64,000 nucleotides of DNA, from NCBI RefSeq assembly GCF_006345805.1, contig NC_043002.1, positions 3,410,001 to 3,474,000 of the forward strand. The letters run 5' to 3'. How positions within the stretch are numbered: position 1 is the first letter of the stretch; each line of letters opens with the position of its first letter. Source of the DNA: Octopus sinensis (Eukaryota). Of the stretch, positions 1 to 64,000 are shown one piece after another. The translations under genes were made by a program, and so were the position numbers. A model generated the notes under the pieces. It saw only the letters and a program-made list of their open reading frames with translations. It did no database searches and was not told the DNA's origin.

Positions 1-1498
1 TCTTGAGTTGGTATAAATAGCCAACGATGGTAGGATATTGATTTTGGTGGAGTCTTTGATGGTTAAATTTTATCTCCTCATCATTTTATGTCTGCCTTCC
101 ATGATGATATAGGTTAGACAGTTGGACAAGGTCCAATGGGTTAAGGGACCATATTATGCTCTGGTGTCACAGTTGCGTATGTGTATTTGGTCGAGCCATG
201 TCGAATGGGATTTTTCTAAATTTCTCTCCTGTCTTTTGCTAAGGAAGATGTGAGATTGTGTCGTTGGTGGAAAGTCTCCATATTACAAGTGACTCTTATT
301 CTGTCTTTGTGATTATTAGAGTAGATTGGATATCAAATGTTTTCGTATCATTTGATGTTATTAAACAGTTTTTGCCACTAAGTTGTGTTGATTGGAGAAG
401 TTAATACAATATCATGGCCTCTGCCATTATATTTTCAAGCTATTTATTAAGATCTCGTCTGAACCGACCTCCTCGTTAGGGAGTGTTCTCATTTGAAGTA
501 TTCTGTACGTAGATGAAGCCTAATGATTTCATTTCTTCTGTTAAGAATCTGTTGTGAGAGATTTCATTGTTGTACAAGCTCTTCTGAACTTGCAGGATAT
601 GAAGTTCACAAATTATTGGTGCTGGACTTACTGTCTACAACCCATGAGCAACTATTGCGACTAATCAGCTGGTATAAACTTAGGGTTAACTAATTTAAGA
701 AACATAAAAATCTAACTAGGAATTATTAGACACTGACTAATATTATTTTGAGTCTTTTGGTAAAAATGGGAGATAACCATGGAGAAGTTTCTGTCACATT
801 GGATGTCCTCAGCTAAGCAGAGATTTCACTGTATTTAATGAAGTAATAAGATAATCTTTTTGTAACTGCAAATATGCATTTGTTGCCAGAGAAAGATAAA
901 AATATTCCCAGAATCAATCACTCTTTGATGCTATCTGCATGCTCCTCTCCCTACTCTCAAACCCATTGCAACATACATCAACAAACCAAAAGCTTAGCAG
1001 CTGAGACAGGTTGAATATTTTGAAAGAGGACCAGTGGTCTGTTTGGGCCCAAGGCAAAGAATTGGCTTTGGACTTGTGCAATTAGTGTTTTCTTTGGGCC
1101 TCAGCAATCCTGTTCTGTTCATAGGGGGTCACACCTCTGCTGGGTAGTTTTATGTTTGCATTTTGCAGGTGTTGGGGGTTGATCTTAAAAGCTCTTCAGT
1201 GAGGCCCTGAGTGTATCCTCGAAGCACTTTGCGTTCGCATGCCTTCCGCTAGTTTGCTGTAAAACAGTCTCTTGGGGGCGTTGTGTGTCAGGCATTCAAA
1301 GAAGGTGACCTGCCACATATTCTCTGATTAGAACCATGACCAGAACTAAACTTTAGAAGGATGACAATTCATCTCTTGAAGAGTGGAAAGAAAAGAAATG
1401 TCTAGTAGAGATAACTGAAAATAATATTTACTTGTAGAAGTATATCTGTGAATATCATTGAAATCCTTTAAAACTGTCTCTGCAGAAAATGGGTTTAA

Positions 1499-1698
1499 CC
1501 CTTTCGTTACCAACCTAGTTGAAACCGGTTCTGGCTCTGAATACAAATGTCTTGTTTCCATAAGTTTTCAGTTAAAATCTTCCTTAGTCACAATTTATGT
1601 TCCTAACACTAACTGAATGATAACTAAATTCTTTTGTTATATTTAAAGTAATTGAAAGAAACACAGAACAGCTCAAAATAAATACAGTAATGAAAGGG
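1499..1698. mobile_element. piggyBac-type MITE (200 bp)
   Basis: TTAA on both sides (1495, 1699); termini CCCTTTCGTTAC and GTAATGAAAGGG (12-bp TIR, 1 mismatch); no coding capacity. Confidence 0.8.
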
Positions 1699-1856
1699 TT
1701 AAGAAAAAAATATAAACAGGATATTTAATCATGGCTTCCTGCTTCTTAATGGATTGTTTTATATATATTCCAAAATGAAAAGGAAAAATTGTATTTATGT
1801 AATCTATTTATTCATAATAATTTTGTTAATTTCATAAATTTTACCTCTCTCGGTAG

Positions 1857-1889
1857 AAGAGAAAATTGAAGCAGTTCAAATCACTTCTG
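1857..1889 (+). CDS. Micro-exon 1 (33 nt, phase 1-1): EEKIEAVQITS
   Basis: Pyrimidine tract ttttacctctctcggtAG acceptor and G|GTATGT donor; stop-free; acidic start like the other array exons. Confidence 0.7.
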
Positions 1890-2030
1890 GTATGTACCTC
1901 TAATTCGTTAAACTAGTTTTTTTATTTGCTTTTTCAAAGTTTTTCTCTTTTATAAAATTAGAAATGTAAAAATCCTAAAACTAGACAAGAAATTATCAGT
2001 TGACAACACAGTTGTGCACTACAAAATCTC

Positions 2031-2062
<32 letters not shown>

Positions 2063-4057
2063 TATGAAGGAATTGTGATGCTTATAAATGATTAATGATG
2101 GAAGCAGTGCCCTTAACACAACACAACACTGAAATAGGTAAACACAAACCAAAACAGCTGACTAATGCCATATAAAAGTAAGGGTTAAAAGTCAGATTGC
2201 AGCTTTAATATCTCCACGAATAACATTAGTCTTACCTGCAACACTTACCAATATCCTTTCACACTGAGGGTCTAGAAACATTGATAATGTATTTAAAAAT
2301 GCTAATGTTACCAATAAAAATATTCAAATGTTACTGAGGATAATGTTCCCACAAAATATTCTTTTAAAACCTTGATAATTCGTTGTGTTTTCTAAAAGAA
2401 AACCTGCATCCCATATAATTGTGTGTGTGCGTGTGTGAGTATGTCATGAATGAAATGGCAGAATTGGTGTGTTGAACAAAAATACCCTGTGGCATTAGAT
2501 TCCATGCCGGTTGCCTCCCCTTACACCCAGCCAAGTTACTTTTGTCTCTGATGAAATCAACAAAAGGTCAAGTTCAATGTGAAGTCCTCAAAAAAACAAA
2601 AAAAAACAAGAGGTTATCATTAACTGTTGTTAATGCACTCACACACACACGTTCACATAGCAACCCTGGCTGTGAAGTCATTACTTCTAGTAGCAACTAT
2701 TCATGATACACACTCTGCCCCAACTTATCTCAATGAAAATGATTGTGTTGGCAAAGGGCATCTGAAAGCTGTCATCATTCATTCATCCAATCAAGGCATT
2801 TAGATGAATGAACACCTTTCACCAAAGTTATTGTTTATTGTACAATAACAATACCACCATGGTGAGAGTGTTGTGATTTTTTAAAGACTTCTAAATAACT
2901 GCAACTAATTTGGTATAGAAATATTTCTTAGCGCTGCTGTGAAAGAACACAGCAAACCATGTCCAGACAATTCCTGGTATTTCTATTAAAGTAAACTGCA
3001 TTTTGGACCTAAAAAAAAAGAAAAACAACCTTAATTTATATTTACATTATTTACATTTGACGGATATTTGTCCTCATCTTGTTTGTTGTTAACACGTTTC
3101 GGCTGATAATGGACCACTGGAAAATATGAAAACTAAAAGAAGCAGCACATATGCTAGGACACAACAACCTCCTAAGCAGACTGAGTGCAGGTTTGAATAG
3201 CATATGGGAACCAGTATTAAGGAAAGATAGAAGAATATTAGATTTATAAGCTCTAAAATTCACTCCATAATTGCCCACAGGCATATGGTGTAGTGGTTAA
3301 GAGCACGGGCTACTAACCCCAAGATTCCGAGTTTGATTCCAGGTAGTGACCTGAATAATAATAATATCAAAAAATACCTTAGGAATGGGAACCCAGGTTC
3401 GAAATTTCCCCAAGAGGCTGGAGGGTGTATCAGCCGAAACTTTGTGTCAGCAACAAACAAAATGAGGACAAATATCCGTCAAATGTAAATAATTCCTCAT
3501 CTCTTAAATATAGAACTGTATAACCTTAATTTATATTTTATAAGAAAATAGGTTCAGGATAAAGTTGGCTTAAACTGGTTGTCCTCGAAACTTGTGAGGA
3601 AGGGGTGCGGGTGGGTGGATGGGGGTTCCTTTTCTTCTAAAAATTGTAAGTTTATTGTTGGCTTAAATTGTTTTTTGTTTTCTCAGTTTGATAAATAGGG
3701 ATCAACCACTTTGATATTGTGAATTAGCAGCTAATGGCAATGGGTCTTCATAACAATAGTGTTTAGGCAAACAATATTATGGGGTTAAAGACTTTCTTTT
3801 TTTTTTCCTTTCACCCTTTAGTATTTAAACCGGCCATATCCACCTCAGATATTTTGTTTGATGTTCAAACCAGCCAGATTCTGCCTCTCACTCCTACCCT
3901 ACAGTGTCATTCTAAACATAAACAATCCTATCGTCATAACCTTGGAGCTTTGAGATAATGCAGGATTAATTAAAAACAATCTGAATAAATGAGCATTAAT
4001 TATTTTGACAGAATGCCAAACAGTTTAATCACACACACACACACGCACGCATGCACG

Positions 4058-4093
<36 letters not shown>

Positions 4094-6483
4094 AGTTTTT
4101 AAAAAAAAATCTAAATTTTTTTATAACCTTTTTTTTTGTTTTCCCTTTGTATAGCAGAGGAGTGCCCTCTCCCTGATATTATTGGTATGTATTTTAAGAC
4201 TCCGGACTTTTTCTAATTTCAGTGATAAATTTTTTCCAAATTAGATTTTTTTTCTCAGAGTTAGACACATTTCATTCAATGATCATTTATTATAATTTAA
4301 CACTTCGATAATATTTAATTGGTTTAAAAAAATAATTATTTAAAATAATAATTAAATTGAATACTGAAAATTTTTTAGCTAAATAAACATCTTTGAACTT
4401 TTTATTAACAAAAGGAAATATGCCAAAAACTATCTCTGGATTTTTTTTACTTTCCTTTTCCTTAACGAAAATAAGAAGATGAACGTCCACTCCCTGATGT
4501 CATTGGTGCGTACTTTCACTCTCAGAAACTGCTTATTGCATGCAGCGTATTCTCACACTTATGTTTTCTCTGTTTATCTCACTGTCTCAAATTGGAAGAT
4601 GTGATTCTGTCTAGAGCTTTCTTTGATTTTAGTCACTGAAAGACATATCCTTTTCTACATAGGATGCCCAGTCTATCAAAAGCTTTATCCACAAAAAACT
4701 ATGGACTAATGAAATGGTGGGAAATCATAAAAAATCTTCTGGCAAATATTATGAATTGTGTCTCTTAATTGATGCCCCTGTGTAAACCTGAGCAGTAGTA
4801 TAAAAAATAGCTTTCCCAAGAATATAATGATGGAATCCACATTAAGAACTCAGCTGAACTGCAATTGCTATCAATATTAAAAGTTAACCTTTTTAATACC
4901 AATCCACCTGAGATCACCCTTGGTTCTATAACAGATTCCTGTTTTAAAATGATTAAAGTTAAAACTTCCCATAGAATTTTCATGTTATGTTCTAAGCACC
5001 AACTCCATACTGACAAAGTTATTTTAGGGGTAAAGGTTGTTTGCCAACATAACATGGCAGTCCTGGTTTAGGACGAATGTTGCTGTAATTTAGCCCCAGG
5101 AGACATCGTCTCCAGCTGGCTATACGACACAATCTGTCTCCTTATATTTTCGAACAAGGGAATTTAGCAAAATATAAGGACACATATTGTGTCGTATAGC
5201 CAACTGGAGACGATGTCTCCAGGGACTAAATTACAGCAACATTCATCCTAAACCAGGACTGCCACGTTTTGTTGGCAAACAATCTTTACTCCAAAGTACT
5301 GTTGCTGAATATCTTTTGTTGTGAGATTTAAAAATAGTAATTTTCCAAAGTTATTTTAGTAAATCCTTCATTATTTTCATAATTTATTGGAATTAGGTGC
5401 AGGCATGGCTCTGTGGTAAGAAGCTTGCTTCCCACCCACATAGTTCTGGGTTCAGTTCCACTGTGTGGCACCTTGAGCAAGTATCTTCTACTATAGCTTT
5501 GGGCCAACTAAAGCCTTGTGAGTGGATTTGGTAAATGGAAACTGAAAGAAGCTTGTGTGTGTATATATGTATGTGTATGTCTTTATATCTGTTTGTTTCC
5601 TGTCACCACTTAACTGGTGTTGGTTTGTTTATGTCCCTGTAGCTTAGTGATTCTGCAAAAGTAACTGACAGAATAAATACCAGGCTTAAAAGAATATGTA
5701 CTGGGGTTGAGATTCTTAAAGGCTGTGCTCCAGCATGGCCACAGTCTAAAGTTAAAAATAAAATAGCAGTGTACTTCAGCAGAAATATTGTAATGAAATG
5801 GTTAAACTTTTCAAGACATAGCATTTCTTAGATTGCCATTCCAAATATGTCGGACACTGTTAAAGATATTGTTTTGTTTTACTAAATTTCTTTCCTGAAA
5901 TGGTTTCTCCCTTTCATTGTTTCTGCACTCAATTTGAATGAGTTTGATCTCCTTACTTAAACATTGCTTAACACTCCATAAACGTGGAGTGTTAAGTCAG
6001 AGTTTGTTCTTTCTAGACGGTCCGTTTGTTGGGAGTGAGACTAATCTGAGATATTCTGGAAACAATGACTAATTGTAATCGTATCAACGAAATACCTACA
6101 GATGTTTTATTTTTATTCACTGAATAATAAGACTGATATCGGATGATATATGAGGGTGGGCGTACACACACACATGTATGTATATATAATACCTATATCA
6201 GGTGATATAGGTGTGTGTGTGTTTGAAAAAATGGGTAGAGATGGCTTGGGGGGGGGGGGTAATTTTCATTTCAATAATAATGTTTACAGTGAGTTACTCT
6301 GATACGAGTTTCAAGCTTCAAGGAACCATTTCCAAACTGAGAAATGTGTGTTTTTACTGGTTGCTTAAATAGCAAAAAAGATTTTTCTTACAAGTATACA
6401 CACAAAAAAAATATATACACAAGAGGAAAAAATATATATACACAAGAAGAAAAAAAAATACACACACACACACACACAAGAAG

Positions 6484-6528
<45 letters not shown>

Positions 6529-9500
6529 AGAAGAAGAAAAAAAAATATATATATACACACACACACAAGAGAAATATATATATATACACAAGAGGAAATT
6601 ATATAAAAAAGACTACAAAAGCATGTGTGTTCTTCTTCTTATACACACATGCTTTTGTAGTCTTTTTACATAGTTTCCTCTTTTTTGTGTGTATACTTGT
6701 AAGAAAAATCTTTTTTGCTATTTAAGCAACCAGTAAAAACACACATTTCTCAGTTTGGAAATGGTTCCTTGAAGCTTGAAACTCGTATCAGAGTAACTCA
6801 CTGTAAACATTATTATTGAAATGAAAATTACCACCCCCGCCCAAAGCCATCTCTACCCATTTTTTCAAATATATAATACTGTACCAAGAACTTTCTTTTT
6901 ATTATTCTACTATGTATGTATGTATTACATCATTGTTTAACATCCATTTTCCTTGCTGGCATGGGTTGGACGGTTTGACTGCAGTCTGGGAAGCCAGGAG
7001 GCTGCACCAGTCCCCAATCTGATCTAGCAATGTTTCTACAGCTGGATGCCCTTCCTAACGCCAACCACTCCAAGAGTGTAGTGGGTGCTTTTTATGTGCC
7101 ACTGGCACAGAGGCCAGAGGAGCTGGCATCGAACATGATCGGATGGTGCTTTTTATGTGCCACCAGCATGGAATCCAGTCACAGTGGCACTGGCATCGGC
7201 CACATTCGGATGGTAACATATAAATATATACATATGCACACACATATATGTGTAATACCTATATCAGGCGATGTGGGTGAACTTGTATAAGATGATATGA
7301 GTGTGTGTATATATGAATGTACATGATTCTTATATCAGATGGTGTGGGTATACACATATGTACATATGTAGCTACAAATGTATGCCTGTAATACACATAT
7401 CATCAGAGGATATGTATGTATATTTGTGCTTAAGAATATATGTCCAGATGTATATGCCACGTATATTCTGGAATTTTGGAAGATTCTTTTTAAAGTGATA
7501 GTCTTTATAGTTTGATAGAATGTACAGAATTGGTTAAATATTCAAGAAATAAACAAAGAACATACAGTTCCAATATAAAACGTAGAATCTCTCCCATAAC
7601 GATATTTTCTTGTTGCAAAACTGTGTCTTTCAGTTGACTACAAAGGTTGAAGTTAGATAAAATATTCAAGTTTTTTCTTCTTGTTTTTAACACAAAATTT
7701 TCTCAATTTCTTAATTTAGTGGTTTTCTTTTTTGTTTTTGTTTTGTGTGTGTTGTCCAACTTTTACATTTAATAATCTCATTTTTCCAAGCTTTTACTCA
7801 CTTAGAAAATACATTGTGAAAGAAAAATGGTTGTTCTTCAATGCTTTTAAATGCCATAAATAGCAGTATTGTTTAATTCAGTTTTGTAGTTGAGATTCAT
7901 ATATAGTTGTGTTCCTATTAACCAAAGTGACCATGTTTGCAGTAACCTGTGTGTCTGTGGTAGAATGTGTAGAGCACCTTTGTGACATTTCATTACAACT
8001 GTTTCCATTCTGAGTTCAAATCCTGCCCTTGACAACTTTGTGTTTCATCCTCCTATGTTGACAAAATAAATACTGAGTCAATGTTAAACCCTGAAAGGTG
8101 AAGCCCCAGAATGGTCACAGTCCAATGACTGAAACCATTAAATGAATATATCAAAGTAGGGTTTATTATCATTATTGAGTGAGAGAGCAGTGCATGCCAT
8201 CAAAGTGACACTGGGGTACAAAGCCCAGTATACCCATCATGTCTACCCATCTGATAAGGGTATACTAGGCACATGCATCACAACCATATGTGCACGACAT
8301 GGTGATCTCATATCAAGATAAACAACACATGACCTTGCAGGTGGGGCCCAGTTAGAATTTTCTTCAGGTTGAGTAGCCCATCCCGCTCAAAATGTCCCTG
8401 AATAAAGATTGTTTAAGGATGTTGAACGAACCACCCATGTTTCCAGAGGTGAATTATCTAAACCCCAAAGAATTCTTCTCAACACATGGCTATGATACTC
8501 TCCCACTACTTCTGTTCATGATCAGAGATGCACATATCGTCAGCCACTAAGGGACAAGCTCAACTGGTTAAAGTCAAACAACTGACAATCAAATCCGTGG
8601 TATTGAGCAGAATATTTGCTGTAGCCCATCTTTTATACCAAGACAAAACAATGTACATGATAACACTTGCAATCAGTTAAGATCAGAAGCCATGAGAGCC
8701 ACTGCCTGGTACTGCAACTGAGCATTTATTGTTATTATTATTAAGGTGACAAACTGGCAGAACTGTTGGGCAAAATTGGACAAAATGCTTGGTGGAGTTT
8801 CTTCCAGCAGTACATTCTGTGTTCAAACGCCACTGAGGTTGACTTTGCTTTTCATCCCTTTAGGGGTCAATAAAATAAACAGCAGTCAAAGAATTGAACT
8901 TCTCCCTCAAAATTTCTGCTTTTGTTGAAAGAATTATTAAGTCCAAAGTTCAAATTTTTTGCTCTCATAGAATTAAACAGATTTGTAGTGACATAAGGAT
9001 TTATTAGAAACATATGAGTGATTTTGTGTGCCATTATATCAAATATAGTTATAGGGAATCCTGAATGAAGGAAATGGAAAATGACTTGGATAAAATTAAC
9101 AATGAATGTCAAACTTTGATGCCAAATTATAGCAGTCAAACTGAATTCCTGTAGAGATTATCAAGCATCAAAATTTGGCCAGCATTTCAAAAGTGTCCCA
9201 TGATGGTTATCAACATATTTCTCAGAAATTTCCTTACCTTCCTATTGTAGCCTTAAAACGATTACTGACCAGCTGAGAGTCGGACATTAAAACCTCTAAT
9301 CCTAATCAAACCCCATTGTCACAAGTGAAGTATGCCTATTGATTGTGCAACAGCATAATCCAGGCCAACTCCATCCCAATACAAAGACAGCGAGCTGGCA
9401 GAATCCTTGCCATGCCATACAAAATGCTGAGAAACATTCCGTCTGTCTTTATATTCTGAGCTCAAATTCCACCAGGTTTCACTTTACCTTTCAGGGTCAG

Positions 9501-12177
9501 TAAAAAGTATCCCATTTGATCTCTGGACTCAATGTAATCAACGTTCCTCCTCCCTTATGATTGCTGGTCTGCTACCAAAATTTGGAACCATTATTATTAT
9601 TATTATTATTATTATTACTACTACTACTACTACTATTGTTGTTGTTGTGACACTGTAAATAGAAATAATTTTGACTGACTTCCATTGTCAATATCTTCAG
9701 AGTAATAATAATGGTATGACTATTCCAGAATCGTGTGAATAATTCTTGGCTTTTGGTTCCGACTTTAATTAGCTAATATATTTTCATGACTTGTTTTAAT
9801 TCTCTGAAATTGCATCTTGAGATTTCTTTGACTAATTTCTTTCCAATAAGCTTTCCGCTTATTCTTTATGTGAAAGCTTAATCCACCAAATGCTGTTTGT
9901 TAATCTTTTAATCTGTTGGTTTCTTTAAAGTAACTCTGATGACAGAGTGATTATATTTATTCCAAGCTAGGGTCCCCCCTGATCCCTTTTACTCTGTTCA
10001 AATCCATAGTTTGCTGTGGTTCTTAATGATTATCACCAAAATAAACAAAAAATCAGGGCAGGGGGGGTGCGTTTGTGTTTCTCATTGCTAACAACAGATG
10101 TTGGTTTGTCTATGTCCCTGTAACTTAGCAGTTCAACAAAGAAACCAACAGAGCAAGTACCAGACTTACATAAGAAGCACTGGAAACAATCTGATGTAAA
10201 AATTATTGAAATTTCAAAAATTATTTTCAAGTTTCCATTTGTCTTTTGCATCAAAGTATATATTTTTAATTAAATTTGATTTAACTATTAATTGATGAAA
10301 GCCAAACAGAATTGTGCATTGTTTTTGGAACAAATTTGTTTGATTTTAGACCAGGAAAATCACTTCTATTTTGTGTGTGTGTGTGCGTGCGTGCATGCAT
10401 GCATGTGTGTGTGTGTACGTGCGTGCATGCATGTGTGTGTGTGTGTCTATATTTGTTTCTGAAACTTCAGTGACAGTCTATTGATATTGATTTTATCTTT
10501 CATTCAGAGGAAGAAATACAAACTACTTATCGTAAGGGTAGGTATCGTGCAATATTCTATTATTATTAGTATCATTATTATTATTATTATTATGAAGGTG
10601 GTGAGCTGGCAGAATTGATCGCACGCCGGGCGAAATGCTTAGTTGTATTTCGTCTGCCTTTACGTTCTGAGTTCAACTTCCGCCGGGGTTGACTTTGCCT
10701 TTCATCCTTTCGGGGTCGATAAATTAAGTACCAGTTGCATACTGGGGTTGATGTAATTGACTTAATTCCTTCCGCCCAAATTTCAGGCCTTCTCCTTCCA
10801 GTAGAAGCGATTGCTGTTGTTATTACTGTTGTCAGCATTGGGTTTGGCTCTTTTAAGTTCTGAGTTAAAATCCTACCCAGGCTAATTTTGCCCTCATCCT
10901 TTTGAGGGTTAATCAAATAAAGTACCAGTTATGTACTGGGGTCAGTATAATCAGTTAACCCCTTCCCCCTTTGTACCAAAGTTTGAAACATTTCTATCAT
11001 AATACTGATTAGATATCAATATGTGATATCACCTGGTATTCGTACAGTTCTTTTTCTCTTTTCTTCACGACTCAATGCTGAGTTGTGCAGAGACTCACTC
11101 CATCGTCAAATATCAACAACCTCTTTAGAATAGGTTTTAAATTCCTACAACTTGTTACATCTCTGTCTCCTCCCTCTTGCCCTCCCCCCCGTCTCATATG
11201 GCCAACCCTGAGGTTGATTGTGCCACAGAGATTAGCTTCCTTTTTACCATGGGCCAACTCTATCACAGTTTCATTTATAATCCTCACATGACGATGGATT
11301 AGTTCCAGTTAATTTGAATTGAATTTGTGGATTATTGCTAAATTACTGTTGAGCCATTGAGCTGAGAAATGTCTTTCTACCATTCAAATGGCATTATTTT
11401 GTAAAACCAGTCTTGAAAGTACCATGGCAAGTTTTTCAACATAACTTAATTATAATGAACCTATAAATTTTATTTTTAATTATAATTATTATTATTTTTT
11501 ACTAAGAGATACTTAAACTTTTACTTCTGATACCCTGATTTTTGTCCCAAACCTGTCAGTATTTATTTTGTTCTATCTTTTGTCTTATAAAGCTGAGAAT
11601 TTGCCGCCTCCTAGTTTTATGGGTAGGTATCAGTTGTCTGGTTTGCATGATGCTTCCTGGAGTTTTCCTGTAGTCATAGAATCCCACTTACTAAAACTTC
11701 TAAAGTCATAATTTTAGTTACCTTGATATCTAGCTGTTGTATTGGTTCAATTTAATTCATTTAATTACCTTCCTCATAAAGACATAATTAAATCTTGAAA
11801 TGTGTTGTTAAGATATACCAGAAGTATACTTTCGAAGAAAATTATGTATTGTTATATCAGCCATGCTCTAAATGAAAACCATTTTTTAGTTGGCGTCAAA
11901 GAGAGAAGAGTTTGCTGCAAATATTTAGGTCCAATAATATTTGTTCCACTCACCTTAATTTCACACCACATCAATGATGATGATGATGATTGTTACTACA
12001 ACTGAGGTGGAACAACGATTCCATTATTAGATGCAAACCTCATCAGTAAAAATAAAAAAACAAAGAAAAATCACAACAAAAATATATATTAAAGGATGAG
12101 GATTAATTCAGTCTTTTGGTCCTCTTGAATAAAATGGCTGTGATACTGAAATATTTCTTGAGCAACTGTTTGCCCCG

Positions 12178-12221
<44 letters not shown>

Positions 12222-15200
12222 TGGATGATGTTGCATTGTGATGGTTGCTTTTGCTTTCATTGCAAAGAAAAAGTATAACATTTTACATTAATTTGTATAT
12301 TTTAAAAGGTTTTTAAATGGCAATCTTATTTTAAGCCCTGTGTGTGCATAGAGGCACCAACAACTGAAAACAGTCTTTGTGTGTTGACTTAGAATCTGTT
12401 GCAACATTACGTCCTCCTCTTCTCTCTCAGTTCAAAGAAGTTGTTAATTTATTCTGATTGAATTATTTTGCTTACCTGTCAGGTGGCAAACATGCAGTTT
12501 TTTCATTATAATCTCCTTCAGTCAGTCATTAAAACAGGGCCTGTGAGTATTGAGGTTTGAGGTGGGGCCTGTGAGCATTGAGGTCTTCTTACACTGCTGC
12601 AACCCCAAAAGAGAGAAACATGATGAGGTGGATCTGATCAGCAAAACTCTCTACTTTAAAGCATTTCTTAAACTGCCTTGATGTCTTTTATGCTAAATAT
12701 GGTGGAAGTAGTAGTACGGGGGAAGGTGCTGTGACAATGCATCATTCCATCTACCATTTGTTAGTGATACCCTACACCTGGTGCATGACACCTTTGCACC
12801 ACTTGGGTGACAACCCTCCAATCTATGGGTCTGTTTTGGGGTAGCTATTGAGGGTTTTATGAGGTCAGAGTGCAAATCCTCCCTCAGCCTCTTTCAGTTG
12901 CCTTTTATGAGATGCAGAGGAGATGTTGGGTCTATTCTTTGGCAATGCTGGTTCCCACACAGCACAAGAATAATATCAAATGAAGTGTTTTGCTCAAGAG
13001 CATAACACACCGCCTGGTCTAGGAATTGAACCCATGATCTGGTGATTGTGAGTAGATCTTCACCACTAGGCCAGCCACCTTCACTAAGGCTTGTTGTTAG
13101 ATGGGAAAAGATTTATTGTGGTTTGCTGCTTATATATTAGTAAAAATAGGCGACAGAGAAAGATGTTGGATTGCAGGTAAGATGTCACTGTCTGTAGAGA
13201 TGACCAAAGAAACCCAGATAACTAACATCAAAAGGGATCTGCAGTTTCTCAGAATTGTGTTTGTGCAAAAGGGTGATGTCCAACCCTGGTACATGAGAAA
13301 TATGGAGAAAGTGAGAACTGTGTGTGTGTGTGTGGTTGCACTTGATGTTTTTCATGAACTTAGTCCAATAAGAAGAATAAAGAGGTTGTATACTGTCAAC
13401 TTAACGTGACAGTAGGGGATTACACCACTGCTGTTTAGCCCTAGGAAGCATCGACGCTTCCTGTCGGCTTCGACACATTTCCTGTGTCCTTATATATTTA
13501 CGAAGGAAGCATCGAATAAAGAACAATTAATAAAATGTTACATAGTTGTGTAGGGGGAAGAATTTCTTTTTTCGAGATAGTTACTGCAAGAAAGGTCCTT
13601 CCATATTTAAGTGGACCCAAACTTGTTCAGCTTTTCTTTTATGCTCTTAAATTAGTCTTCAGCAATTGACAACTAAACGCATTTGAGGTTCTGCAAAGTA
13701 AATCATTTTATAAAGAACAAGAATTTGTCTGTTCAATTAAATTCCATCTGTGTATTCCTCCTTCATTTAATTTAGTTTTAATTGATTTCCTAACTAACGT
13801 ATTAATTTATTTTCCTATGTTATTTTAATATGAATAAAGTTAAGTTTCATTGCTAACAATTTTACATTATCAACCTTGTCTCCAATGTTTATCTTTACAC
13901 AACTCTCTGTTCCCCGACTGCTGGACTTAGTGTCTTTCTCTCCCTCTAGCCTTACAATGGATTCTAACTGAAACCTTTTATTTGTAAACCAAAGATAATA
14001 CCATTCTCATCCAGCTGGCCATATGTAGTAGAAGTATGGCAGCAGTTTTAGCTTAGTCAACTGATATCATTACTGAGTTTTCTGATTGAATTGTGCTTCC
14101 ATTAATAATTCTCTATCAGTTCTGAAACTGTCAATACGTGGCTGTTCATGTTTTCTTCTTTCACACTTTATATTATAATGTTCAGCCATTGTTCACTCTG
14201 ACGTAACACTTCTCATTAAGCCCCCCCCCCCCCGTTTGTCTTTTACTCTCATCTTAAACACTAATTGGTTTATTGTTGAAAAGGCATTCTACAAATGGAT
14301 CAGATGTTGCAGACCTCTCTCCAATACTAAAAGGAATGGTTAGATTTGAAAACGTGTCAGATATTTAATCTCCTAAATTTATTCCCCCCCCCCCCAGATG
14401 ACCAGAATGCAATATCGTTAGATAACAACTAATAATCAATCAATTGTTGGGTTCCTGAGTGTTGTTTTTAATCTCCAATATTAATCAATAACAACTGCAG
14501 TGGTTTATGATTAAACCCGTTAAGTCTTTCAATGGCTTTACACCTTTGTTCTTTGATATTTTTGTTGAAATTCTATCCTATTTCTGTTCCAGTTGAAGAA
14601 GTGGTCAATGATGCTGACATTGAGGGTAGGTAAACCAGATGATGCTGCTATGTATTAGTTCTGGTCAGACCCAGTCTTTTACCATTTTATTCATTGTTAG
14701 CAGGTGGGGTGGGGTGGGGGTACTACAGGCTCTTGTGAAGTCAAAACAATTCTTTCTCTTTGTATAATTCTGTGAATGTGTATATAATTACATTCACACA
14801 CAAACTGACAAAGTAATATAAAATTCCACCGACATTGAATTTAATTCAGCAGATCATATGTTGTTGGACAATGCTACTTCATTGTGAATATTATTAGAGA
14901 GAATTAATTATATTGGGTCATCCCATAAATAATACAGTTTTTTTCAATTGCATGAACTAAAAGTTGGAGGGGACGGGTTAAACTACCTGAATCAGCTTGC
15001 TATAAAAGCAGATAGTAATTTTACCTTGCCCTTGGTTTTAGTGCAAGTTTTGAAGAGTGCAGATCAATTTTAACAGTTATTTTTTTTCAAAGCTATAATG
15101 GAAGTGACAAAGGAACATATTCGACATATTTTGTTTTATGATTTCAATAAAGGCAACAATGCAACAAAAGCTGTGAGGAATATTAATGCAGTATAATGGA

Positions 15201-17426
15201 GATGGAACAATAAGCATAAGCCAGTGTCAATGGTGGTTCTAGAAATTCTGAACTAGAAACTACAGCCTAGAAGACGATCTTCATTCTGGAAGATCTGTAA
15301 AGTTTGATGAGGACGCCCTGCAAACCCTGGTGGAACAAGATCCCATTGTAACTGTAGAGAAGCTAGTAGAGAAGCTTGGATTTGATCATTCAAACTATTC
15401 AGCAACACCTGCGTGCCATCAGAAAAAATCAGCAAATTGGGTCAATGAGTTCCTCACAAACTTTCCCAGTCTAATCGCATGCAGAGAGTGAATGTGTGCT
15501 CTTCTTTGCTGTCACGTCTCACGAACGAACCTCTTGTGGACCGATTAGTGACTGGTGACAAGAAATGGTTTCTCTATAAAAATGTCAAGTGCCAAAGACA
15601 GTGGGTAGGGAAAAGAAAAACACTGGCACCCCAGGCTAAAGAAAGTTTTCACCCACGTAAGGTGTTGTTATCTGTTTGGAGGAATATGAAAGGTTTAGTG
15701 CACTTTGAACTTTTAAACCCAAACCAAATGATAACTAAGATCTACTTTGAGCAGTTTAAGTCAGCACTGGAAGAAAAACGACCATCTTTGGTTTCAAGAT
15801 GAAAGGTGTTCTATCAGGATAATGCTTGGCCACATACAATGAGGATGACATTCCAAAGGCTGGAGCAGTTTGAATGGGAAAAGGTGCTCCACCCACCATA
15901 TTCACTGGACATTGCCCCATCTGACTATCATTTATTTGACAGTCATCAAAATCATTTGGATGGAAAAAATATGAATTCTGTAGACAAGGTCAGAATAGTA
16001 CTGGAGGAGTATTTTTTGTCATGGACAAATGAATTTTTGAAAAGGAGCCTTGCAAGTCTACCAGATACATGGAAGAGCAATGTAGAAAATGAAGGAGAGT
16101 ATATTTTAGATTTTTAAAAATTTATCTTTATTTTGAAAAATAAAAGTACAAAAAACCCACATTATTTATGGTATGACCCAATACTGTTAGAGAGGACTAC
16201 TGTTTGTTGCTAATTTTTGTGTACAAGTTTTCTTTTAGTAGATCTTGGTGGATTAGGGATTAGTTTATCCCTGACAGTGTTCTTCAATGAATGTTGTTCA
16301 GTTTAGACAAAAGAATTCATTGGATTCTTGTCTGAAAGCTTGAGGTCACTTAGACATTCCTCACTTCAATAGATGACAAATTATAAACCTGGTTTTCTTG
16401 TTAATCTGAAATCTCTTTAAAACTCAAGTGCAGAATAGACATTATTGTGAATATCTTTCTGCTTAAAAAAAAAAAAATATTCAAAGGATTTTCTGTGCCC
16501 ATGGGTTTTTTTTTCCACCATGAGGGAAGTTCAACTTGGACTTTTAGAGAGAAGACCTGGCTGGGAGGGATGTATCCATTCGTGTGAGTGGGTGTTGAAG
16601 GTCTCCAACACAACCATCATTTGTTACCACATGTTGTGGTCTCAGCACTCTGCCAGGCTTCATTTCCCTATTTAGTTCTTGATAGCATCACTCCAGTTTT
16701 ATCTTTGTTGCCCATGAAGCTGTTTTCTGTCCCTCTGGTCACTGAGGATGTGGACACACAACTTCTGGGTCCTGATAATATGACTAAAAAATTACAATTA
16801 TTGCCATTTGAATGTTGTTACCAAACTTTGATCTGCTCCAATCTTTAAGACTGAATTCCCTGATCTACAGGCCAACCAACTGATCCACAGTGCTCCCCCT
16901 GTAGCTTGTCATCTTAAATGCCATCAGTGGTCTGGTGTCAGCCACCTTTAGTCTGTCCTTCTTATCTTTAGGGTTCATACTTAAAGAACACTAAAACTGC
17001 CAGAAGAAAGTGATGAAAGCTTTCGTTTGTTTAAATCTTTTAGTTTCTTTTATCAATAATTGTGCTTTTGAAATCATCTTTGTAATTAATTATATTCTAT
17101 ACTTTTTCACTATACCATTGTACTTTATTAATTGATATGCTGTTGATAAAATGTACTTTTATGCACTTCTAAAGTCTTGACTCTATTTCACTACTCAAAT
17201 GTTGACAATGTAATAATAATAATAATATCATATATATGACAATGTAATATATTACATATACGATGATAGTGTAATCACAATATATTATACATTCTTTAAT
17301 ATATTATTATTGATTTTTAATTTTTGTTTTACATTAATAGAAGATTTACCACCTCCAGTTGGAGTGGGTAGGTACCTGCCTTCTGGTTGATTTGCATGCT
17401 CTTTTCACTTTACTCTCTTTTCAAGA

Positions 17427-17469
<43 letters not shown>

Positions 17470-20400
17470 CTTTGCAATTTAAATAGAAAATTCTTAATAC
17501 TTTTGACAATCTTTGTAGCAATTCATAAATGGTTAATTTTGGATTTCTGTTTGAGGCATACTTTTTTAGAAATTCTTTCTGTTTGTAATATTTGCTACTT
17601 GCAAGTTTACTTGCAAAATTTGTGTTTGTGTGTGATCGCACATGCTTCAGCTTTTTTTCATACATCATCTGGCACTCTTAGAAATACCCAACAACTTTGA
17701 TAGATTCAGATAAATTTGTTATGACTACAAAAAGATGGATTAAATTGACTTTTCTATCACATTAAAGCGAACCAGTGTTAAGAATATACCCAGGCATGGC
17801 CATCTGGTGACTACAGTGTGTTCCATGTTAATACTCACTACAAATCTGCTCAATTTTAATTTTATTCAAATTCAAACTCGCTTTACCTTTTTAATAATTC
17901 ACAGTATTGACCAGACCTCCAGATGCTGTTATACACCGCTGGTCACAATGCACTTCCAATTCTGTCTTGATTGTGCCATTCTTTTCTATCTTGAACCATA
18001 TTGCTTAACTAGATTGTCTTCTCACCATTGTGGTAGACTTCCAGGTGGCTTTTTTTTTTTTGATCTCATGTATACCACTTGGCAACTGCACAGGTCCACC
18101 TTTTGTCTGGGAACCCTGCAACATGTCCTGCCCAGCAGAACTTGTGCTTTTGGTATTCTGCAATCACATTGTAATCTTTGCTCCAATCTTAAATTATTTC
18201 ATTTTGAATATGTTCTCGTAATGATATTCCTCCATGGCCCTTTGCGCCACAGCCAATCAATGTTCTATCCTCTTTGTAGCAGCCCATCTCTCACTTATGT
18301 ATTCTCAAGTAAAATCATATTAAATACGAAAGAACTTAAATTACTTTTAACATATGTACTTTTTTCATTTTTTAAGTTCTTTTATCTTGAAAATGAATTT
18401 TGGTATATTTCACCATTTTCTTATTTTAGGGACAGCTAGAGAGTACAGCTGTTGTAGTTGTGATTTTTATTGACTGACAGACCAGTTAAATCCATCTATC
18501 ATTAGTTATTCATTATTCTATATTTATTAGTCAGGGGGATTGAAGATAATTATCCTAACTTTGCTTTGTCCAGAATTAACAAAGTGTCTTTAACATAAAT
18601 GTATATTATTATTATTATTATTCCATGTTGAATTCTGTCCTGTTTCTGTTCCAGTGGAAGAAGTGGTCAGTGATGTTGATGTTGATGTTGAGGGTAGGTA
18701 AACTAACCGCTAGATGATAGTTCTGATCATTTAGTTTTGTATTTTTCAGTGAAATGTAGGATGATATTGTTAACCTACCACATTATTTGGTCTCTCTGAT
18801 AACTTGATTTCCTGTCTGGACGTTTCAATGAATTTGAACACATTTAGTAAAATGGCTGGATTTTTTTTCATCGGTTATATTAAATGTTGATTGTATAAAA
18901 TATTTGTTATAAAGCTGGTTGTATGAAATGTTGTAACTTAACAGCCAAGTGAAACGCTCATCAGTTAAGATGTTGGCATTAATTGATTGGGATAATTTTT
19001 TGAAAGTTGAGATTTTTATTTAAATCTGAACACTTGATGAAGCAGATTTCCAACCCGTTGCTATTGGAAACCTTAAATATTGTTACATAAAAGGGATTTT
19101 ATTTTTTTCCGAGAATACAACACTGCCACATAAGATTACTTTGTGAATATGCTTAAACTACATGTTTACTAGAAAAATCTGTGGAAACACACATTCAGGT
19201 GTGTACATAACTTCTTATGGTGAAGACTTTATAGTCTCTGATGTATATCCATGAATTAAGGGGATTATAAACTCCTTGTTCCAATGAAGTCCTTTTCTAC
19301 AGATTACAATTTTCCTTTTTCTAATTTCCTGGTTGCTGTTAAAACTAGGCTCTTTTTTTTCATGTGTCCGTCATACAATCTGGAATGTCTGTTTTGCTAT
19401 TGAATTGATAGACTCCTATGTATATTATGGCATTGATTCAAAGTGATTCTATTTATATCTTTGACTTTTATTTTACATGACTAGAAGACTTACCACCTCC
19501 AATTGATGAGGGTAGGTACCTCATAGTTGATTTGCATGTTTTGTCATTTCTCTTCCTGATCTTTATTATTTTTCTCTCTCTCCTCAATATTTATACAACA
19601 AATATAGGTTTACTCTAAACACCCGAGTCTTCTGCATTACAATAGAATTTAGTGTTTTAAATGGGAAGTCTTTATAACTATTCTTAAGAATTATCTCAAA
19701 TAAAACTTTGATTAGTATTTAAGGTTTTCTGTTTGTAAGTTGTTTTGTAAGTAAAATAAGACAGTTTTATGACAAGTTTTACCTAAAAAAACCTTTTCGA
19801 TTTAAGGCCTATTATATTCGTCAGCACTTGACTCAGCTTGTCATTTCTCAATTCAAAATATATATTGTAGTTTTCTGAAGGAATGTCCACTGGTCACTTT
19901 GCACACTCCCAAAGGATAAAACAATATATTTGAAGAGGAATTTAAAATTTAAATTTTTCTCTAAATATTGTATGCAATTATAAACAACAAAGAATATTTG
20001 AATATATATGTATATAGGGGGAGAGTTCATGAAAAAAACAAGACGAAGACAGGTGGTGTAGAAAGCAAACAGATGTATTAGTATAATGCTCAGGAATTGA
20101 AAAAGTCTTTTATGTTTCGAGCCTACGCTCTTCTACAGAAAAGGACACAATATATATATATATATTCAAAGGATTCTGGGAATACTGCTTAGAAGGGACA
20201 AAATAGCAAACGTCAGCTTATAATTCAAAGGTTTGCTGCTGGTGGTGTTCATAGTTTGTGTATGCCATCTTTGAGAATTGATTTTAGATTTGTATTTTAC
20301 TTCCATTGTTAACAATAAAGATTTGCTTAGCTTCATAATGATCTGTACTCCTAGGTGGCTCCATGGATTCTGTCCCTAGGCCCTCATTTGTAGTATCCCT

Positions 20401-23400
20401 AAGCAAGACTTCATCATTTACAGCAGATATCATCATCATTTAGCGTCCGTTTTCCATGCTAGCATGGGTTGGACGGTTTAACTGGGGTCTGTGAAGCCGG
20501 AAGGCTTCATCAGGCCCAGTCAGATTTGGCAGTGTTTCTACGGCTGGATGCCCTTCCTAACGCCAACCACTCCGCGAGTGTAGTGGGTGTTTTTTACGTG
20601 CCACCTGCACAGGTGCCAGACAGAGCTGGCGAACGGCCACGAACGGATGGTGTTTTTACGTGTCACCGGCACGGGATATGTCACCGGCACGGGTGTCAAT
20701 GATATATTTATAGATATGTCAATGATATATTTATAGAGAGAGAAATAGGGAAGAACAGGTCTTTAAGTTGATCTTGGAAATAATTCCATTCTTAGATTTA
20801 CAATCACACATAGTTCTAGCCTAATAGCTATTTCCTCTTTTGGGAAATAAGTGTAGGATAAGGAATGACACATAAAAGACTTCAGTATACACAAAAATCA
20901 TAAATGCCTTTACATACCCACCGAGAGTGATCCGTCCCCACCCATAAATAAATGACTGCAACCATTGCTGACACCCAGCACTGGAGTAGGACTGTCGACC
21001 TGTGGAGTGAAACAAACATTGAATTGGTGACTTCACTCATGTTTGTGCTACAGTAAAATACATTCAAAAGATACTGTGGAGTGGTAGGTGTTAAAAAAGA
21101 CACCCACACATAGAAATTGTGCCCAAAATGGATTGTGCAAAATAACTGTGACAACCAGTCCAATCCATGCCAGCATGGAAAACAGATGATGGTGATAAAG
21201 AAATGTTACAAGTGAAACGAACATTAATTAATAATGGATGCCTTGAAGAGATTATTAGATTATTCTACAGATTAATCTATATTAGTTGACCAAACAACAC
21301 ATTCACCTATGTTGATGCAATCAATAGAGCACTCAGTAAAAAAACAAAAGCCAACACATATATAGCTTATGTAGTATACTACTACTACTACTACTACTAC
21401 ACACACACACTAGAAGAACCAAGTGCACCTGAGTTACAGAGTGGCTGAATATGTCTTAAAACAGAACATGTAACATGCCTCCCTATAAACTCAGTCAGAG
21501 TAAATTACAAAAATACTGGAATGAAAATCGTTCGGGTCAACATGAAACTAAAGATTTGCAGAACAGAACAGACAACCTGTGCAATAAAGAAATTTCAGTG
21601 TAAAGGTTGGACGTTGTAAACTTCATGACTTCAACTGTTGTGTCAGACTTCAACAGGAATGACACTTTCTCATTGGTTGATCCTGCATTTACAACGAGGA
21701 CCCAATGCAACACAATACAGGAAACAGAATCAAACAGAAAAAAATATTTGCTGCTGGCATCACCATTCTATAGAGATTAACTGTGGAAGGTTTTACTAAT
21801 AAAAAACAGCTTTCAAAAAAAGTCCCCCCCTCCCAAATTAGCTTCCAGACACAGCACACATAAACATAGAGTTTTGTTCTTTGCTGCATTAATGTTTCAA
21901 GGCTTTCTCAGTTATATAATAGCTAAGGGAGCGGCCCAAGCTGTTATAATGCAACTGGAGCTCACCACAATATTATTTTTAATGTTATAATATCAACAGT
22001 TTATGGGGAAATGTTAATTTATAAAATTTATGAAACTTTTGGCATCATTGGACCAACATTTAAACTATAGTTTGGATTATACTATATAGTATTATACTAT
22101 ATAGTATTTCTTTCCTACTGAGTTTATGATCATTAGCATTGTTCAATATATATAATGAGTCCTATCTTTGGAAGCACTCTCTTTTAATGCATTATTATAA
22201 TCACGAGCAGCATAGTCAAGATTTCATGTCAGGAAATAAACTGATATTCACTTGTTAATGCTATTAGGGACATTTTCAAGAATTATTGTGCATTGAAGAT
22301 GTACAATCCTATAAATTCACAAATCTCAGTTCAGTCCTATGATCCTTTAGTTACATCAACCAAAATATTAGCATAAAATAGCAAAGATTTCTTATTGATC
22401 ATATCAATGCTTCAATCATCAGTTAGAATAAAATCTCGGCTAAACTCTAAATTTTTCTGAAGAAAAGATTTCTTTATAGATAGTTAGGACCTACAAATAG
22501 AACTGTGTAAATGTATAATGTGGCCTTTCTATTTTATTGTATCATGTCCTTTTGAGCAATCATTTTGGAAGATGTTTAAGGCACAAACTGTTTGAAATAT
22601 TTCTTGTATTTTTTCTTTGGTGATAATTATTCTACTAATAATCACCTTGCAAAGTTTTATAAAATCTATGGATTTCTGTTGAGCAGAAAGCTTTCTTATT
22701 ATGAGAATAAACCCTAAGCAAGATTTTAAATATGGTATGAAATTTAGTTAATTAGTTTGTTTGTTTTTTGTAAATAAAATTTAATAAAAGTTTAATTTGT
22801 CAAAGAAATCAAACTTTATTCTATAGTTGTTACTGAGGGGATTAAAGATTATAAAGTTTTGTCCAAAATTAAGCTAGAAATATTGCTGTGGTGCAAAGAC
22901 TAATAAGTCTTTGACATAAATGTGTATTATTCCATTGTATCTTTGTTTGAATTCCATCGTGTTTCTGTTCCAGTGGAAGAAGTCAGTGATATTGATTTTG
23001 ATGGTAGGTAACTAGTTATTCCTGATTCTCTCTTTCTTCACCATTTTTTTCAAAGTATGCCACTTTAGTTAGTTGATATCTGATAATTTTTAAAATCTCT
23101 TTAGAAATGGATTCCAGCCTATCGTTGCCATTTATTCCAATTTAACTTTTTAATAAAAGATCAGAACTGTCAAAATTAGATTAGATTTGTTTTGTATAAC
23201 CACAGGAAACATTCATAGCTTTTCATTGCCATTCTAATGCACACATTGTTGATATATATATATATATATATATATATTAGTGCGTGTATGTGTATGTACA
23301 GCTGCTTTTAAGTGATTTAACCTGGTGAATATTTTTGTGTGAATAACCAAGGTCCTGTGTCTAATTCGGTACTCAAATGTTGATTGTGTAATAACATTAT

Positions 23401-26400
23401 ACATTCTTTAAAATATCAATGTTATTTACTTATTTTTATTTTTTGTTTCACTTTAACAGAAGATTTACCACCTCCAGTTGGAGTGGGTAGGTACCTTCTG
23501 GTTGATTTGCATGTTATTTCAACTTTAGAACCTTCAAATATCTTTATAATTGTTCACAGCAGCTGCTGTTCATAAACAGTTAATTTTGGGTCATATCTGT
23601 TTGTAGTATAACTTGTTTAATATTCAAAATTCAATATTACTATTTGTTTCTGTTGAGTATGATGTCTGACTGGAGAAAAACGAAAAAAAAAAAAGAAGCC
23701 CTATTAACCGTTTTCTATTGTAAATATTAAAGTACAATCTATGGTACAATCTTAAAGGAAATGTCTTCTTTCATTAGGGTTGTAGAACTTTCTCTACTTT
23801 CATAACTTTTTAAGGCAATCCCTCTTCATTTCTGTTGCATAAATGGATGAAATTATTGGAAACGATTGCCAAACGTTTGCTTTGTTCAAAAACTAATCCA
23901 GAAATATTTTTGTGGTTTGATACTAATCAGCTGTGTTCAGAAATTTGTTCATTTATCCATTTATTGATGCATCTCCTGTTTTTGTTCCAGTCGAAGAAGT
24001 GGTCAGTGATATTGATCCCGATGGTAGGTAACTGGATGTTATCTGATAATCTTCATCACTTAATCTTGTATATTTTAATTATTGTACAGTCACCCCCCCC
24101 CCTTAAATCTTAATTATTTCCTGTCGTTGATGTAATTATGACTATATCTTACTTCTGATCTCTATCGTTTATTACAAACAACCTCGATCATAATTTTGAT
24201 CTTTACCATAATTACCTTCTGTAGCAAAGTCCTTTTTTAAAACCTCATTGGTCTTATAGCTCCACCAAGTTCCCTCTTTTACCAAATTTTGATGTCAGTA
24301 TGCACACGAAACAAATCTCTTATGTCTGTGGTAAGCCGTTGGTTTTGGTGCTACACTGAAAGTTCTTCTGGAATAATCTAACCCACAACAGCCGTCAGAT
24401 GCTAAATTCACTACAACTTTGTTATTTCTAATTGCTGTGGTGTTTGTTCTTGTGCTGTTGTGATCCAATTTCACAATTACCATATTCATTCTTGCTGCCA
24501 AGTTTTACAGTAGCTTCTTTCCAAGCCTTGTATCTCAGTGTTTTCTTTTATGGTAAAATTTGAAGGCAACTATAAGAGTACAACTATATTGATGCTGTTT
24601 TAGGGGTTGTATTGTTTTACTTCCAGTAGAGTTTATGACTGTAATAAATTGTCTTGAAGGAAAATGATAAGCACTTTTAGGAGAGGTTTATGAATTTAGT
24701 GTGGTTGAGAGTTTCTCTTTGTATGTGTGTGTGAGAGAGGAATGGGTCTATTCTCTAATTTCCTTTAATTAAGTCTGTTAAGTTATTTACGAAATGTTTG
24801 AACAAATTGCTACTTGAAGAATATAAATTCTCCAAGAACCTGACAAAACTTAGATTCTCTTAGAATTCTTTAAATAGATATTTCTTTTTCACTGACCTAC
24901 TTCTGAAAGTTTGTCATTCATAACTGGTTTATGAAAATATTTGGAAAGAAATGTCATTATTCAGGCTGACTTTCAATAGATAGGAAAAAATAAAAAACAG
25001 GTTTGATGACTTCACTGGATTTGTAGCCTGTAGCTTTCATACAATACAGAATTTTTAAGGTGGATGTTGTATAAGAGTTTTAATTTTGATCTGGAAAACT
25101 TTCAGAGAAGAGTATGTTCAATGCTTAGCATTTTTATGATTTCTTGAAACATGGCTTTGGACAATGTCTTTTATTGGACTTTTGCTTGAAAGAAAGGCTA
25201 TTTTTATGGCAGTGTAATCAGTAACAAGGAAAATGTAGTCCATATTGGTTTCTGGAATATTTATTAGACTTCCATAAACAAAACTGATTGAAATTTGTTG
25301 TGAGATCCTCATTTAAATGTCTCTATAAAACAAAACTCATTTTTTGAAGAATCTTGCCCATCACTAAAAACGTTTAATTTTTTTTTTTTCCATATTTTCA
25401 GTTTCTTCCTTCCTTTTCTGTAACTCTTTCATTTTCTTGAATTCCCTTATCCAAGTTTACTCACAAATTCTTGTCTTAGGAATCCCAAAGCTCTTTTAAG
25501 TATTTTTATCGGTTCTAGTTTTCTCTGGTTTGTTTTTCTGTTATCAACTGTGAAAAACTCTATAACTTTATCATACTGGAATAGGAAAAAAACCCTCAAA
25601 AACCACAACTTTTGTTTATTATTGAATCAACTCTATTCCCCTAGGTTTCTAGTGTTCCTAGTGACGAAACAATTGTACTTTGCTCTGTTTAAAGCAATCA
25701 TCTTTGATGGTAATTAATAGTTTATTTGTAACTAAAAAGAAGTCTTTTATTTTTGTATTTTTTCTGAAGTCTGTACCATTTCTGTTCCAGCTGAAGAAGT
25801 GATCAGCGATACTGAGATCGATGGTACGTAACTAGACAGTCCTCATCATTTCATAACCATACTTGCTTCTAGTGATTCATACTGTTTGATTAGCTCACAG
25901 AAAAATAAATACAACTGAAACACCTCTTTAAACTTTGCAACCCCAAAATCTATAATTGCAGTTTAAATATAAATAATTTAAGTATAAATAGCCGAACAAT
26001 TATTCTGTGCTGATGAAGGGAAATAACCCGGAAATGATACACAGATATTGTTTTGAGCTGAGTTGGGGTGCTAGATTGCCTTGTTTGAAAATATAAGGAC
26101 ACAGATCATATTGTATCGCCAGCTGGTGATGATGTCTCCTGGGGCTAAATTACGGCAACATTTGTCCTAAACCAGGACTGCCATGTTATGTTGGCAAACA
26201 ATTTTTACTCCAAAGTATTGTTGCTGAATATCTCTTGTTGTGAGATTTACAAATAGTAATTTTCTAAATATAAATAAAGCTACATATTTAAGCATATCTA
26301 ATCCTAAACAATAATCTAAAATATTTTGTTAAAACCCAGTTTGCAATGTTGCTGTTAAATTAGACATTAATTCTTGATTCACAAAAAAAAACGGCCTTAT

Positions 26401-29400
26401 ATTTTGTCTTGAGTTATGTAATAAAAACTAAATGGTTTCCTTTATGTATGATTAAAAGATTAAACAAGTTTTGTAATTTGTTTGAAATATTTTTAAGCGG
26501 ACCTTTAAGCAATACAGATGAGAAGTTAGGCAAAATCTGTCAGGTGATGTCAATGAATAAAGACAGAGACAAGACATCACTCTATGTTGAATGCTTCTTT
26601 TACATTTTGGGGAAGCATTTCCTTTAGCAAATATAAGACAGTGGTTCATACTTCATTCTGGTGTGTTATGTTTCTTTCCTGGGATATAACTGAAGCATTA
26701 AACAATCTACATAGAGTGATATAGCATCATGTCTTTATTTATTGACATCGTTTTACATACTTTGTCCAACTTATCTGTATTGTTTAAAGGTTTTCTTAAA
26801 TAATACTTATATCAATTAATAATCTATGTAACTATTTTCTCATACTGAACTTTTGATAAATTTTTATAGCAATAATACTTCAAATATATTTTCAATGAAA
26901 AGTATTGAAATTTTTTATAGAGTTAGATATAATTCAAAGATAGTGAAATTTTGATGCCAAAACAATAAATCAATAATATTTATTAATTAACAACATTTTA
27001 CAAAATATATGTATTTATGTTTGTGGTTTTAAATATATAATTCAGTTACTTTTTTTTAGTTTAAATCTGGCTGGGGTTGATAAAATAAATACCAGAAATA
27101 TATCGATTGCTTGCATTAATATTGATAATTATTTTTTATAACGATCATACTTTTATCAGTTTTAATTTTTCCTGAGAAAACGTTTGGCAATTTTTACGTA
27201 GAATGCTGTTTGGTGATAATTTCTGTTGAACATTATATCATGACGTTGTTTACAAGGATTGTTATAAATTCAAAAAGATGCAAAATAATCAAGTTTTATT
27301 TCTTCAAATTATAACTGTCTATTGACTCTTAACTTCCTGTAAGACCTAATAGCATTTGGGGACTCTGTCGGTCAACTACTCCTGAAACACAGGATGTCAC
27401 AAGATTCATACTAACCTTGTTCACATTCATTTTGAAGGGAGTAAGGAACTCTCTAATGCAAGGGAGAAAACTTTACTCTCTTCCCCTGTTAATTTATTGT
27501 TCTGTAATGGCATTATTACAGGAATGGGGCTTTCAAGAGGATGTTGTTTAGAATTAAAATAATTAGTTTTACTGTAATTACCCTTTAAAGAAGTGGTTCC
27601 CAACATGGGGCCTGAGAAAATTGTGGCAGGGCATGGTGCTGTGGTCACCAGGCACAAGTTTCACTTTTTTTTCTTAATCAATAATGCACTTTTTTTGTTT
27701 ATACTCAATACTTAATAAAAGAGTTAATGATAGTCTTTTACAGTAAATAATTGTGGTAAAATATTAAAAATAAAGTTGTTTTTTTTCCCCAACCACTGGT
27801 GGGGGCATACATTTTCCTGGAAAGTTATTGTGAAGCCTGGGGAAAATAGGTTAGGAAATAGCTTCATCTTCAAACCTTCCTTCTTAATCTTAATACTTCA
27901 TAGTGTTGCAAGAGAGGTTTGGTTTGCTTATCTGACTGGATGCTGATGATCTGGTGTCGTATTTTAGAATGGTTAACAACCAGAGAAAATCCTTGGAAGG
28001 GTAGACTTGTGTTGCTAGTTCCTAATTAGTTAATTAGTTTCCGGGACAATAAGGAGGAATTACAACTGTGTTTCGTGGTCTGCTACCACAACAGCTCCTT
28101 TATAGGATCCAGTTAGCTCAAGACATCATCAGGAGGAACCACGTCCAGTTTCGGCCCCTACTCCTCTACCGTTTTGATGTGGCGTGCCCCCCCCTTTCGG
28201 AGGTGTCTTCAGCTCTGGTGTTGGGTGCATGTCTTCTTTCTTCTGTTCCCTGGCCTCTTTGGTGTAAGCGTCAACGAGTGTCAGCCGGTGACTGACTGAC
28301 TTGTCAAATTTTTTCCCTTTAAATACTTGCTGCTAGGCTCCAGCAGGCAGCCCCAGCAAGTTGTCACGTGACACTGTCTCAACTTTAACTGACCAATGAA
28401 GGTGCATAGTCTTAGCCCGCACATTCTCTAAACGACCGTCACCTGTCAGTCAGCGAAGTTAATTCAGTGTCAGCTTGTCTCACCTAGAGATGTTATTTCC
28501 TACCGGCATATTATGACTTTCAAGCCATTTTTGGTCTTCCTGCTTCAGCCATATAAAGGTGTAATCTCTAAAAAAAGAAATGGTTTTGTTAGGAATACAA
28601 GAAAGAAGGAAAAACAAGAATTTACTGTTTTACATTTCATGCAAACAATGCACAAGTGGTGCACTTCACTTAGATGCACTTCACTGCATAATAATAATCT
28701 GAGAGCCCAAGTTTCTTTCAATGTAGTGAAGTATTGTTGCTTAAATGGTAAACTTAGAATTCCAGCTGTGACTATGACCTGCAGATGGAAAGTTTAGACA
28801 AGTGTTATTCTTGTTGACATTTGGTTGAGATTTCTGTGAATCTTATGCTGCACAACAGTGGTAGTGAGTGGGCATAGTATATGCTACAGCAGTTGCATAA
28901 CAGCAGCTTCTTGCAAGGCCTGTTTTGTTGGTGTCAACAGTTATTGCAGAGGGAGAGAGTGATGTATGGAGGGGGGGAGTTGTTATCTCTGGGGTCCGTT
29001 ATGTTGAATCTGTTACTGTTGTCTTTACTATAGATTATATAAACTTGAAGCTATTTCTTTCTCTACTGACAACTCCAACATCAGTCTGGGTGGGTATAAG
29101 GATGGAAACACTCCGTCGGTTACGACGATGAGGGTTCCGGTTGATCCGATCAACGGAACAGCCTGCTCGTGAAATTAACGTGTAAGTGGCTGAGCACTCC
29201 ACAGACACGTGTATCCTTAACGTAGTTCTCGGGGATATTCAGTGTGACACAGAGTGACAAGGCCGGCCCTTTGAAATACAGGTACAACAGAAACAGGAAG
29301 TAAGAGTGAGAGAAAGTTGTGATGAAAGAGTACAGCAGGGATCACCACCATCCCCTGTCGGAGCCTCGTGGAGCTTTTAGGTGTTTTCACTCAATAAACA

Positions 29401-32400
29401 CTCACAACGCCCGGTCTGGGAATCGAAACCGCGATCCTATGACCGCGAGTCTGCTGCCCTAACCACTGGGTCATTGCGCCTCCAAGGGTGTGTATATATT
29501 ACATTTGGAAACAAAGTATAACAAGACTCTATCATTCTATCTCCAAGAACAATTATTAGGAAGAAAAATTTACCATTTTGGGTGGGTGAGCAGTGTTCAT
29601 TCGGTGGGCCCGGAATATACATTCCTGATAACCAGGTGACTGCCCTAATTAGTTGTACATGTTAGGTGGGAGTGAATTGTTTCTGTTGCAAAGATAGATC
29701 ACAAGAAAAGAAATCCGATATGGCAACTTTGGTGACCATCACAAGTGAGATGATAAAGGACGAAGAAGCATTGTAAGATGCAGTCTTGCTCTCCAATACA
29801 ACCCATATCAGAATGGTAAAACTTGCCATAGAAAGGGAATAATGTTAACATTACAATTAAATTTTAATTTTATAATAAATTTATAAATTTTAAGTTGTTT
29901 ATATATATATAATATGCTCACAATAATTTGTGGTGTGTATAAAATAGCTGACACTTTTTATACATATATATATAGATATCTTTTTTTTCTTATCAGAAGA
30001 CAAATTTTCGGCACCAATTATTGTTGGTAGGTATTGAGTTGAAGCTTCAAGCATGGTGTTCTCCTACTTAAAAAAAACCTATTTTGTGTAGTTTTTTTTT
30101 TTTTTGTAAACTGATTAATTTTGCAGCTGTTTCTTGTCAAAGATTTTGGGCTTATCTAGTAATCTTAGAAAACTTAAAATGGTTTTATCATAAGTTTAAT
30201 TATGCATGCAAATATTTTTAATCACTTAAAATCTTGATGACTTTAAAATTACATTTCATATTAATATTACAACAAAAAGCGAGTAGAACACACACACACT
30301 CACTCACTGCTTTTTAAAAAAAAAATGTAGTCAAGATTGTTCCACTAAGAATGTTTGTGAAGAATGTTTGTCTTATTCAACAGAATTGATGTTTCTGTGG
30401 GTTTGCAATAATACTTTTATTAATTATAGTAATGGTGTCATTATCGTTACTGTGCTGTCATATGTAATTTTCTTTATCAATTTCTGATGTTTCGTGTTAG
30501 TTAACAGTGATCCGTTTTATCAATGAAGTCTTTAATCATAAGTCTTTAATCAGCACCCATTTGTGACATTTGATTAACATCTCATTTTCCTTAATAACCT
30601 AGTCTTCAGTGAGCAACAGCTGCATATTTATTTAAGTAAAAGTGGGTCTAAGTTTCACAGCATTTATTTTATGTCTGTTTTTTCCATACTAGCACGGGTT
30701 AGATGAATATATTATTGAAGCGTTGTTTTATAGGCCAAAAGAACTGACAAAAGCAACACCCTTTCATAGCTCACAACTCAAAGAGCACAAATGTAAGCAC
30801 AAGCCTACACATATATGATGGGCTTCTTTCAGTTTCCTTCTATCAAATCCGCTCACAAGACTCATGCCCAAGGTGCCGCACAGTGGAAACGAACCCTTTG
30901 TTGTTTAACCTTTTGCATAGCATCTCTCTGTAGGTTTTCACTAATTTTTTGCTGTTGTTTTTTTTACACTTTCTTGTCAATAGTGTCAACATTCTGAGAC
31001 TAAACTTTGATCTGCTTTTTCTTTTGCTTTCATTGGACTGCATTCATGTGTGCAATGTAAAAGGTTTTACTCAAACATATCAATATCTGGTGCTTAATAG
31101 TCTCTGTTTGTTATACTGCTAAGTTACAGCACAAACAAAACCAGAACTCTTTTACAAAGCAATGTCAACATCAGATATATATTTCTTTATTGCCCACAGG
31201 TGGCTAAGCACAGAGGGGACAAACAAGGACAGACAAAGGGATTAAGTCGATTACATTGACTCAGAACGTAATGGCAGATGAAATGCCGCTAAGCATTTTG
31301 CCCGATGTGCTAACGATTCTGTCAGCTCACCGTCAACATGCAGATATAGAGACATACATACAAACACATATGCTCAAAAATACACATACACAAATATGCA
31401 CATACATGTACAAACACATGCACTCACGTGTGTGTGTGTGTATGCCTCTCTCCTCGCGACTGCTGCAGCCCAACACTGCTCTCTTAATTCTCTTTCTCTC
31501 TCTCCTGTCCTCCCTCTGCCGACTGTATCATTACTGTCACTTCTTTCCTATCTTTATATACCTGGTGCCAGTGACATGTAAAAAGTACCATCCAAAAGTG
31601 GCCGATGCCAGTGTCCCCTGACTAGCTCCAGTGCCGGTGGCACATAAAAAGCACTATCTGAATGCGGTCGAGGCCAGGGCTGCCTGACTGGCTCCTGTGC
31701 CAGTGGCACATAAAAAGCACTATCCAAACGTGATCGATGCCAGGCCTGCCTGACTGGCTCCTGTGCCGATGGCACATAAAAAGCACCCCCTACACTCTTG
31801 GAGTGGTTGGCATCCAGCTGTAAAAACATTGCCAGATCAGATTGGAGCCTGGTGCAGCCATCTGGTTCACCAGTCCTCAGTCAAACCGTCCAACCCATGC
31901 CATGATGGAAAACAAACGTTAAATGATGATTTCATCCCTCCCTGCATTCCTCACTCCCTTTTGTACCTCCATGAGCTCCTTACTCATACACCCTGAACAA
32001 TCCTCTTCCATTCCATTTATATTCGCATCCTTTTACCTCAAGAGCACATCCTGGCACATTGTCACCATTTCTTTCGCTGTCCCTTACTCTTCCTATCTCT
32101 CTCTCTCTCTCTCTCTCCAACTGGGGTAACCATGCATCTCCTCTAGAGCATGATACCTGTTTCTGTGCCCCTATCCTAGTTTAAGATCTCATCTCCTGGC
32201 ACAAAGCCACATTTCCTTCAATACCACTTACCATCTTAGCTGAGCGATCTTTGTCTTGCAGGTCTTGTGGTCACCAGTGCCAGTGCCAGGTGCCACTTCA
32301 CTCTGCACCCAACCACATATTTTACTTAATTTATTTCAATTTCCTTTGTAAATGGAAATGAATGTATGCTGTTTCTCTTCTGTAGACGTAGGAAGAACTC

Positions 32401-34373
32401 CCCTTCTGCTATGCCCAGGGGGTTTGGGGTTTGCTCTCATTTCCTGACCTCAATTTTGTGTTTTTTATTGCTTCTGTAGTAAAAAATGGATAAAGCAGCT
32501 GCTCCATGCAGTTTAAACAAAAAAATTATCTTTAAAGAGTTTGTTTTACCAAACTGGTTTCTGTAACTGATGCTGTGTCTATTTTGCATGATGATAATTA
32601 CAATTAATTAGTTGTTAACGACTGGTATTTTTGTTTAGTTTGGGTTTGTTTTTGATCAATTTATATTTTGGCATTTACTGCCATTGTTTTTCATCAGTTT
32701 TTCCTGCAAAAATGTCTCTTATGACTCTGTAAAATATTTCATTCGTGTTTGTCCATTTGTCAAGTGAAACCAAACTGTGGCATTTTTTCAAAGTCATTTT
32801 GGCGTCTAAATGGGTCTGATGATGATGATGATTATTTCTTTTTGGTGAAGCAGTTTGGAGAGAAGAGACACCGAGGCAGTCCTTCAGCTGTTTGCAATTA
32901 TAAGGGGATTAAGAATCCTTGCTCTAAGATATTTCCTTTTCTGATTTCAGATTTTCTTGTTCTTTTGTTACACCATCAAATTCCTCTTCATTTAGAAACT
33001 GGATTCTTGGTATTATAAACTCAAATTGCAGCTAAAATCAATTTACAAAAAGGAAAATTTAGAAATTATTTTCTGAAAGTAGAGATTTTTGTGAATATTT
33101 TCTCTCTAAAATTGCGTGGCAATTTTGATGGATAGAATTTCTTTAACAAAATTTTCATTAATACTTTTGTCACCATGTTTCTGTTCAAATGCACCGTATT
33201 TGTTTCAATTTTGAAAATAACGAAGAATTGAAATAACTTTACCATTTTTTTAGCTGCTGTTTGAAAAATGAATTAGCATGAAATTTCTGTAGATTTTAAT
33301 TTAGATCAAGTTTTGAACAGGAAGTTTTTATCATAAAAACCGGGGCAGCACCAGGCAGGTTGGTATCAAAAATTATCAAAACTGTTTCATTTCATTTCAT
33401 TTCATTTGGGTTTGAGTCCATGCTCAGGCCAAGTCGAAGACTCCAGACATGTGTAGGAGCGAGTTTGAGTCAGTTTGTGCTCGTTGTGTATATCCTGTTA
33501 ATTGGAATTCTAAATTAGTTTTCATAATTTAGTTTATCTTTTAAAATTCTTTTTGCTAGAATACCTTTTGGTACAAAATGTGACACAGTACATTCTTCTA
33601 TTTTACTCCAGTTTGACAACTTTGTGACCAATAGAACCAATTCTGTTTTGGTCTTGTCAGTTCTTATTTAGTTTCACTGAATATTGGAACCTAAAGCTTA
33701 AACTTCAATTTGTTTGCAAATCTGTATTTTTTTTTTTTTTCTTTTGAGGAGACCTTTTGAGTGAAGTACATCAACATCAAAATAAAATAAAATCACAATC
33801 AAATGGGAATTGTAGTTGTGGTTCCTGTGCCGGTGGCACGTAAGAAAGACACCATCTGATTGTGGTCGATGCCAGCCCCCTCGCCCTGACAGGCTTCTGT
33901 GCTGGTGGCATGTAAAAAGTACCATCTGAATGTGGCCGATGCCCGCACCACCTTGACTGGCTCCTGTGCCAGTGGTACATAAAAAGCATCATCCGATCGT
34001 GGTCGATGCCAGCCTCCTCTGGCCCCTGGGTCGGTGGCACATAAAAAGCACCCACTATACTAACGGAGTGGTTGGCATTAGGAAGGGCATCCAGTTGTAG
34101 AAACATTGCCAGATCAGACTGGTGCAGCCTCTTTGCTTTCCAGACCCCAGTCGAACCATCCAACCCACGCCAGCATGGAAAACGGATGCTAAATGATGAT
34201 GATGATGATATTATAGAACAATGTTGTCCTGGTAGTTAATATTTTTAATTAACCAAACCTGTAAATTAGGTTGTTGTGCTAACGAGAAGTTATCTTTGTT
34301 TTGTAATTCAAGAATATACAAACAGGACCTAAGAGTTAAGAACTTTTTTCTATCAGTAGTTGGCTTTGTGCTT

Positions 34374-34420
<47 letters not shown>

Positions 34421-37400
34421 AATTATTATTATTATTATTATTAAACTCTTCTCACTCTTCATGGCAGAAGTAGAGACAAGGAGAGAGTAAATATAAAACT
34501 CAATGATGGAATTCTTTCTTGATTTAGAAATTTGTTTAAATTTATGAAAGACAAACATTTCGTTAGACAAGGCACCAGTCTTTCCAGATTAACTTTACCA
34601 GAAAGTCTGTTATATATTGCCAACAAACTTTAATCAACTCAGTCATTTTGGATAGAAAATGTTTCATATCAATTTTATAAAGTTAATAACAATTTTCTGT
34701 TTTGGTGATTTTTTTAAAATCCAAAACTGGTATCTTCCATCAGCATAGCCATGGGAGTCTCAGAGACAGCAAGTATTTAGCTGTAGTGGATGGAGTGCCT
34801 GCCATGAACTAAGAAAACGTTGGGCTGGCACCATTAATTTAGTCACTTGGGTAAAAATGAATTCTATGGAAGATGTTTTCAAATGTTTTTGAATAAAGAT
34901 TTCTTATGCCTGCTACCTCCCTAACGTCTTGAAAAATGGCTGAGGAGGTACCAATTAGTATTCCATCAAGATTCATTTAAGAACCAAATTAATTTTTGGA
35001 TACTGACAGGAATCTTTAGTAGGTATTGAAGGAAATATTGTTAGGAAGGAAGACGTTCTCAAAGATTTTAAATTGGGGAAAAAGGACTTTGATATATTTC
35101 ATTCTTGAAAGAATTAAATATTTTTGTTTTAGAAGAGACTAGCTGCACTTGAGATGTTTCTGTTGGTAAAATGGAATAATTAAAAAAAAAAATAGCATTA
35201 GACTTGAAGTAAATTACTTTCTGACTTTAGTTTATTAAAGAGAAGAACAGGTTTGTTTCTTTACCCATAATTGCCCAATTCTAAAAGATAGCGGTTCTCA
35301 ACTGTGGCTCCCAGAGCCACATGCATTCTTCCAGCAGCCCTTGATGGTCTTCCATCTATAAATAGATTTTTCTTTAATTGACTTGTTTTATTTTTCTTTG
35401 GTGTACCCCCCAAAATAATCCAGGTTTTGGATCTAGCCCAGATATTAAAAAGGTTGAGAACCCTTACTCAAAGATGTATGGACCTTATAGGTATTTTTGT
35501 AAGGAAGAAATATTTGGAAACAGCAAAGGTTTTCATATGAATAGGAATGAAAAGAAAACTGCAAGGACCATACAGGTAAATATACCAGGTAATAATCTTG
35601 GTAAACATACCAGGAGCATCAGGTAAATATATCAAGTAGATACCTTCTCTCACAGAATCTATATAACATGTTTATTTTTTTTAATCGATTGCAATATCCT
35701 TTTGTCAACTGAAATATTTTTGTGAGCAACTTTCAATGTCTGTCACAGAGACTGGTTTTAATTACAAAGACAAAAACGTTAGTCATCCAAATGGTAAAAG
35801 ACTATCTGGACTTGTTTCATATCAATCTCATTAAAATATTTCAAATACTTAATTACAGACTAAATTATCTTGGATGTTGTTAAGTCTTTAATTATATTAA
35901 TTAATATTAGTCTGATAAAGAGATCTGTCTCTCTATTGATTTTAATTTCTTGTGACATAAACTATGTAAATTGTAACTCATTAGAATACATAATTATTGC
36001 CTCCTCCGTGTTAATAAAATTATTGTTATTAAAGTGGCGAGCTGGCAGAATAGTTAGCATATTGTACAAAATGTTTACAATCATTTTGTCCGTCTTTACA
36101 ATCTGAGTTCAAATTCTACCGAGATTGACTTTGCCTTTCAAGGTTGATGGGAGAAGTACCAATTGAGCCCTGGAATTGGTACTAAAATTTCTCCTAAAAT
36201 TTCAGGCCTTGTACTTAGGGTAGAAAAAATTATTGAGGTGAGCAGCATCTCAGAAAACCTAGTTAAATGTCTGGTTATTTCACAGACATTAAAGAAAACA
36301 CCATGAACATCACTCTACATTTCTCTTTGGTTAAAATTCTCAGACTTTTTTTTTTAGAAATACTAAACAATGGAGAGGGGGAAAATGGTAAAGCACTGGC
36401 CTAAATACCATGCAACATTGAGTTTTTGAATTTAAATCTTAAAGAGGGTAACTTTCTTTTATCCATTATGGTTTCATAAAGTAGCTGTTATTATTTTTAC
36501 CTTCACCTATGTAATATATATATCCTAACTTATTATAATTTAAAGTAAAATCATAAATTTTAATTGTAATCTTTGGTTGAACTTGTTTTCAATCTTGTCT
36601 TTCAGTCCTGGATTTGTGAGGTAAAAAGTTAAACAAAAAATTTAGTTTTCTAAGAAGTAAAATTCTAAAGTCAACATTATTTCAGATTTTATAATTTTGT
36701 GATAGGAATATTAAACAAACCAATTTCAGTTTTTAAAAAATTTACTGTTTACTTTTTAAATGCTAGAAATAAGTTAATTATCATTTCCTATTTTATGAAT
36801 TCATTTATTGAATATTTTAATTGAATTTGTTTTCACTTAAATTACAGATTCTTCTTATGGTACTCAAGAAGCCATATTTTATGAAATTTATTAAACTAAT
36901 TGCTTTCTTTCTTTTTTTTTATTATAATGATGCTTTTTGTTTTATAATTTATGTACAGTGCTTTGTTTTTTTGTTTGTGTCTTCCATCATTGAATTAATT
37001 AATAAACTATTGATTGGCTTTTATATTGAAAGAATAATAATTTCTAAAAGCAAGTCAGTGATATTAATGAAAACTAATCAGTGAAAATTCTTGTTTCCTT
37101 TCTTTAATTTATGTAAAAATCTTTGCAAGATGTATTTTTAATGGAAATATAAAATTCTTTTATGTTGTTTTTTTTATCATTGAACGATGCCATTGTTGTT
37201 GTTTGGCTTCAGGTTGTCCTAATCAAGTTGACAATCTAAGTCATCCTATCTTTTTCCCAGGTACACTGAATCCAGGAGACCACCTTATCCAACGTGGCCC
37301 CTTTTTTTTTTCCTTTCCTCTAAGATGTTAGGGCATGGTATTTAACAATTATTTCTAGCCACCTGAACTACCACAGAGAGGTTTCTTCATTGGGCTGGCG

Positions 37401-40400
37401 GCTATTGAAAAACATTTCCTTGTTGATGTTGTCTTTGACTATCTCTGATCAGTGTCAATTAAAAACTGTTAATTAATATTAGCAAAAACGATGATAGAAA
37501 AGATGAAGTGGTTGGTCAATAAGAGTTTATCTTTGAAACCTTAACCTTTTTCAATTGAAGTCTGTGTATGTTTGTATGTATGTATATATCTGTATATAAA
37601 TAAAATGTGAATACTTGTGGTGCGTCTGTTGAGCTAACATTCACACTCTTTATTCTCTAATTACCATGCAGGAATGACTGCAGACGGTGAGTAAATGACT
37701 CCTGCATGACACCTTTACCATTATTGCTTTTTTTACCATTTCTATTGCCCCTGATATTTTTATTCTTGCTACTTGTTGTTGTTGTGTGTTTTGTTTAACC
37801 CTGCTCCTGTCATCTGTTTCGATTCCATTGTTGCTTATTATTAAAAGTCATTGTTAACACAATGCTTAACCGTTTCGTTATGTATTAAAGCAATTAGCCA
37901 CAGGATCAGGGTTGACATATTAAGTCACTGTTCAAATCTGATATTGTAAAATATTTAAATATTTTATTGTTGCATGTTAATGTTGTCATTGTAATTCTGT
38001 TTTATTTATTCAATTTTATTTTATTTACCATTTTATTGCTTGTTTTATTTATATAGCCAGAATCACAAACATTGCTCTTCTTTTAACTTCTTTTTTTTTT
38101 TCAATATATTTTTTTTAACATTCAAAATAAGTCTTTAATATATTTTTTCATGACTTTCTCACAGTAGTTTTCCTGCTTTTTGTGAAGAAGCAGACCTGGT
38201 TCCATTTCCCACTATAGACTTTTTGGCAAATAGAACAATGCACTTGATACGTCACTATAAAATACATAAGGACTATGTGGCTCATTGCTTGGTTTGTTGG
38301 GTTTTTTGAAAATTAAAATAATCTTGGACAAATTTGTTTTTGAGATTTCCCATACTCCATCTTTTTGGAAGTTTTCCTGGTCTGTTATTTTACCCATTGG
38401 GGTGACAGCACTAAGCAGTGATGTGTTTAAATACAAACGATAGTAAATTATAATGGTGTACTTCAATTTGACCTGCTGTATACCTCAAGGGTGCCCACAG
38501 GAATTTCCAATGATATAATTCAGTTTCTTTAAATAAGAAAGGCTAAATAAATCCTGATTCTTTTATCAATCAGATTCCTATTTATGTCTTTTACTATTTA
38601 CAATTCTTCATAATTATGAACTCTTTGTTATATTTTCATTACACTAAAAATCATTGATAAAGTAATTTGATGCAAAATAATTATTGAGTGACTAATTAAC
38701 TTGTTAATCACTCTGCTAGTGTGATGCCTGTTATATGAATTAAGCATATTTGCCCTATTATGCTATGTAAGATGAAAACCATTCCATATTATTTGAGCAG
38801 TTCTATTCAGAATAACATTTAAAAGTCAACCATTGTTATGTGTACTTGGAAATACTTCCATTTTGGAGTACATTAAGTGTTCAGAATGGCTTATCAGTGA
38901 GTAGAATAACATTTTTTAAAAACTCCTCCAAACTAAACCTTACTTTCATAAGGTTTCACTTCATAATCTCCCTTCATTTTTATTAGGGATACCAAAGGAT
39001 TCTTATATTGACATCACTTGAGTTCAGGTCTTCATTGCTATCAAATATTGTTACTTTATTATTATTATTATATTATTATTATTATTGAATGATATCTTAA
39101 TAGTTTTTGTAAAATAGTGTTTAGTCTTTTGTTAATAATATCCATTTCAAAAATTGGATTACCAACATTGCACAATGGAATCATAGCTATTTACATTGTA
39201 TGCACACACACACACGTATATGGTAGTATAGTCGTTGATAGTAGTATATGCTATGTAGTAAACACTCTTCAACTGTATTCTGCTACCAGTCTTTGACATA
39301 AAATGTAATTCCTTGTCTGACCAAAGAAGAGATTCTTCCAACTCTACAAGAACCTAGCTTTCAGTTCTGTGCTATTTATTCAGTGTGTGTGTGTGTGTGT
39401 GTGTGTGGAGAAAGATGATTGATCGAGTCTTTGATGTGACTTAGACATATCGATTCCATAAACTACATATTGATGTCTCCTGATAACATTAAATGGATGA
39501 GAAGCAAATGTCAGTGGCCAGCTCGAAACAGTCTTATATTTCCAGCCAAGCTGAGTTCCGACCACAACACAACAAAGTTAAACAACAGAAACTTGCAATC
39601 AATTTGCCAAGCAATGCAGTAATTTAAGTGCCAGCATCTGATTCCTTCAGCAATTCACCTTTGTTACCAAGATGGCCATCACTTCTATCTGGGAAAGAAT
39701 TTTGCTGCTTTTGATGATGACTGTTCATTTGTGTCTTGATTGAATTTCTGTCTAATTGGCTATTTCAGACATGTGCACCTTGAATGTAATTCCGAGACAA
39801 AATCAGCATGACACAGTATGTTATCGGTCTCCCCTTTGAATTACATGTCTAATCCACCCAGCAGGCTTCAGTACACTTTCCCAAATTCATTCACAAGATT
39901 TGGGCTGAGCTGGGGCTCTAGAAAATGACATTTGACTAAGATGCCAAATACTGGGATTGAACTGCTGACTTTGTAGTTTGTAAGCCATGCTGCATCTACA
40001 CTTACTTACATACATGATAGGTAGCTGCATTCCTATCACACACACACACACGATAGGCAGGTGTAAAAGAAAGAGCATAAAACGGTTGATGTTTTGCCAG
40101 TCTCAGTGTTCGTTATGCATGAATGTTGTCGATGTTCGCACTTGGTGCCGTTTAATGACATTCTTGTGTTATTCTTCAGATATGTGTGTTTTGTTTTAAT
40201 TCTTTGTTTTTATTTTTGTCAATGATTCTCTTTGATGTCTTGGCATGAGTTAGCATTATTATTATTATTTTCAGTCTTGAAATTATCTGAGAAAAGGTGA
40301 TTCCCTAATTAATTGTATCCAAATTGGTTTTGGGAATAATGTCAAGTTGTCTTTATATCAGACACATTAAAAGTATTCCATTAAAAAGTTTCTGAAGATT

Positions 40401-43400
40401 TTGTTGTATTTAGGAGGAGACAAAGTACTGACCAGATTATAACCACACACACACACACATATATATAATATAGTTATGGTATATTCTATTAAGAATGTAG
40501 TAGAGTTCAATATAAAGCTTGTCCACCTTCAGATTTCACTCTGTGCTGTCCAGTTGTAGTATTATATGGACATCCAGGTTTGTGTTTGGGCATCTGTCAT
40601 GTGTGAATAGGTAACTGCAAAAATTGGAGATATTTAAAAATTTTTTTACTCACTACAATTGTTTCCATGCAATGTAGTTCTCCAGGTATTTGATTATGCA
40701 ACTGTTTCCCTGCATTATGAGATCTGGTTGTGTAAATATTGTCTCCATAATTTTCAGTTATATTTTTAAAATTATATTGTATTTTTTGAAAACTACAATA
40801 CTGAATATTTAGTATGTTCAGTTTCTTTATGAATTCTGTTGAGGAATAATTAATTTGGTGGGAATATGATAATTAAAATTTCCTTTCGACAATCATGTTT
40901 CCAACTTTGCCCCAATCAATATATTGCAATTTACATTGCATCAGGTGTACAGTCACTGAATTAGTATAGATAAACGTCTAAATATACAGTTTTTCGTAAA
41001 CCCATATTTGACCAGATCTAAATCTGAATTAATACAGCCATTGTTGTTCTATCATTTGATTTGAATAAAATGAATCGGTGCTAATTTTAAAATAACCCAA
41101 AAATATTAAAGCCAAAGACGACAGGGAAAAGAAATTCCAACAAACCATAGCCATCTGCTAGTTCTTCTGTTTTTACTCATTCCTATTCACCTTGTGCTTT
41201 TTACGTGGCACCCTGGTACCTCATCACCACTATTTTATCTCTTTCCAACTAACCTCCTACCCTCTCTCTCTCTTCTATAGTGGGATTAGCCATGTAACTC
41301 CTTTACAGCCAGAGACCTTTTGTTCTGGCCCCTTCCCTCACACTTTACCCTCTTGTCTCCTAACATAGAGCTGCCTCCTCAATCTTGAAGGAAGTGTTAT
41401 TCTTGCAAGTTGCATGGTGACCGACTGCACTGGTGATGGTGCCATGTAAAAAGCACCCGGTACACTCTGTAGAGTGCTTGGCGTTAGGAAGAGCCTCCAG
41501 CTATAGAAACCATGCCAAAACAGACATCGGACCACCACTATGCAGTTCTTGGACCTGTTGCATCCATCCAACCCAGGCTAAATGGAAGTGGATGGATATT
41601 AAAAGATAAAAACAGATGACTCTTCAGACTGACTGGCGCTTCATCGGTTACGATGACAACAAGGGTTCCAGTTGATCCAATCAATGGAACAGCCTGCTTG
41701 TGAAATTCAGGTGCAAACAAGTGGATGGAACACCCGACAGACAGGCACACCCTTAGCATAGTTCTCGGGGAGAGTCAGCATGACACACAGAGTGTGACAA
41801 GGCTGCTGGTCTCTTTCAATTACAGCTACTACTTGGTTTTGCCAGCTGAGTGGACTGGAGCAATGTGAAATGTCTTGCTCAAGGACACATGTTACCTGGA
41901 ATTGAACTCAAAACCTTCCAACCATTAGCCAAATGCCCTAACCACTAAGCCATGCATTTTCAGATAAGTATTTACACACACACACAAAATATGTAATAGG
42001 CTTACATTTTACGTAAGTATGAAGTACTCACATGGAAGGCAGACGAGAGAGAGAGATCACTGCAGATGGAACAAACAATCTGTGTTGCAAGTAACCATTA
42101 ACTACAGTAATATTCTTTGTCTGCAGCTGAACCTCTTAAAGCTTTGGTTGTTTTTGAGTGGTGAGAAGAGGTTCTAATCTTCTTCTGATCTTTAAGCATT
42201 AGAATCCGTTATTAATCAATTTGATATTAGAAACCCCCACTCAAGAGAACTCATTAGTTTAACACTTGAGAGATTGTTTTAATTAGATGATTAGTAGTGG
42301 AATGGTAAGGCTCAGTCAAAAATCTCTTCAAAATTCCTTCAGACAATTCTTTTATTAATCTTTGTTTCTCGTAAGTAAACTTTGAACTTTCCAATTCCAT
42401 CCACTTTGTGGCTATTTCTCCACAGTATTTTCTTTTGTGGTAGACTTGTACCAAAACCAATGAATAAATTCTTGTGAGAAATCTTTGCACTTTGGTACCC
42501 TTTTCCCAAATTTATTCATAAGAAATGCTCTCAATGTCAAAGAACTGAACACGTTTTAAAATATGTGAAAATGTTCTCCAATTTTTTTTTTTTTTACAAA
42601 GTTTTATTGCATTCCACATTATTTGTTTGCATGCTTATGCATCCACATGTGAATCTACATGTGCATGTGATCCCACATGTGTATGTGTTCATATAGAAAC
42701 GCAAATACATTTAAATGTTATTCTCAAAACATAATTTTTCCTTTTCATTTTGCTTTCTATATTCGCACAACTGAAGTATGTATAATATATGTATTAATTT
42801 CTTTTATTTAATAATAGCGATAATAATAATACATTACTGAATTCTATATAATATATTGATATATTTCATTTAATACAATTACTGCTGCTAATAATAATAA
42901 TAATGATTTCTTTTGAGAAAGTTAACGTTATACCATTGTATGTTTATAGATATAAAGAATATCACAAATTCTCAGGAATAAAATTAATTTTTCTTCTCAT
43001 GGAAACCTTTTAACAGATCTAACGTAGTTTACAGATTGGACAAAAATAAAATTATTGCCAGCCAGCAAATATTATTTAATCTAAAAATTATTTTTTTTAT
43101 TTTCAATGTAATTTAATATTAATAAATTTAAATAATTATTATATTTTTTAAAAAAATCAATATTTTTTTCTATTTTTTTATAGAAATACGTAAAATTATT
43201 CTTGTTATAATTTAAAAGAAAAAGAAGTTTTTTCAGACTTTTCAATCCAGATGAAGCTGATTCTGTTGGTCCATTTTATACTATTTTTAATGAATGAAAA
43301 TTTATTTTCAGGTTTACCCAAAATAGACAATCGGCCTAAGGATGAAATTCTCCGGGAAAAGATGTTGCACATATTGGAATCTGCTTATCCCAACATTTTG

Positions 43401-46400
43401 GCAGTTGAAGATATCTGCCGGTGAGTTTATTCCAAATGTATATTTAGTTTGGTTTTCAACTGATGTCTTTTAGTTTAGCAAGGTTGAATATTTTCTTTAA
43501 AATGGAACTGATTTCATACAGTACAGTACCCAAATTCATAATTTAGTCTTCGTTAATTGTAGTTTGTTGCCTCATTAGCATAGGTTAATGAAAATTTCTT
43601 CATTTTCCTCTCTCTTCCACATTCATCATTCCAATCTATTTCGCCAAACTTTCTATGGATCTCAGATATTCTTTGGCACATCTTTGTAATGGAAACCGTT
43701 ACTTAGCACTTGTTACGTATCTAGGACTGTCCTACCTTGTTATGTACTAACGACTATCCCTTTCTCCACAAACTCTCAAGTTTGCATTTGATATTAATCA
43801 ATAACAAGTTCATTCTCAAATGAACCTTGTCTGTCTTGCTAATTTACTGATTATTCTAACCATTTTATGATCCAGGAATCAGCAACTCTATTTTAGCTTT
43901 TTCCACAGTTGAAGAATATTTGTCTCTGCTAGAATTCTTTTATTATTCAACTATATTTCACCCTGTGCTGGTGGCACATAAAAAGCACCATCTGAACGTG
44001 GCCGATCCCAATGCCACATTGACTGGTTTCTGCGCCGGTGGCATGTAAAAAGCACCAACCGATCGTGGCCGTTGCCAGCCTATCTGGCACCTGTGCCAGT
44101 GGCACGTAAAAAGCACCCACTACACTCACAGAGTAGCTGGCGTTAGGAAGGGCATCCAGCTGTAGAGACACTGCCAGATCAGATTGAAGCCTGATGCAGC
44201 CACTGTCTTCCCAGACCTCAGTCAAACTGTCCAACTCATGCCAGCATGGAAAACAGACGTTAAACGATGATGATGATATATTTCACCCATATGTCATACA
44301 GCACATACAATACATCTACACACAACTCCCTTATTGCTCCTTACTGTGTGTGTGCATACTGAGTATATATATTAATGCTGTTTAAAGATGTTTAATCTTT
44401 TTTCTGTTAGTGTTTTGCTTCTAAGACTGATTTGTTCCAAAGTCATTAACCTTTAATCTTCTATGAAGTTTATACAGTTAGTCATCTGTCAATAATTACT
44501 AACAGATGGCTAATTGATTGGATAATTTATGAAGTTTTTGTTGCCTCAAAGTGATTTGAATCTTCAAACGCCAAAAGTCTTAAAATCTTGCCATTTCATC
44601 TGCCAACCATCTCTGGTAACAGGCAGCAATTCTTCCAATAATCTCTTCAATGATGTCAAAATCCATTTGTCCAGTCACTAATTGTACGGAGGGGGGGGGG
44701 GCATCAGTAGAAATAATCACTGTAATGAATGATAATTATTACTGTCTTACTGCCATGGAATCAGCCGACCTTCATTATTCTGCCACCTCTCACTGCTACT
44801 TCTGTCTTTTATTGTTCACAGATGTTATTTATTCAGTGAAAACAAGTTTCAAGAGATTTTAATAACAGTTTTACTGTTTCGGGTTCAGTGTTTAACATGC
44901 ATTAATAGATATGATTATTTAGTTAAAGCTCATCTTCTCAGTTGGAAAATAAAGACTTGACCTCTTCAACACCATTCCGACAGTCTTTAGCAACTCTCTA
45001 CAGTGCCACACTCTATGTATGAGACATTTCTCTCAGTTCACCTTCCACCTTTCCAAGCCAGGTGTGCCTCCTGCCATCCCTCCTTTTACTCTCCAAGCTT
45101 TGATTTTTCCCAATCAGGGTCCATCTTAATGCCATCTTTGGTATCTTGTCTCAATGCTGCTGCTGCTGCTGGTTGTTTTTCTTTGAAGACTCACATTTAT
45201 AAAACCAGATGTTCTTTCAGATATATACTGCAACTGTTTTTCCATGGTGAGATTTTCACACTAACAGCATGAGTTGAATCTGTATTTATCTTGTTGTGTA
45301 CAAGTTGAAATCTTCGTAGATAGAGACGATGACGTTCTGTCTGTCGCTGGCTTACAATAGCGTCTTCATATTATGTTTGGCTTGGCTGTCGTCTGCCTTT
45401 CGAAATGAAACATAGTTGAGTAAGCTCTGTGTGGTCTCCGACCAAGACCTTAAAAGGTCTTAAGCCGAAAGACGTTGAATCGTGATATGATCAGCCTATT
45501 TAAAGAGTTAAGATGGCTCAAATGAAAAGTCCTATCCGAAAGCCGTGATTGGTCAGTTTACACACTGGCATGAAATAAGTAGAGAGACAGACCGCGCTTA
45601 GATGCTAACCAATCAGATCAGTGGACACAACAAGGTTAAACTAGCCAAAGATGTTTGTAATCTCAAACGAGATCTTTCCTAATGTTTTTCTTAAACAGTG
45701 AAAACAGCAATGAAGACAGCAAAAGATACCGATTCTTTGCTATATTTCTTGGAATGCCCTCTTATTTTATAAACCTTCATATGTGTGGGTGGAGGTATGC
45801 ATGTTTCATAGTGTTTCTGTGTATGTCAGGGGCTGTGGTTTCTGGTATGTTAATGTGTGTGTTTTTTAGCAAAGTAGGGAGGAAGACAGTATCACGAGAC
45901 CATCAAAGAAATGGTCATGTTCAGCATGCAGAAAGGAGTCCATAGAAATGCTCTAAGATGTACCCAATGAAAACAATGGGCACACAAGAGGGGTGATAGG
46001 ATCCCCTGCAAGCTAACAGAGATGGTAGAGTTCATATGCAGCTGGTGTACCAAGGCAATAAGCCTTAGAAGTGCTCAGGAAATAAATTTTCTTAAATTCC
46101 CAGATGACTCCCTAGAAATAATTGATAGGTTTTTGTTTTTCATCCAGGTGACCAAATTAGCAGTGAAGGTGATTTTCCGAAAGTGTGGTAACTAGAATAT
46201 AAGCTCTAGAAAGATTAGGGGTCTATTACCTCTACTGGCAGCAAAAAGCTTATTCTTCAAGGTCAAGGTCTGATTGTAAGATGTTTGTGTGTAAAGTAAT
46301 GTTGCACGATAGCAAGATGTGGGCCTTAGATGTGGAATACCAGATTGGCATCTGCGCTTGCATTCAAGTTTTCTCTCTTCATGATACATGTTTATTTAAG

Positions 46401-46887
46401 AGTAAGGCTACTAACAGGTTCAGTTTGGCACCAGTAATGTCAAAGGCACTACTATCAGAACAAAACAGCCAGAAGAGACACTGCAAGGCATCATTTTTCC
46501 CTCCCAAACTTCCATTGTTCCACAACCTTGGATTTGCACCATTTTTATTGACCCCTTAAAGGATGAAAGACAAAGTTAACTTTGGTTTCATTTGATCCCA
46601 GAATACCACAAGGTATTCTATATAAATGACTGAGCCGCTGTGTGGACTTGGTCAATTTGATGCCTTCGTACATGAATGTCAAGTTTAATAACCCAGGTTC
46701 ACTGGCCATCTTGGGCTGATATTTATTTGTGCTTCTATGGAAAAGGCGAAACAAAGGAAATGGAAACCAGGAGAATATGGACCCTGGAAATCTTCACAAC
46801 TGGAAATACAAATTCTTGAGCGGGGACTTAGTGTATGTTATGACATAAATAAGACTTTAGACAAACAGCATCATCTGCTCATTACGT

Positions 46888-46928
<41 letters not shown>

Positions 46929-48852
46929 TGTTAAAACAGTTTGTGATATCTGTTGTGCTGGTGCCACATAAAAAGGCATTGGTGAAAGTGCTACATAAAA
47001 ATCACCCAGTGCCACTCTGTAAAGTGGGTGGCATTAGGAAGGGCCCCTAGCTGTCATCATCATCATTGTTCGACTGTGGTCGAGACAATGGAATTTACCA
47101 TGCTACGCCAGACTTCACGGTCCATCACGGCATTACGGAGGTCCTGTTGCTGGATGCCTGTATTCCTGGAGATTACATCAGGGTAGGAGAGTGTGCGCCC
47201 TCTGGTATTGCGAGTAGATGGCTTCCAGAGGAGAAGAGTAGAAATTACCTCTTTTTCAGCTCTACAACAATGTCCAGCAAACTGGACTCTCTTACCTTTC
47301 ACAAGAGATGACACAGGTGGTAGTTTCCCATATATTTGCATTTTGGTTGGATGGCGCTTCCATGAGAGATTTTGAGCTCTCATAAGGAGGCGAGTGTAGG
47401 AACCAAGTCAAAACAGACTATGGAACCTGATGCAGCTCCTTTTGAGCTGTCCAACCCATGCCAGCATGGAAAACAGATGTTAAATGATGAAGGTGATGTG
47501 CAATTAAAAGTTGTGTGAACTCTAATGCCGAGGATGTTGACCTTCCATAGAAATATCAGCAACATAGATTAGTCAATAGTTTTAATGCATTTGTCATCTT
47601 AAACAAATGAAAATAAGTTTCTTGTCTGCCAGTATTTCACGGCTTAAATATCACAACCGATATCTCCTTGCTACATTGTGTGATCCACTTCAAGTCATGA
47701 CCCTTTTGGGGTTTAGAAGTTTAGATTTTCTACTTCAAAATTAGAGCTTGTCAAAAACGAAATGCTGAATAACCAACTTTATGTTGTGTAGTGACTTTCA
47801 TTACCTTCCTGGTTTATTATTTTATAGAATAGGAGCAAATCAGAAATGCTAGCATATTGACAAATATTAAATATCGGCCCTAAGTTTTTATTTTAAGTTC
47901 TACCATCAAATTTTGGGCCCAGGTGGAGGAAAAGTCCTTCTGGGCTCACTGTGTAATAAGTATGAGTTATATACCATAGCTTGGTTGGTTTCATTCCCCA
48001 CCACTCCCTAAAAATGTAATATTGTCTCTAACGAACTGTTGTTAATTTCTAGAATTACTGCTGCTGATGAAGTTATGGTCCGTGAACAGCTAAAAGAACT
48101 CCATACACGCAATTTGGTCACAGAAATGGAGCAGGGTGGATTCATGAGACACGTATTAGACGAGAAATCAGGTTACAATTTGATTTTTATATTTTACAAC
48201 TTTAAACAACAACTTTACAGGACTTCATTTTGGAATTAATTATCTTATTGAATTACTTGGAAAATACATTTTGGAAAACTTTATTAAAATGGTTTCCTTT
48301 CACAATTCTGTTGAAATAGCTGCAGCACAAATACACAAACACATCAAAATCAAATACCTGCTTAACCTTTAGCATTTAAATTGGATATTTCCAGCTTAAA
48401 TATTCCTCCTGTTTTTTGTTCAAACTGGCCAGATCCAGCCTCTTACACTTGGCCTACACTGTCCCTCTATTCTATCACATCATCAAAGTCCTCATACTGA
48501 GATAATACATGAATAATTCAAAAGTAATGTGAATGAATAAGCATTACATTTGACGGAGTAATCTGAATGCTAAAGCGTGAAACAAAATTTAGATAAGAAT
48601 TGCAAATAAAACAAGCAAAAGAAAACCCACAGAACATGGTAGGTCCATAATAAGAGATTAGTGACATAAATATTTGAACCCTTGCCCTCACCAACCTCAA
48701 CCAGTTGTACTGGCTAAAACAACCACCTCAAATATGCGGATTTATCGTCGTTAATAACACAAACACAATCTCCTAGAAACAGCCATAGAGATGCCAAATT
48801 TACATCTCAATGTGTGTTTATGTTCTACTTTAGGAATACATTGAAAGAAAAG

Positions 48853-48883
<31 letters not shown>

Positions 48884-51800
48884 CAGCCATGACCTTTAGC
48901 TGGCTGTTTTAAAAATAAAATTGATAAATCTTCAAGATAAGAGAAATAATGAGATTTGTGAAAAATAAAATGTCAACATTTTACAATGTTTAATACACAT
49001 ACAAACATTCTAATCACCATCTTATAAATTTATCTGTGGCAATCTTTATACTCAGTGTGGATGTAGTGTTAGAACGTTGTATTACTGATTCTCTCATATA
49101 AAAAAACACAGGAGTGGTGGCGTGGTAAGTAGCTTACCAACCACCTGGTTCTAGGTTCAGTTCCATTGCCTGGCACCTTGGACAAGTGTCTTCTACTAAG
49201 TTCTGGGGTCAGTTTGCTCGACTAAAGGTAGTGCTCCAGCATGGCCACAGTCAAATGACTGAAACAAGTAAAAGAATATCATTAGCAGAAGAGAATCGTC
49301 TGGCATGCATGGGAGAACTGTTAGATCACGATTTCAGCATACATATGCTTCATCAGGAACAGACATTTACTGACTACATGCCAGCAGAATTCCACCACCA
49401 ATGACGTTGAAAAATAGGGACTGTTCAATCACTGATGTCACAAATAAGGAGCAGGCTCTTTAGAAATAGATATCAGTGACAGCAGCACTATTAATATTGA
49501 ATGATACACATACACGCGCGTGCACATTTGTGTGAGTATAAAATTTAGGTTATGCTGTAGAAGCATCTCCAGAATAAAATCATCTATATAACATAATTAA
49601 TGTTATGTGAATTGTTAAGAAACCAGAAGCCGCAGTTTTTGTGTGCAAATAATCATTTTATAGATATATTGTATTAAACAACACTATATATATCATTGCT
49701 AAAACAAAATTTACCCAGAAGTGACCATGAGAGTGACAGATGTGCATTTCACTATTGTTGCAGCTTATCAATGTTCTGTACTTGTGTCACTTTCAGAACA
49801 AGATAGAATCAACCAATGGGAAGAGACAACTATGCATTGGTTTGTGAGAATGCTGCATTAGTTGGCCATAATGCTTCCCACTCGTCACTCTTTGCTAATT
49901 ATTATTAGTTGATATTTCCTTAATTTAGGTGGCAAGATGGCAGAATTGTTACTTTACCAGACAAAATGCTTAGCGGCATTTCTTCCAATTTTACATTTTG
50001 AGCTCAAATTCTGCCAAGGTCAACTTCGCCTTTTGTCCTTTTGAGATTAATAAAATAAGTACCAGCTAAACACTGGGGTCCATGTTATCAACTTATCCCC
50101 TCCCTTGAAATTGCTGGCCTTGTACCAAAGTTTGTAACCAATATTTCCTTAACTTTAGACAACCATTGTCATATTTATTCATTGTTTCATTGGAAAGAAA
50201 TTCTTGTGTTTGTTGTAAATTCTCACACCATGCTTTCATGGATTCTCTTGTAGAGGTACAACTCGTAAAACAGATGCCAACGATTGCTGCCAACCAACAG
50301 CCGACCATTGCTATCATCACTGCTATGTATTATGAAAAACTTGCTGTTGATGCCATGATGGAAAATAAGACGACATACATGAAATACAAAACAGAAGGTC
50401 TGTTGGTTCAATTCTATTCTTTTTAATGTTCTGAATTGTTTGTGAATAAAAAAAAAAAATTCTTTTCAGGCACTAACTAAGGGACATGCTCAAGTGGCTA
50501 TGGTCAAGCAACTGACAAGCATATCTGTGGAATTGAGCAGAATATTTGCTATAATGATATTTCTGCTTCAGCACTGACTCTGTCTGAAATGTAATGGAAA
50601 ATAGGTCAGTTTCAAAACACTGATGTCTAGGTGATAAAAGCAAAGTTTGAAGGGAACAGTGGTCATTTCCTTTGATTTCTAGATAGAAGCAAATAAGAAA
50701 TAGCACTGAGTTGTCAAATCATTGTTGTTTAATGTCTGCTTTCCATGCTGGCATGGGTTGGACGGTTTGACTGAGGACTGGCAAGCTAGGAGGCTGCACC
50801 AGGCTCCAATCTGATCTGGCAAAGTTTCTACAGCTGGATGCCCTTCCTAATGCCAACCACTCCAAGAGTGTAGCCTGAATGCCACCCAAAGGCTAGTATC
50901 TTAATATTTACATGAAGCTCTTAGTAAATTGATTGCTTGAGGCTTCATGGATAGACTTCGGAGAAATCAGTTTGTGCCATTTCTGTGAATATTTTGGGTC
51001 TCAGGAAATGCAAAAACAAAGATTGGTTTGATGGAAATATCTCAACTTCTGGACACCAAGCATAAATAACAGCAGAAATTGCTGGATCTTAATTTATCTG
51101 GAATGAATTGCTTGAAGGAAGAGGAAGCAAGTTATTTGAAGGACCAGAAATCAGTGGAAGAATGCATCGACTTGGGATGCTTCTATTTACAGAGCTCCAT
51201 CATCATCATCATTGTTTAACGTCCGCTTTCCATGCCAGCATGGGTTGGATGGTTCGACCGGAGTCTGGGAAGCCAGAAGGCTGCACCAGGCTCAGTCTGA
51301 TCTGGCAATGTTTCTACAGCTGGATGCCCTTCCTAATGCCAACCACTCCGTGAGTGTAGTGGGTGCTTTTTACGTGCCACCAGCACAGGTGCCAGACGAG
51401 GCTGGCAAACGGCCACGGTTGGATGATGCTTTTTACGTGCCACCGGCACGAAAGCCAGTCAGGGCGGCACTGGCAACTGCCACGTTCGGATGGTTCTCTT
51501 ATGTGCCACCAGCACTGGTATCACAGCTACAATTTCCATTCATGTTGATCGATTTTGATTTTTGATTTTTTGATCAATACAAATGAATCACTGCCATTCA
51601 AAGGTGTATTCACTGGCTGCTGGGGTGAGAATTCATTTTGGATTAATGCACAAAGATGAAACTACTGTTGGAGTAATCCTTGACCAAATTATATCCCTCT
51701 TTGGTCATAAAAAATGCCTTTAAACGATCAGGGCTGAAGACCCATCATGGAAATGCTATGAAATGTATTACAGTCTGATGCCTGCAATGAGAATATGGTT

Positions 51801-53650
51801 ACGTTTGAACCCAAGATAGACAACCATCTCTCTCACACACACTCTTGGGAGAGATTAGGCAGAGGCATGGCTCTGTAGTACAAAGTGTGCTTCTCAACTG
51901 CATGGTTCCAGGTTCAGTCCCACTGTGTGGTACCATAGGCAAGTGTCTTCTACTATAGCATCTGATCAAAGCCTTGGTAGACAGAAACTGAAAGAAGCCC
52001 ATCATGTATATTTTTTATAAATTTGTAAATAACACCCAAAGGCTGTAAATTTTGGAGAAAAGTGACCACATAAATCTTTTTATAATGACCGTAATTGTAT
52101 ATTTTATAATAATAATAATAATAATAGAAGCTCCAATTAAATCAACTAAACCTAAACAAATGACTGAAAAAAGATGGGCCTATATTATTATTATTATAAA
52201 AAAATGATATACAATTTACAGGCGCAGGAGTGGCTGTGTGGTAAGTAGCTTGCTAACCAACCACATGGTTCCGGGTTCAGTCCCACTGCGTGGCACCTCG
52301 AGCAAGTGTCTTCTGCTATAGCCCCGGGTCGACCAATGCCTTGTGAGTGGATTTGGTGGACGGAAACTGAAAGAAGCCTGTCGTATATATGTATGTATAT
52401 CATCATCATCATCATCGTCGTCGTTTAGCGTCCGTTTTCCATGCTAGCATGGGTTGGACGGTTCTGCTGGGGTCTGTGAAGCCAGAAGGCTTCATCAGGC
52501 CCAGTCAAATCTGGCAGTGTTTCTACGGCTGGATGCCCTTCCTAACGCCAACCACTCCGTGAGTGTAGTGGGTGCTTTTTACGTGCCACCCGCACTGGTG
52601 CCAGACAGAGCTGGCAAACGGCCACGAACGGATGGTGCTTTTTATGTGCCACCGGCACGAGGGCCAGGCGAGGCTGGCAACGGACACGAAACGGGGCGGT
52701 GCTGGCAACGGTCGCGAAACGGAAAGTTCTCTTACATGCCACCGGCACTGGTAACACATCTGCAATTTCCATTGATCGATTTCCATTGATGTATGTGTGT
52801 GTGTGTTTGTGTGTCTGTGTTTGACAACCGATGCTGGTGTGTTTCCGTCCCCGTCAATTAGCGATTCGGCAAAAGAGACCGATAGAATAAGTACTGGGCT
52901 TACAAAGAATAAGTCCCGGGGTCGATTTGCTCGACTAAAGGCGGTGCTCCAGCATGGCCGCAGTCAAAATGACTGAAACAAGTAAAAGAGAGTATATATA
53001 ATTTACAGTTGATTGCTACTGTCATGCAAGCAGTGTCATTCATTTCCAATGTTCCATGGAAACATGTCTGGCCATGTGTGTGTGTAAGGGGGGGGGGTAT
53101 TACTTTACTTGGAAACTGATGAGGGCTGGAGACTGAAAAGGTGTCTCACCATAAAAAATCTGCTTTGGTAAACTCCATCTAACTCATGCAGGAATAGAGA
53201 AATGGACGTTAAAACGATAGTGATGATTATTCTACACACACACACACACACACAACTATGTATCTTTATGTGTATATATAGAGATACTTGTGAATAACTT
53301 TCTCCTGGATTCCTTGAACAGTCTACTCTGTTGCAAACACGTCCACAAGGTTTCTTGTGGGAAGCTGTCACAATATCTTCTCACACCAACCCCACAGCTT
53401 TCTTTCTTCTGTGAGGTGTCACAATTTGTCAGAAGAGCCCCTACTCAAGGGAACCAGATCATACATAAGGAGATAGCAACTGAAATGTAAAATTTTAATG
53501 CACACATGCAGCTGTGTAACATATTTATGATGGTGATGATGATGATGATACATATTGGCCTAAGTTATTGTATACGCCTCCACATTGTCCAACATGATAA
53601 CCTACACACACACACACACACACACGCACACACACACACACACACACCAT

Positions 53651-53700
<50 letters not shown>

Positions 53701-56700
53701 CCGGCTCAAGCTACCGACCACTTGGGCAGTCGCTGAGGGCGCTGTGTGCTAGGGGGCACCAAGGAGGGTGTGACCATGACAACATTTCCAAGACTGTCAG
53801 CTTGTACATGTCAAAGTTCAGCTTGTCCAGGGCACCAGCAACCCTAGGGCAGCCTTAGACAGACACACACACACGCACTGACCCATACATACACGCACAC
53901 TGAAAGGGAAGAGCTGAAGGACCCTCCCCACCATCTCATCCATACTAAAACACAGGAAATAATTACATTTGAAATGGAGGCTGTTGGCTAGATTTAAAAA
54001 AAGTAAAAAGGTTTTAGATAAAGGGAGATAATCAACTAAGTTACAGATTTGTTATCTATCTGCACTGATAGAATTTTTTTCTCTTTCCCCCTCTGTTTGT
54101 GTGTATGTGTGTGTATATACATAGACACACTGATAAATTATATGAAAACAGATTGTTTTAATTTTTAAGTATTATGTAAAATATTTTATAAGCATAATTG
54201 AGGCAAATGTATGTCGACTTAGACTGAGTTACTAATTAGTTAAGATAGTAACAAATTAAGGTGCTGTGTTTGGTGTCTAATTGTAATATGAGAGTCTAAA
54301 GAACATAATTACAACTTATATTAGTAATTCCCTTTAAGTCATAGTATTATACATTTGTCTGCAAAGGAAATCCAGTGGAACAGAGATGTCGCCTGGTTTT
54401 GGCTGCTAAATTCAATTGGAATTTTGTGGCAGCCCCATCAGAAACAGCTACCAGACTGCATGTTGTCTGTACTAGAGGAAATAAGAGTAAAGTTGTTGGA
54501 AAACGGCATCCCTTTCATTAATGTAGTATTTATTATATTAGCTTTGGTATGTGTGACCATTTAAAATGGTTAGCATTAGGGTCATGTCTGTATAATGTGT
54601 CTGTATACACACACACACACACACACACACATATACTTTCAGTTGGATTGTGGAATGAGCATTGCTGAGAGGTAACAGTCTTGGCACAAGTGCACAGCCT
54701 TGACTGTAACAGGTCTATAACACTGGTATTCATTATCATCATCATCATCTTCGTTTAACGTCCGTTTTCCATGCTGGCATGGGTTGGACGGTTTGACTGA
54801 GGATTGGCGAGCCAGATGGCTGCACCAGGCTCCAATCTGACCTGGCAAAGTTTCTACAGCTGGATGACCTTCCTAATGCCACTCCAAGAGTGTAGTGGGT
54901 GCTTTTTACATGGCATGGGCCAGAAGACCTAGCATCGACCACGATTGGATGGTGCTTTTTACATGCTACCAGCACGGGGGTCATAACTACAATTTCCATT
55001 TTATTTGACTTTGATATTGATGTACTCGACTCAATAGGTCTCCTCATTGGGCTGGTTATGTGACACTGGTGTAAGCTACAGCTGTGAACTCACTTTATTT
55101 GCCAGGTCCTCTCAGTCACAGCATACCTCCAGAGGTCTCGGTCCCCTGTCTTGTGTATAAAATGTAACAAGTCTATATCAGTGGTACTATTCATGAATGA
55201 ATATGTTCTTTATTAAAAATTATTTGGTCAAATACCTACACAGAAAGGTTTGCTCAATTGTAAATCTTGTTGATAATTTAAAAATTAAAGAAGCCATCCC
55301 TTATCCTCATCAAATGCTTTCACTACAGCTGCTGAGTTGTGTGTGCTGCCATTTATTTTTGTTACAGCTTTTATGTTATAACCATTTTCTTTCACATTGT
55401 CTGTTGTGGCCTGTTTTCATGATATTCTTCATAAGAAGTTGCTGTGACCAAAATCTCAAATGCCATTTCTTTTATTTCTTTAGCAGTATTACTTTGGATC
55501 TTCTATCATAATTATTATTTAATAATCTTAGCTCTTTTTTATGTCTTTAATAGTCAAAAGACAAAAAGCAGATAATAATAATAATGGTTTCAGATTTTGG
55601 CACAAGGCCAGCAATTATGAGAAAGTGGGTAAATTGATTACATCAATCCCAGTGCATGACTGGTATTTATTTAATCGACCCCAAAAGGATGAAAAGTAAG
55701 GTAGACCTTGGTGGAATTTGAACTCGGAATGTAAAGACCAATAAAATGCCACTAAAGATTTAACCTGGTGTGCTCATGATTCTGCCAGCTCACTGCTTTT
55801 AATAATAATAATAATAATAATAATAGTAATAATGATGTGCTTATAGTACACAGTGTTCAGGTGCACTACATCTCGTTGGAAAAGGTTAAAAGAGAGGAGA
55901 AAATGCAGCAATAAGTGAAATAAAGAAGACAAAAACAAACCCAACAGTGTAAGCCAGAAGCACATACTCGGGGCCTCAGGATGAAACCCAGAAAGAGAGA
56001 AAATTAATGAGTAAAAGTCATAAAGAGGAAAGGGTTTGTAGGCGTGTCAGATGAAGTGTTGCTGAATTCCAGGAAGCATGGAATTTTCAAAGGATGCATT
56101 ATCTTGACAGCTAACAACTCATGTGGATAATTTGTTCCATGTTTTGACTATTTTGAATGTGAGAAAAATGTCATGGGGCCCCACATCTTTTTTATTTAAA
56201 AAATTTTTTCATTTTAATAATCCTGCATGGTTTTGAATTTTAAAAAAAGTGTTTGAAAGAATCTATTGAGTATAGAAAGATGGAACTAGAATGATAATAA
56301 ATAATGTATCTCTGTTGCCATTGAGAAAGTCTTTCAAAGTCAGTTGACCATTCCTTATATTGTTTCAGGTGAATCCAATGTGTACACAATTGGTTTTATT
56401 GGAGAACACAAAGTTGTTTCAACTAAACTCCCTGCTATTGGCCATGCAAGATCTGCTCAGATTTCTTCTGGAAACACCACAACAAGATTACTTGGTAAGG
56501 AAAGAAGTTGTTTTCTTTTTATGATCCTTAAATTATTAAATGTATTTATTTGTCCTGGTTACAAAAAGTATAAGTCTAACGTTTTGTGTTAAACATCTTT
56601 TAGTGTTTGTTTTCTATGTTGTTTTATATTATTTCCTGTTGAGAATTATTGGTGGCACCAATGTAATTAGGAGGGAAACTAAGTTGTAAGAGGAATTACA

Positions 56701-59700
56701 AAACCCTCAATGGTAAGAATGAAGCAGCTTTATTTAATACACGACGATGCACGATCATGTTTTGTTTGTTTCTATGAAAGCCATTTAATGTTAATGAAAA
56801 AGACATTAGCCGCAAAAGGTGGAGAGGAACAGATTGAACAAGATGATGATGATGATGATGATCTGTTGTTGGATGTGCATTGTTGATTCAAAAGGAAGCT
56901 AATTTCATCATGATTTAGCATCCATTTTCCATGTTGGCATGGATTGAACATTTTGACAGAAACCAACATGTAGGAAAACTGCTCCAGTTGTCCGTTTTGG
57001 TGTGATTTCTACAGCTGGATGTCCTTCCTAATGCCAACCACTTTCCGCAATGTACTGGCTGCTTTTTTTATGTGGCACCAACACAGCTGCTTTTTACATG
57101 GTGCAATCCTTTATACACCAACCTGCCTGAAACTGTCCCTTGTTCTTTGACAATCTCGTTTTAAAGTAATCCAAATTAAAATCTTCCCTCGAAATAATGT
57201 TAATTTGTTCCAAAAACCAGAATTAATAACGACAAAATTATTTTTGTAAATTCCTCATTATTTTCAAAATTAATTGAAACAAGGGTCGTATGTTTCAACA
57301 GAAATCCGGTCCTGAAAGGGTTATGGATGTTGAAAGCATGGCTCAGTGTCTTATACCAAAGACATTGGACAGAATTTATAAGTGATCAAACTCATTAAGT
57401 TGTTAGAACAATGATCAAGGGCTGAATGATCACCTGTGCTGCCTCTATACCTGTGATCAGACATTTAACCATAAATAGATACCCATGGGTAGATACTGCT
57501 CACTCTACAAATTGATGAGGAAGCATCCATACAATCACACAAAATGTTAGAAAAAGCAACCAAATATCCCTCAGACTTGATCCTACCAACATTAAAATTG
57601 TATAACTGAGTTGAGATATATAATATGCCAGAAAAAAAAATATAAACTAGGACATCCAGCTGTAGAAACTCTGCCAGATCAAGATTGGAGCCTGGTGCAG
57701 CCATCTGGTTCACCAGTCCTCAGTCAAATCATCCAACCCATGCTAGCATGGAAAGCGTTGTCCACAAAGGTAGTAGGGGGGTGTGTCCATGAACTAAATT
57801 CAAAATTTCAAATCTATATATGTATGTATGTGTATAGATAAGGACAAGCATATTAAAAGGGGTCTGTGAACCACTGCACTACACAAAGTATTTATTTAAT
57901 TCTATTATATCTCATTTGAGAGATGATGACACTGAATGAACCAGGTGTTTTCACACCTTTTTACCATAAGAGAGATTTTTTTTCTCCGTGGTAACTGCCA
58001 TGTATTTACCTTTAGCAGTTGAGGTATATGACAAACATATTTCAACTAACCTAAATTCTGCTCAAATTTTAAGTTTTCTACCAATTACTAGTTGCATCCA
58101 TTTCTGACAGCAACAGTGTCAAGGGAGTATCTGTAAGTCAGTGTAGAACAAATACTATACAGGGTATATTTGAAAGTACTGGATTTTTTTTTTTCTGATT
58201 ATATTTGTATCTTATTAACTACACCTCACATCTAACTTTTTGTCTAGCTACCAAATAATGTCTCTACCCTCCATTCTTCTCAAGCAAGTCTCATAGTTTT
58301 TATGGCACCATCTCCTATACCATTCCATCCAGCTAGAACTTTGCTCCATCCATTCTTCTCCGGTCTGTGGTTCACAACTGATTGTTCCAGTTGTCTTCCG
58401 TCTTATAGGTCGCTATCTTGCCTAATATTTCTTAGAAGCTACATCTGACTGCAGGTTCTTTCAGCTTCCACACCATCTTTCTAAAGGTTGCCTTGTGCTT
58501 CCCCCACGCTAAGAGGTCATCAATTACTAATCTTTGTCGAGTGATAGTTTTCATTTAGGACAAGACTTAAGATGCGTAAGCAACTGTGTGTCCTATTTCC
58601 TGGTGACTATGAAGTCTATCTGACTTACACACACACACATCTCTGCATATGCAGGGCTGGTTGTGTGGTTAAGAAGTTCACTTCCCAAATACATGGTTCC
58701 AGGTTCAGTCCCACTGTATGACATATTAAGCAAGTGTCTTTTACTATATTTCTGGGCCTGAGCCTTTTGAATGAATTTGGTAGATGGAAACTGAAAGAAG
58801 CCCATTGTATATATGCATGTATGTGTTTGAGTTTACATGTGTTTACATTTGCACATTTGAAAATCACTAAGCTACAACAAGTGGTGATGTCGTTGCCAAC
58901 AAATTGTTCACTTGTTATTCACCTTCAAAGATGTATGGAACTTTTTAAAAAATGCCTTGATTTTAAAACCGGTAAAGGTTAGCATCAAGTTCTTCTTGCA
59001 TGTCTTTCTGCAGCAGAGTGCTGCCAATTCTGAGAAGGAGCAAAGAATTGATTCCAGCATTTGACTGGCACTTTAGTTATCAACCCTGGATGAAAGACAG
59101 TGTTGACCTCTATTTGATTTGAACTCAAAATGCATTTAACTAAAACAAATACCACAAGGCATTCTATCTGGCACCATAATAATATGAATTCCAATTCTTT
59201 ATCTGTGCATTAAGGATGTGAAAGCAGGGGAAACAGCAGAACCATAATGGATAGTCAGAAACATGCTATGTTGGACTTGTGTTAGAAAATTAGATGCTAT
59301 AGGGAGGGAGTGATCCACCATGACTGGCAGGATCACCATCAAATGTTAAAAGGACACAAGATGTAAAACAAGGCCCCGATAATAGATTCATCTAACCCAT
59401 ACTAGCTTAGAAAAATGGACATAAAAATAAAAGTATATATTTGACTTGTTTCAATCCTTGGGTTTTAGTCAGACAAATTGACACCAGTTCTTATTTTTTA
59501 AGCCTGGTACGTACTCTATCAATCTCTTTTGCCAATCTACTCAGTTATGGGGATGTAAACAAACCAAGACCGGTTGTCAAGTGATGGTGGTTGACACTCA
59601 CACACAAACATGACATGCTCTTTTCAGTTTCCTTCTACCAAATTAATTTCCAAAGACTTAGGTTGACCCAGAGGTATAAATAGTAGACACTTACTCAAGG

Positions 59701-62466
59701 TGCCATGTGACAGGACTGAACCTAAAACTATGTGGTTGGAAAGCAAGCTGCATATGGCTCAAATGATGCTAAAAGATGTTGCACTCTGCTCTGAGTACAA
59801 TGCTTCTTGAAGCAGAAACAGCTGTAAGCTAATGAAAGTTATTATGTAACTCCCGTTCTTTTGTCAATCATACACGTGTGTGTACACACACACACACACA
59901 CAGACACACAGTTTCCATGTACCAGAATCCACTCAGAAGGCATTGGTTTGTCCCAAGTTTTATAGAAGACACTTCCTCGAGGTGTTCTACAGTGGAATTG
60001 AACCTGGAATTCTGTGGTTACAATGTAAACACAGTCACGCCTGTCCCCGTTTGCAGTGAGATCAATTTTACAACTGCTTTCTGCATTTGAAGCCGATACA
60101 CCTGGCATCCTTCCAAGCTGTTTTCTAACTGAACGCTTAGCTTTTGTTTTGCTATCTCCCTTCTGCTGTATACTGTTACATGTATCAAATGTTGTTGTAA
60201 GGTTTGCTGATGTTGAGCTGAGCTGTGTTATACAGAGAGGTTAGTCTGTACTCTTGATGTAGATATTTACAGGAGTGCTTCATTGTCTCGGTTTACAAAC
60301 ATCCTGTAGTTAACAATCAGAAACATGTTGTTTTATATCACACGTTTCAATATTAGGCATCTGTGGAGAGAAGATTGTCTAACACTCTACTTTCCTGTTA
60401 TTATTATTAGAGAGTTTAAAGCAGTGAGATGGCAGAGTGGTTAGCACACCAGGCGAAATGCTTAGTGGTATTTTGCCTGTCTTTACATTCTGAGTTCAAA
60501 TTCCGCAGAGGTGGATTTTGCCTTTCATCCATTTGGGATTGAGGAAATAAGTACCAGTTATATCACTGGGGTCGATGTAATCAACTTGCCTTCTCCCCCA
60601 AAATTCCAGGCCTTGTGCTTTCAATAGAAAGGATTATTATTAGAGTTTGTCACTCAATTTGTTACGGTGGTGGGCTGGCAGAGCCATTAGCATGCCAGGC
60701 AAAAATGCTTAGTGGCATTTTATCCATCTTTATGTCCTGAGTTCAAATGCTGCTGAGGTCGACTTCACCTTTCATCCTTTTGGGGTCAATAGAATAAGTA
60801 CCAGCTAACTAGCAGTTGTTTACATCAACCCCAATGCTCGACTAGGGCCTATTTTATTGCCCCTGAAAGGATAAAAGGAAAATTTAACTACAGCAGAATT
60901 TGAACTAAGATCTTAAGGTCGGAACATTGATTCTGTGTTTCAGGACATATTTACAGCAACCAAAAGAGTGTCTCGACACCAGTTAGTGCTTATGTCAGGA
61001 CAAGAACCAACAAACTCTTCTTGCTTTCTTTTCTACTACTCTTTCAACCCAGACATTTTCTTGGGATGGTGGTCAGTCATGTTCTTAGAACAATCTGGAT
61101 TCTTCTTCTTCTTCTTCTCTCAGCTGTTTTTAACAAATCTGCAAAACTGAAGCATTGAGCTGACTTAACATTGAAACTGATTTTGTAATTAAAATACTGT
61201 ATTATTTTGTTTCCTACTGTCTTGTCAAGTAATTTATTGAGCATTTTTAAAAAGGTTAAGGGAGCAGACCCCTACAGAAAATCTGGAGGGAAGGGACCGT
61301 GAAGCAGATATGGTTATACTAAACCAATATCTGGCATCCTCTGAGGCTGTGCAGATGCCACAAACATATTGACTTATTCTTTCATGACATTTTCATGAAT
61401 AGAGACATGGTCAGTGTACACAAGGCTAGGCACTTGCTTCTGGACTCAGCCCAGGCACAGCAGAGCAAATGCTTAACTTACTAGTCTCTCTAATACTACC
61501 AACCAAAATAGGAAAAAGTCAATCATTATTTTAATTGCAAGAATGGGGGAGGGGGGTTAAAAGAGAAAGTCCATATTTTATGTAAAATTTCTTTTTTTTC
61601 TTCTTAATTCTTTGCATTATTTCAACTTCTTCAAAAAATTTCAGTTCATTGAATGTATTTTCTAGAATTTGTGAAAATATTTAATGTAATGGAGATGTGT
61701 TTATTGACTTGTCTCTATTTCAGGTACATTCCAGAACATAGAGCATGTGTTTGTCGTCGGTGTTGCAGGTGGAGTTCCTTACTACACAGACTATTACAAA
61801 CACGTTCGTCTAGGGGATGTGGTGATATCTCGAGGGGAAGACAGAGATGTCATCTATTATTATTGTGAGAAAATCCTGAAAAACAAAAGTGGAGACTTGC
61901 AGTATCTTCACAAGACATTTGCTCCTAAAGATAGCAGTTTACAACAAACTGCAAGGAAGATTGTTGAGACCAGTAAAAATAATCCCGAATCCAAACCATG
62001 GGAACTCTATTTGGAGGAAGGTCAGAAATTATTGCAAGGTCAAGAAGTCCACTTTATGCGTCCCTCTTCCACTACTGACCGTCTTTATATGAATATTGGA
62101 GAAGACAACGTCATTGAAGTCGAACACCCACAACCACCAGAGGAGATTGCTTCCAATTTCGATCCAGACAAGCCGAGGGTTCATTACGGTGTCCTTGGTT
62201 CAGGCCGGCCTGTGGTCAAAAGCGATGCCATCCGGCTTGATTTTGCTGGGAAATATAACATCAAAGCTTTCGATACTGAATTTGATCAAGTTCTTGAGTC
62301 TATTATTGGCAATCGGAAAGACAGTTTCATGTTTATTCGTGGCATATCTGATTATACCGATGGCTCCAAGAACAAAGAATGGCAACCTTATGCCGCTCTT
62401 ACAGCTGCTGCTTTCATGAAAACAATTATAAAGGCCTTAACCAATCCTTTAGTAGATGATTTCTAA
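1857..62466 (+). CDS. Spliced gene, 5'-incomplete: micro-exon-encoded acidic/Pro-rich N-terminal region + winged-helix-like domain + nucleoside phosphorylase/nucleosidase (PNP_UDP_1-like) domain; about 560 aa within the window if all 20 exons are included
   Basis: 20 AG/GT-bounded exons join in one open frame ending at TAA 62464-62466. Core exons give GLPKIDNRPKDEILREKMLHILES...IAIITAMYYE...VVGVAGG...RLGDVVIS...IRGISDY...WQPYAALTAAAF. The core gene is secure; co-inclusion of the micro-exons is inferred from phase and strand, not from transcripts. Confidence 0.85.
3044..3521 (+). mobile_element. Composite element: tRNA-like SINE head (about 3283-3345) plus a 3' tail duplicated in inverted orientation at the 5' end (Penelope-like arrangement)
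   Basis: About 60-bp inverted repeat 3048-3108 vs 3428-3493; 17-bp direct repeat aaccttaatttatattt at 3027 and 3522; box A/B-like TGGTGTAGTGG and GAGTTTGATTCC. Confidence 0.65.
4155..4184 (+). CDS. Micro-exon 2 (30 nt, or 27 nt from 4158): (A)EECPLPDII
   Basis: ttccctttgtaTAG CAG tandem acceptor, G|GTATGT donor; paralogous to 4476-4505. Confidence 0.75.
4476..4505 (+). CDS. Micro-exon 3 (30 nt, or 27 nt from 4479): EDERPLPDVI
   Basis: Long T/C tract then tAAG AAG acceptor, G|GTGCGT donor; shares CTCCCTGAT-TYATTG with exon 2; TGCATG at 4537. Confidence 0.7.
5020..5295. repeat. Fold-back repeat (about 130-bp arms, short loop); the same family occurs singly at about 26075-26275
   Basis: 5041 ttgccaacataacatggcagtcctggtttagg... 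is reverse-complementary to ...cctaaaccaggactgccacgttttgttggcaa at 5247-5278; the right arm and its flank recur at 26088-26270. Confidence 0.85.
5396..5750 (+). mobile_element. tRNA-derived SINE, family A (other copies about 49112-49275+, 51857-52010+, 52221-52992+ split by a family C copy, 58652-58820+, 59440-59755-, 30805-30900-)
   Basis: Box A/B-like TGGCTCTGTGG and GGTTCAGTTCC head; shared body gcaagtgtcttctactatagc...ggaaactgaaagaagc; 3' ggtgctccagcatggcc. Confidence 0.85.
6222..6869. repeat. Near-perfect palindrome (about 230 bp paired per arm, 12-nt loop) with a minisatellite expansion in the left arm
   Basis: 6222-6409 is the reverse complement of about 6681-6869; 6591-6630 pairs with 6643-6682; 6410-6590 is an unpaired (A)n(TA/CA)nCAAGA(A/G)GA array. 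Confidence 0.95.
8172..8725. repeat. Interspersed repeat, unclassified (fragment also at about 50470-50555)
   Basis: cactaagggaca(a/t)gctcaa...gtcaa(a/g)caactgac...gtgg(t/a)attgagcagaatatttgct present at both sites. Confidence 0.7.
10508..10537 (+). CDS. Micro-exon 4 (30 nt): EEEIQTTYRK
   Basis: ttttatctttcattcAG acceptor, G|GTAGGT donor identical to most array exons; phase 1-1. Confidence 0.7.
10597..10810 (+). mobile_element. tRNA-derived SINE, family B (other copies about 8745-8930+, 9390-9590+, 36035-36230+, 49925-50140+, 55600-55795-, 60420-60635+, 60665-60810+)
   Basis: Recurrent gagctggcagaat...gaaatgcttag...ctgagttcaaatt...gactttgcctttcatcctttcggggtcgataaattaagtaccag. Confidence 0.85.
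11593..11622 (+). CDS. Micro-exon 5 (30 nt, Pro-type): AENLPPPSFM
   Basis: cttttgtcttataaAG acceptor, G|GTAGGT donor, LPPP motif, TGCATG at 11644. Confidence 0.8.
12181..12218. repeat. (TG)n microsatellite; others include (CA)n 2031-2059, 4030-4091 and 53585-53699, (TA)n about 17430-17465 and 34375-34410, (GA)n 46887-46928
   Basis: Read directly from the sequence. Confidence 0.95.
14593..14625 (+). CDS. Micro-exon 6 (33 nt, acidic type): VEEVVNDADIE
   Basis: tttctgttccAG acceptor shared with four paralogues; G|GTAGGT donor. Confidence 0.85.
14913..16181 (+). mobile_element. Full-length degenerate mariner (Tc1/mariner, DD34D) DNA transposon
   Basis: TA target duplications at 14911 and 16182. 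About 30-bp TIRs: TTGGGTCATCCCATAAATAAT left, ATTATTTATGGTATGACCCAA right. Transposase from ATG 15098 (MEVTKEHIRHIL) to about 16117 with GQ*VPHKL, TGDKKW, YQDNAWPH and HPPYSLDIAPSDYHLF (34 residues between the last two Asp). Disrupted by stops and frameshifts. Confidence 0.95.
16600..16860 (-). mobile_element. Highly degraded RTE-type LINE 3' fragment
   Basis: Minus-strand conceptual translation FSHIIRTQKL...GQQR*NWSDAIKN*IG resembles the RTE C-terminal FFGHIxR...GRQRxxWxDxIK pattern. Confidence 0.45.
17341..17367 (+). CDS. Micro-exon 7 (27 nt, Pro-type): EDLPPPVGV
   Basis: tttttgttttacattaatAG acceptor, G|GTAGGT donor; 27/27 nt identical to 23460-23486. Confidence 0.85.
17920..18330 (-). 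mobile_element. Degraded RTE-type LINE 3' fragment
   Basis: Minus strand: WAATKRIEH*LAVAQRAME...REHIQNE...KFCWAGHVAGFPDKRWTCAVAKWY...PPGSLPQW, matching the RTE post-RT region (WAGHVAR...RW...GRPP.RW). The + strand ORF 17807-18439 is its antisense shadow. Confidence 0.8.
18655..18693 (+). CDS. Micro-exon 8 (39 nt, acidic type): VEEVVSDVDVDVE
   Basis: gtttctgttccAG acceptor, G|GTAGGT donor; in-frame 6-nt GATGTT expansion relative to paralogues. Confidence 0.85.
19485..19511 (+). CDS. Micro-exon 9 (27 nt, Pro-type): EDLPPPIDE
   Basis: ttttattttacatgactAG acceptor, G|GTAGGT donor, TGCATG at 19533. Confidence 0.85.
22974..23003 (+). CDS. Micro-exon 10 (30 nt, acidic type): VEEVSDIDFD
   Basis: gtttctgttccAG acceptor, G|GTAGGT donor; in-frame 3-nt deletion relative to paralogues. 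Confidence 0.85.
23460..23486 (+). CDS. Micro-exon 11 (27 nt, Pro-type): EDLPPPVGV
   Basis: ttttgtttcactttaacAG acceptor, G|GTAGGT donor, TGCATG at 23508. Confidence 0.85.
23991..24023 (+). CDS. Micro-exon 12 (33 nt, acidic type): VEEVVSDIDPD
   Basis: gtttttgttccAG acceptor, G|GTAGGT donor. Confidence 0.85.
25791..25823 (+). CDS. Micro-exon 13 (33 nt, acidic type): AEEVISDTEID
   Basis: tttctgttccAG acceptor, G|GTACGT donor. Confidence 0.8.
26004..26045 (+). ncRNA. Minimal type I hammerhead-ribozyme-like motif (probably degenerate)
   Basis: TCTGTG-CTGATGA-a-GGG(aaataa)CCC-g-GAAA-tga-TA-CACAGA: perfect 6-bp stem I, both core boxes, 3-bp stem II, collapsed stem III. Confidence 0.45.
26487..26803. 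repeat. Diverged inverted repeat (about 110-bp arms, about 95-nt spacer)
   Basis: acctttaagcaatacagat...gatgtcaatgaataaagaca...atcactctatgt vs its reverse complement acatagagtgat...tgtctttatttattgacatc...atctgtattgtttaaaggt. Confidence 0.8.
28291..28397 (-). promoter_or_regulatory. Candidate antisense Pol II core promoter (CCAAT, palindromic E-box, TATA-like, Inr-like)
   Basis: CCAAT 28393; TGTCACGTGACA 28362-28373; minus-strand TATTTAAA 28325-28318; TCAGT repeats 28-32 nt downstream on the minus strand. Confidence 0.35.
29108..29483 (-). mobile_element. tRNA-derived SINE, family D (degenerate copy about 41625-41950)
   Basis: Minus strand begins GGAGGCGCAATGACCCAGTGGTTAGGGCAGCAGACTCGCGGTCATAGGATCGCGGTTTCGATTCCC (box A and box B). 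Confidence 0.85.
29997..30026 (+). CDS. Micro-exon 14 (30 nt, diverged Pro-type): EDKFSAPIIV
   Basis: ttttttttcttatcAG acceptor, AAGAC start like Pro-type exons, G|GTAGGT donor, GCATG at 30051. Confidence 0.75.
33770..34208 (-). mobile_element. SINE-like family C with (CAT/TGA)n tail and internal 60-66-nt tandem units. Strand convention: + when the catcat...aacgtccg end comes first. Other copies about 6925-7215+, 20431-20700+, 21040-21195-, 31565-31930-, 41380-41610-, 43955-44277-, 46945-47500-, 50720-50875+, 51198-51570+, 52404-52790+, 54735-55045+, 56905-57090+, 57650-57755-
   Basis: Shared core tttctacagctggatgcccttcctaacgccaaccactcc and end catcatcat...tttaacgtccgttttccatgctagcatgggttggacgg; it explains the recurring FLQLDALPNANHS pseudo-ORFs. 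Confidence 0.9.
37672..37686 (+). CDS. Micro-exon 15 (15 nt): GMTAD; contains an in-frame ATG (37674), a possible start of a 417-aa short isoform
   Basis: ctctttattctctaattaccatgcAG acceptor, consensus G|GTGAGT donor, phase 1-1, TGCATG at 37703. Confidence 0.75.
43312..43420 (+). CDS. Core exon (109 nt): GLPKIDNRPKDEILREKMLHILESAYPNILAVEDICR; start of winged-helix-like domain
   Basis: tttattttcAG acceptor, CG|GTGAGT donor, open frame, phase 1 to 2. Confidence 0.9.
45860..46400 (+). mobile_element. Degraded RTE-type LINE internal fragment
   Basis: With frameshifts: KWSCSACRK...RCTQ*KQWAHKR...FICSWCTKAI, LEIIDRF...GDQISSEG, LPLL...KVK...VMLHDSKMWAL (RTE consensus MLHGSETWAL). Confidence 0.75.
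47054..47385 (-). mobile_element. 5'-truncated RTE-type LINE with (TGA)n tail, nested in a SINE-like repeat
   Basis: ORF 47063-47383: QIYGKLPPVSSLVKGKRVQFAGHCCRAEKEVISTLLLWKP...RGRTLSYPDVISRNTG...DREVWR; tail tcatcatcatcat at 47054-47066 on the + strand. Confidence 0.85.
48053..48171 (+). CDS. Core exon (119 nt): ITAADEVMVREQLKELHTRNLVTEMEQGGFMRHVLDEKS
   Basis: gttaatttctAG acceptor in phase 2; AG|GTTACA donor (weak, but required for phase with the next exon); overlaps ORF 48039-48239. Confidence 0.85.
50254..50397 (+). CDS. Core exon (144 nt): EVQLVKQMPTIAANQQPTIAIITAMYYEKLAVDAMMENKTTYMKYKTE; first strand/helix of the PNP-like fold
   Basis: ttctcttgtAG acceptor, AG|GTCTGT donor; IAIITA-x-x-x-E motif typical of PNP_UDP_1 nucleosidases. 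Confidence 0.9.
56369..56494 (+). CDS. Core exon (126 nt): GESNVYTIGFIGEHKVVSTKLPAIGHARSAQISSGNTTTRLL
   Basis: tattgtttcAG acceptor, G|GTAAGG donor, phase 1-1, open frame. Confidence 0.9.
61724..62466 (+). CDS. Terminal coding exon (743 nt): GTFQNIEHVFVVGVAGG...DDF*; main body of the nucleoside phosphorylase-like domain
   Basis: gtctctatttcAG acceptor; in frame with the 239-aa ORF 61747-62466; motifs GVAGG, RLGDVVI, GVLGSG, IRGISDY, WQPYAALTAAA. Confidence 0.95.
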
Positions 62467-64000
62467 ACCATTTTTTTTTTTTTTTTTTTAGTTCTGTCTG
62501 CATGATTCCTTTTCCTTTTCCACTGACTCTCTTTTTAATCTTCTCCTAATTTTAAAATGCTCATTTTTTAATGCATTCCATCTTTCTAAAGTCTCCTTTG
62601 ATAATTTCCCTGATCCATGCAGCTCGTTAAGGAAAAACCTGACAAAATAAATCAAGTAGCTTTTCTATAATTATGGTCTGCTGTGCTAAATTTTCTTTAA
62701 ACAAAGTGTTGAGGAAAAAAAATACAATAAATATTTTTGAAGTTATTTTTTTCAAGATTTTTTTTTTCATTGAATTCAAGCTTGTTTCAATAAAATTTGG
62801 GAAATAATTTATATCTTGCTAAAATATTCCTAAATTTTCAATTTTGTTTATTTATCAACGCATTCTAAGTTTATGATTAAAGAGTTAATTTCATTTTTGA
62901 AGTAATTTTTTCCATTTATTTCTCCAGGTATGAGCTTATTTTTTAATTTTTTGTATCCACAAGAAGAAAAAAAACAGTTTAACACAGTTAAAACCTCAAT
63001 TGATTTAAGAAAACTATCAATATTCGTTTTTGTTAGTTTAACAAAATCTTTGGAAATGCAGTAATTTTTTTCATTATTGTTAAGCCTATCATTATCGTTA
63101 AGCCTATATGTTTTGCATAACTAATTTATGCTGTCTGTTGTTTTACTTATAAATTTCTTCCTAAACTGTGGCGCAGCTAAAAATTATAAAGTATTTGAGC
63201 AAATGGACATTTTCTGTTGCTATTAAAATACATCACACTCTCTCACACTTGTTATAATAAGTCTTCCATGCTGTGTGCCCTAAAACCAAGAAAAGGTTTC
63301 ATAATTTCCAATTTATTATCTTAAACGATGGCAACTTGGAGACAAAGTGAATATAAAATGACTTGTTGCTGGGATAATGAATTATAAGATATCAAATTGG
63401 TTCAATTTATATAATCTTTTTACCTTTTTAAAATAAAAATTCAATTAAATTGTAATCATGATGGTGATAATTCTCTCTCTTTAGATTTCAAGTATGTGTT
63501 GGTAGGCTGTGAAAGAATGTGACAAGAAACTCAGTTTTAACTGCTTTTAAATATATATATGCATATATACATAAATGTATATACACATATGTATGTATAT
63601 ATAAAACAAAATGAAATAACGAAGCCAAAAGAATATTGAATTTTGTTACCATTTTTTTTTGCTGCTGTTTTTTAAAAATTATAACAATATTTGTGAAAGC
63701 TTTTTTTAATTAATTAATGCTTGAAAAAGAAATCAAATATTTTTGTTAAGGAAGAGGGGGGTTGTACCTATTTGGAAATAATAGAAATAAAAAGAAATTT
63801 TCAATTTAGAATTATATAATATCTTCTGAAATGTATTTAGCAAGCTGCGCCAAAGATTGACACAAAGGAACTAATTCTGCCTAGGTGGTACCCACCTTTT
63901 CTTTTAGTCTCTAAAGTTGGTTCATTTTGGTAATTTAGACACCAATAAATATAATTTGTTTCAATTTCAGAACTTCTGTTTAATTTTGTTCCATAAATTT

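Follow-up and report, generated by a model that had tools for sequence, protein, structure and literature searches.

The window analysed, a 64,000-nucleotide stretch of the Octopus sinensis genome, holds the 3′ two-thirds of LOC115212809, as established by a representative search and exact sequence look-ups. The earlier guess of a cephalopod source proved correct. The product, a conserved but uncharacterised protein, is composed of three parts: an N-terminal domain, whose coding sequence lies upstream of the window, followed by an HTH_69 winged helix and then an MTA/SAH-nucleosidase-like domain. Its N-terminus, MADTQEGSNFDYIVMTPTKKGE.., is hydrophilic as judged by eye. The last two parts are encoded by a core of five plus-strand exons (43312-62465). 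The winged helix begins in 43312..43420 (GLPKIDNRPKDEILREK..) and is completed in 48053..48171; the nucleosidase-like domain begins in 50254..50397, continues through 56369..56494, and has its bulk (PNP_UDP_1/MTAN-like) in the last coding exon, 61724..62465, which specifies 247 aa plus the stop. In Pfam searches, the spliced model matched HTH_69 (PF22979) at residues 158-217 with 36.3 bits against a cut-off of 27 (35.9 bits in isoform XP_036359489.1), and PNP_UDP_1 (PF01048) with 23.4 bits, just under the cut-off of 25.1. A relative 53% identical to the window core, P0017, passes the PNP_UDP_1 cut-off at 29.7 bits. The AF2 model of this relative (pLDDT 88) gave 3eei_A as the best match (E 8e-12, TM 0.77), and its top 50 PDB matches were all MTA/SAH nucleosidases or futalosine hydrolase; judged on this modelled relative, the core domain is predicted to have the phosphorylase/nucleosidase alpha-beta fold. 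We know of no catalytic activity for the HTH_69 plus PNP_UDP_1-like family.

Upstream of the core, the ancestral phase-1 linker intron is occupied by an array of micro-exons. The original prediction had placed 15 exons of 15 to 39 nt here, and all were recovered on the plus strand at those positions and in the predicted frames. The first five are 1857..1889 (33 nt, (E)EKIEAVQITS), 4155..4184 (30 nt, AEECPLPDII), 4476..4505 (30 nt, EDERPLPDVI), 10508..10537 (30 nt, EEEIQTTYRK), and 11593..11622 (30 nt, AENLPPPSFM). They are followed by 14593..14625 (33 nt, VEEVVNDADIE), 17341..17367 (27 nt, EDLPPPVGV), 18655..18693 (39 nt, VEEVVSDVDVDVE), 19485..19511 (27 nt, EDLPPPIDE), 22974..23003 (30 nt, VEEVSDIDFD), 23460..23486 (27 nt, EDLPPPVGV again), 23991..24023 (33 nt, VEEVVSDIDPD), 25791..25823 (33 nt, AEEVISDTEID), 29997..30026 (30 nt, EDKFSAPIIV), and 37672..37686 (15 nt, GMTAD). 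The exon at 11593 looks like the ancestral exon end ..EEADNPPPSPG of a relative, L003. The intervening introns measure 0.3 to 7.6 kb. Contrary to what had been supposed, 1857 is not where the array starts: it extends beyond the window start, with DNA upstream encoding at least about 33 more residues of the linker.

Each of the 15 exons is a multiple of 3 in length, is flanked by introns in phase 1, ends in G, and is bounded by canonical AG/GT sites, exactly as foreseen; all are ≤51 nt, including the 51-nt form created by an alternative acceptor (see below). The frame was expected to survive in any subset of exons, and this is borne out: every junction codon reads G+NN, which rules out a stop in any exon combination. 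The pyrimidine tracts also described for these exons are present in general but weak near the AG at 4476, 17341, and 19485. The donor G/GTAGGTA is found in 10 of the 15 micro-exons, and the micro-exons have stronger splice signals than the core exons, whose donors read GTGAGT, GTTACA, GTCTGT, and GTAAGG. In the window, the octamer GGTAGGTA occurs 10 times on the plus strand, each time at the 3′ end of a micro-exon, and not at all on the minus strand; with about 0.7 occurrences per strand estimated from base composition, this distribution exceeds chance. A strict scan combining splice sites and open frame returned no candidates but these exons on the plus strand and none at all on the minus strand.

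The array was described as invisible, which is true of open reading frame tracks but not of RefSeq, where it is already annotated as part of LOC115212809. The peptide predicted for full inclusion, followed by GLPKIDNRP, is identical residue for residue to XP_029637387.1, isoform X8 (760 aa), and the RefSeq isoforms carry both the array and the core, in agreement with the proposed link between the micro-exons and the winged-helix/nucleosidase gene. Could the micro-exons instead come from another gene, nested or lying upstream? The array has no start codon, and two bivalve homologues (P0014 and P0022) are annotated from the winged-helix exon onward, as might be expected if the core were a gene of its own. 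However, the N-termini of these bivalve models are translated intron ends, and in full-length relatives the N-domain meets the winged helix precisely at the junction of the array. The chance of a separate gene is practically nil, and that reading is refuted by RefSeq isoforms in which a single protein contains the N-domain, the array, and the core, the sequences constructed from window exons matching X8, X21, X45, and X48 exactly.

Isoform numbers for LOC115212809 reach at least X48. The 90% identity cluster has 48 members, and all 15 members listed are isoforms of this locus, with P0156 (XP_036359489.1) corresponding to X47. We parsed 17 isoforms, with names spanning X2 to X48; the 15 modules and four alternative acceptors account for all 17 in full. 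Parsed proteins range from 703 to 766 aa, most having 735 to 766 aa. That exons of the array can be skipped had been anticipated, and the RefSeq isoforms, which are Gnomon predictions, do omit differing subsets of it. Both inclusion and skipping thus occur among the predicted models X2-X48. The 2^15 combinations first envisaged are nevertheless an overestimate, because in the 17 parsed isoforms six exons (1857, 4476, 11593, 23991, 25791, and 29997) are constant and only eight or nine of the 15 vary, namely 4155, 10508, 14593, 17341/23460, 18655, 19485, 22974, and 37672. Exon 4155 is skipped in X40, 10508 in X28 and X40, and 14593 in 8 of the 17; 18655 is absent from X42, X45, X47, and X48, 22974 from these four and X37, and 19485 from the same five plus X9 and X21. 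One copy of the pair 17341/23460 is left out in X23, X30, X45, X47, and X48, and 37672 is missing from X7 and X48. X45, X47, and X48 lack whole blocks within 14593-23460, which in X47 and X48 remove up to 52 residues. The alternative acceptors lie at 4158 (a NAGNAG site of exon 4155, used in X18), at 4479 in exon 4476 (X4 and X30), at 19488 in exon 19485 (X2 and X17), and upstream of 29997, where 29976..30026 adds DIFFFLS to give the 51-nt form in 11 of the 17 isoforms.

Since chains of micro-exons are assembled from short-read junctions, the full-length combinations may never have been observed on single molecules. A further concern is that the isoform diversity might largely be an annotation artefact, with short reads mismapped among near-identical exons and the false junctions chained by Gnomon. 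Exons 17341 and 23460 are identical at all 27 nucleotides, with flanks 81% identical over ~150 nt, and the first ~20 nt are common to all B-type exons (defined below), so some block-skip junctions within 14593-23991 could indeed be read-mapping artefacts; X45, X47, and X48 can each be parsed in two equally valid ways. As an account of the diversity as a whole this is nonetheless very unlikely: confusion between paralogues can yield neither the skipping of the unique exons 4155, 10508, 14593, 19485, and 37672 nor the four alternative acceptors, and the existence of the exons themselves is beyond doubt.

Two kinds of exon make up much of the array. Exons of the A-type (11593, 17341, 19485, and 23460) follow the pattern E-D-L-P-P-P-x-x-x, those of the B-type (14593, 18655, 22974, 23991, and 25791) the pattern V-E-E-V-V-S-D-x-D-x-D; five B-type and three A-type exons align at the DNA level, splice signals included, while four more A-like exons show likeness at the peptide level only. 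No paralogue was found within the window for 1857, 10508, and 37672. Between paralogues, identity is 73 to 88% in the exon, 74 to 79% in the 30 nt upstream, and 85 to 92% in the 12 nt downstream; more than about 100 nt away it drops almost to the shuffled background. Lengths vary in frame, as had been noted (33/39/30/33/33 nt for the B-type and 27/30 nt for the A-type), and all indels between paralogous exons are in-frame. Such confined conservation fits with selection on coding and splicing, as far as the sequences indicate, and not with recent copying. The 148 residues encoded by the array in the window include 50 D/E versus 5 K/R and are strongly acidic and proline- and valine-rich; with the about 33 residues from upstream added, roughly a quarter of the 760-residue protein derives from micro-exons. 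From its composition the linker is presumably disordered. Isoforms differ in linker length, charge, and number of PPP motifs and S-D-x-D/E sites, the latter a CK2-type consensus.

The window core is 63 to 65% identical to molluscan members of the HTH_69 plus PNP_UDP_1-like family. Relatives such as those of Nucella lapillus (KAL8603292.1) and Lingula (XP_013380931.1) match octopus in domain order and in where the phase-1 linker intron falls, and the phase-1 acceptor of core exon 43312 is conserved in Mactra (L001) and in L003. The linkers themselves are very different: about 10 aa in gastropod, bivalve, and brachiopod relatives (..EEAPATPG/INK.., ..APKTPG/FKK..), as opposed to up to about 190 residues from micro-exons in octopus. 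Short linkers were found in Nucella (P0149), in transcripts P0132 and P0147, in Lingula (P0157), and in cuttlefish (P0155 and P0177), the cuttlefish having one 24-nt (8-residue) micro-exon with a donor, G/GTAGGTAT, as in octopus. No array was found in the entire 4.8-kb linker intron of L003, or in Mactra in the 10 kb that precede the winged-helix exon. In two other relatives, P0168 and P0170, a Methyltransf_FA domain stands at the linker position.

The array is lineage-specific and belongs to a known kind, cassette micro-exon arrays produced by tandem duplication, with the size, splice sites, symmetric phase, and paralogy of such arrays; our literature search found no paper on the array of LOC115212809. 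Titin PEVK exons, which are differentially spliced, resemble it in that symmetric exons were multiplied by tandem duplication to encode a P/E/V-rich, presumably unstructured segment, although the octopus exons are three times smaller, alternate between two types, and reside in an enzyme-like protein instead of a structural spring. Like neuronal SRRM4/eMIC micro-exons, those of the array fall in the size class of up to 51 nt and preserve the frame, but the neuronal ones are deeply conserved and single whereas the octopus exons are lineage-specific and duplicated. The corresponding UGC motif is not enriched, TGC being found within 30 nt upstream of 2 of the 15 exons versus 31% of random AG sites, and only 37672 has UGC at -5 from the acceptor. 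Mutual exclusion of the Dscam type does not apply, each parsed isoform including two to five B-type and one to three close A-type exons, and no docking/selector complementarity was found: complementary matches to the conserved element preceding the B exons numbered 12, versus 11.6 expected. Closer in architecture are the schistosome MEGs, in which ten to twenty tiny exons, most of them divisible by three in length, are set apart by long introns, the protein being varied by alternative splicing and automatic annotation struggling with such genes (PMC10526429). Octopus shows the same very short multiple-of-3 exons and long introns, and a similar splicing-derived variation is predicted for it. 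Yet MEGs are small secreted proteins that carry a signal peptide and derive nearly all their sequence from micro-exons, whereas in octopus only 148 plus about 33 of 760 residues are of this origin, the remainder including conserved globular domains; no sequence relationship to MEGs was seen. In the N-terminal hypervariable region of vertebrate troponin T (fast TnT exons 4-8 and the fetal exon), small frame-neutral acidic cassette exons are alternatively included (PMC8559874), and the result, as would hold in octopus if its linker is disordered as presumed, is an unstructured region of altered length and charge beside a conserved core. Troponin T differs in being a muscle filament protein with fewer such exons, a terminal variable region, and a demonstrated regulation and effect; the octopus array lies between two domains of a winged-helix/nucleosidase-like protein.

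Taken as a whole, these data are probably best explained by octopus-lineage duplicated cassette micro-exons that are variably spliced and lengthen the linker of a winged-helix/nucleosidase-like protein. The ancestral gene would have had a short linker between N-domain and winged helix, interrupted by one phase-1 intron, which in the octopus lineage would then have been filled as two kinds of 27- to 39-nt exon were repeatedly duplicated in tandem. Given phase 1-1 and the terminal G, any micro-exon could join any later one with frame and neighbouring residues unchanged, and nonsense-mediated decay of skipped products is not expected. Strong conserved signals, consisting of a pyrimidine tract with CAG and of G/GTAGGTA with its extended U1 complementarity, would allow such tiny exons to be recognised between introns of 0.3 to 7.6 kb, and splicing would keep a constant subset, include or skip the others, and shift four acceptors.

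Whether this variation is functional is a separate matter. The exons may be real and only full or near-full inclusion, as in X8, functional, the other isoforms being splicing noise that accumulates at low level because frame-neutral skipped products escape nonsense-mediated decay, and that the annotation pipeline picked up. The strong splice signals at every micro-exon, the six exons that are never skipped, the near-full length of most parsed isoforms, and the lack of UGC enrichment and of docking/selector pairing would agree with this. Against it, the skipped exons are diverse, unique as well as duplicated, the block skips in X47 and X48 are large, alternative acceptors recur across many models, and comparable frame-neutral acidic mini-exons are regulated in troponin T and schistosome MEGs (PMC8559874, PMC10526429). 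We regard the noise explanation as a real possibility, if a somewhat doubtful one. With regard to the preferred reading of variably spliced cassettes, we infer that the linker could serve the winged-helix/nucleosidase module as an adjustable spacer, a multivalent docking region, or an acidic autoinhibitory tail, with the isoform mix being regulated. In its strongest form, which we consider unlikely, the array would be a regulated octopod-specific diversification device in which exon choice according to tissue or state sets the numbers of PPP docking and phospho-acidic motifs, tuning partner binding or the autoinhibition of a nucleic-acid-binding nucleosidase. If true, this would represent a splicing-based counterpart to the RNA-editing diversity of cephalopods, and a MEG-like architecture would have evolved within a conserved intracellular enzyme.

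Each of the 15 peptides of the original prediction was found once on the + strand by translation, EDLPPPVGV twice as predicted, and all 15 exons have the micro-exon form claimed for them, i.e., a length of 15 to 39 nt that is a multiple of three, AG before, and a final G followed by GT. DNA-level alignment groups five of them as B-type (VEEVVSDxDxD; 14593 to 14625, 18655 to 18693, 22974 to 23003, 23991 to 24023, and 25791 to 25823) and three as A-type (EDLPPPxxx; 17341 to 17367, 19485 to 19511, and 23460 to 23486); A-likeness is seen in the peptide only for 4155 to 4184, 4476 to 4505, 11593 to 11622, and 29997 to 30026. The others lie at 1857 to 1889, 10508 to 10537, and 37672 to 37686, all exons being on the + strand and named here by their start coordinates. 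The sequence GGTAGGTA occurs 10 times on the + strand of the window, always at the 3′ end of an array micro-exon, and not once on the − strand, against a chance expectation, by our own estimate from base composition, of about 0.7 per strand. A strict scan (pyrimidine tract, AG, open phase-1 segment, and G followed by GTRNGT) returned the array exons alone on the + strand of the window and nothing on its − strand. When loosened, the scan recovered all 15 micro-exons over a thin background, the few weak extra candidates (e.g., 21054 to 21083) being present in none of the 17 RefSeq isoforms that we parsed. The array signal is far above chance. The micro-exon donors, G followed by GTAGGTA, also come closer to the consensus than do the core-exon donors (GTGAGT, GTTACA, GTCTGT, and GTAAGG).

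The core exons of the host gene, LOC115212809, were located by tblastn with homologues at 43312 to 43420, 48053 to 48171, 50254 to 50397, 56369 to 56494, and 61724 to 62465 (+ strand), and every core intron is in phase 1. The spliced window product scored 36.3 bits against Pfam HTH_69 (cutoff, 27) and 23.4 bits against PNP_UDP_1, just under the 25.1 threshold. A sequence search detected no solved-structure relative of the host protein; an AlphaFold2 model (pLDDT, 88) of the related protein P0017, which shares 53% identity with the core, has structural matches to bacterial MTA/SAH nucleosidases (e.g., 3eei_A; E value, 8e-12; TM score, 0.77). On the domain scores and this predicted fold, "winged-helix/nucleosidase-like" is a fair description of the host proposed in the original prediction. 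An Rfam search of the window gave no match. The window also holds a dispersed repeat family (31617 to 31786, 33823 to 34019, and 52571 to 52690, with more near 6979 to 7287, 43950 to 44282, 51140 to 51562, and 54748 to 55089), in both orientations, with internal tandem units of 63 to 67 nt and translations that share QSDLAMFLQLDALPNANHS; it matches nothing in Pfam or Rfam, and its probable identity is a SINE-like element of the octopus.

An exhaustive search of representative sequences recovered P0156 (708 aa), the predicted RefSeq isoform X47 of LOC115212809 (XP_036359489.1), which is identical to the window core and whose micro-exon joins exactly match the prediction. It includes 1857, 4155, 4476, 10508, 11593, one EDLPPPVGV exon, 23991, 25791, 29997, and 37672 and is without 14593, 18655, 19485, 22974, and the second EDLPPPVGV exon. 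Ten candidate isoforms were assembled from the window exons and the X47 prefix, and exact-sequence look-up found that four exist: the full-inclusion form with all 15 exons, as originally claimed, is X8 (XP_029637387.1; 760 aa), the full form minus 19485 is X21 (751 aa), X47 plus 14593 is X45 (719 aa), and X47 minus 37672 is X48 (703 aa). The 90% cluster of the matched isoforms has 48 members, and the 15 listed are all isoforms of LOC115212809. Neither the last exon nor the joined array peptide nor the N-terminal part retrieved an Octopus protein or the cuttlefish transcript in a word-indexed protein search; because the isoforms and the cuttlefish transcript are in the underlying collection, this reflects a search blind spot and not absence, and the notion that the array peptide is missing from all databases is ruled out by the exhaustive search and the exact look-ups.

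In the 17 parsed isoforms, every linker resolves without remainder into the 15 modules plus four alternative acceptors. Exons 1857, 4476, 11593, 23991, 25791, and 29997 are present in all 17, while 4155, 10508, 14593, 18655, 19485, 22974, and 37672 are each skipped in at least one, as is one or the other of the twins 17341 and 23460. Three of the alternative acceptors are of the NAGNAG type (4158, 4479, and 19488); the fourth, at 29976, lies 21 nt upstream of exon 29997, adds DIFFFLS, and is used by 11 of the 17. The insert is hydrophobic, unlike the acidic linker around it, and is the translated pyrimidine tract of exon 29997 (29976 to 29996); it may be a real major form or may come from misalignment. 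There is also a slight risk that ambiguous mapping of reads between near-identical exons produced some of the block skips within 14593 to 23991.

Full-length relatives (Nucella lapillus, Lingula, and transcriptome or metagenome proteins) have an N-terminal domain of about 150 aa that matches no Pfam family, a short linker (LDEEEAPATPG/INKQDKR, LEKDQAPKTPG/FKKEDTRP, or EEAPMSPG/LQKVDKR), and then the winged helix. The phase-1 acceptor that opens the winged-helix exon is shared by the bivalve Mactra (ttttccag/GTTTGGTT) and the ENA contig L003. This domain order and the shared acceptor indicate that the array fills what was ancestrally the linker intron of a single gene, a placement that excludes the micro-exons as a separate gene. 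No N-domain coding sequence was found within the window. Exon 1857 was wrongly considered as the end of the conserved N-domain: in XP_036359489.1 that end (QLDQSEAPLSPE) lies farther upstream, with about 33 more linker residues in between. These residues (VKVETTVMRDHEIPQTIVYESKLPPPPPPVTE) are encoded upstream of the window, presumably in exons for the peptides VKVETTVMRDH, EIPQTIVY, and ESKLPPPPPPVTE, and the N-terminal part is identical in all 17 parsed isoforms. Annotated bivalve proteins (Mactra antiquata locus L001, 10001 to 10060, and P0022) begin with intron translation (IYIVCYFPG and FCFHFQ); since these "N termini" (YFPG/LVKEDTRP) are translated intron directly before the conserved phase-1 acceptor, their gene models are without the upstream N-domain exons.

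Among paralogous micro-exons, identity is 73 to 88% in the exon, 74 to 79% in the 30 nt upstream, and 85 to 92% in the 12 nt downstream, falling to near shuffled background beyond about 100 nt. Such a pattern is expected of old duplicates under constraint, with peptide and splice signals maintained, and does not fit a recent segmental copy as the origin of the array. The in-frame length variation claimed for the paralogues held, all exon indels being multiples of three. Within the array, a recent or homogenised look is confined to the 17341/23460 pair, whose exons are identical at 27 of 27 positions and whose flanks are 81% identical over about 150 nt. No further or decayed A- or B-type copies were found in positions 1 to 43311, and when B-type exons were sought by exact pattern in metagenome contigs, the single match was unrelated and due to chance. 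The possibility that EDERPLPDVI-EEEIQTTYRK arose from the first part of the winged-helix exon was dropped, its sole basis being a BLAST E value of 0.15. The intron between 14593 and 17341 contains a degenerate mariner-type transposase (15252 to 16114, + strand; Pfam Transposase_1 match at 15449 to 15799, E value of 2.8e-15) with its frame in at least three pieces.

In cuttlefish, the linker of the transcript-derived protein P0155, whose N terminus matches the Acanthosepion pharaonis model P0177, reads APLSPE-YIIEPTL-GLQKVDNRP. The A. pharaonis locus L005 (GCA_903632075.3) carries one micro-exon, (E)YIIEPTV, at 83561 to 83584 (24 nt; phase 1-1), which follows the N-domain exon by 8.3 kb and has the same donor as the octopus array (G followed by GTAGGTAT); it is present in P0155. 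No second candidate of comparable quality was seen in the 22 kb of L005 that were covered. The first 160 codons of the cuttlefish gene are spread over 77 kb. Neither an array nor acidic/proline micro-exon candidates were found in Mactra in the 10 kb of a longer intron upstream of the winged-helix exon, or in the whole 4.8-kb linker intron of L003. At the linker junction, the related protein P0154 carries an insert of 10 aa, and P0168, P0170, P0174, and P0186 have a Methyltransf_FA domain (PF12248; E values of 1e-22 to 1e-25) where octopus has the array. Together, these comparisons indicate that the junction between N-domain and winged helix is a recurrent insertion point or hot spot, that micro-exons there are older than the octopus-cuttlefish split, and that the array reached its large size on the octopus side.

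The 148 window-encoded linker residues comprise 50 D/E versus 5 K/R, with 12% Pro, 24% Val plus Ile, and a computed pI of 4.05, a composition suggestive of disorder; they include repeated LPPP motifs and four S-D-x-[DE] sites that fit the CK2 consensus S/T-x-x-D/E. The best-supported mechanism would be a modular, frame-neutral tether tuned by exon choice, which would set its length, charge, and motif count; it might address proteins that read proline motifs, or else basic surfaces, for example the winged helix of the same protein. In the chief alternative, the functional product is the one with full inclusion, and the remaining isoforms are tolerated noise, which would persist by escaping nonsense-mediated decay.

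The closest functional analogues of the array are the mini-exons for the acidic N terminus of troponin T (PMC8559874), the schistosome micro-exon genes (PMC10526429), and tandemly duplicated PEVK-type exons. Unlike in the micro-exon genes, only about one-quarter of the LOC115212809 coding sequence comes from micro-exons, the defining feature thus being absent. The array also differs from the neuronal UGC-dependent programme, the UGC enhancer motif not being enriched at its exons, and from Dscam-type mutually exclusive clusters, whose defining features were seen neither in the parsed isoforms nor in a search for docking sites, in which complements of the element conserved upstream of the B exons came up at about the rate expected by chance. 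One of these, ATAATCTTGGACAAA at 38318 to 38332 (+ strand), about 630 nt past the last micro-exon, is complementary with 2 mismatches to TTTGTCCAAAATTAA, which is conserved about 100 nt ahead of exons 18655 and 22974 (both B-type); given the chance-level total, we take it as coincidence.

Our literature search found no paper naming LOC115212809 or describing an array of this type for the protein family, but RefSeq already contains the exons, together with at least 48 isoforms, and practical importance is modest for now. The locus is also a stress test for annotation, the array being wholly missed by ORF-based and many ab initio models and the bivalve models beginning at the winged-helix exon. 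It offers a clean example of one phase-1 interdomain-linker intron turned into a frame-neutral cassette array by tandem duplication of 27- to 39-nt exons, with outgroups for comparison that have zero micro-exons (gastropod and brachiopod transcripts) or one (cuttlefish). A conserved protostome family with N-domain, winged helix, and MTAN-like domain tolerates large inserts at exactly this linker point, the type varying by lineage: in octopus the insert is a micro-exon array, in other lineages a Methyltransf_FA domain.

Follow-up and report, generated by a model that had tools for sequence, protein, structure and literature searches.

Short symmetric exons, probably of old duplicate origin, lengthen a disordered acidic linker in an Octopus sinensis gene

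The Octopus sinensis gene LOC115212809 very likely contains at least 15 symmetric, alternatively spliced micro-exons that lengthen a disordered acidic linker in the encoded protein and that go back to old exon duplications. They were analyzed in a 64-kb stretch of DNA (the window), and the exons themselves are already annotated in RefSeq. The array (14593–30026, + strand) consists of two families of homologous exons, five acidic and three LPPP, together with a single Pro-like exon; further mini-exons lie on both sides of it (Table 1). By sequence comparison, all mini-exons sit in one ancestral phase-1 intron, at a place where relatives have 0–7 residues.

Table 1. Mini-exons of the linker, downstream domain exons and the P1/P3 homology blocks (positions in the window; offsets with a plus sign are nt downstream of the exon)
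Feature	Position	Strand	Length (nt)	Residues	Remarks
Linker mini-exon	1857–1889	+	33	EKIEAVQITS	phase 1-1; in 16/16 isoforms read
Linker mini-exon	4155–4184	+	30	AEECPLPDII	NAGNAG acceptor; same type as neighbour 4476
Linker mini-exon	4476–4505	+	30	EDERPLPDVI	NAGNAG acceptor; UGCAUG +33 (4537–4542)
Linker mini-exon, cassette	10508–10537	+	30	EEEIQTTYRK	
Older LPPP-type mini-exon	11593–11622	+	30	AENLPPPSFM	UGCAUG +23 (11644–11649)
Acidic A1, cassette	14593–14625	+	33	VEEVVNDADIE	
P1 homology block	17262–17590	+			partner 23378–23640; (TA)n microsatellite interruption 17431–17466
Pro P1	17341–17367	+	27	EDLPPPVGV	UGCAUG +27 (17393–17398)
Acidic A2	18655–18693	+	39	VEEVVSDVDVDVE	conserved upstream flank 18513–18654
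Pro P2	19485–19511	+	27	EDLPPPIDE	NAGNAG acceptor; UGCAUG +23 (19533–19538)
Acidic A3	22974–23003	+	30	VEEVSDIDFD	conserved upstream flank 22816–22973
P3 homology block	23378–23640	+			partner 17262–17590
Pro P3	23460–23486	+	27	EDLPPPVGV (= P1)	UGCAUG +23 (23508–23513)
Acidic A4	23991–24023	+	33	VEEVVSDIDPD	in 16/16 isoforms read
Acidic A5	25791–25823	+	33	AEEVISDTEID	in 16/16 isoforms read
Pro-like exon	29997–30026	+		EDKFSAPIIV	AGCAUG +25 (30050–30055)
Pro-like exon, alternative acceptor 29976	29976–30026	+	51	adds DIFFFLS	
Micro-exon	37672–37686	+	15	(G)MTAD	UGC directly before AG; UGCAUG +18 (37703–37708)
Winged-helix (HTH_69) exon 1	43312–43420	+			phase-1 acceptor; array reads into exon in frame
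Winged-helix exon 2	48053–48171	+			match to XP_036359489.1
PNP_UDP-like domain, exon 1	50254–50397	+			match to XP_036359489.1
PNP_UDP-like domain, exon 2	56369–56494	+			match to XP_036359489.1
Last coding exon (PNP_UDP-like domain, stop codon included)	61724–62466	+			match to XP_036359489.1

The host gene was identified by a profile search that returned XP_036359489.1 (isoform X47, here P0122), which the window exons match with 100% identity (tblastn); at least 49 RefSeq isoforms exist for this gene, and its cluster contains 48. The host protein has about 760 aa, with HTH_69 and a PNP_UDP-like domain as the sole domains detected in P0122 (Pfam). The HTH_69 winged helix scored above its gathering score (35.9 bits vs. 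a cut-off of 27) and PNP_UDP_1 reached 22.6 bits vs. a gathering cut-off of 25.1, while PF01048 is precomputed for several homologues. A PDB search returned no relative, and the protein is uncharacterised, nothing having been found in a literature search. The linker is placed after a conserved N-terminal domain (~165 aa) and before the winged-helix and nucleoside-phosphorylase-like module. It is rich in E (18%), V (15%), P (14%) and D (13%) and nearly devoid of K, and the charge-hydropathy boundary places it among disordered sequences; the array alone adds up to 93 residues with a net charge of -35. Between the motifs 'APLSPE' and 'GLxKxD', 181–188 aa are found in octopus, 0 aa in P0178 and 7 aa in P0125, the latter being the only close relative available and a transcript that could represent an all-skipped isoform instead of demonstrating that the array is missing. 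L001 also has this phase-1 intron.

All exons listed by the first-pass annotation were recovered at their coordinates, each bounded by AG (acceptor) and GT (donor), and exact matches to LOC115212809 RefSeq isoforms confirmed them as genuine coding exons. Mini-exons are 15 to 39 nt long, or 51 nt when the alternative acceptor is used, and every length is divisible by three; the array exons (27–39 nt) are phase 1-1 with strong AG/GT sites. As each exon starts with two bases and ends with a single G, which is the first base of the next codon, any subset splices in frame, and the junction residue (Val, Ala, Glu or Gly) is supplied by each exon itself. Joined together, the mini-exons form one open frame that continues into the downstream winged-helix exon. 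When the whole window was scanned for phase-1 symmetric open mini-exons, 22 candidates were obtained, 14 of which are the listed exons and a 15th the micro-exon at 37672.

Inclusion was read from 16 RefSeq isoforms, the XP_ entries being computational (Gnomon) models, and some exon combinations may have been enumerated by the annotation instead of observed. Predicted spliced products corresponded exactly to RefSeq isoforms: with all exons to X8 (XP_029637387.1), which includes every array exon (5/5 acidic and 3/3 Pro), without MTAD to X16, and without 19485 to X21. Exons 14593, 17341, 18655, 19485, 22974, 10508, 4155 and 37672 are included or skipped among these 16 isoforms. A1 is skipped in seven of them, A2 in X42 and X47, A3 in X37, X42 and X47, and exon 10508 in X28 and X40; P2 is skipped in five and uses a +3 acceptor in X2 and X17, exon 4155 uses a +3 acceptor in X18 and is skipped in X40, and the 37672 micro-exon is present in X47 and X8 and missing from X16 and X7. 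With an all-inclusive isoform and different skipped subsets among the RefSeq models, linker length and charge are set by splicing.

Homology beyond the exon edges, as the first-pass annotation had proposed, was confirmed at a level far above chance. Self-blastn of the flanks gave E-values of 1e-8 to 1e-35, with 80.6% identity between 18586–18687 and 22907–23003 and 80.8% between 17264–17412 and 23381–23527, and nhmmer profiles retrieved exactly five acidic and three Pro copies, exon 11593 being a weak Pro match (E = 1.7e-4). The acceptor (t/c)tgttccag common to the acidic exons and the stretch 'gtaggtacc...gttgatttgcatg' common to the Pro exons were likewise verified. Homology reaches 17–165 nt upstream and 8–70 nt downstream of the exons, and all indels between duplicated exons are multiples of 3 nt; the proposed extension into the introns holds up to 165 nt from the exons and fails for the intron interiors, which are unalignable. 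For exon 29997, listed as Pro-like, nucleotide homology to P1–P3 is undetectable (nhmmer E = 0.17), and the likeness is one of features only (nAG/AAG acceptor, gtaggtat donor, GCAUG at +25). Single-exon events occurred as well, since the neighbours 4155 and 4476 are duplicates of one type.

The identity of P1 and P3 over 27/27 nt was reproduced, and their flanks are 85% identical, compared with 58–63% for the other Pro pairs. They share a block of about 260–330 nt, within which the island 17522–17575 of the P1 block scores z = 8.3 vs. shuffles. Given 15% flank divergence, full exon identity has p ~0.01 under neutrality and is unremarkable (~0.3) when freedom to vary is limited to synonymous sites. 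Either of the causes first suggested, selection or gene conversion, may account for it. The neighbouring acidic exons have 50–69% flank identity (A1–A3 69%, A2–A4 59%), and acidic exon identities group A2/A3/A4. A strict two-exon unit, as first proposed, does not agree with a P1–P3 closeness that is unmatched by the neighbouring acidic pairs, with the A2/A3/A4 grouping or with the single-exon duplicates 4155/4476. Judged by its divergence, the P1/P3 block is the youngest duplicated or converted segment and fits a gene conversion tract of roughly 0.3 kb or a single-exon copy.

From the earlier proposal of tandem duplication, the common descent of the acidic and of the LPPP exons stands, and recent or ongoing growth does not. 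A young repeat that still grows by an acidic + Pro cassette, has lost one Pro exon and keeps its intron homology as a neutral leftover would account for the strict A-P-A-P-A-P order between 14593 and 23486 and for the significant flank homology, and the compact run 22974-23460-23991, whose introns measure 456 and 504 nt, could resemble the original cassette; nevertheless, we consider it distinctly unlikely. Intron interiors between units lack similarity even in this compact run (z about 0 vs. shuffles; trimmed comparisons -1.9 to 1.9, the sole exception being the island next to P1 and P3), homology is limited to the splicing-signal zone (at most 165 nt upstream and 70 nt downstream), and the present-day introns (456 to 4173 nt) are ninefold apart in length and carry different, since inserted transposons. 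Acidic and Pro relationships also conflict under either cassette phasing, the alternation is weakly non-random (4 of the 56 possible arrangements of five acidic with three Pro exons), the 4155/4476 pair is a same-type single-exon duplication, and Tandem Repeats Finder did not detect the array. For the unit said to miss its Pro exon, nhmmer found no relic of one in 24024–25790 or 25824–29996, and with saturated intron interiors its loss is indistinguishable from original lack. In our preferred reading, the alternating order is most simply explained by duplication of an acidic + Pro pair at some stage, and the array probably originated by repeated duplication of one-exon and probably also two-exon units, the lost intron homology suggesting that these duplications are old; a later homogenisation over ~0.3 kb would have taken place at least once between 17341 and 23460.

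Two further explanations concern the status of the exons. Tolerated splicing noise, with few functional exons, isoforms that reflect annotation enumeration and linker variation without an adaptive role, would agree with the Gnomon origin of the isoforms, with the tolerance of disordered linkers for insertions and with the noise-like acceptor at 29976, which translates a polypyrimidine tract (DIFFFLS). It appears unlikely in view of the eight duplicated exons, all of which are open, multiples of three, with in-frame indels and consensus sites next to flanks that are 15–40% diverged, of the position-specific UGCAUG kept in every Pro-type copy, and of the all-inclusive form being an annotated isoform. 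The introns are rich in SINE-like and MITE-like repeats, so the exon + flank units could be exonised copies of a dispersed SINE or MITE with splice sites instead of local duplications; however, acidic and LPPP unit types are both confined to the array within the window on both strands (nhmmer), the copies are all collinear and share one strand and one phase, and the units have no terminal repeats, which makes this origin extremely improbable.

The sequence gttgatttgcatg includes UGCAUG, the RBFOX motif. (U)GCAUG was found at +18 to +33 in 7 of the 15 mini-exons, in none of the five acidic and in none of the five constitutive exons (binomial p 3e-8 overall, 6e-5 with paralogues counted once); UGCAUG accompanies Pro-type exons and, in addition, the 15-nt micro-exon. 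TGCATG is known to be enriched downstream of alternatively spliced symmetric micro-exons (PMC4317164). The conserved flanks would be mainly splicing control elements, and the flank homology taken as a sign of recency overlaps for the most part with regulatory sequence, namely UGCAUG and the region of the 3' splice site. The acidic exons may depend on their strong (t/c)tgttccag acceptor and a purine-rich GAAGAAG enhancer, and the Pro-type exons, with weak acceptors and NAGNAG tandem sites, on a putative RBFOX-type UGCAUG enhancer 18–33 nt downstream. Motif position points to RBFOX control of the Pro-type exons, and their splice elements predict that the LPPP modules are under separate, probably neural or muscle, control. 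The linker may act as an adjustable spacer and block of charge, and CK2 may phosphorylate it; in this role it would alter the reach from one folded part to the other, or shield the winged helix.

Partner-binding patterns were compared by eye. LPPP(V/I) did not fit the canonical EVH1, SH3, WW or GYF patterns. The Ena/VASP EVH1 class-I core is [FYWL]P.PP or [FYWL]PP[ALIVTFY]P, and LPPPV/LPPPI of exons 17341, 19485 and 23460 lie off this pattern, so they were rejected as class-I ligand repeats; only KLPPPPPP, seen in P0122 in an upstream constitutive part outside the window, fits it. A more far-reaching proposal, that the linker is octopod-specific, that an RBFOX-type neural switch acts on the LPPP modules separately from the acidic ones and that conversion keeps modules identical, we regard as very unlikely in this full form. 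If it were true, one ancestral intron of a conserved winged-helix/nucleoside-phosphorylase-like gene would have been filled with duplicated micro-exons to give a splicing-programmable acidic/polyproline linker, which would tune winged-helix autoinhibition or the valency of a motif that binds a partner.

Several known systems share features with this linker. One is the class of alternatively spliced micro-exons with intronic enhancers of the RBFOX/PTBP1 type. Symmetric micro-exons with conserved flanks, weak splice sites and a location in disordered regions have been described (PMC4317164), and the octopus exons resemble them in size (≤51 nt), divisibility by three, alternative inclusion (at annotation level), disordered location, conserved intronic flanks of >75 nt, downstream TGCATG and weak splice sites; in octopus, however, many paralogues form one tandem array in a single ancestral intron, and flank conservation was measured between paralogues instead of between species. 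Tandem exon duplication is also known to give mutually exclusive exons (reviewed in PMC8373072; Dscam-type arrays, PMC4835542), which likewise combine homologous neighbours, local duplication and alternative splicing. Mutually exclusive use was rejected here, as isoform X8 holds all five acidic and three Pro copies at once, so that duplication lengthens the protein and substitutes no segment. Tropoelastin has alternating exon types in multiples of 3 nt, a junction codon split 1+2 with G as the first base, and skippable cassettes. The octopus array shares the alternation, the split codon and the free skipping; it is unrelated in sequence and host protein to tropoelastin, which vertebrates secrete as a matrix protein and whose chemistry is hydrophobic with Lys cross-linking.

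By analogy, the array is of a kind already known, with titin PEVK as the system to compare. Work by Bang et al. in 2001 reportedly divided the titin PEVK exons into two motif classes with a common phase. Exon duplication, loss and differential splicing shaped titin PEVK (PMC6469411). Both are disordered, Pro/Glu/Val-rich segments made of many short exons in Pro-rich and acidic classes, with duplication of exons or exon blocks and a segment length set by splicing. The hosts differ, titin being a sarcomeric Ig/Fn3 giant; a titin/connectin-like Ig/Fn3 protein was rejected for the octopus gene, whose ~760-aa product carries the winged-helix and PNP-like domains only. Octopus exons are also smaller (27–39 nt vs. 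~80 nt) and fewer (~15 vs. >100), and the octopus linker is almost free of lysine and strongly negative in net charge; the likeness to titin PEVK is drawn without a claim of sequence homology.

The window consists of AT-rich animal DNA whose long introns are packed with transposons, and at every coordinate named as an exon by the first-pass annotation a short open segment was found, preceded by a pyrimidine tract and an AG acceptor and followed by a GT donor (mostly GTAGGT). All mini-exon lengths are divisible by three, the first two bases complete a codon, and the last base is a single G. When the whole window was scanned for phase-1 symmetric open mini-exons, only 22 candidates emerged, of which 14 are the named exons and a fifteenth is a micro-exon at 37672. 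A weak match of the acidic profile at 37483-37563 (E = 0.076) was dismissed, as no exon was seen there on inspection.

Coordinates (window positions) of the exons and neighbouring elements
Feature	Position	Strand	Remarks
Older exons (n = 5)	1857-1889, 4155-4184, 4476-4505, 10508-10537, 11593-11622	+	
Acidic exons A1 to A5 (n = 5)	14593-14625, 18655-18693, 22974-23003, 23991-24023, 25791-25823	+	AG acceptor, GT donor
LPPP exons P1 to P3 (n = 3)	17341-17367, 19485-19511, 23460-23486	+	AG acceptor, GT donor
Pro-like exon	29997-30026	+	AG acceptor, GT donor
15-nt micro-exon encoding MTAD	37672-37686	+	Phase-1 scan; absent from the first-pass annotation; in isoforms X8 and X47, not in X16 and X7
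Winged-helix (Pfam HTH_69) and nucleoside-phosphorylase-like exons	43312-43420, 48053-48171, 50254-50397, 56369-56494, 61724-62466	+	Downstream of the array
Decayed mariner-like transposase	15252-16114	+	Pfam Transposase_1, E = 2.8e-15; split over several frames; intron between 14593 and 17341
(TA)n run	17431-17466		Intron after P1
SINE-like copies	6928-7214, 20429-20676, 31565-31930, 33827-34212, 43962-44277, 51198-51543, 52407-52776, 54737-54983, others	both	

Among the repeats, the SINE-like family comprises at least 10 copies of approximately 250–350 nt that are 72–93% identical, some with internal repeats of ~66 nt, and an ARAGORN tRNA scan of the family found no tRNA-like head. A 189-nt inverted repeat (6222-6409 / 6681-6869, 98.4% identity) is hairpin or MITE-like and apparently young, while a 272-nt palindrome (5024-5295) has a second copy (88%) at 26069-26268, in the intron after exon 25791.

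A profile built on four full-length homologues established the gene's identity: among 1.84 billion representatives it retrieved XP_036359489.1 (handle P0122, isoform X47 of LOC115212809), matched by the window exons at 100%; no encoding contig is on record for this protein. The spliced prediction from the window exons has 556 aa. In a protein homology search the concatenated array peptide had no match, and the O. sinensis isoforms and P0125, all present in the same collection, were missed as well; a query with the last exon retrieved only relatives of ≤ 59% identity, and the negatives of this search for close relatives do not equal absence. Predicted spliced products were also identified through exact sequence look-up: inclusion of every exon yields isoform X8 (760 aa), omission of MTAD alone X16, and omission of 19485 alone X21. 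Besides the 15-nt exon, isoform X47 uses 1857, 4155, 4476, 10508, 11593, 23991, 25791, 29997 and a single copy of the identical Pro pair; it skips 14593, 18655, 19485 and 22974. As the array exons match RefSeq isoforms (i.e., RefSeq models), they are annotated coding cassette exons.

The isoform cluster has 48 members, 16 of which were decoded into exons. Skipping was most frequent for 14593 (7/16), followed by 19485 (5/16), 22974 (3/16), 17341 (2–3/16), 18655, 10508 and 37672 (2/16 each) and 4155 (1/16), with 1857, 11593, 23991, 25791 and 29997 present in all 16. Tandem NAGNAG acceptors (nAG followed by AAG or CAG) at 4155, 4476 and 19485 account for annotated isoforms that gain or lose one residue. 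An alternative acceptor 21 nt 5' of 29997 (29976-29996) gives 10 of the 16 isoforms the additional residues DIFFFLS, the translation of a polypyrimidine tract, and may be splicing or annotation noise.

Full-length relatives consist of an N-terminal domain of ~165 aa, a linker of 33–59 aa, a winged helix and then a PNP-like domain. In the linker, the interval between the conserved motifs APLSPE and GL(P/Q)K(I/V)D holds nothing in a molluscan-grade relative (P0178), seven residues in a cephalopod transcript from two runs (P0125; 83% amino-acid and 75–84% nucleotide identity), and 181 residues in X8 of O. sinensis, with seven more via the upstream acceptor. L001, a contig with a distant homologue from a compact genome, has a phase-1 intron at the equivalent point, with acidic "EEELPMGLEVDIDE" before it. 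The content of this interval in relatives and the L001 intron together place all mini-exons within one ancestral phase-1 intron; hence every mini-exon is phase 1-1, and because exon 43312-43420 has a phase-1 acceptor they read in frame into it. In two cephalopod-grade transcript contigs (L005 and L006; Logan SRR8281673 and SRR8281690) encoding a 582-aa orthologue, the linker from APLSPE to GLQKVD is YIIEPTL only, resembling the start of the octopus VKVETT exon; the array is either absent from that species or skipped in that transcript.

The host family (N-terminal domain of ~165 aa, HTH_69, PNP_UDP-like; relatives P0123-P0181 and L001) is widespread in invertebrates and uncharacterised. A PDB sequence search with X8 returned no relative, and no literature was found on LOC115212809, HTH_69/PF22979 or the two SRA runs. 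In the homologues P0134 and P0147 the linker position taken up by the micro-exon array in octopus is occupied by a Methyltransf_FA domain, as is probably the case in P0135 and P0140, judging by similar sequence. Made up of 18% E, 15% V, 14% P and 13% D among other residues, the X8 linker carries a net charge of −48 and plots as disordered relative to the charge-hydropathy boundary; the stretch from 14593 to 30026, 93 residues, contributes −35. Each of the acidic exons A2-A5 contains an S-x-x-D/E site, the CK2 consensus. The LPPP(V/I) exons do not fit the EVH1, SH3, WW or GYF ligand patterns in a comparison by eye, and the sole fit to these patterns is a constitutive KLPPPPPP upstream of the window.

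Within each exon class, common descent is clear from flank homology and in-frame length differences, and an origin by duplication is supported. Copies align with each other in self-blastn at E values of 1e-8 to 1e-35, homology reaches 17–165 nt upstream and 8–70 nt downstream of the exons, and the length differences are all 3 or 6 nt. The similarities listed by the first-pass annotation were reproduced, namely the (t/c)tgttccag acceptor of the acidic exons, the alignment of 18535-18654 with 22835-22973, the gtaggtacc...gttgatttgcatg common to the Pro exons, and the 27/27 identity of 17341 and 23460. Profiles of exon plus flank (nhmmer) picked up the five acidic and the three Pro copies, 11593 as a weak match (E = 1.7e-4), and no further copies on either strand of the 64-kb window. 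The exon at 29997, described as Pro-like, is real, with no detectable nucleotide homology to the three Pro exons, and a profile search of 24024-29996 detected no Pro-exon relic between 23991 and 29997.

The array had also been read as growing by whole two-exon cassettes (acidic plus Pro), and recent, continuing growth of this kind was not supported. The array introns span 456–4173 nt with differing insertions, among them the decayed mariner-like transposase, the SINE-like copy at 20429-20676 and the (TA)n run, and Tandem Repeats Finder did not detect the array. When the 70 nt after each donor and the 170 nt before each acceptor were removed, local alignments of the intron interiors were shuffle-like (z from −1.9 to 1.9, including the compact 456- and 504-nt introns), with one island as the sole exception (17522-17575 / 23569-23625, z = 8.3). 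In fixed-window global alignments, P17341 and P23460 agree at 85% of flank and 27/27 exon positions and the other Pro pairs at 58–63% of flank and 22/27 exon positions; acidic flanks agree at 69% for A1-A3 and 59% for A2-A4, and exon identity unites A2, A3 and A4. The acidic exons thus depart from the pattern of the Pro pairs, so the two exon types are incongruent under either phasing of a two-exon unit. Exons 4155 and 4476, moreover, are neighbours of the same type. Given the A-P-A-P-A-P order, an early pair-wise duplication is the simplest start; of the 56 ways to order five acidic and three Pro exons, by our count only 4 have an acidic exon on either side of each Pro exon. The most recent event that can be seen was on the scale of a single exon, a block of ~260–330 nt (17262-17590 aligned with 23378-23640) that was either copied or converted. 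For the 27/27 identity, gene conversion is a possible source, while selection combined with a somewhat more recent shared ancestor suffices as an explanation: at 15% divergence, our own arithmetic gives a chance of ~0.01 if the exon is neutral and ~0.3 if only about eight synonymous positions are free.

What the short flank homology reflects is suggested by the splicing signals. The acidic exons have a strong, near-invariant acceptor and start with GAAGAAG, a purine-rich exonic enhancer that here also encodes Glu-Glu, whereas in the Pro-type exons the acceptors are interrupted by purines and NAGNAG sites occur. The RBFOX motif UGCAUG, counted as (U)GCAUG, lies 18–33 nt past the donors of 4476, 11593, 17341, 19485, 23460, 29997 (as AGCAUG) and 37672; no copy occurs within 300 nt of any of the five acidic exons or past the donor of any winged-helix or PNP exon. 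With 74 GCATG on the strand, its presence at 7 of 15 exons has a chance of 3e-8, or 6e-5 with paralogues counted once. At 37672, where the motif lies 18 nt past the donor, UGC also stands immediately 5' of the AG, as is typical of SRRM4-dependent micro-exons. Alternatively spliced symmetric micro-exons of human brain have conserved flanks of > 75 nt and weak splice sites, are enriched in TGCATG specifically in the downstream flank, and prefer disordered regions (PMC4317164). The exon-proximal intron homology would therefore largely, if not wholly, reflect conserved splicing control, which would explain the sign that had been taken for recency.

Any subset of the exons preserves the frame, the junction residue comes from each exon itself, and the set of modules varies among annotated isoforms. 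Through splicing, a disordered spacer between two folded parts would thereby be given its length, its charge and its complement of LPPP modules, and the motif positions suggest that LPPP modules may be under RBFOX-type control, separately from acidic modules. Possible effects on the protein concern inter-domain reach, whether the acidic tract masks the winged helix, and the valency of a Pro-motif interaction.

The array exons are new to no one, being already in RefSeq, and the architecture, a further example of an ordinary gene-architecture type, is of modest interest. It is a clean, small case of disordered-linker growth in which symmetric phase-1 micro-exons were duplicated within one phase-1 intron and alternative splicing converts this growth into dozens of isoforms. 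Serving as internal replicates, the paralogues make the splicing code visible in a cephalopod, in which exon type is written as a strong acceptor with a GAAGAAG enhancer vs. a weak acceptor with a downstream UGCAUG. For alternatively spliced exons, short exon-proximal intron homology is an unreliable sign of recent duplication.

The short exons of titin PEVK likewise fall into a Pro-rich and an acidic class. PEVK grew by exon duplication and has its length set by splicing (PMC6469411), as in the octopus array; membership was rejected, as the octopus host is unrelated and its linker nearly lacks lysine. A system of mutually exclusive duplicated exons (PMC8373072, PMC4835542) was likewise rejected because X8 carries all copies. 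The octopus array works similarly to the class of alternatively spliced symmetric micro-exons (PMC4317164).

Follow-up and report, generated by a model that had tools for sequence, protein, structure and literature searches.

A putative winged-helix and PNP-fold nucleotide N-glycosidase of Octopus sinensis, from a protostome-wide family, with a linker varied by micro-exons

What kind of enzyme is encoded where a winged helix (wHTH) is joined to a PNP-like domain in the octopus genome, and does it stand with immune effectors that degrade nucleotides or with housekeeping nucleosidases? The question arises at positions 43312-62466 of a 64,000-nucleotide stretch of Octopus sinensis DNA (contig NC_043002.1; hereafter the window). 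Five plus-strand exons with canonical AG/GT borders encode, in this order, a winged-helix domain of the Pfam HTH_69 type and a domain of PNP/MTAN fold. Their translation is 100% identical to annotated isoforms of LOC115212809, and orthologues of this gene are found at E values down to about 1e-180, a resemblance far beyond chance. We propose, at a probability of roughly 0.55, that the product is a regulated adenine-nucleotide N-glycosidase, probably acting on ATP or dATP, in which an N-terminal domain, a spliced linker, a wHTH and a PNP domain follow one another.

LOC115212809 spans the entire window and extends past its 5' end. The first-pass annotation of this DNA worked from a 417-codon frame beginning MTADG, which joins 13 coding bases at 37674-37686 to the five exons, and treated it as a whole protein with two parts. 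MTADG, however, lies inside isoform X47 (...APIIVGMTADGLPK...) and is an internal 15-nt cassette micro-exon with no demonstrated start; isoforms X46 and X48 omit the MTAD cassette. The annotated products, of 481-714 aa, also possess a conserved N-terminal domain whose coding sequence lies 5' of the window. Because MTADG is internal and the N-terminal domain is encoded upstream, 43312-62466 is only the constitutive 3' part of the gene, so that the 417-aa model is truncated and the two-part architecture overlooked a third conserved domain. An exact-sequence lookup of isoform X47 for the upstream exons returned no record. A prokaryotic-style reading was dropped: no open reading frame exceeds 239 aa, and the gene is eukaryotic and spliced. 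The catalytic motifs first cited are present where they had been placed, in open reading frame fragments of the five plus-strand exons (Table 1).

Table 1. Exons of LOC115212809 located in the window, with the motifs that they encode
Feature	Position	Strand	Encoded content	Evidence or remark
Cassette micro-exon, 33 nt, phase 1-1	1857..1889	+	EEKIEAVQITS (linker)	AG/GT borders, isoform exon chain
Cassette micro-exon, 30 nt	4155..4184	+	AEECPLPDII	Isoform exon chain
Cassette micro-exon, 30 nt	4476..4505	+	EDERPLPDVI	Paralogue of exon 4155..4184; isoform exon chain
Cassette micro-exon, 30 nt	10508..10537	+	EEEIQTTYRK	Isoform exon chain
Cassette micro-exon, 30 nt	11593..11622	+	AENLPPPSFM	Isoform exon chain
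Cassette micro-exon, 33 nt	14593..14625	+	VEEVVNDADIE	In X46; absent from X47 and X48
Cassette micro-exon, 27 nt	17341..17367	+	EDLPPPVGV	Same peptide as twin 23460-23486; indistinguishable in isoforms compared
Candidate cassette micro-exon, 39 nt	18655..18693	+	VEEVVSDVDVDVE	Splice-site/frame scan; absent from isoforms compared
Candidate cassette micro-exon, 27 nt	19485..19511	+	EDLPPPIDE	Candidate only
Candidate cassette micro-exon, 30 nt	22974..23003	+	VEEVSDIDFD	Candidate only
Cassette micro-exon, 27 nt	23460..23486	+	EDLPPPVGV	Isoform exon chain
Cassette micro-exon, 33 nt	23991..24023	+	VEEVVSDIDPD	Isoform exon chain
Cassette micro-exon, 33 nt	25791..25823	+	AEEVISDTEID	Isoform exon chain
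Cassette micro-exon, 30 nt	29997..30026	+	EDKFSAPIIV	Isoform exon chain
Cassette micro-exon, 15 nt	37672..37686	+	G-MTAD	ATG 37674, presumed start of the earlier reading; internal in X47
Constitutive exon	43312..43420	+	Linker end, wHTH helix 1, LESAYPN, start of helix 2	LESAYPN invariant
Constitutive exon	48053..48171	+	wHTH helix 3 (variable 'recognition' helix), beta wing	Invariant Arg 48147-48149
Constitutive exon	50254..50397	+	PNP-fold first strand, IITAMYYEK	Invariant Glu of IITAMYYE (codon 50334-50336) aligns with MTAN Glu12
Constitutive exon	56369..56494	+	ESNVYTIGxIG...STKLP...GNTTTRLLG	Invariant Y-T-G-I-G, K, TRLLG
Last coding exon	61724..62466	+	GVAGG (from 61759), RLGDVV (from 61807), family-specific inserted subdomain of ~110 aa, GSG (GVLGSG from 62188), AFDTEF, IRGISDY (Asp codon 62350-62352), WQPYAA (WQPYAALTAAA from 62380), stop (62464-62466)	Invariant Asp aligns with MTAN Asp197, Cap17 D472, DtcC D353

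The disordered linker is varied by 15 phase-1 micro-exons, three of them candidates only, and the chain of micro-exons and exons reproduces isoforms X46-X48 exactly, which bears out the suggestion that the region N-terminal to the wHTH is tuned by splicing. In an AlphaFold2 model of a 589-aa orthologue (pLDDT 82.5, pTM 0.80), the disordered stretch at residues 161-179 is the exact point of micro-exon insertion. The length and content of this acidic, proline-rich linker depend on which of up to 15 in-frame micro-exons are included, in combination, and we propose that the linker may adjust the coupling between the N-terminal domain and the remaining protein.

The fusion itself is confirmed. The wHTH matches HTH_69 at 36.8 bits (cut-off 27; residues 14-73) and is modelled by AlphaFold2, at pLDDT above 90, as three helices plus a beta hairpin, as expected of the helix-helix-helix-wing segment of about 60 aa described earlier, and Pfam and the model agree that it lies directly N-terminal to the PNP-fold domain in one polypeptide. 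The Pfam PNP_UDP_1 profile (PF01048, residues 98-249) gives the octopus protein 24.6 bits, just under the gathering threshold of 25.1, which some orthologues exceed (P0100, 25.3). On the predicted structure, membership of the PNP_UDP_1 fold is clear, Foldseek aligning the domain with MTAN structures at E of about 1e-11 and TM of about 0.75. A single-sequence PDB search returned chance matches only, and the full-length profile against PDB gave marginal MTAN matches (E 0.01-0.04) together with spurious P450 matches on the N-terminal domain; both were set aside.

Glu279, Arg547 and Asp551 occupy the aligned positions of MTAN Glu12, Arg193 and Asp197, so the MTAN-type catalytic residues are in place. 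Neither Glu279 nor Asp551 changes over the range from molluscs through nematodes to flatworm and rotifer, and G-x-A-G-G, GD and TRLLG are likewise invariant across phyla that split more than 500 Myr ago; this conservation is the pattern typical of an active enzyme. That the fold is kept as a catalytically dead module for binding or oligomerisation is therefore highly improbable; the subthreshold PNP_UDP_1 score would suit such a scaffold, as would the variable column opposite the ribose-binding Glu174 of MTAN, where orthologues carry E, A, G or D, but not the invariance of the catalytic residues and motifs over so long a divergence. Because the Glu174-aligned column is not conserved, the active site is unlike both MTAN and the bacterial E-M-E motif, in place of which the octopus family has D-x-(E/A/G). 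A YTDY-KH insertion follows GVAGG. Published work reports that mutation of the equivalent Asp abolishes the function of Cap17 and DtcC.

As an active enzyme, the C-terminal PNP domain would take a free adenine nucleotide (ATP or dATP most probably) and hydrolyse its N-glycosidic bond to yield adenine together with (deoxy)ribose-5'-triphosphate. The invariant Glu would serve as general base and the invariant Asp would protonate N7. The N-terminal domain and wHTH may together form a regulatory or targeting module that keeps the activity, which could be toxic, switched off until binding of a ligand or partner.

Sequence comparisons support the earlier view that the PNP domain is nearer to defence-type and fungal-NLR PNPs than to housekeeping MTAN. 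The PADLOC model for the CBASS 'PN-superfamily effector' matches the octopus protein at 9.8e-9 (32 bits) and the PADLOC model for DtcC (PDC-M60C; the Detocs effector had been misnamed DtcA) at 1.8e-6. A profile of the animal family gives a pTi HNH-PNP-EAD7 protein 53.1 bits, a Detocs DtcC 26.0 and E. coli MTAN 7.6. In tblastn against plasmids the best match is a defence-linked PNP (96% coverage, 2e-9), with a Borreliella MTAN at 34% coverage and 2e-3. Among 1.84 billion representatives, the closest non-orthologues are PNP-NB-ARC, PNP-NB-ARC-TPR, PNP-EAD1 and fungal multi-PNP proteins, with family-profile scores of 150-210 bits for fungal and metagenomic examples (Elsinoe PNP-NB-ARC, metagenomic PNP-NB-ARC-TPR). 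The octopus family and defence PNPs have in common a C-terminal W/YQxYAA motif that MTAN lacks.

For fly and worm, a large published tree puts the orthologues within the Cap17 clade (Rousset et al. 2023). Our own small neighbour-joining tree of 29 domains, with comparators chosen by similarity, joins the animal family to effector and fungal PNPs at only 50% bootstrap, too little to decide clade membership by itself. In that tree the MTAN pair is separate (100%) and the animal family is monophyletic (100%), outside the fungal-NLR and sponge groups. Cap17 and DtcC do not appear among the solved-structure matches from Foldseek, where the top neighbours are all MTAN or futalosine hydrolase, and structural neighbours therefore cannot separate an effector from an MTAN.

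The relatives differ chiefly in what surrounds the catalytic domain. Cap17 and DtcC share with the octopus family the PNP/MTAN fold, the conserved catalytic Asp (Cap17 D472, DtcC D353) and Glu, and W/YQxYAA; the bacterial proteins are operon members regulated through TPALS-SLOG or receiver domains, whereas the octopus gene is single and eukaryotic, with an N-terminal domain and wHTH in their place, extra insertions and D-x-(E/A/G). The PNP_UDP_1 domains of fungal NLR-like proteins and of sponge DDAN (Death-domain) proteins are the closest non-orthologous relatives, but their NB-ARC, TPR, Death and EAD modules are absent from the octopus family. MTAN is the best solved-structure neighbour and has the same layout of catalytic Glu, Arg and Asp, from which the octopus family departs in its extra subdomain of about 110 aa, its C-terminal motif and its variable Glu174 column.

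We consider it quite unlikely that the protein is a divergent housekeeping or regulatory MTAN that clears MTA, SAH or a related nucleoside, with N-terminal modules serving to localise or regulate it. The NCBIfam MTAN equivalog (NF004079) matches the whole domain at 2.4e-9, in keeping with the MTAN-like catalytic set and structural neighbours, yet its 37 bits fall far below the cut-off of 169 bits, and the family profile scores E. coli MTAN well under the 26-53 bits of defence PNPs. High conservation and mostly single-copy occurrence also suit a housekeeping enzyme, as do ascarid and filarial nematode gene models that fuse a family member to a SAM-dependent Erg6/SMT methyltransferase, an SAH producer, and the position of strm-1 (H14E04.1) next to H14E04.2 on its C. 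elegans cosmid; the fusions, however, may be merged neighbouring genes. The partial tblastn coverage of Borreliella MTAN, the unconserved Glu174-aligned column, the effector-type WQxYAA and the position of the orthologues in the published tree all speak against an MTAN assignment. Against our own reading, profile scores do not clearly tell the two options apart, the MTAN equivalog match being about equal in bits to that of the PADLOC effector model.

An N-glycosidase acting on another substrate, such as a cyclic or linear oligoadenylate, an NAD-derived molecule, Ap4A, or adenine in RNA or DNA, is likewise unlikely, if somewhat less so. Recognition of substrate or partner would then fall to the wHTH and N-terminal domain. 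The D-x-(E/A/G) motif, the inserted subdomain and the YTDY-KH insertion depart from MTAN and bacterial effectors alike, and a ligand that is a polymer or a partner is suggested by the wHTH; nothing positive, however, indicates a different substrate. We retain adenine nucleotide hydrolysis, probably of ATP or dATP, as the preferred reading.

What the wHTH contributes bears directly on how such activity might be controlled. Its predicted fold is Zα-like yet lacks the Zα signature residues. The model superposes on the Zα domains of ZBP1 (9j8g) and DLM-1 (1j75) with TM 0.92 and rmsd 1.0 Å, and on those of PKZ and ADAR1 with TM 0.85 and 0.81, but Foldseek E values for Zα (0.04-0.09) are equalled by GntR, Rrf2 and SmtB wHTHs. 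The Pfam z-alpha profile matches none of 29 orthologue fragments at E<=10, nor the octopus protein at E<=1; hhalign gives a probability of 1.8% against ADAR1 Zα; and a PDB profile search with the wHTH ranks ArsR/SmtB-type wHTHs first, with no Zα among the 60 matches listed. Where ADAR1 has its essential Asn173 and Tyr177, the aligned residues are R222 and K226, both in columns that vary strongly (entropy about 3 bits), and the wing reads G-x-(F/W/V)-V-R, with neither a Pro-Pro-x-Trp wing nor a conserved helix-3 Asn/Tyr. The wHTH thus shares with the Zα domains of ADAR1, ZBP1 and PKZ a compact three-helix and beta-hairpin form (rmsd 1.0-2.0 Å) and differs in its conserved patch: the invariant residues, LESAYPN on helix 1 with its loop and an Arg on the wing, lie away from the recognition helix, which is the most variable part of the domain.

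These features make it distinctly improbable that the wHTH is a Zα that senses pathogen Z-DNA or Z-RNA and switches on (d)ATP degradation, as Rousset et al. (2023) speculated. Their Zα-like annotation, the superposition on solved Zα domains and the effector-clade affinity of the PNP domain favour the idea, but profile, alignment and residue conservation do not, and a survey of Zα domains reports no canonical member in flies or nematodes (PMC11293857). The nucleic-acid sensing first suggested for the octopus protein likewise finds no support in conservation. Our tests weaken the published 'Zα sensor' idea and leave as candidate regulatory elements the unannotated, conserved N-terminal domain and the invariant patch of LESAYPN and wing Arg.

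The N-terminal domain (about 150 aa, alpha/beta) has no match in Pfam, PADLOC, PDB or BFVD. When the model of this domain plus wHTH was searched against PDB and BFVD, credible Foldseek matches spanned the wHTH alone; since the long alignments have rmsd of 13-21 Å, the N-terminal domain is left with no Foldseek neighbour. The wHTH is generic, with weak AbiEi/Csa3-type matches only, and scans seeded with motifs, covering IMG/VR and 185,579 genomes of bacteria and archaea, found no relatives of either domain. Five of 29 N-terminal fragments weakly matched a Death-effector domain (best 1.2e-3), a match that we discounted since the N-terminal fold is predicted to be mostly beta. Odd architectures, in which the N-terminal domain stands by itself or beside Methyltransf_FA, calpain or Ras, proved to be fragmentary or merged gene models and not independent arrangements. 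Within the octopus protein we found no link to a known module of immune sensing or signalling (CBASS, Detocs, NLR, Death, TIR, EAD).

By sequence, LOC115212809 is the cephalopod orthologue in a protostome-wide family that includes CG12065 of Drosophila (Q8MRM6) and H14E04.2 of C. elegans (H2L0A5). A search seeded with a Caenorhabditis orthologue recovered C. elegans (P0290), 'CG12065 [Drosophila busckii]' (P0357) and mollusc orthologues together; in full-length alignment the octopus orthologue is 33% identical to C. elegans and 47% to Drosophila, and molluscs and arthropods are about 50% identical. These members share the HTH_69 wHTH and PNP architecture throughout; the octopus gene differs in being lophotrochozoan and in carrying the micro-exon array. 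The family, mostly single-copy and strongly conserved, reaches molluscs, annelids, nemerteans, bryozoans, flatworms, rotifers and nematomorphs.

Rousset et al. (2023) described the arthropod and nematode family as 'Zα + PNP' within the Cap17/Detocs ATP-nucleosidase clade and demonstrated ATP nucleosidase activity for clade members from fungi and sponge; they named arthropods and nematodes only and did not mention the conserved N-terminal domain. In the literature from 2024 on, we found no functional study of CG12065, H14E04.2, Q8MRM6, H2L0A5 or HTH_69. The octopus locus is thus an ordinary orthologue of a family already flagged in 2023 and no new system, as the first-pass annotation had anticipated in suggesting that the core was conserved and uncharacterised. 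To that account we add the absence of the Zα signature from the wHTH, an N-terminal domain with no detectable relative, and the micro-exon array.

An immune role for the family is plausible. Given a conserved, mostly single-copy family with no immune sensor attached, a core cellular role fits at least as well. If the family proves to be active, as a regulated nucleosidase for ATP/dATP, animals would have in it their first counterpart of the Cap17/Detocs effectors that is a single gene and spans phyla, and one amenable to genetics in flies and worms. A more far-reaching reading, which we regard as tentative and somewhat doubtful, is that all protostomes keep, in one strongly conserved gene, a bacterial-type nucleotide-depletion effector, an ATP/dATP-cleaving PNP, gated by a new N-terminal fold of about 150 aa that senses a ligand and by a non-Zα wHTH switch. 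The face formed by LESAYPN and the wing Arg would then be an interdomain switch and not a nucleic-acid reader, and cephalopods would additionally tune the coupling through their combinatorial array of 15 micro-exons. Such a protein would amount to a cell-autonomous abortive-infection or energy-shutdown switch in animals, with a new kind of sensor.

The window DNA is eukaryotic and AT-rich (GC 0.29-0.45) and has no long ORF in the ORF listing; the motifs quoted in the first-pass annotation are split over five separate forward-strand ORF fragments. When ATGACTGCAGACG at 37674-37686 is joined to the five constitutive exons, the frame spans 1,254 nt and 417 codons and opens with MTADG, exactly as that annotation stated, with all quoted motifs present. 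Translated, it matches Octopus sinensis LOC115212809 isoforms X46-X48 at 100% identity, and its orthologues number in the hundreds (E down to ~1e-180), so the pairing of a winged helix-turn-helix (wHTH) with a PNP domain is real and far beyond chance. The 417-aa isoform proposed as the protein is a truncated model: the MTAD residues are internal in X47 (...APIIVGMTADGLPK...) and absent from X46 and X48. Annotated octopus products (481-714 aa) and orthologues of other phyla (typically 560-600 aa) all begin with a further conserved domain of ~150 aa (VMTP..KIER..GGxHxG..INK...FPRDYVGFIKKxMK), which the annotation missed. No part of this domain is encoded within the window, and thus the gene extends past the window's 5' end.

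Structure modeling shows a protein of three modules with a C-terminal PNP-fold domain, bearing out the proposed fusion. The AlphaFold2 model was built from a 54-sequence alignment for a 589-aa orthologue that shares 99% identity with the octopus protein where the two overlap (full-length pLDDT 82.5, pTM 0.80). In Pfam, HTH_69 matches at 36.8 bits against a cut-off of 27, and PNP_UDP_1 at 24.6 bits, slightly below its 25.1 cut-off. The N-terminal domain is confidently predicted (pLDDT mostly 80-97 in a separate 250-residue model). Its 29 orthologue fragments gave zero family matches in Pfam and PADLOC, Foldseek searches of the PDB and BFVD returned no credible structural neighbour for it, and motif scans found no bacterial, archaeal or IMG/VR relative carrying its motifs. 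Database hits that seemed to consist of this domain only were rejected as fragments or merged gene models.

Features of the locus and of the predicted protein. Positions are window nucleotides or, where marked aa, residues of the 589-aa orthologue (P0004).
Feature	Position	Strand	Remarks
Cassette micro-exons, array of 15	1857-37686	+	15-39 nt each; AG/GT borders
Candidate micro-exons (3 of the 15)	18655-18693, 19485-19511, 22974-23003	+	unconfirmed
MTAD cassette micro-exon	37672-37686	+	15 nt; internal in X47, absent in X46/X48
Constitutive exons	43312-43420, 48053-48171, 50254-50397, 56369-56494, 61724-62466	+	canonical AG/GT borders
SINE-like repeat copies	6928-7214, 20429-20670, 31628-31930, 33897-34212, 43960-44280, 51202-51515, 52411-52656, 54741-54970, others
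106-aa ORF	47063-47383	-	ends ...DLRNAVMDREVWRSMV
(CA)n and (GA)n microsatellites	53560-53700 and 46890-46940		intronic; appear as THTHTH and RERERE pseudo-ORFs
N-terminal alpha/beta domain	aa 5-150		six strands, two helices, final strand (AlphaFold2)
Disordered stretch	aa 161-179		AlphaFold2
Winged helix	aa 185-244		three helices and beta-hairpin (AlphaFold2)
PNP-fold domain	aa 252-580		inserted subdomain of ~110 aa (AlphaFold2)

All 15 micro-exons are phase 1-1 and have a length divisible by three, which keeps every combination in frame; chained to the five constitutive exons, they yield the exact C-terminal 516, 510 and 505 residues of X46, X47 and X48. The array, 3 of whose 15 exons are candidates, accounts for the at least 48 annotated isoforms. 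The encoded peptides are acidic or proline-rich decapeptides (VEEVVxDxD, EDLPPPVGV, ExPLPDxI), and the alternating VEEVV and EDLPPP exon pairs at 14.5-26 kb appear to reflect tandem duplication. Their insertion point is the disordered stretch of the AlphaFold2 model. In the family alignments (A1 and A2), orthologues of other molluscs and of horseshoe crabs also have short extra segments at this linker position (P0004 residues ~160-180), among them IPVEQFG, RNAEDIFG and SGISPEMLMMG. In C. elegans, H14E04.2 has a cassette exon under developmental regulation (PMC2265522). Given these segments and this exon, alternative splicing of the linker may be ancient.

The introns also contain a SINE-like interspersed repeat of ~310 bp, present in at least 12 copies that are 78-86% identical and lie in either orientation, which gives rise to the recurring '...NPCQHGKQTLND...' pseudo-ORFs. 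The 106-aa reverse-strand ORF presumably resembles the C-terminal end of ORF2 proteins from non-LTR retrotransposons; Pfam returned nothing for it, and it is probably what remains of a transposon in the intron.

The top 50 PDB structure matches of the PNP-fold domain are all MTAN, the housekeeping MTA/SAH nucleosidase, or futalosine hydrolase (Foldseek, E ~1e-11, TM ~0.75). Entries for Cap17 or DtcC, the immune ATP nucleosidases of CBASS and Detocs, occur neither among these 50 nor in PDB sequence searches. A MAFFT alignment of the family with E. coli MTAN and two Agrobacterium pTiBo542 PNP proteins places Glu279, Arg547 and Asp551 on MTAN Glu12, Arg193 and Asp197; the column at MTAN Glu174 is variable in the family (E, A, G or D), and a C-terminal W/YQxYAA motif is common to the family and the pTiBo542 proteins and absent from MTAN. 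Glu279, Asp551, YTxGxIG, K319, TRLLG, GxAGG and GD are invariant across mollusc, annelid, crustacean, wasp, Drosophila busckii CG12065, C. elegans, Trichinella, Echinococcus, rotifer and nematomorph orthologues. Asp551 corresponds to the Asp whose mutation kills the function of Cap17 (D472A) and DtcC (D353A). At the level of sequence, these alignments show an intact catalytic nucleosidase dyad and strong purifying selection on the domain; with its catalytic residues invariant, the protein is unlikely to be a dead scaffold.

Library HMMs match the octopus protein to the PADLOC CBASS 'PN-superfamily effector' model (32 bits, 9.8e-9), the PADLOC DtcC model (1.8e-6) and the NCBIfam MTAN equivalog (37 bits, far under its 169-bit cut-off); used alone, they are insufficient to decide between an effector and a housekeeping enzyme. 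An HMM built from animal PNP domains scores an HNH-PNP-EAD7 protein of pTiBo542 at 53.1 bits, the Detocs DtcC encoded next to it at 26.0 bits and E. coli MTAN at 7.6 bits. The HNH-PNP-EAD7 gene, which adjoins a PDC-M60A/B/C (Detocs) operon, is also the best tblastn match among 72,556 plasmids (26% identity, 96% coverage, 2e-9), a search in which Borreliella MTAN matched over 34% coverage only (2e-3). A profile search over 1.84 billion representatives gave 8,911 matches at E<=1e-3 and 346 at E<=1e-30; the top non-orthologous matches to the PNP part (150-210 bits) include Elsinoe PNP-NB-ARC, metagenomic PNP-NB-ARC-TPR, PNP-EAD1 and fungal two- and three-PNP proteins. The resemblance to immune effectors claimed by the first-pass annotation thus finds support in the HMM, tblastn and representative searches and less in neighbor-joining (29 domains, 200 bootstraps), where the animal family is monophyletic at 100% and joins the effector and fungal group, away from MTAN and Amn, at 50% bootstrap with comparators picked by similarity. 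In a large published tree, arthropod and nematode orthologues are nested in the Cap17 clade (Rousset et al. 2023). Overall, these comparisons support an affinity of the family to the effector clade.

Tandem arrays of two or three PNP_UDP_1 domains occur in fungal and metagenomic proteins of up to 1754 aa (P0200, P0209, P0213-P0218). On the Agrobacterium Ti plasmid pTiBo542 (locus L001, 5632-12484), the Detocs-like operon identified by PADLOC as PDC-M60A/B/C comprises a 1142-aa sensor, a receiver 'buffer' and a receiver-PNP effector, directly preceded by the HNH-PNP-EAD7 fusion, whose annotation reads only 'HNH endonuclease'. The PNP query matched in 13 Agrobacterium plasmid records (tblastn), 12 of them with that same annotation.

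Activation by Z-nucleic acid would require the winged helix to act as a Zα domain, a rival explanation that our data weaken. Foldseek on the 250-residue model (pLDDT 85.6) returned zero matches at E<=1e-3, and its credible matches all span the ~60 residues of the wHTH. These include Zα domains (ZBP1 9j8g and DLM-1 1j75, TM 0.92, rmsd 1.0 Å; PKZ, 0.85; ADAR1, 0.81) and, with equal E-values, the wHTHs of GntR, Rrf2, SmtB and methyltransferases. Pfam z-alpha matched 0 of 29 orthologue fragments; a PDB profile search ranked ArsR/SmtB wHTHs top, with Zα absent among the 60 sequences listed. Against a manually entered ADAR1 Zα sequence, hhalign gave a 1.8% probability and placed Asn173 and Tyr177, both essential, on R222 and K226, whose columns are among the family's most variable. 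The fold is Zα-like, yet the domain did not test as a Zα member, since a sequence-level Zα signal is absent, the residues kept invariant are L194, E198, S199, Y201, P202 and N203 (LESAYPN at the helix 1 end and loop), L228 and wing Arg244, and helix 3 is hypervariable on its exposed face. In keeping with this, a survey recovered no canonical Zα from either flies or nematodes (PMC11293857). The pattern offers no support for the 'nucleic-acid sensing' first proposed, and suggests for the conserved wHTH face a role in contacts with another domain or a partner, in place of a conserved helix that reads nucleic acid.

The named full-length orthologues belong to molluscs, annelids, a nemertean, a bryozoan, chelicerates, crustaceans, insects, nematodes, a nematomorph, a rotifer and flatworms, with one copy in most species and identity to octopus of ~65% among molluscs and ~50% for arthropods. 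None of them is from a deuterostome or non-bilaterian; because slowly evolving deuterostomes would be expected inside the identity range that the matches cover, the family is probably confined to protostomes. A Caenorhabditis-seeded search recovered the C. elegans protein, 'CG12065 [Drosophila busckii]' and mollusc proteins together, and by these matches the octopus gene belongs to the family named by Rousset et al. 2023, with members D. melanogaster CG12065 (Q8MRM6), Apis A0A7M7MVF0 and C. elegans H14E04.2 (H2L0A5). Those authors described it as a Cap17-clade PNP with Zα, speculated that (d)ATP is degraded upon sensing foreign nucleic acid, and showed ATP nucleosidase activity only in the NLRN domain from fungi and the DDAN domain from sponge. 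Our literature search found no later functional study of the family, consistent with the earlier suggestion of a conserved, uncharacterised core. Of 20 RNA-binding proteins examined in one study, 15 bound CG12065 mRNA (PMC4617965), and the CG12065 protein is present in a SUMO-enriched immune-challenge proteome (PMC4592996).

Gene models of Ascaris (P0313), Litomosoides (P0321) and Thelazia (P0331) carry a SAM-dependent Erg6/SMT-type methyltransferase domain fused C-terminally to the family protein, as seen by Pfam scan for P0313 and P0321 and in a precomputed Pfam list alone for P0331. In C. elegans, strm-1 (H14E04.1) is the cosmid neighbour of H14E04.2, which together with these fusions suggests conserved linkage, an operon or merged gene models. 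The fusions are also a weak lead toward a rival in which the protein is a divergent MTA/SAH nucleosidase, to be set beside the effector affinities of its PNP-fold domain.

We propose, with a probability of roughly 0.55, that the protein is a regulated adenine-nucleotide N-glycosidase. By sequence, its PNP-fold domain is closest to domains which, in every case assayed, split ATP or dATP into adenine together with (deoxy)ribose-5'-triphosphate, and the octopus enzyme would do likewise; a rival reading has an N-glycosidase acting on another nucleotide. For an adenine-nucleotide N-glycosidase, such cleavage being toxic, the N-terminal domain and wHTH would hold the enzyme inactive until a ligand or partner binds. 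In the PNP fold the active site is completed across the interface between subunits, which makes control through oligomerisation plausible. The micro-exon linker would vary how the N-terminal domain is tethered to the remaining protein, and may contribute proline-rich docking motifs. An immune role is a tentative and rather doubtful extension of this proposal.

The observation in the first-pass annotation was correct, and its interpretation largely right on architecture and clade affinity. The locus adds a cephalopod member to a family that earlier literature had flagged, and its moderate interest lies mainly in refinements to that published family and in the micro-exon array, which we judge unusual.
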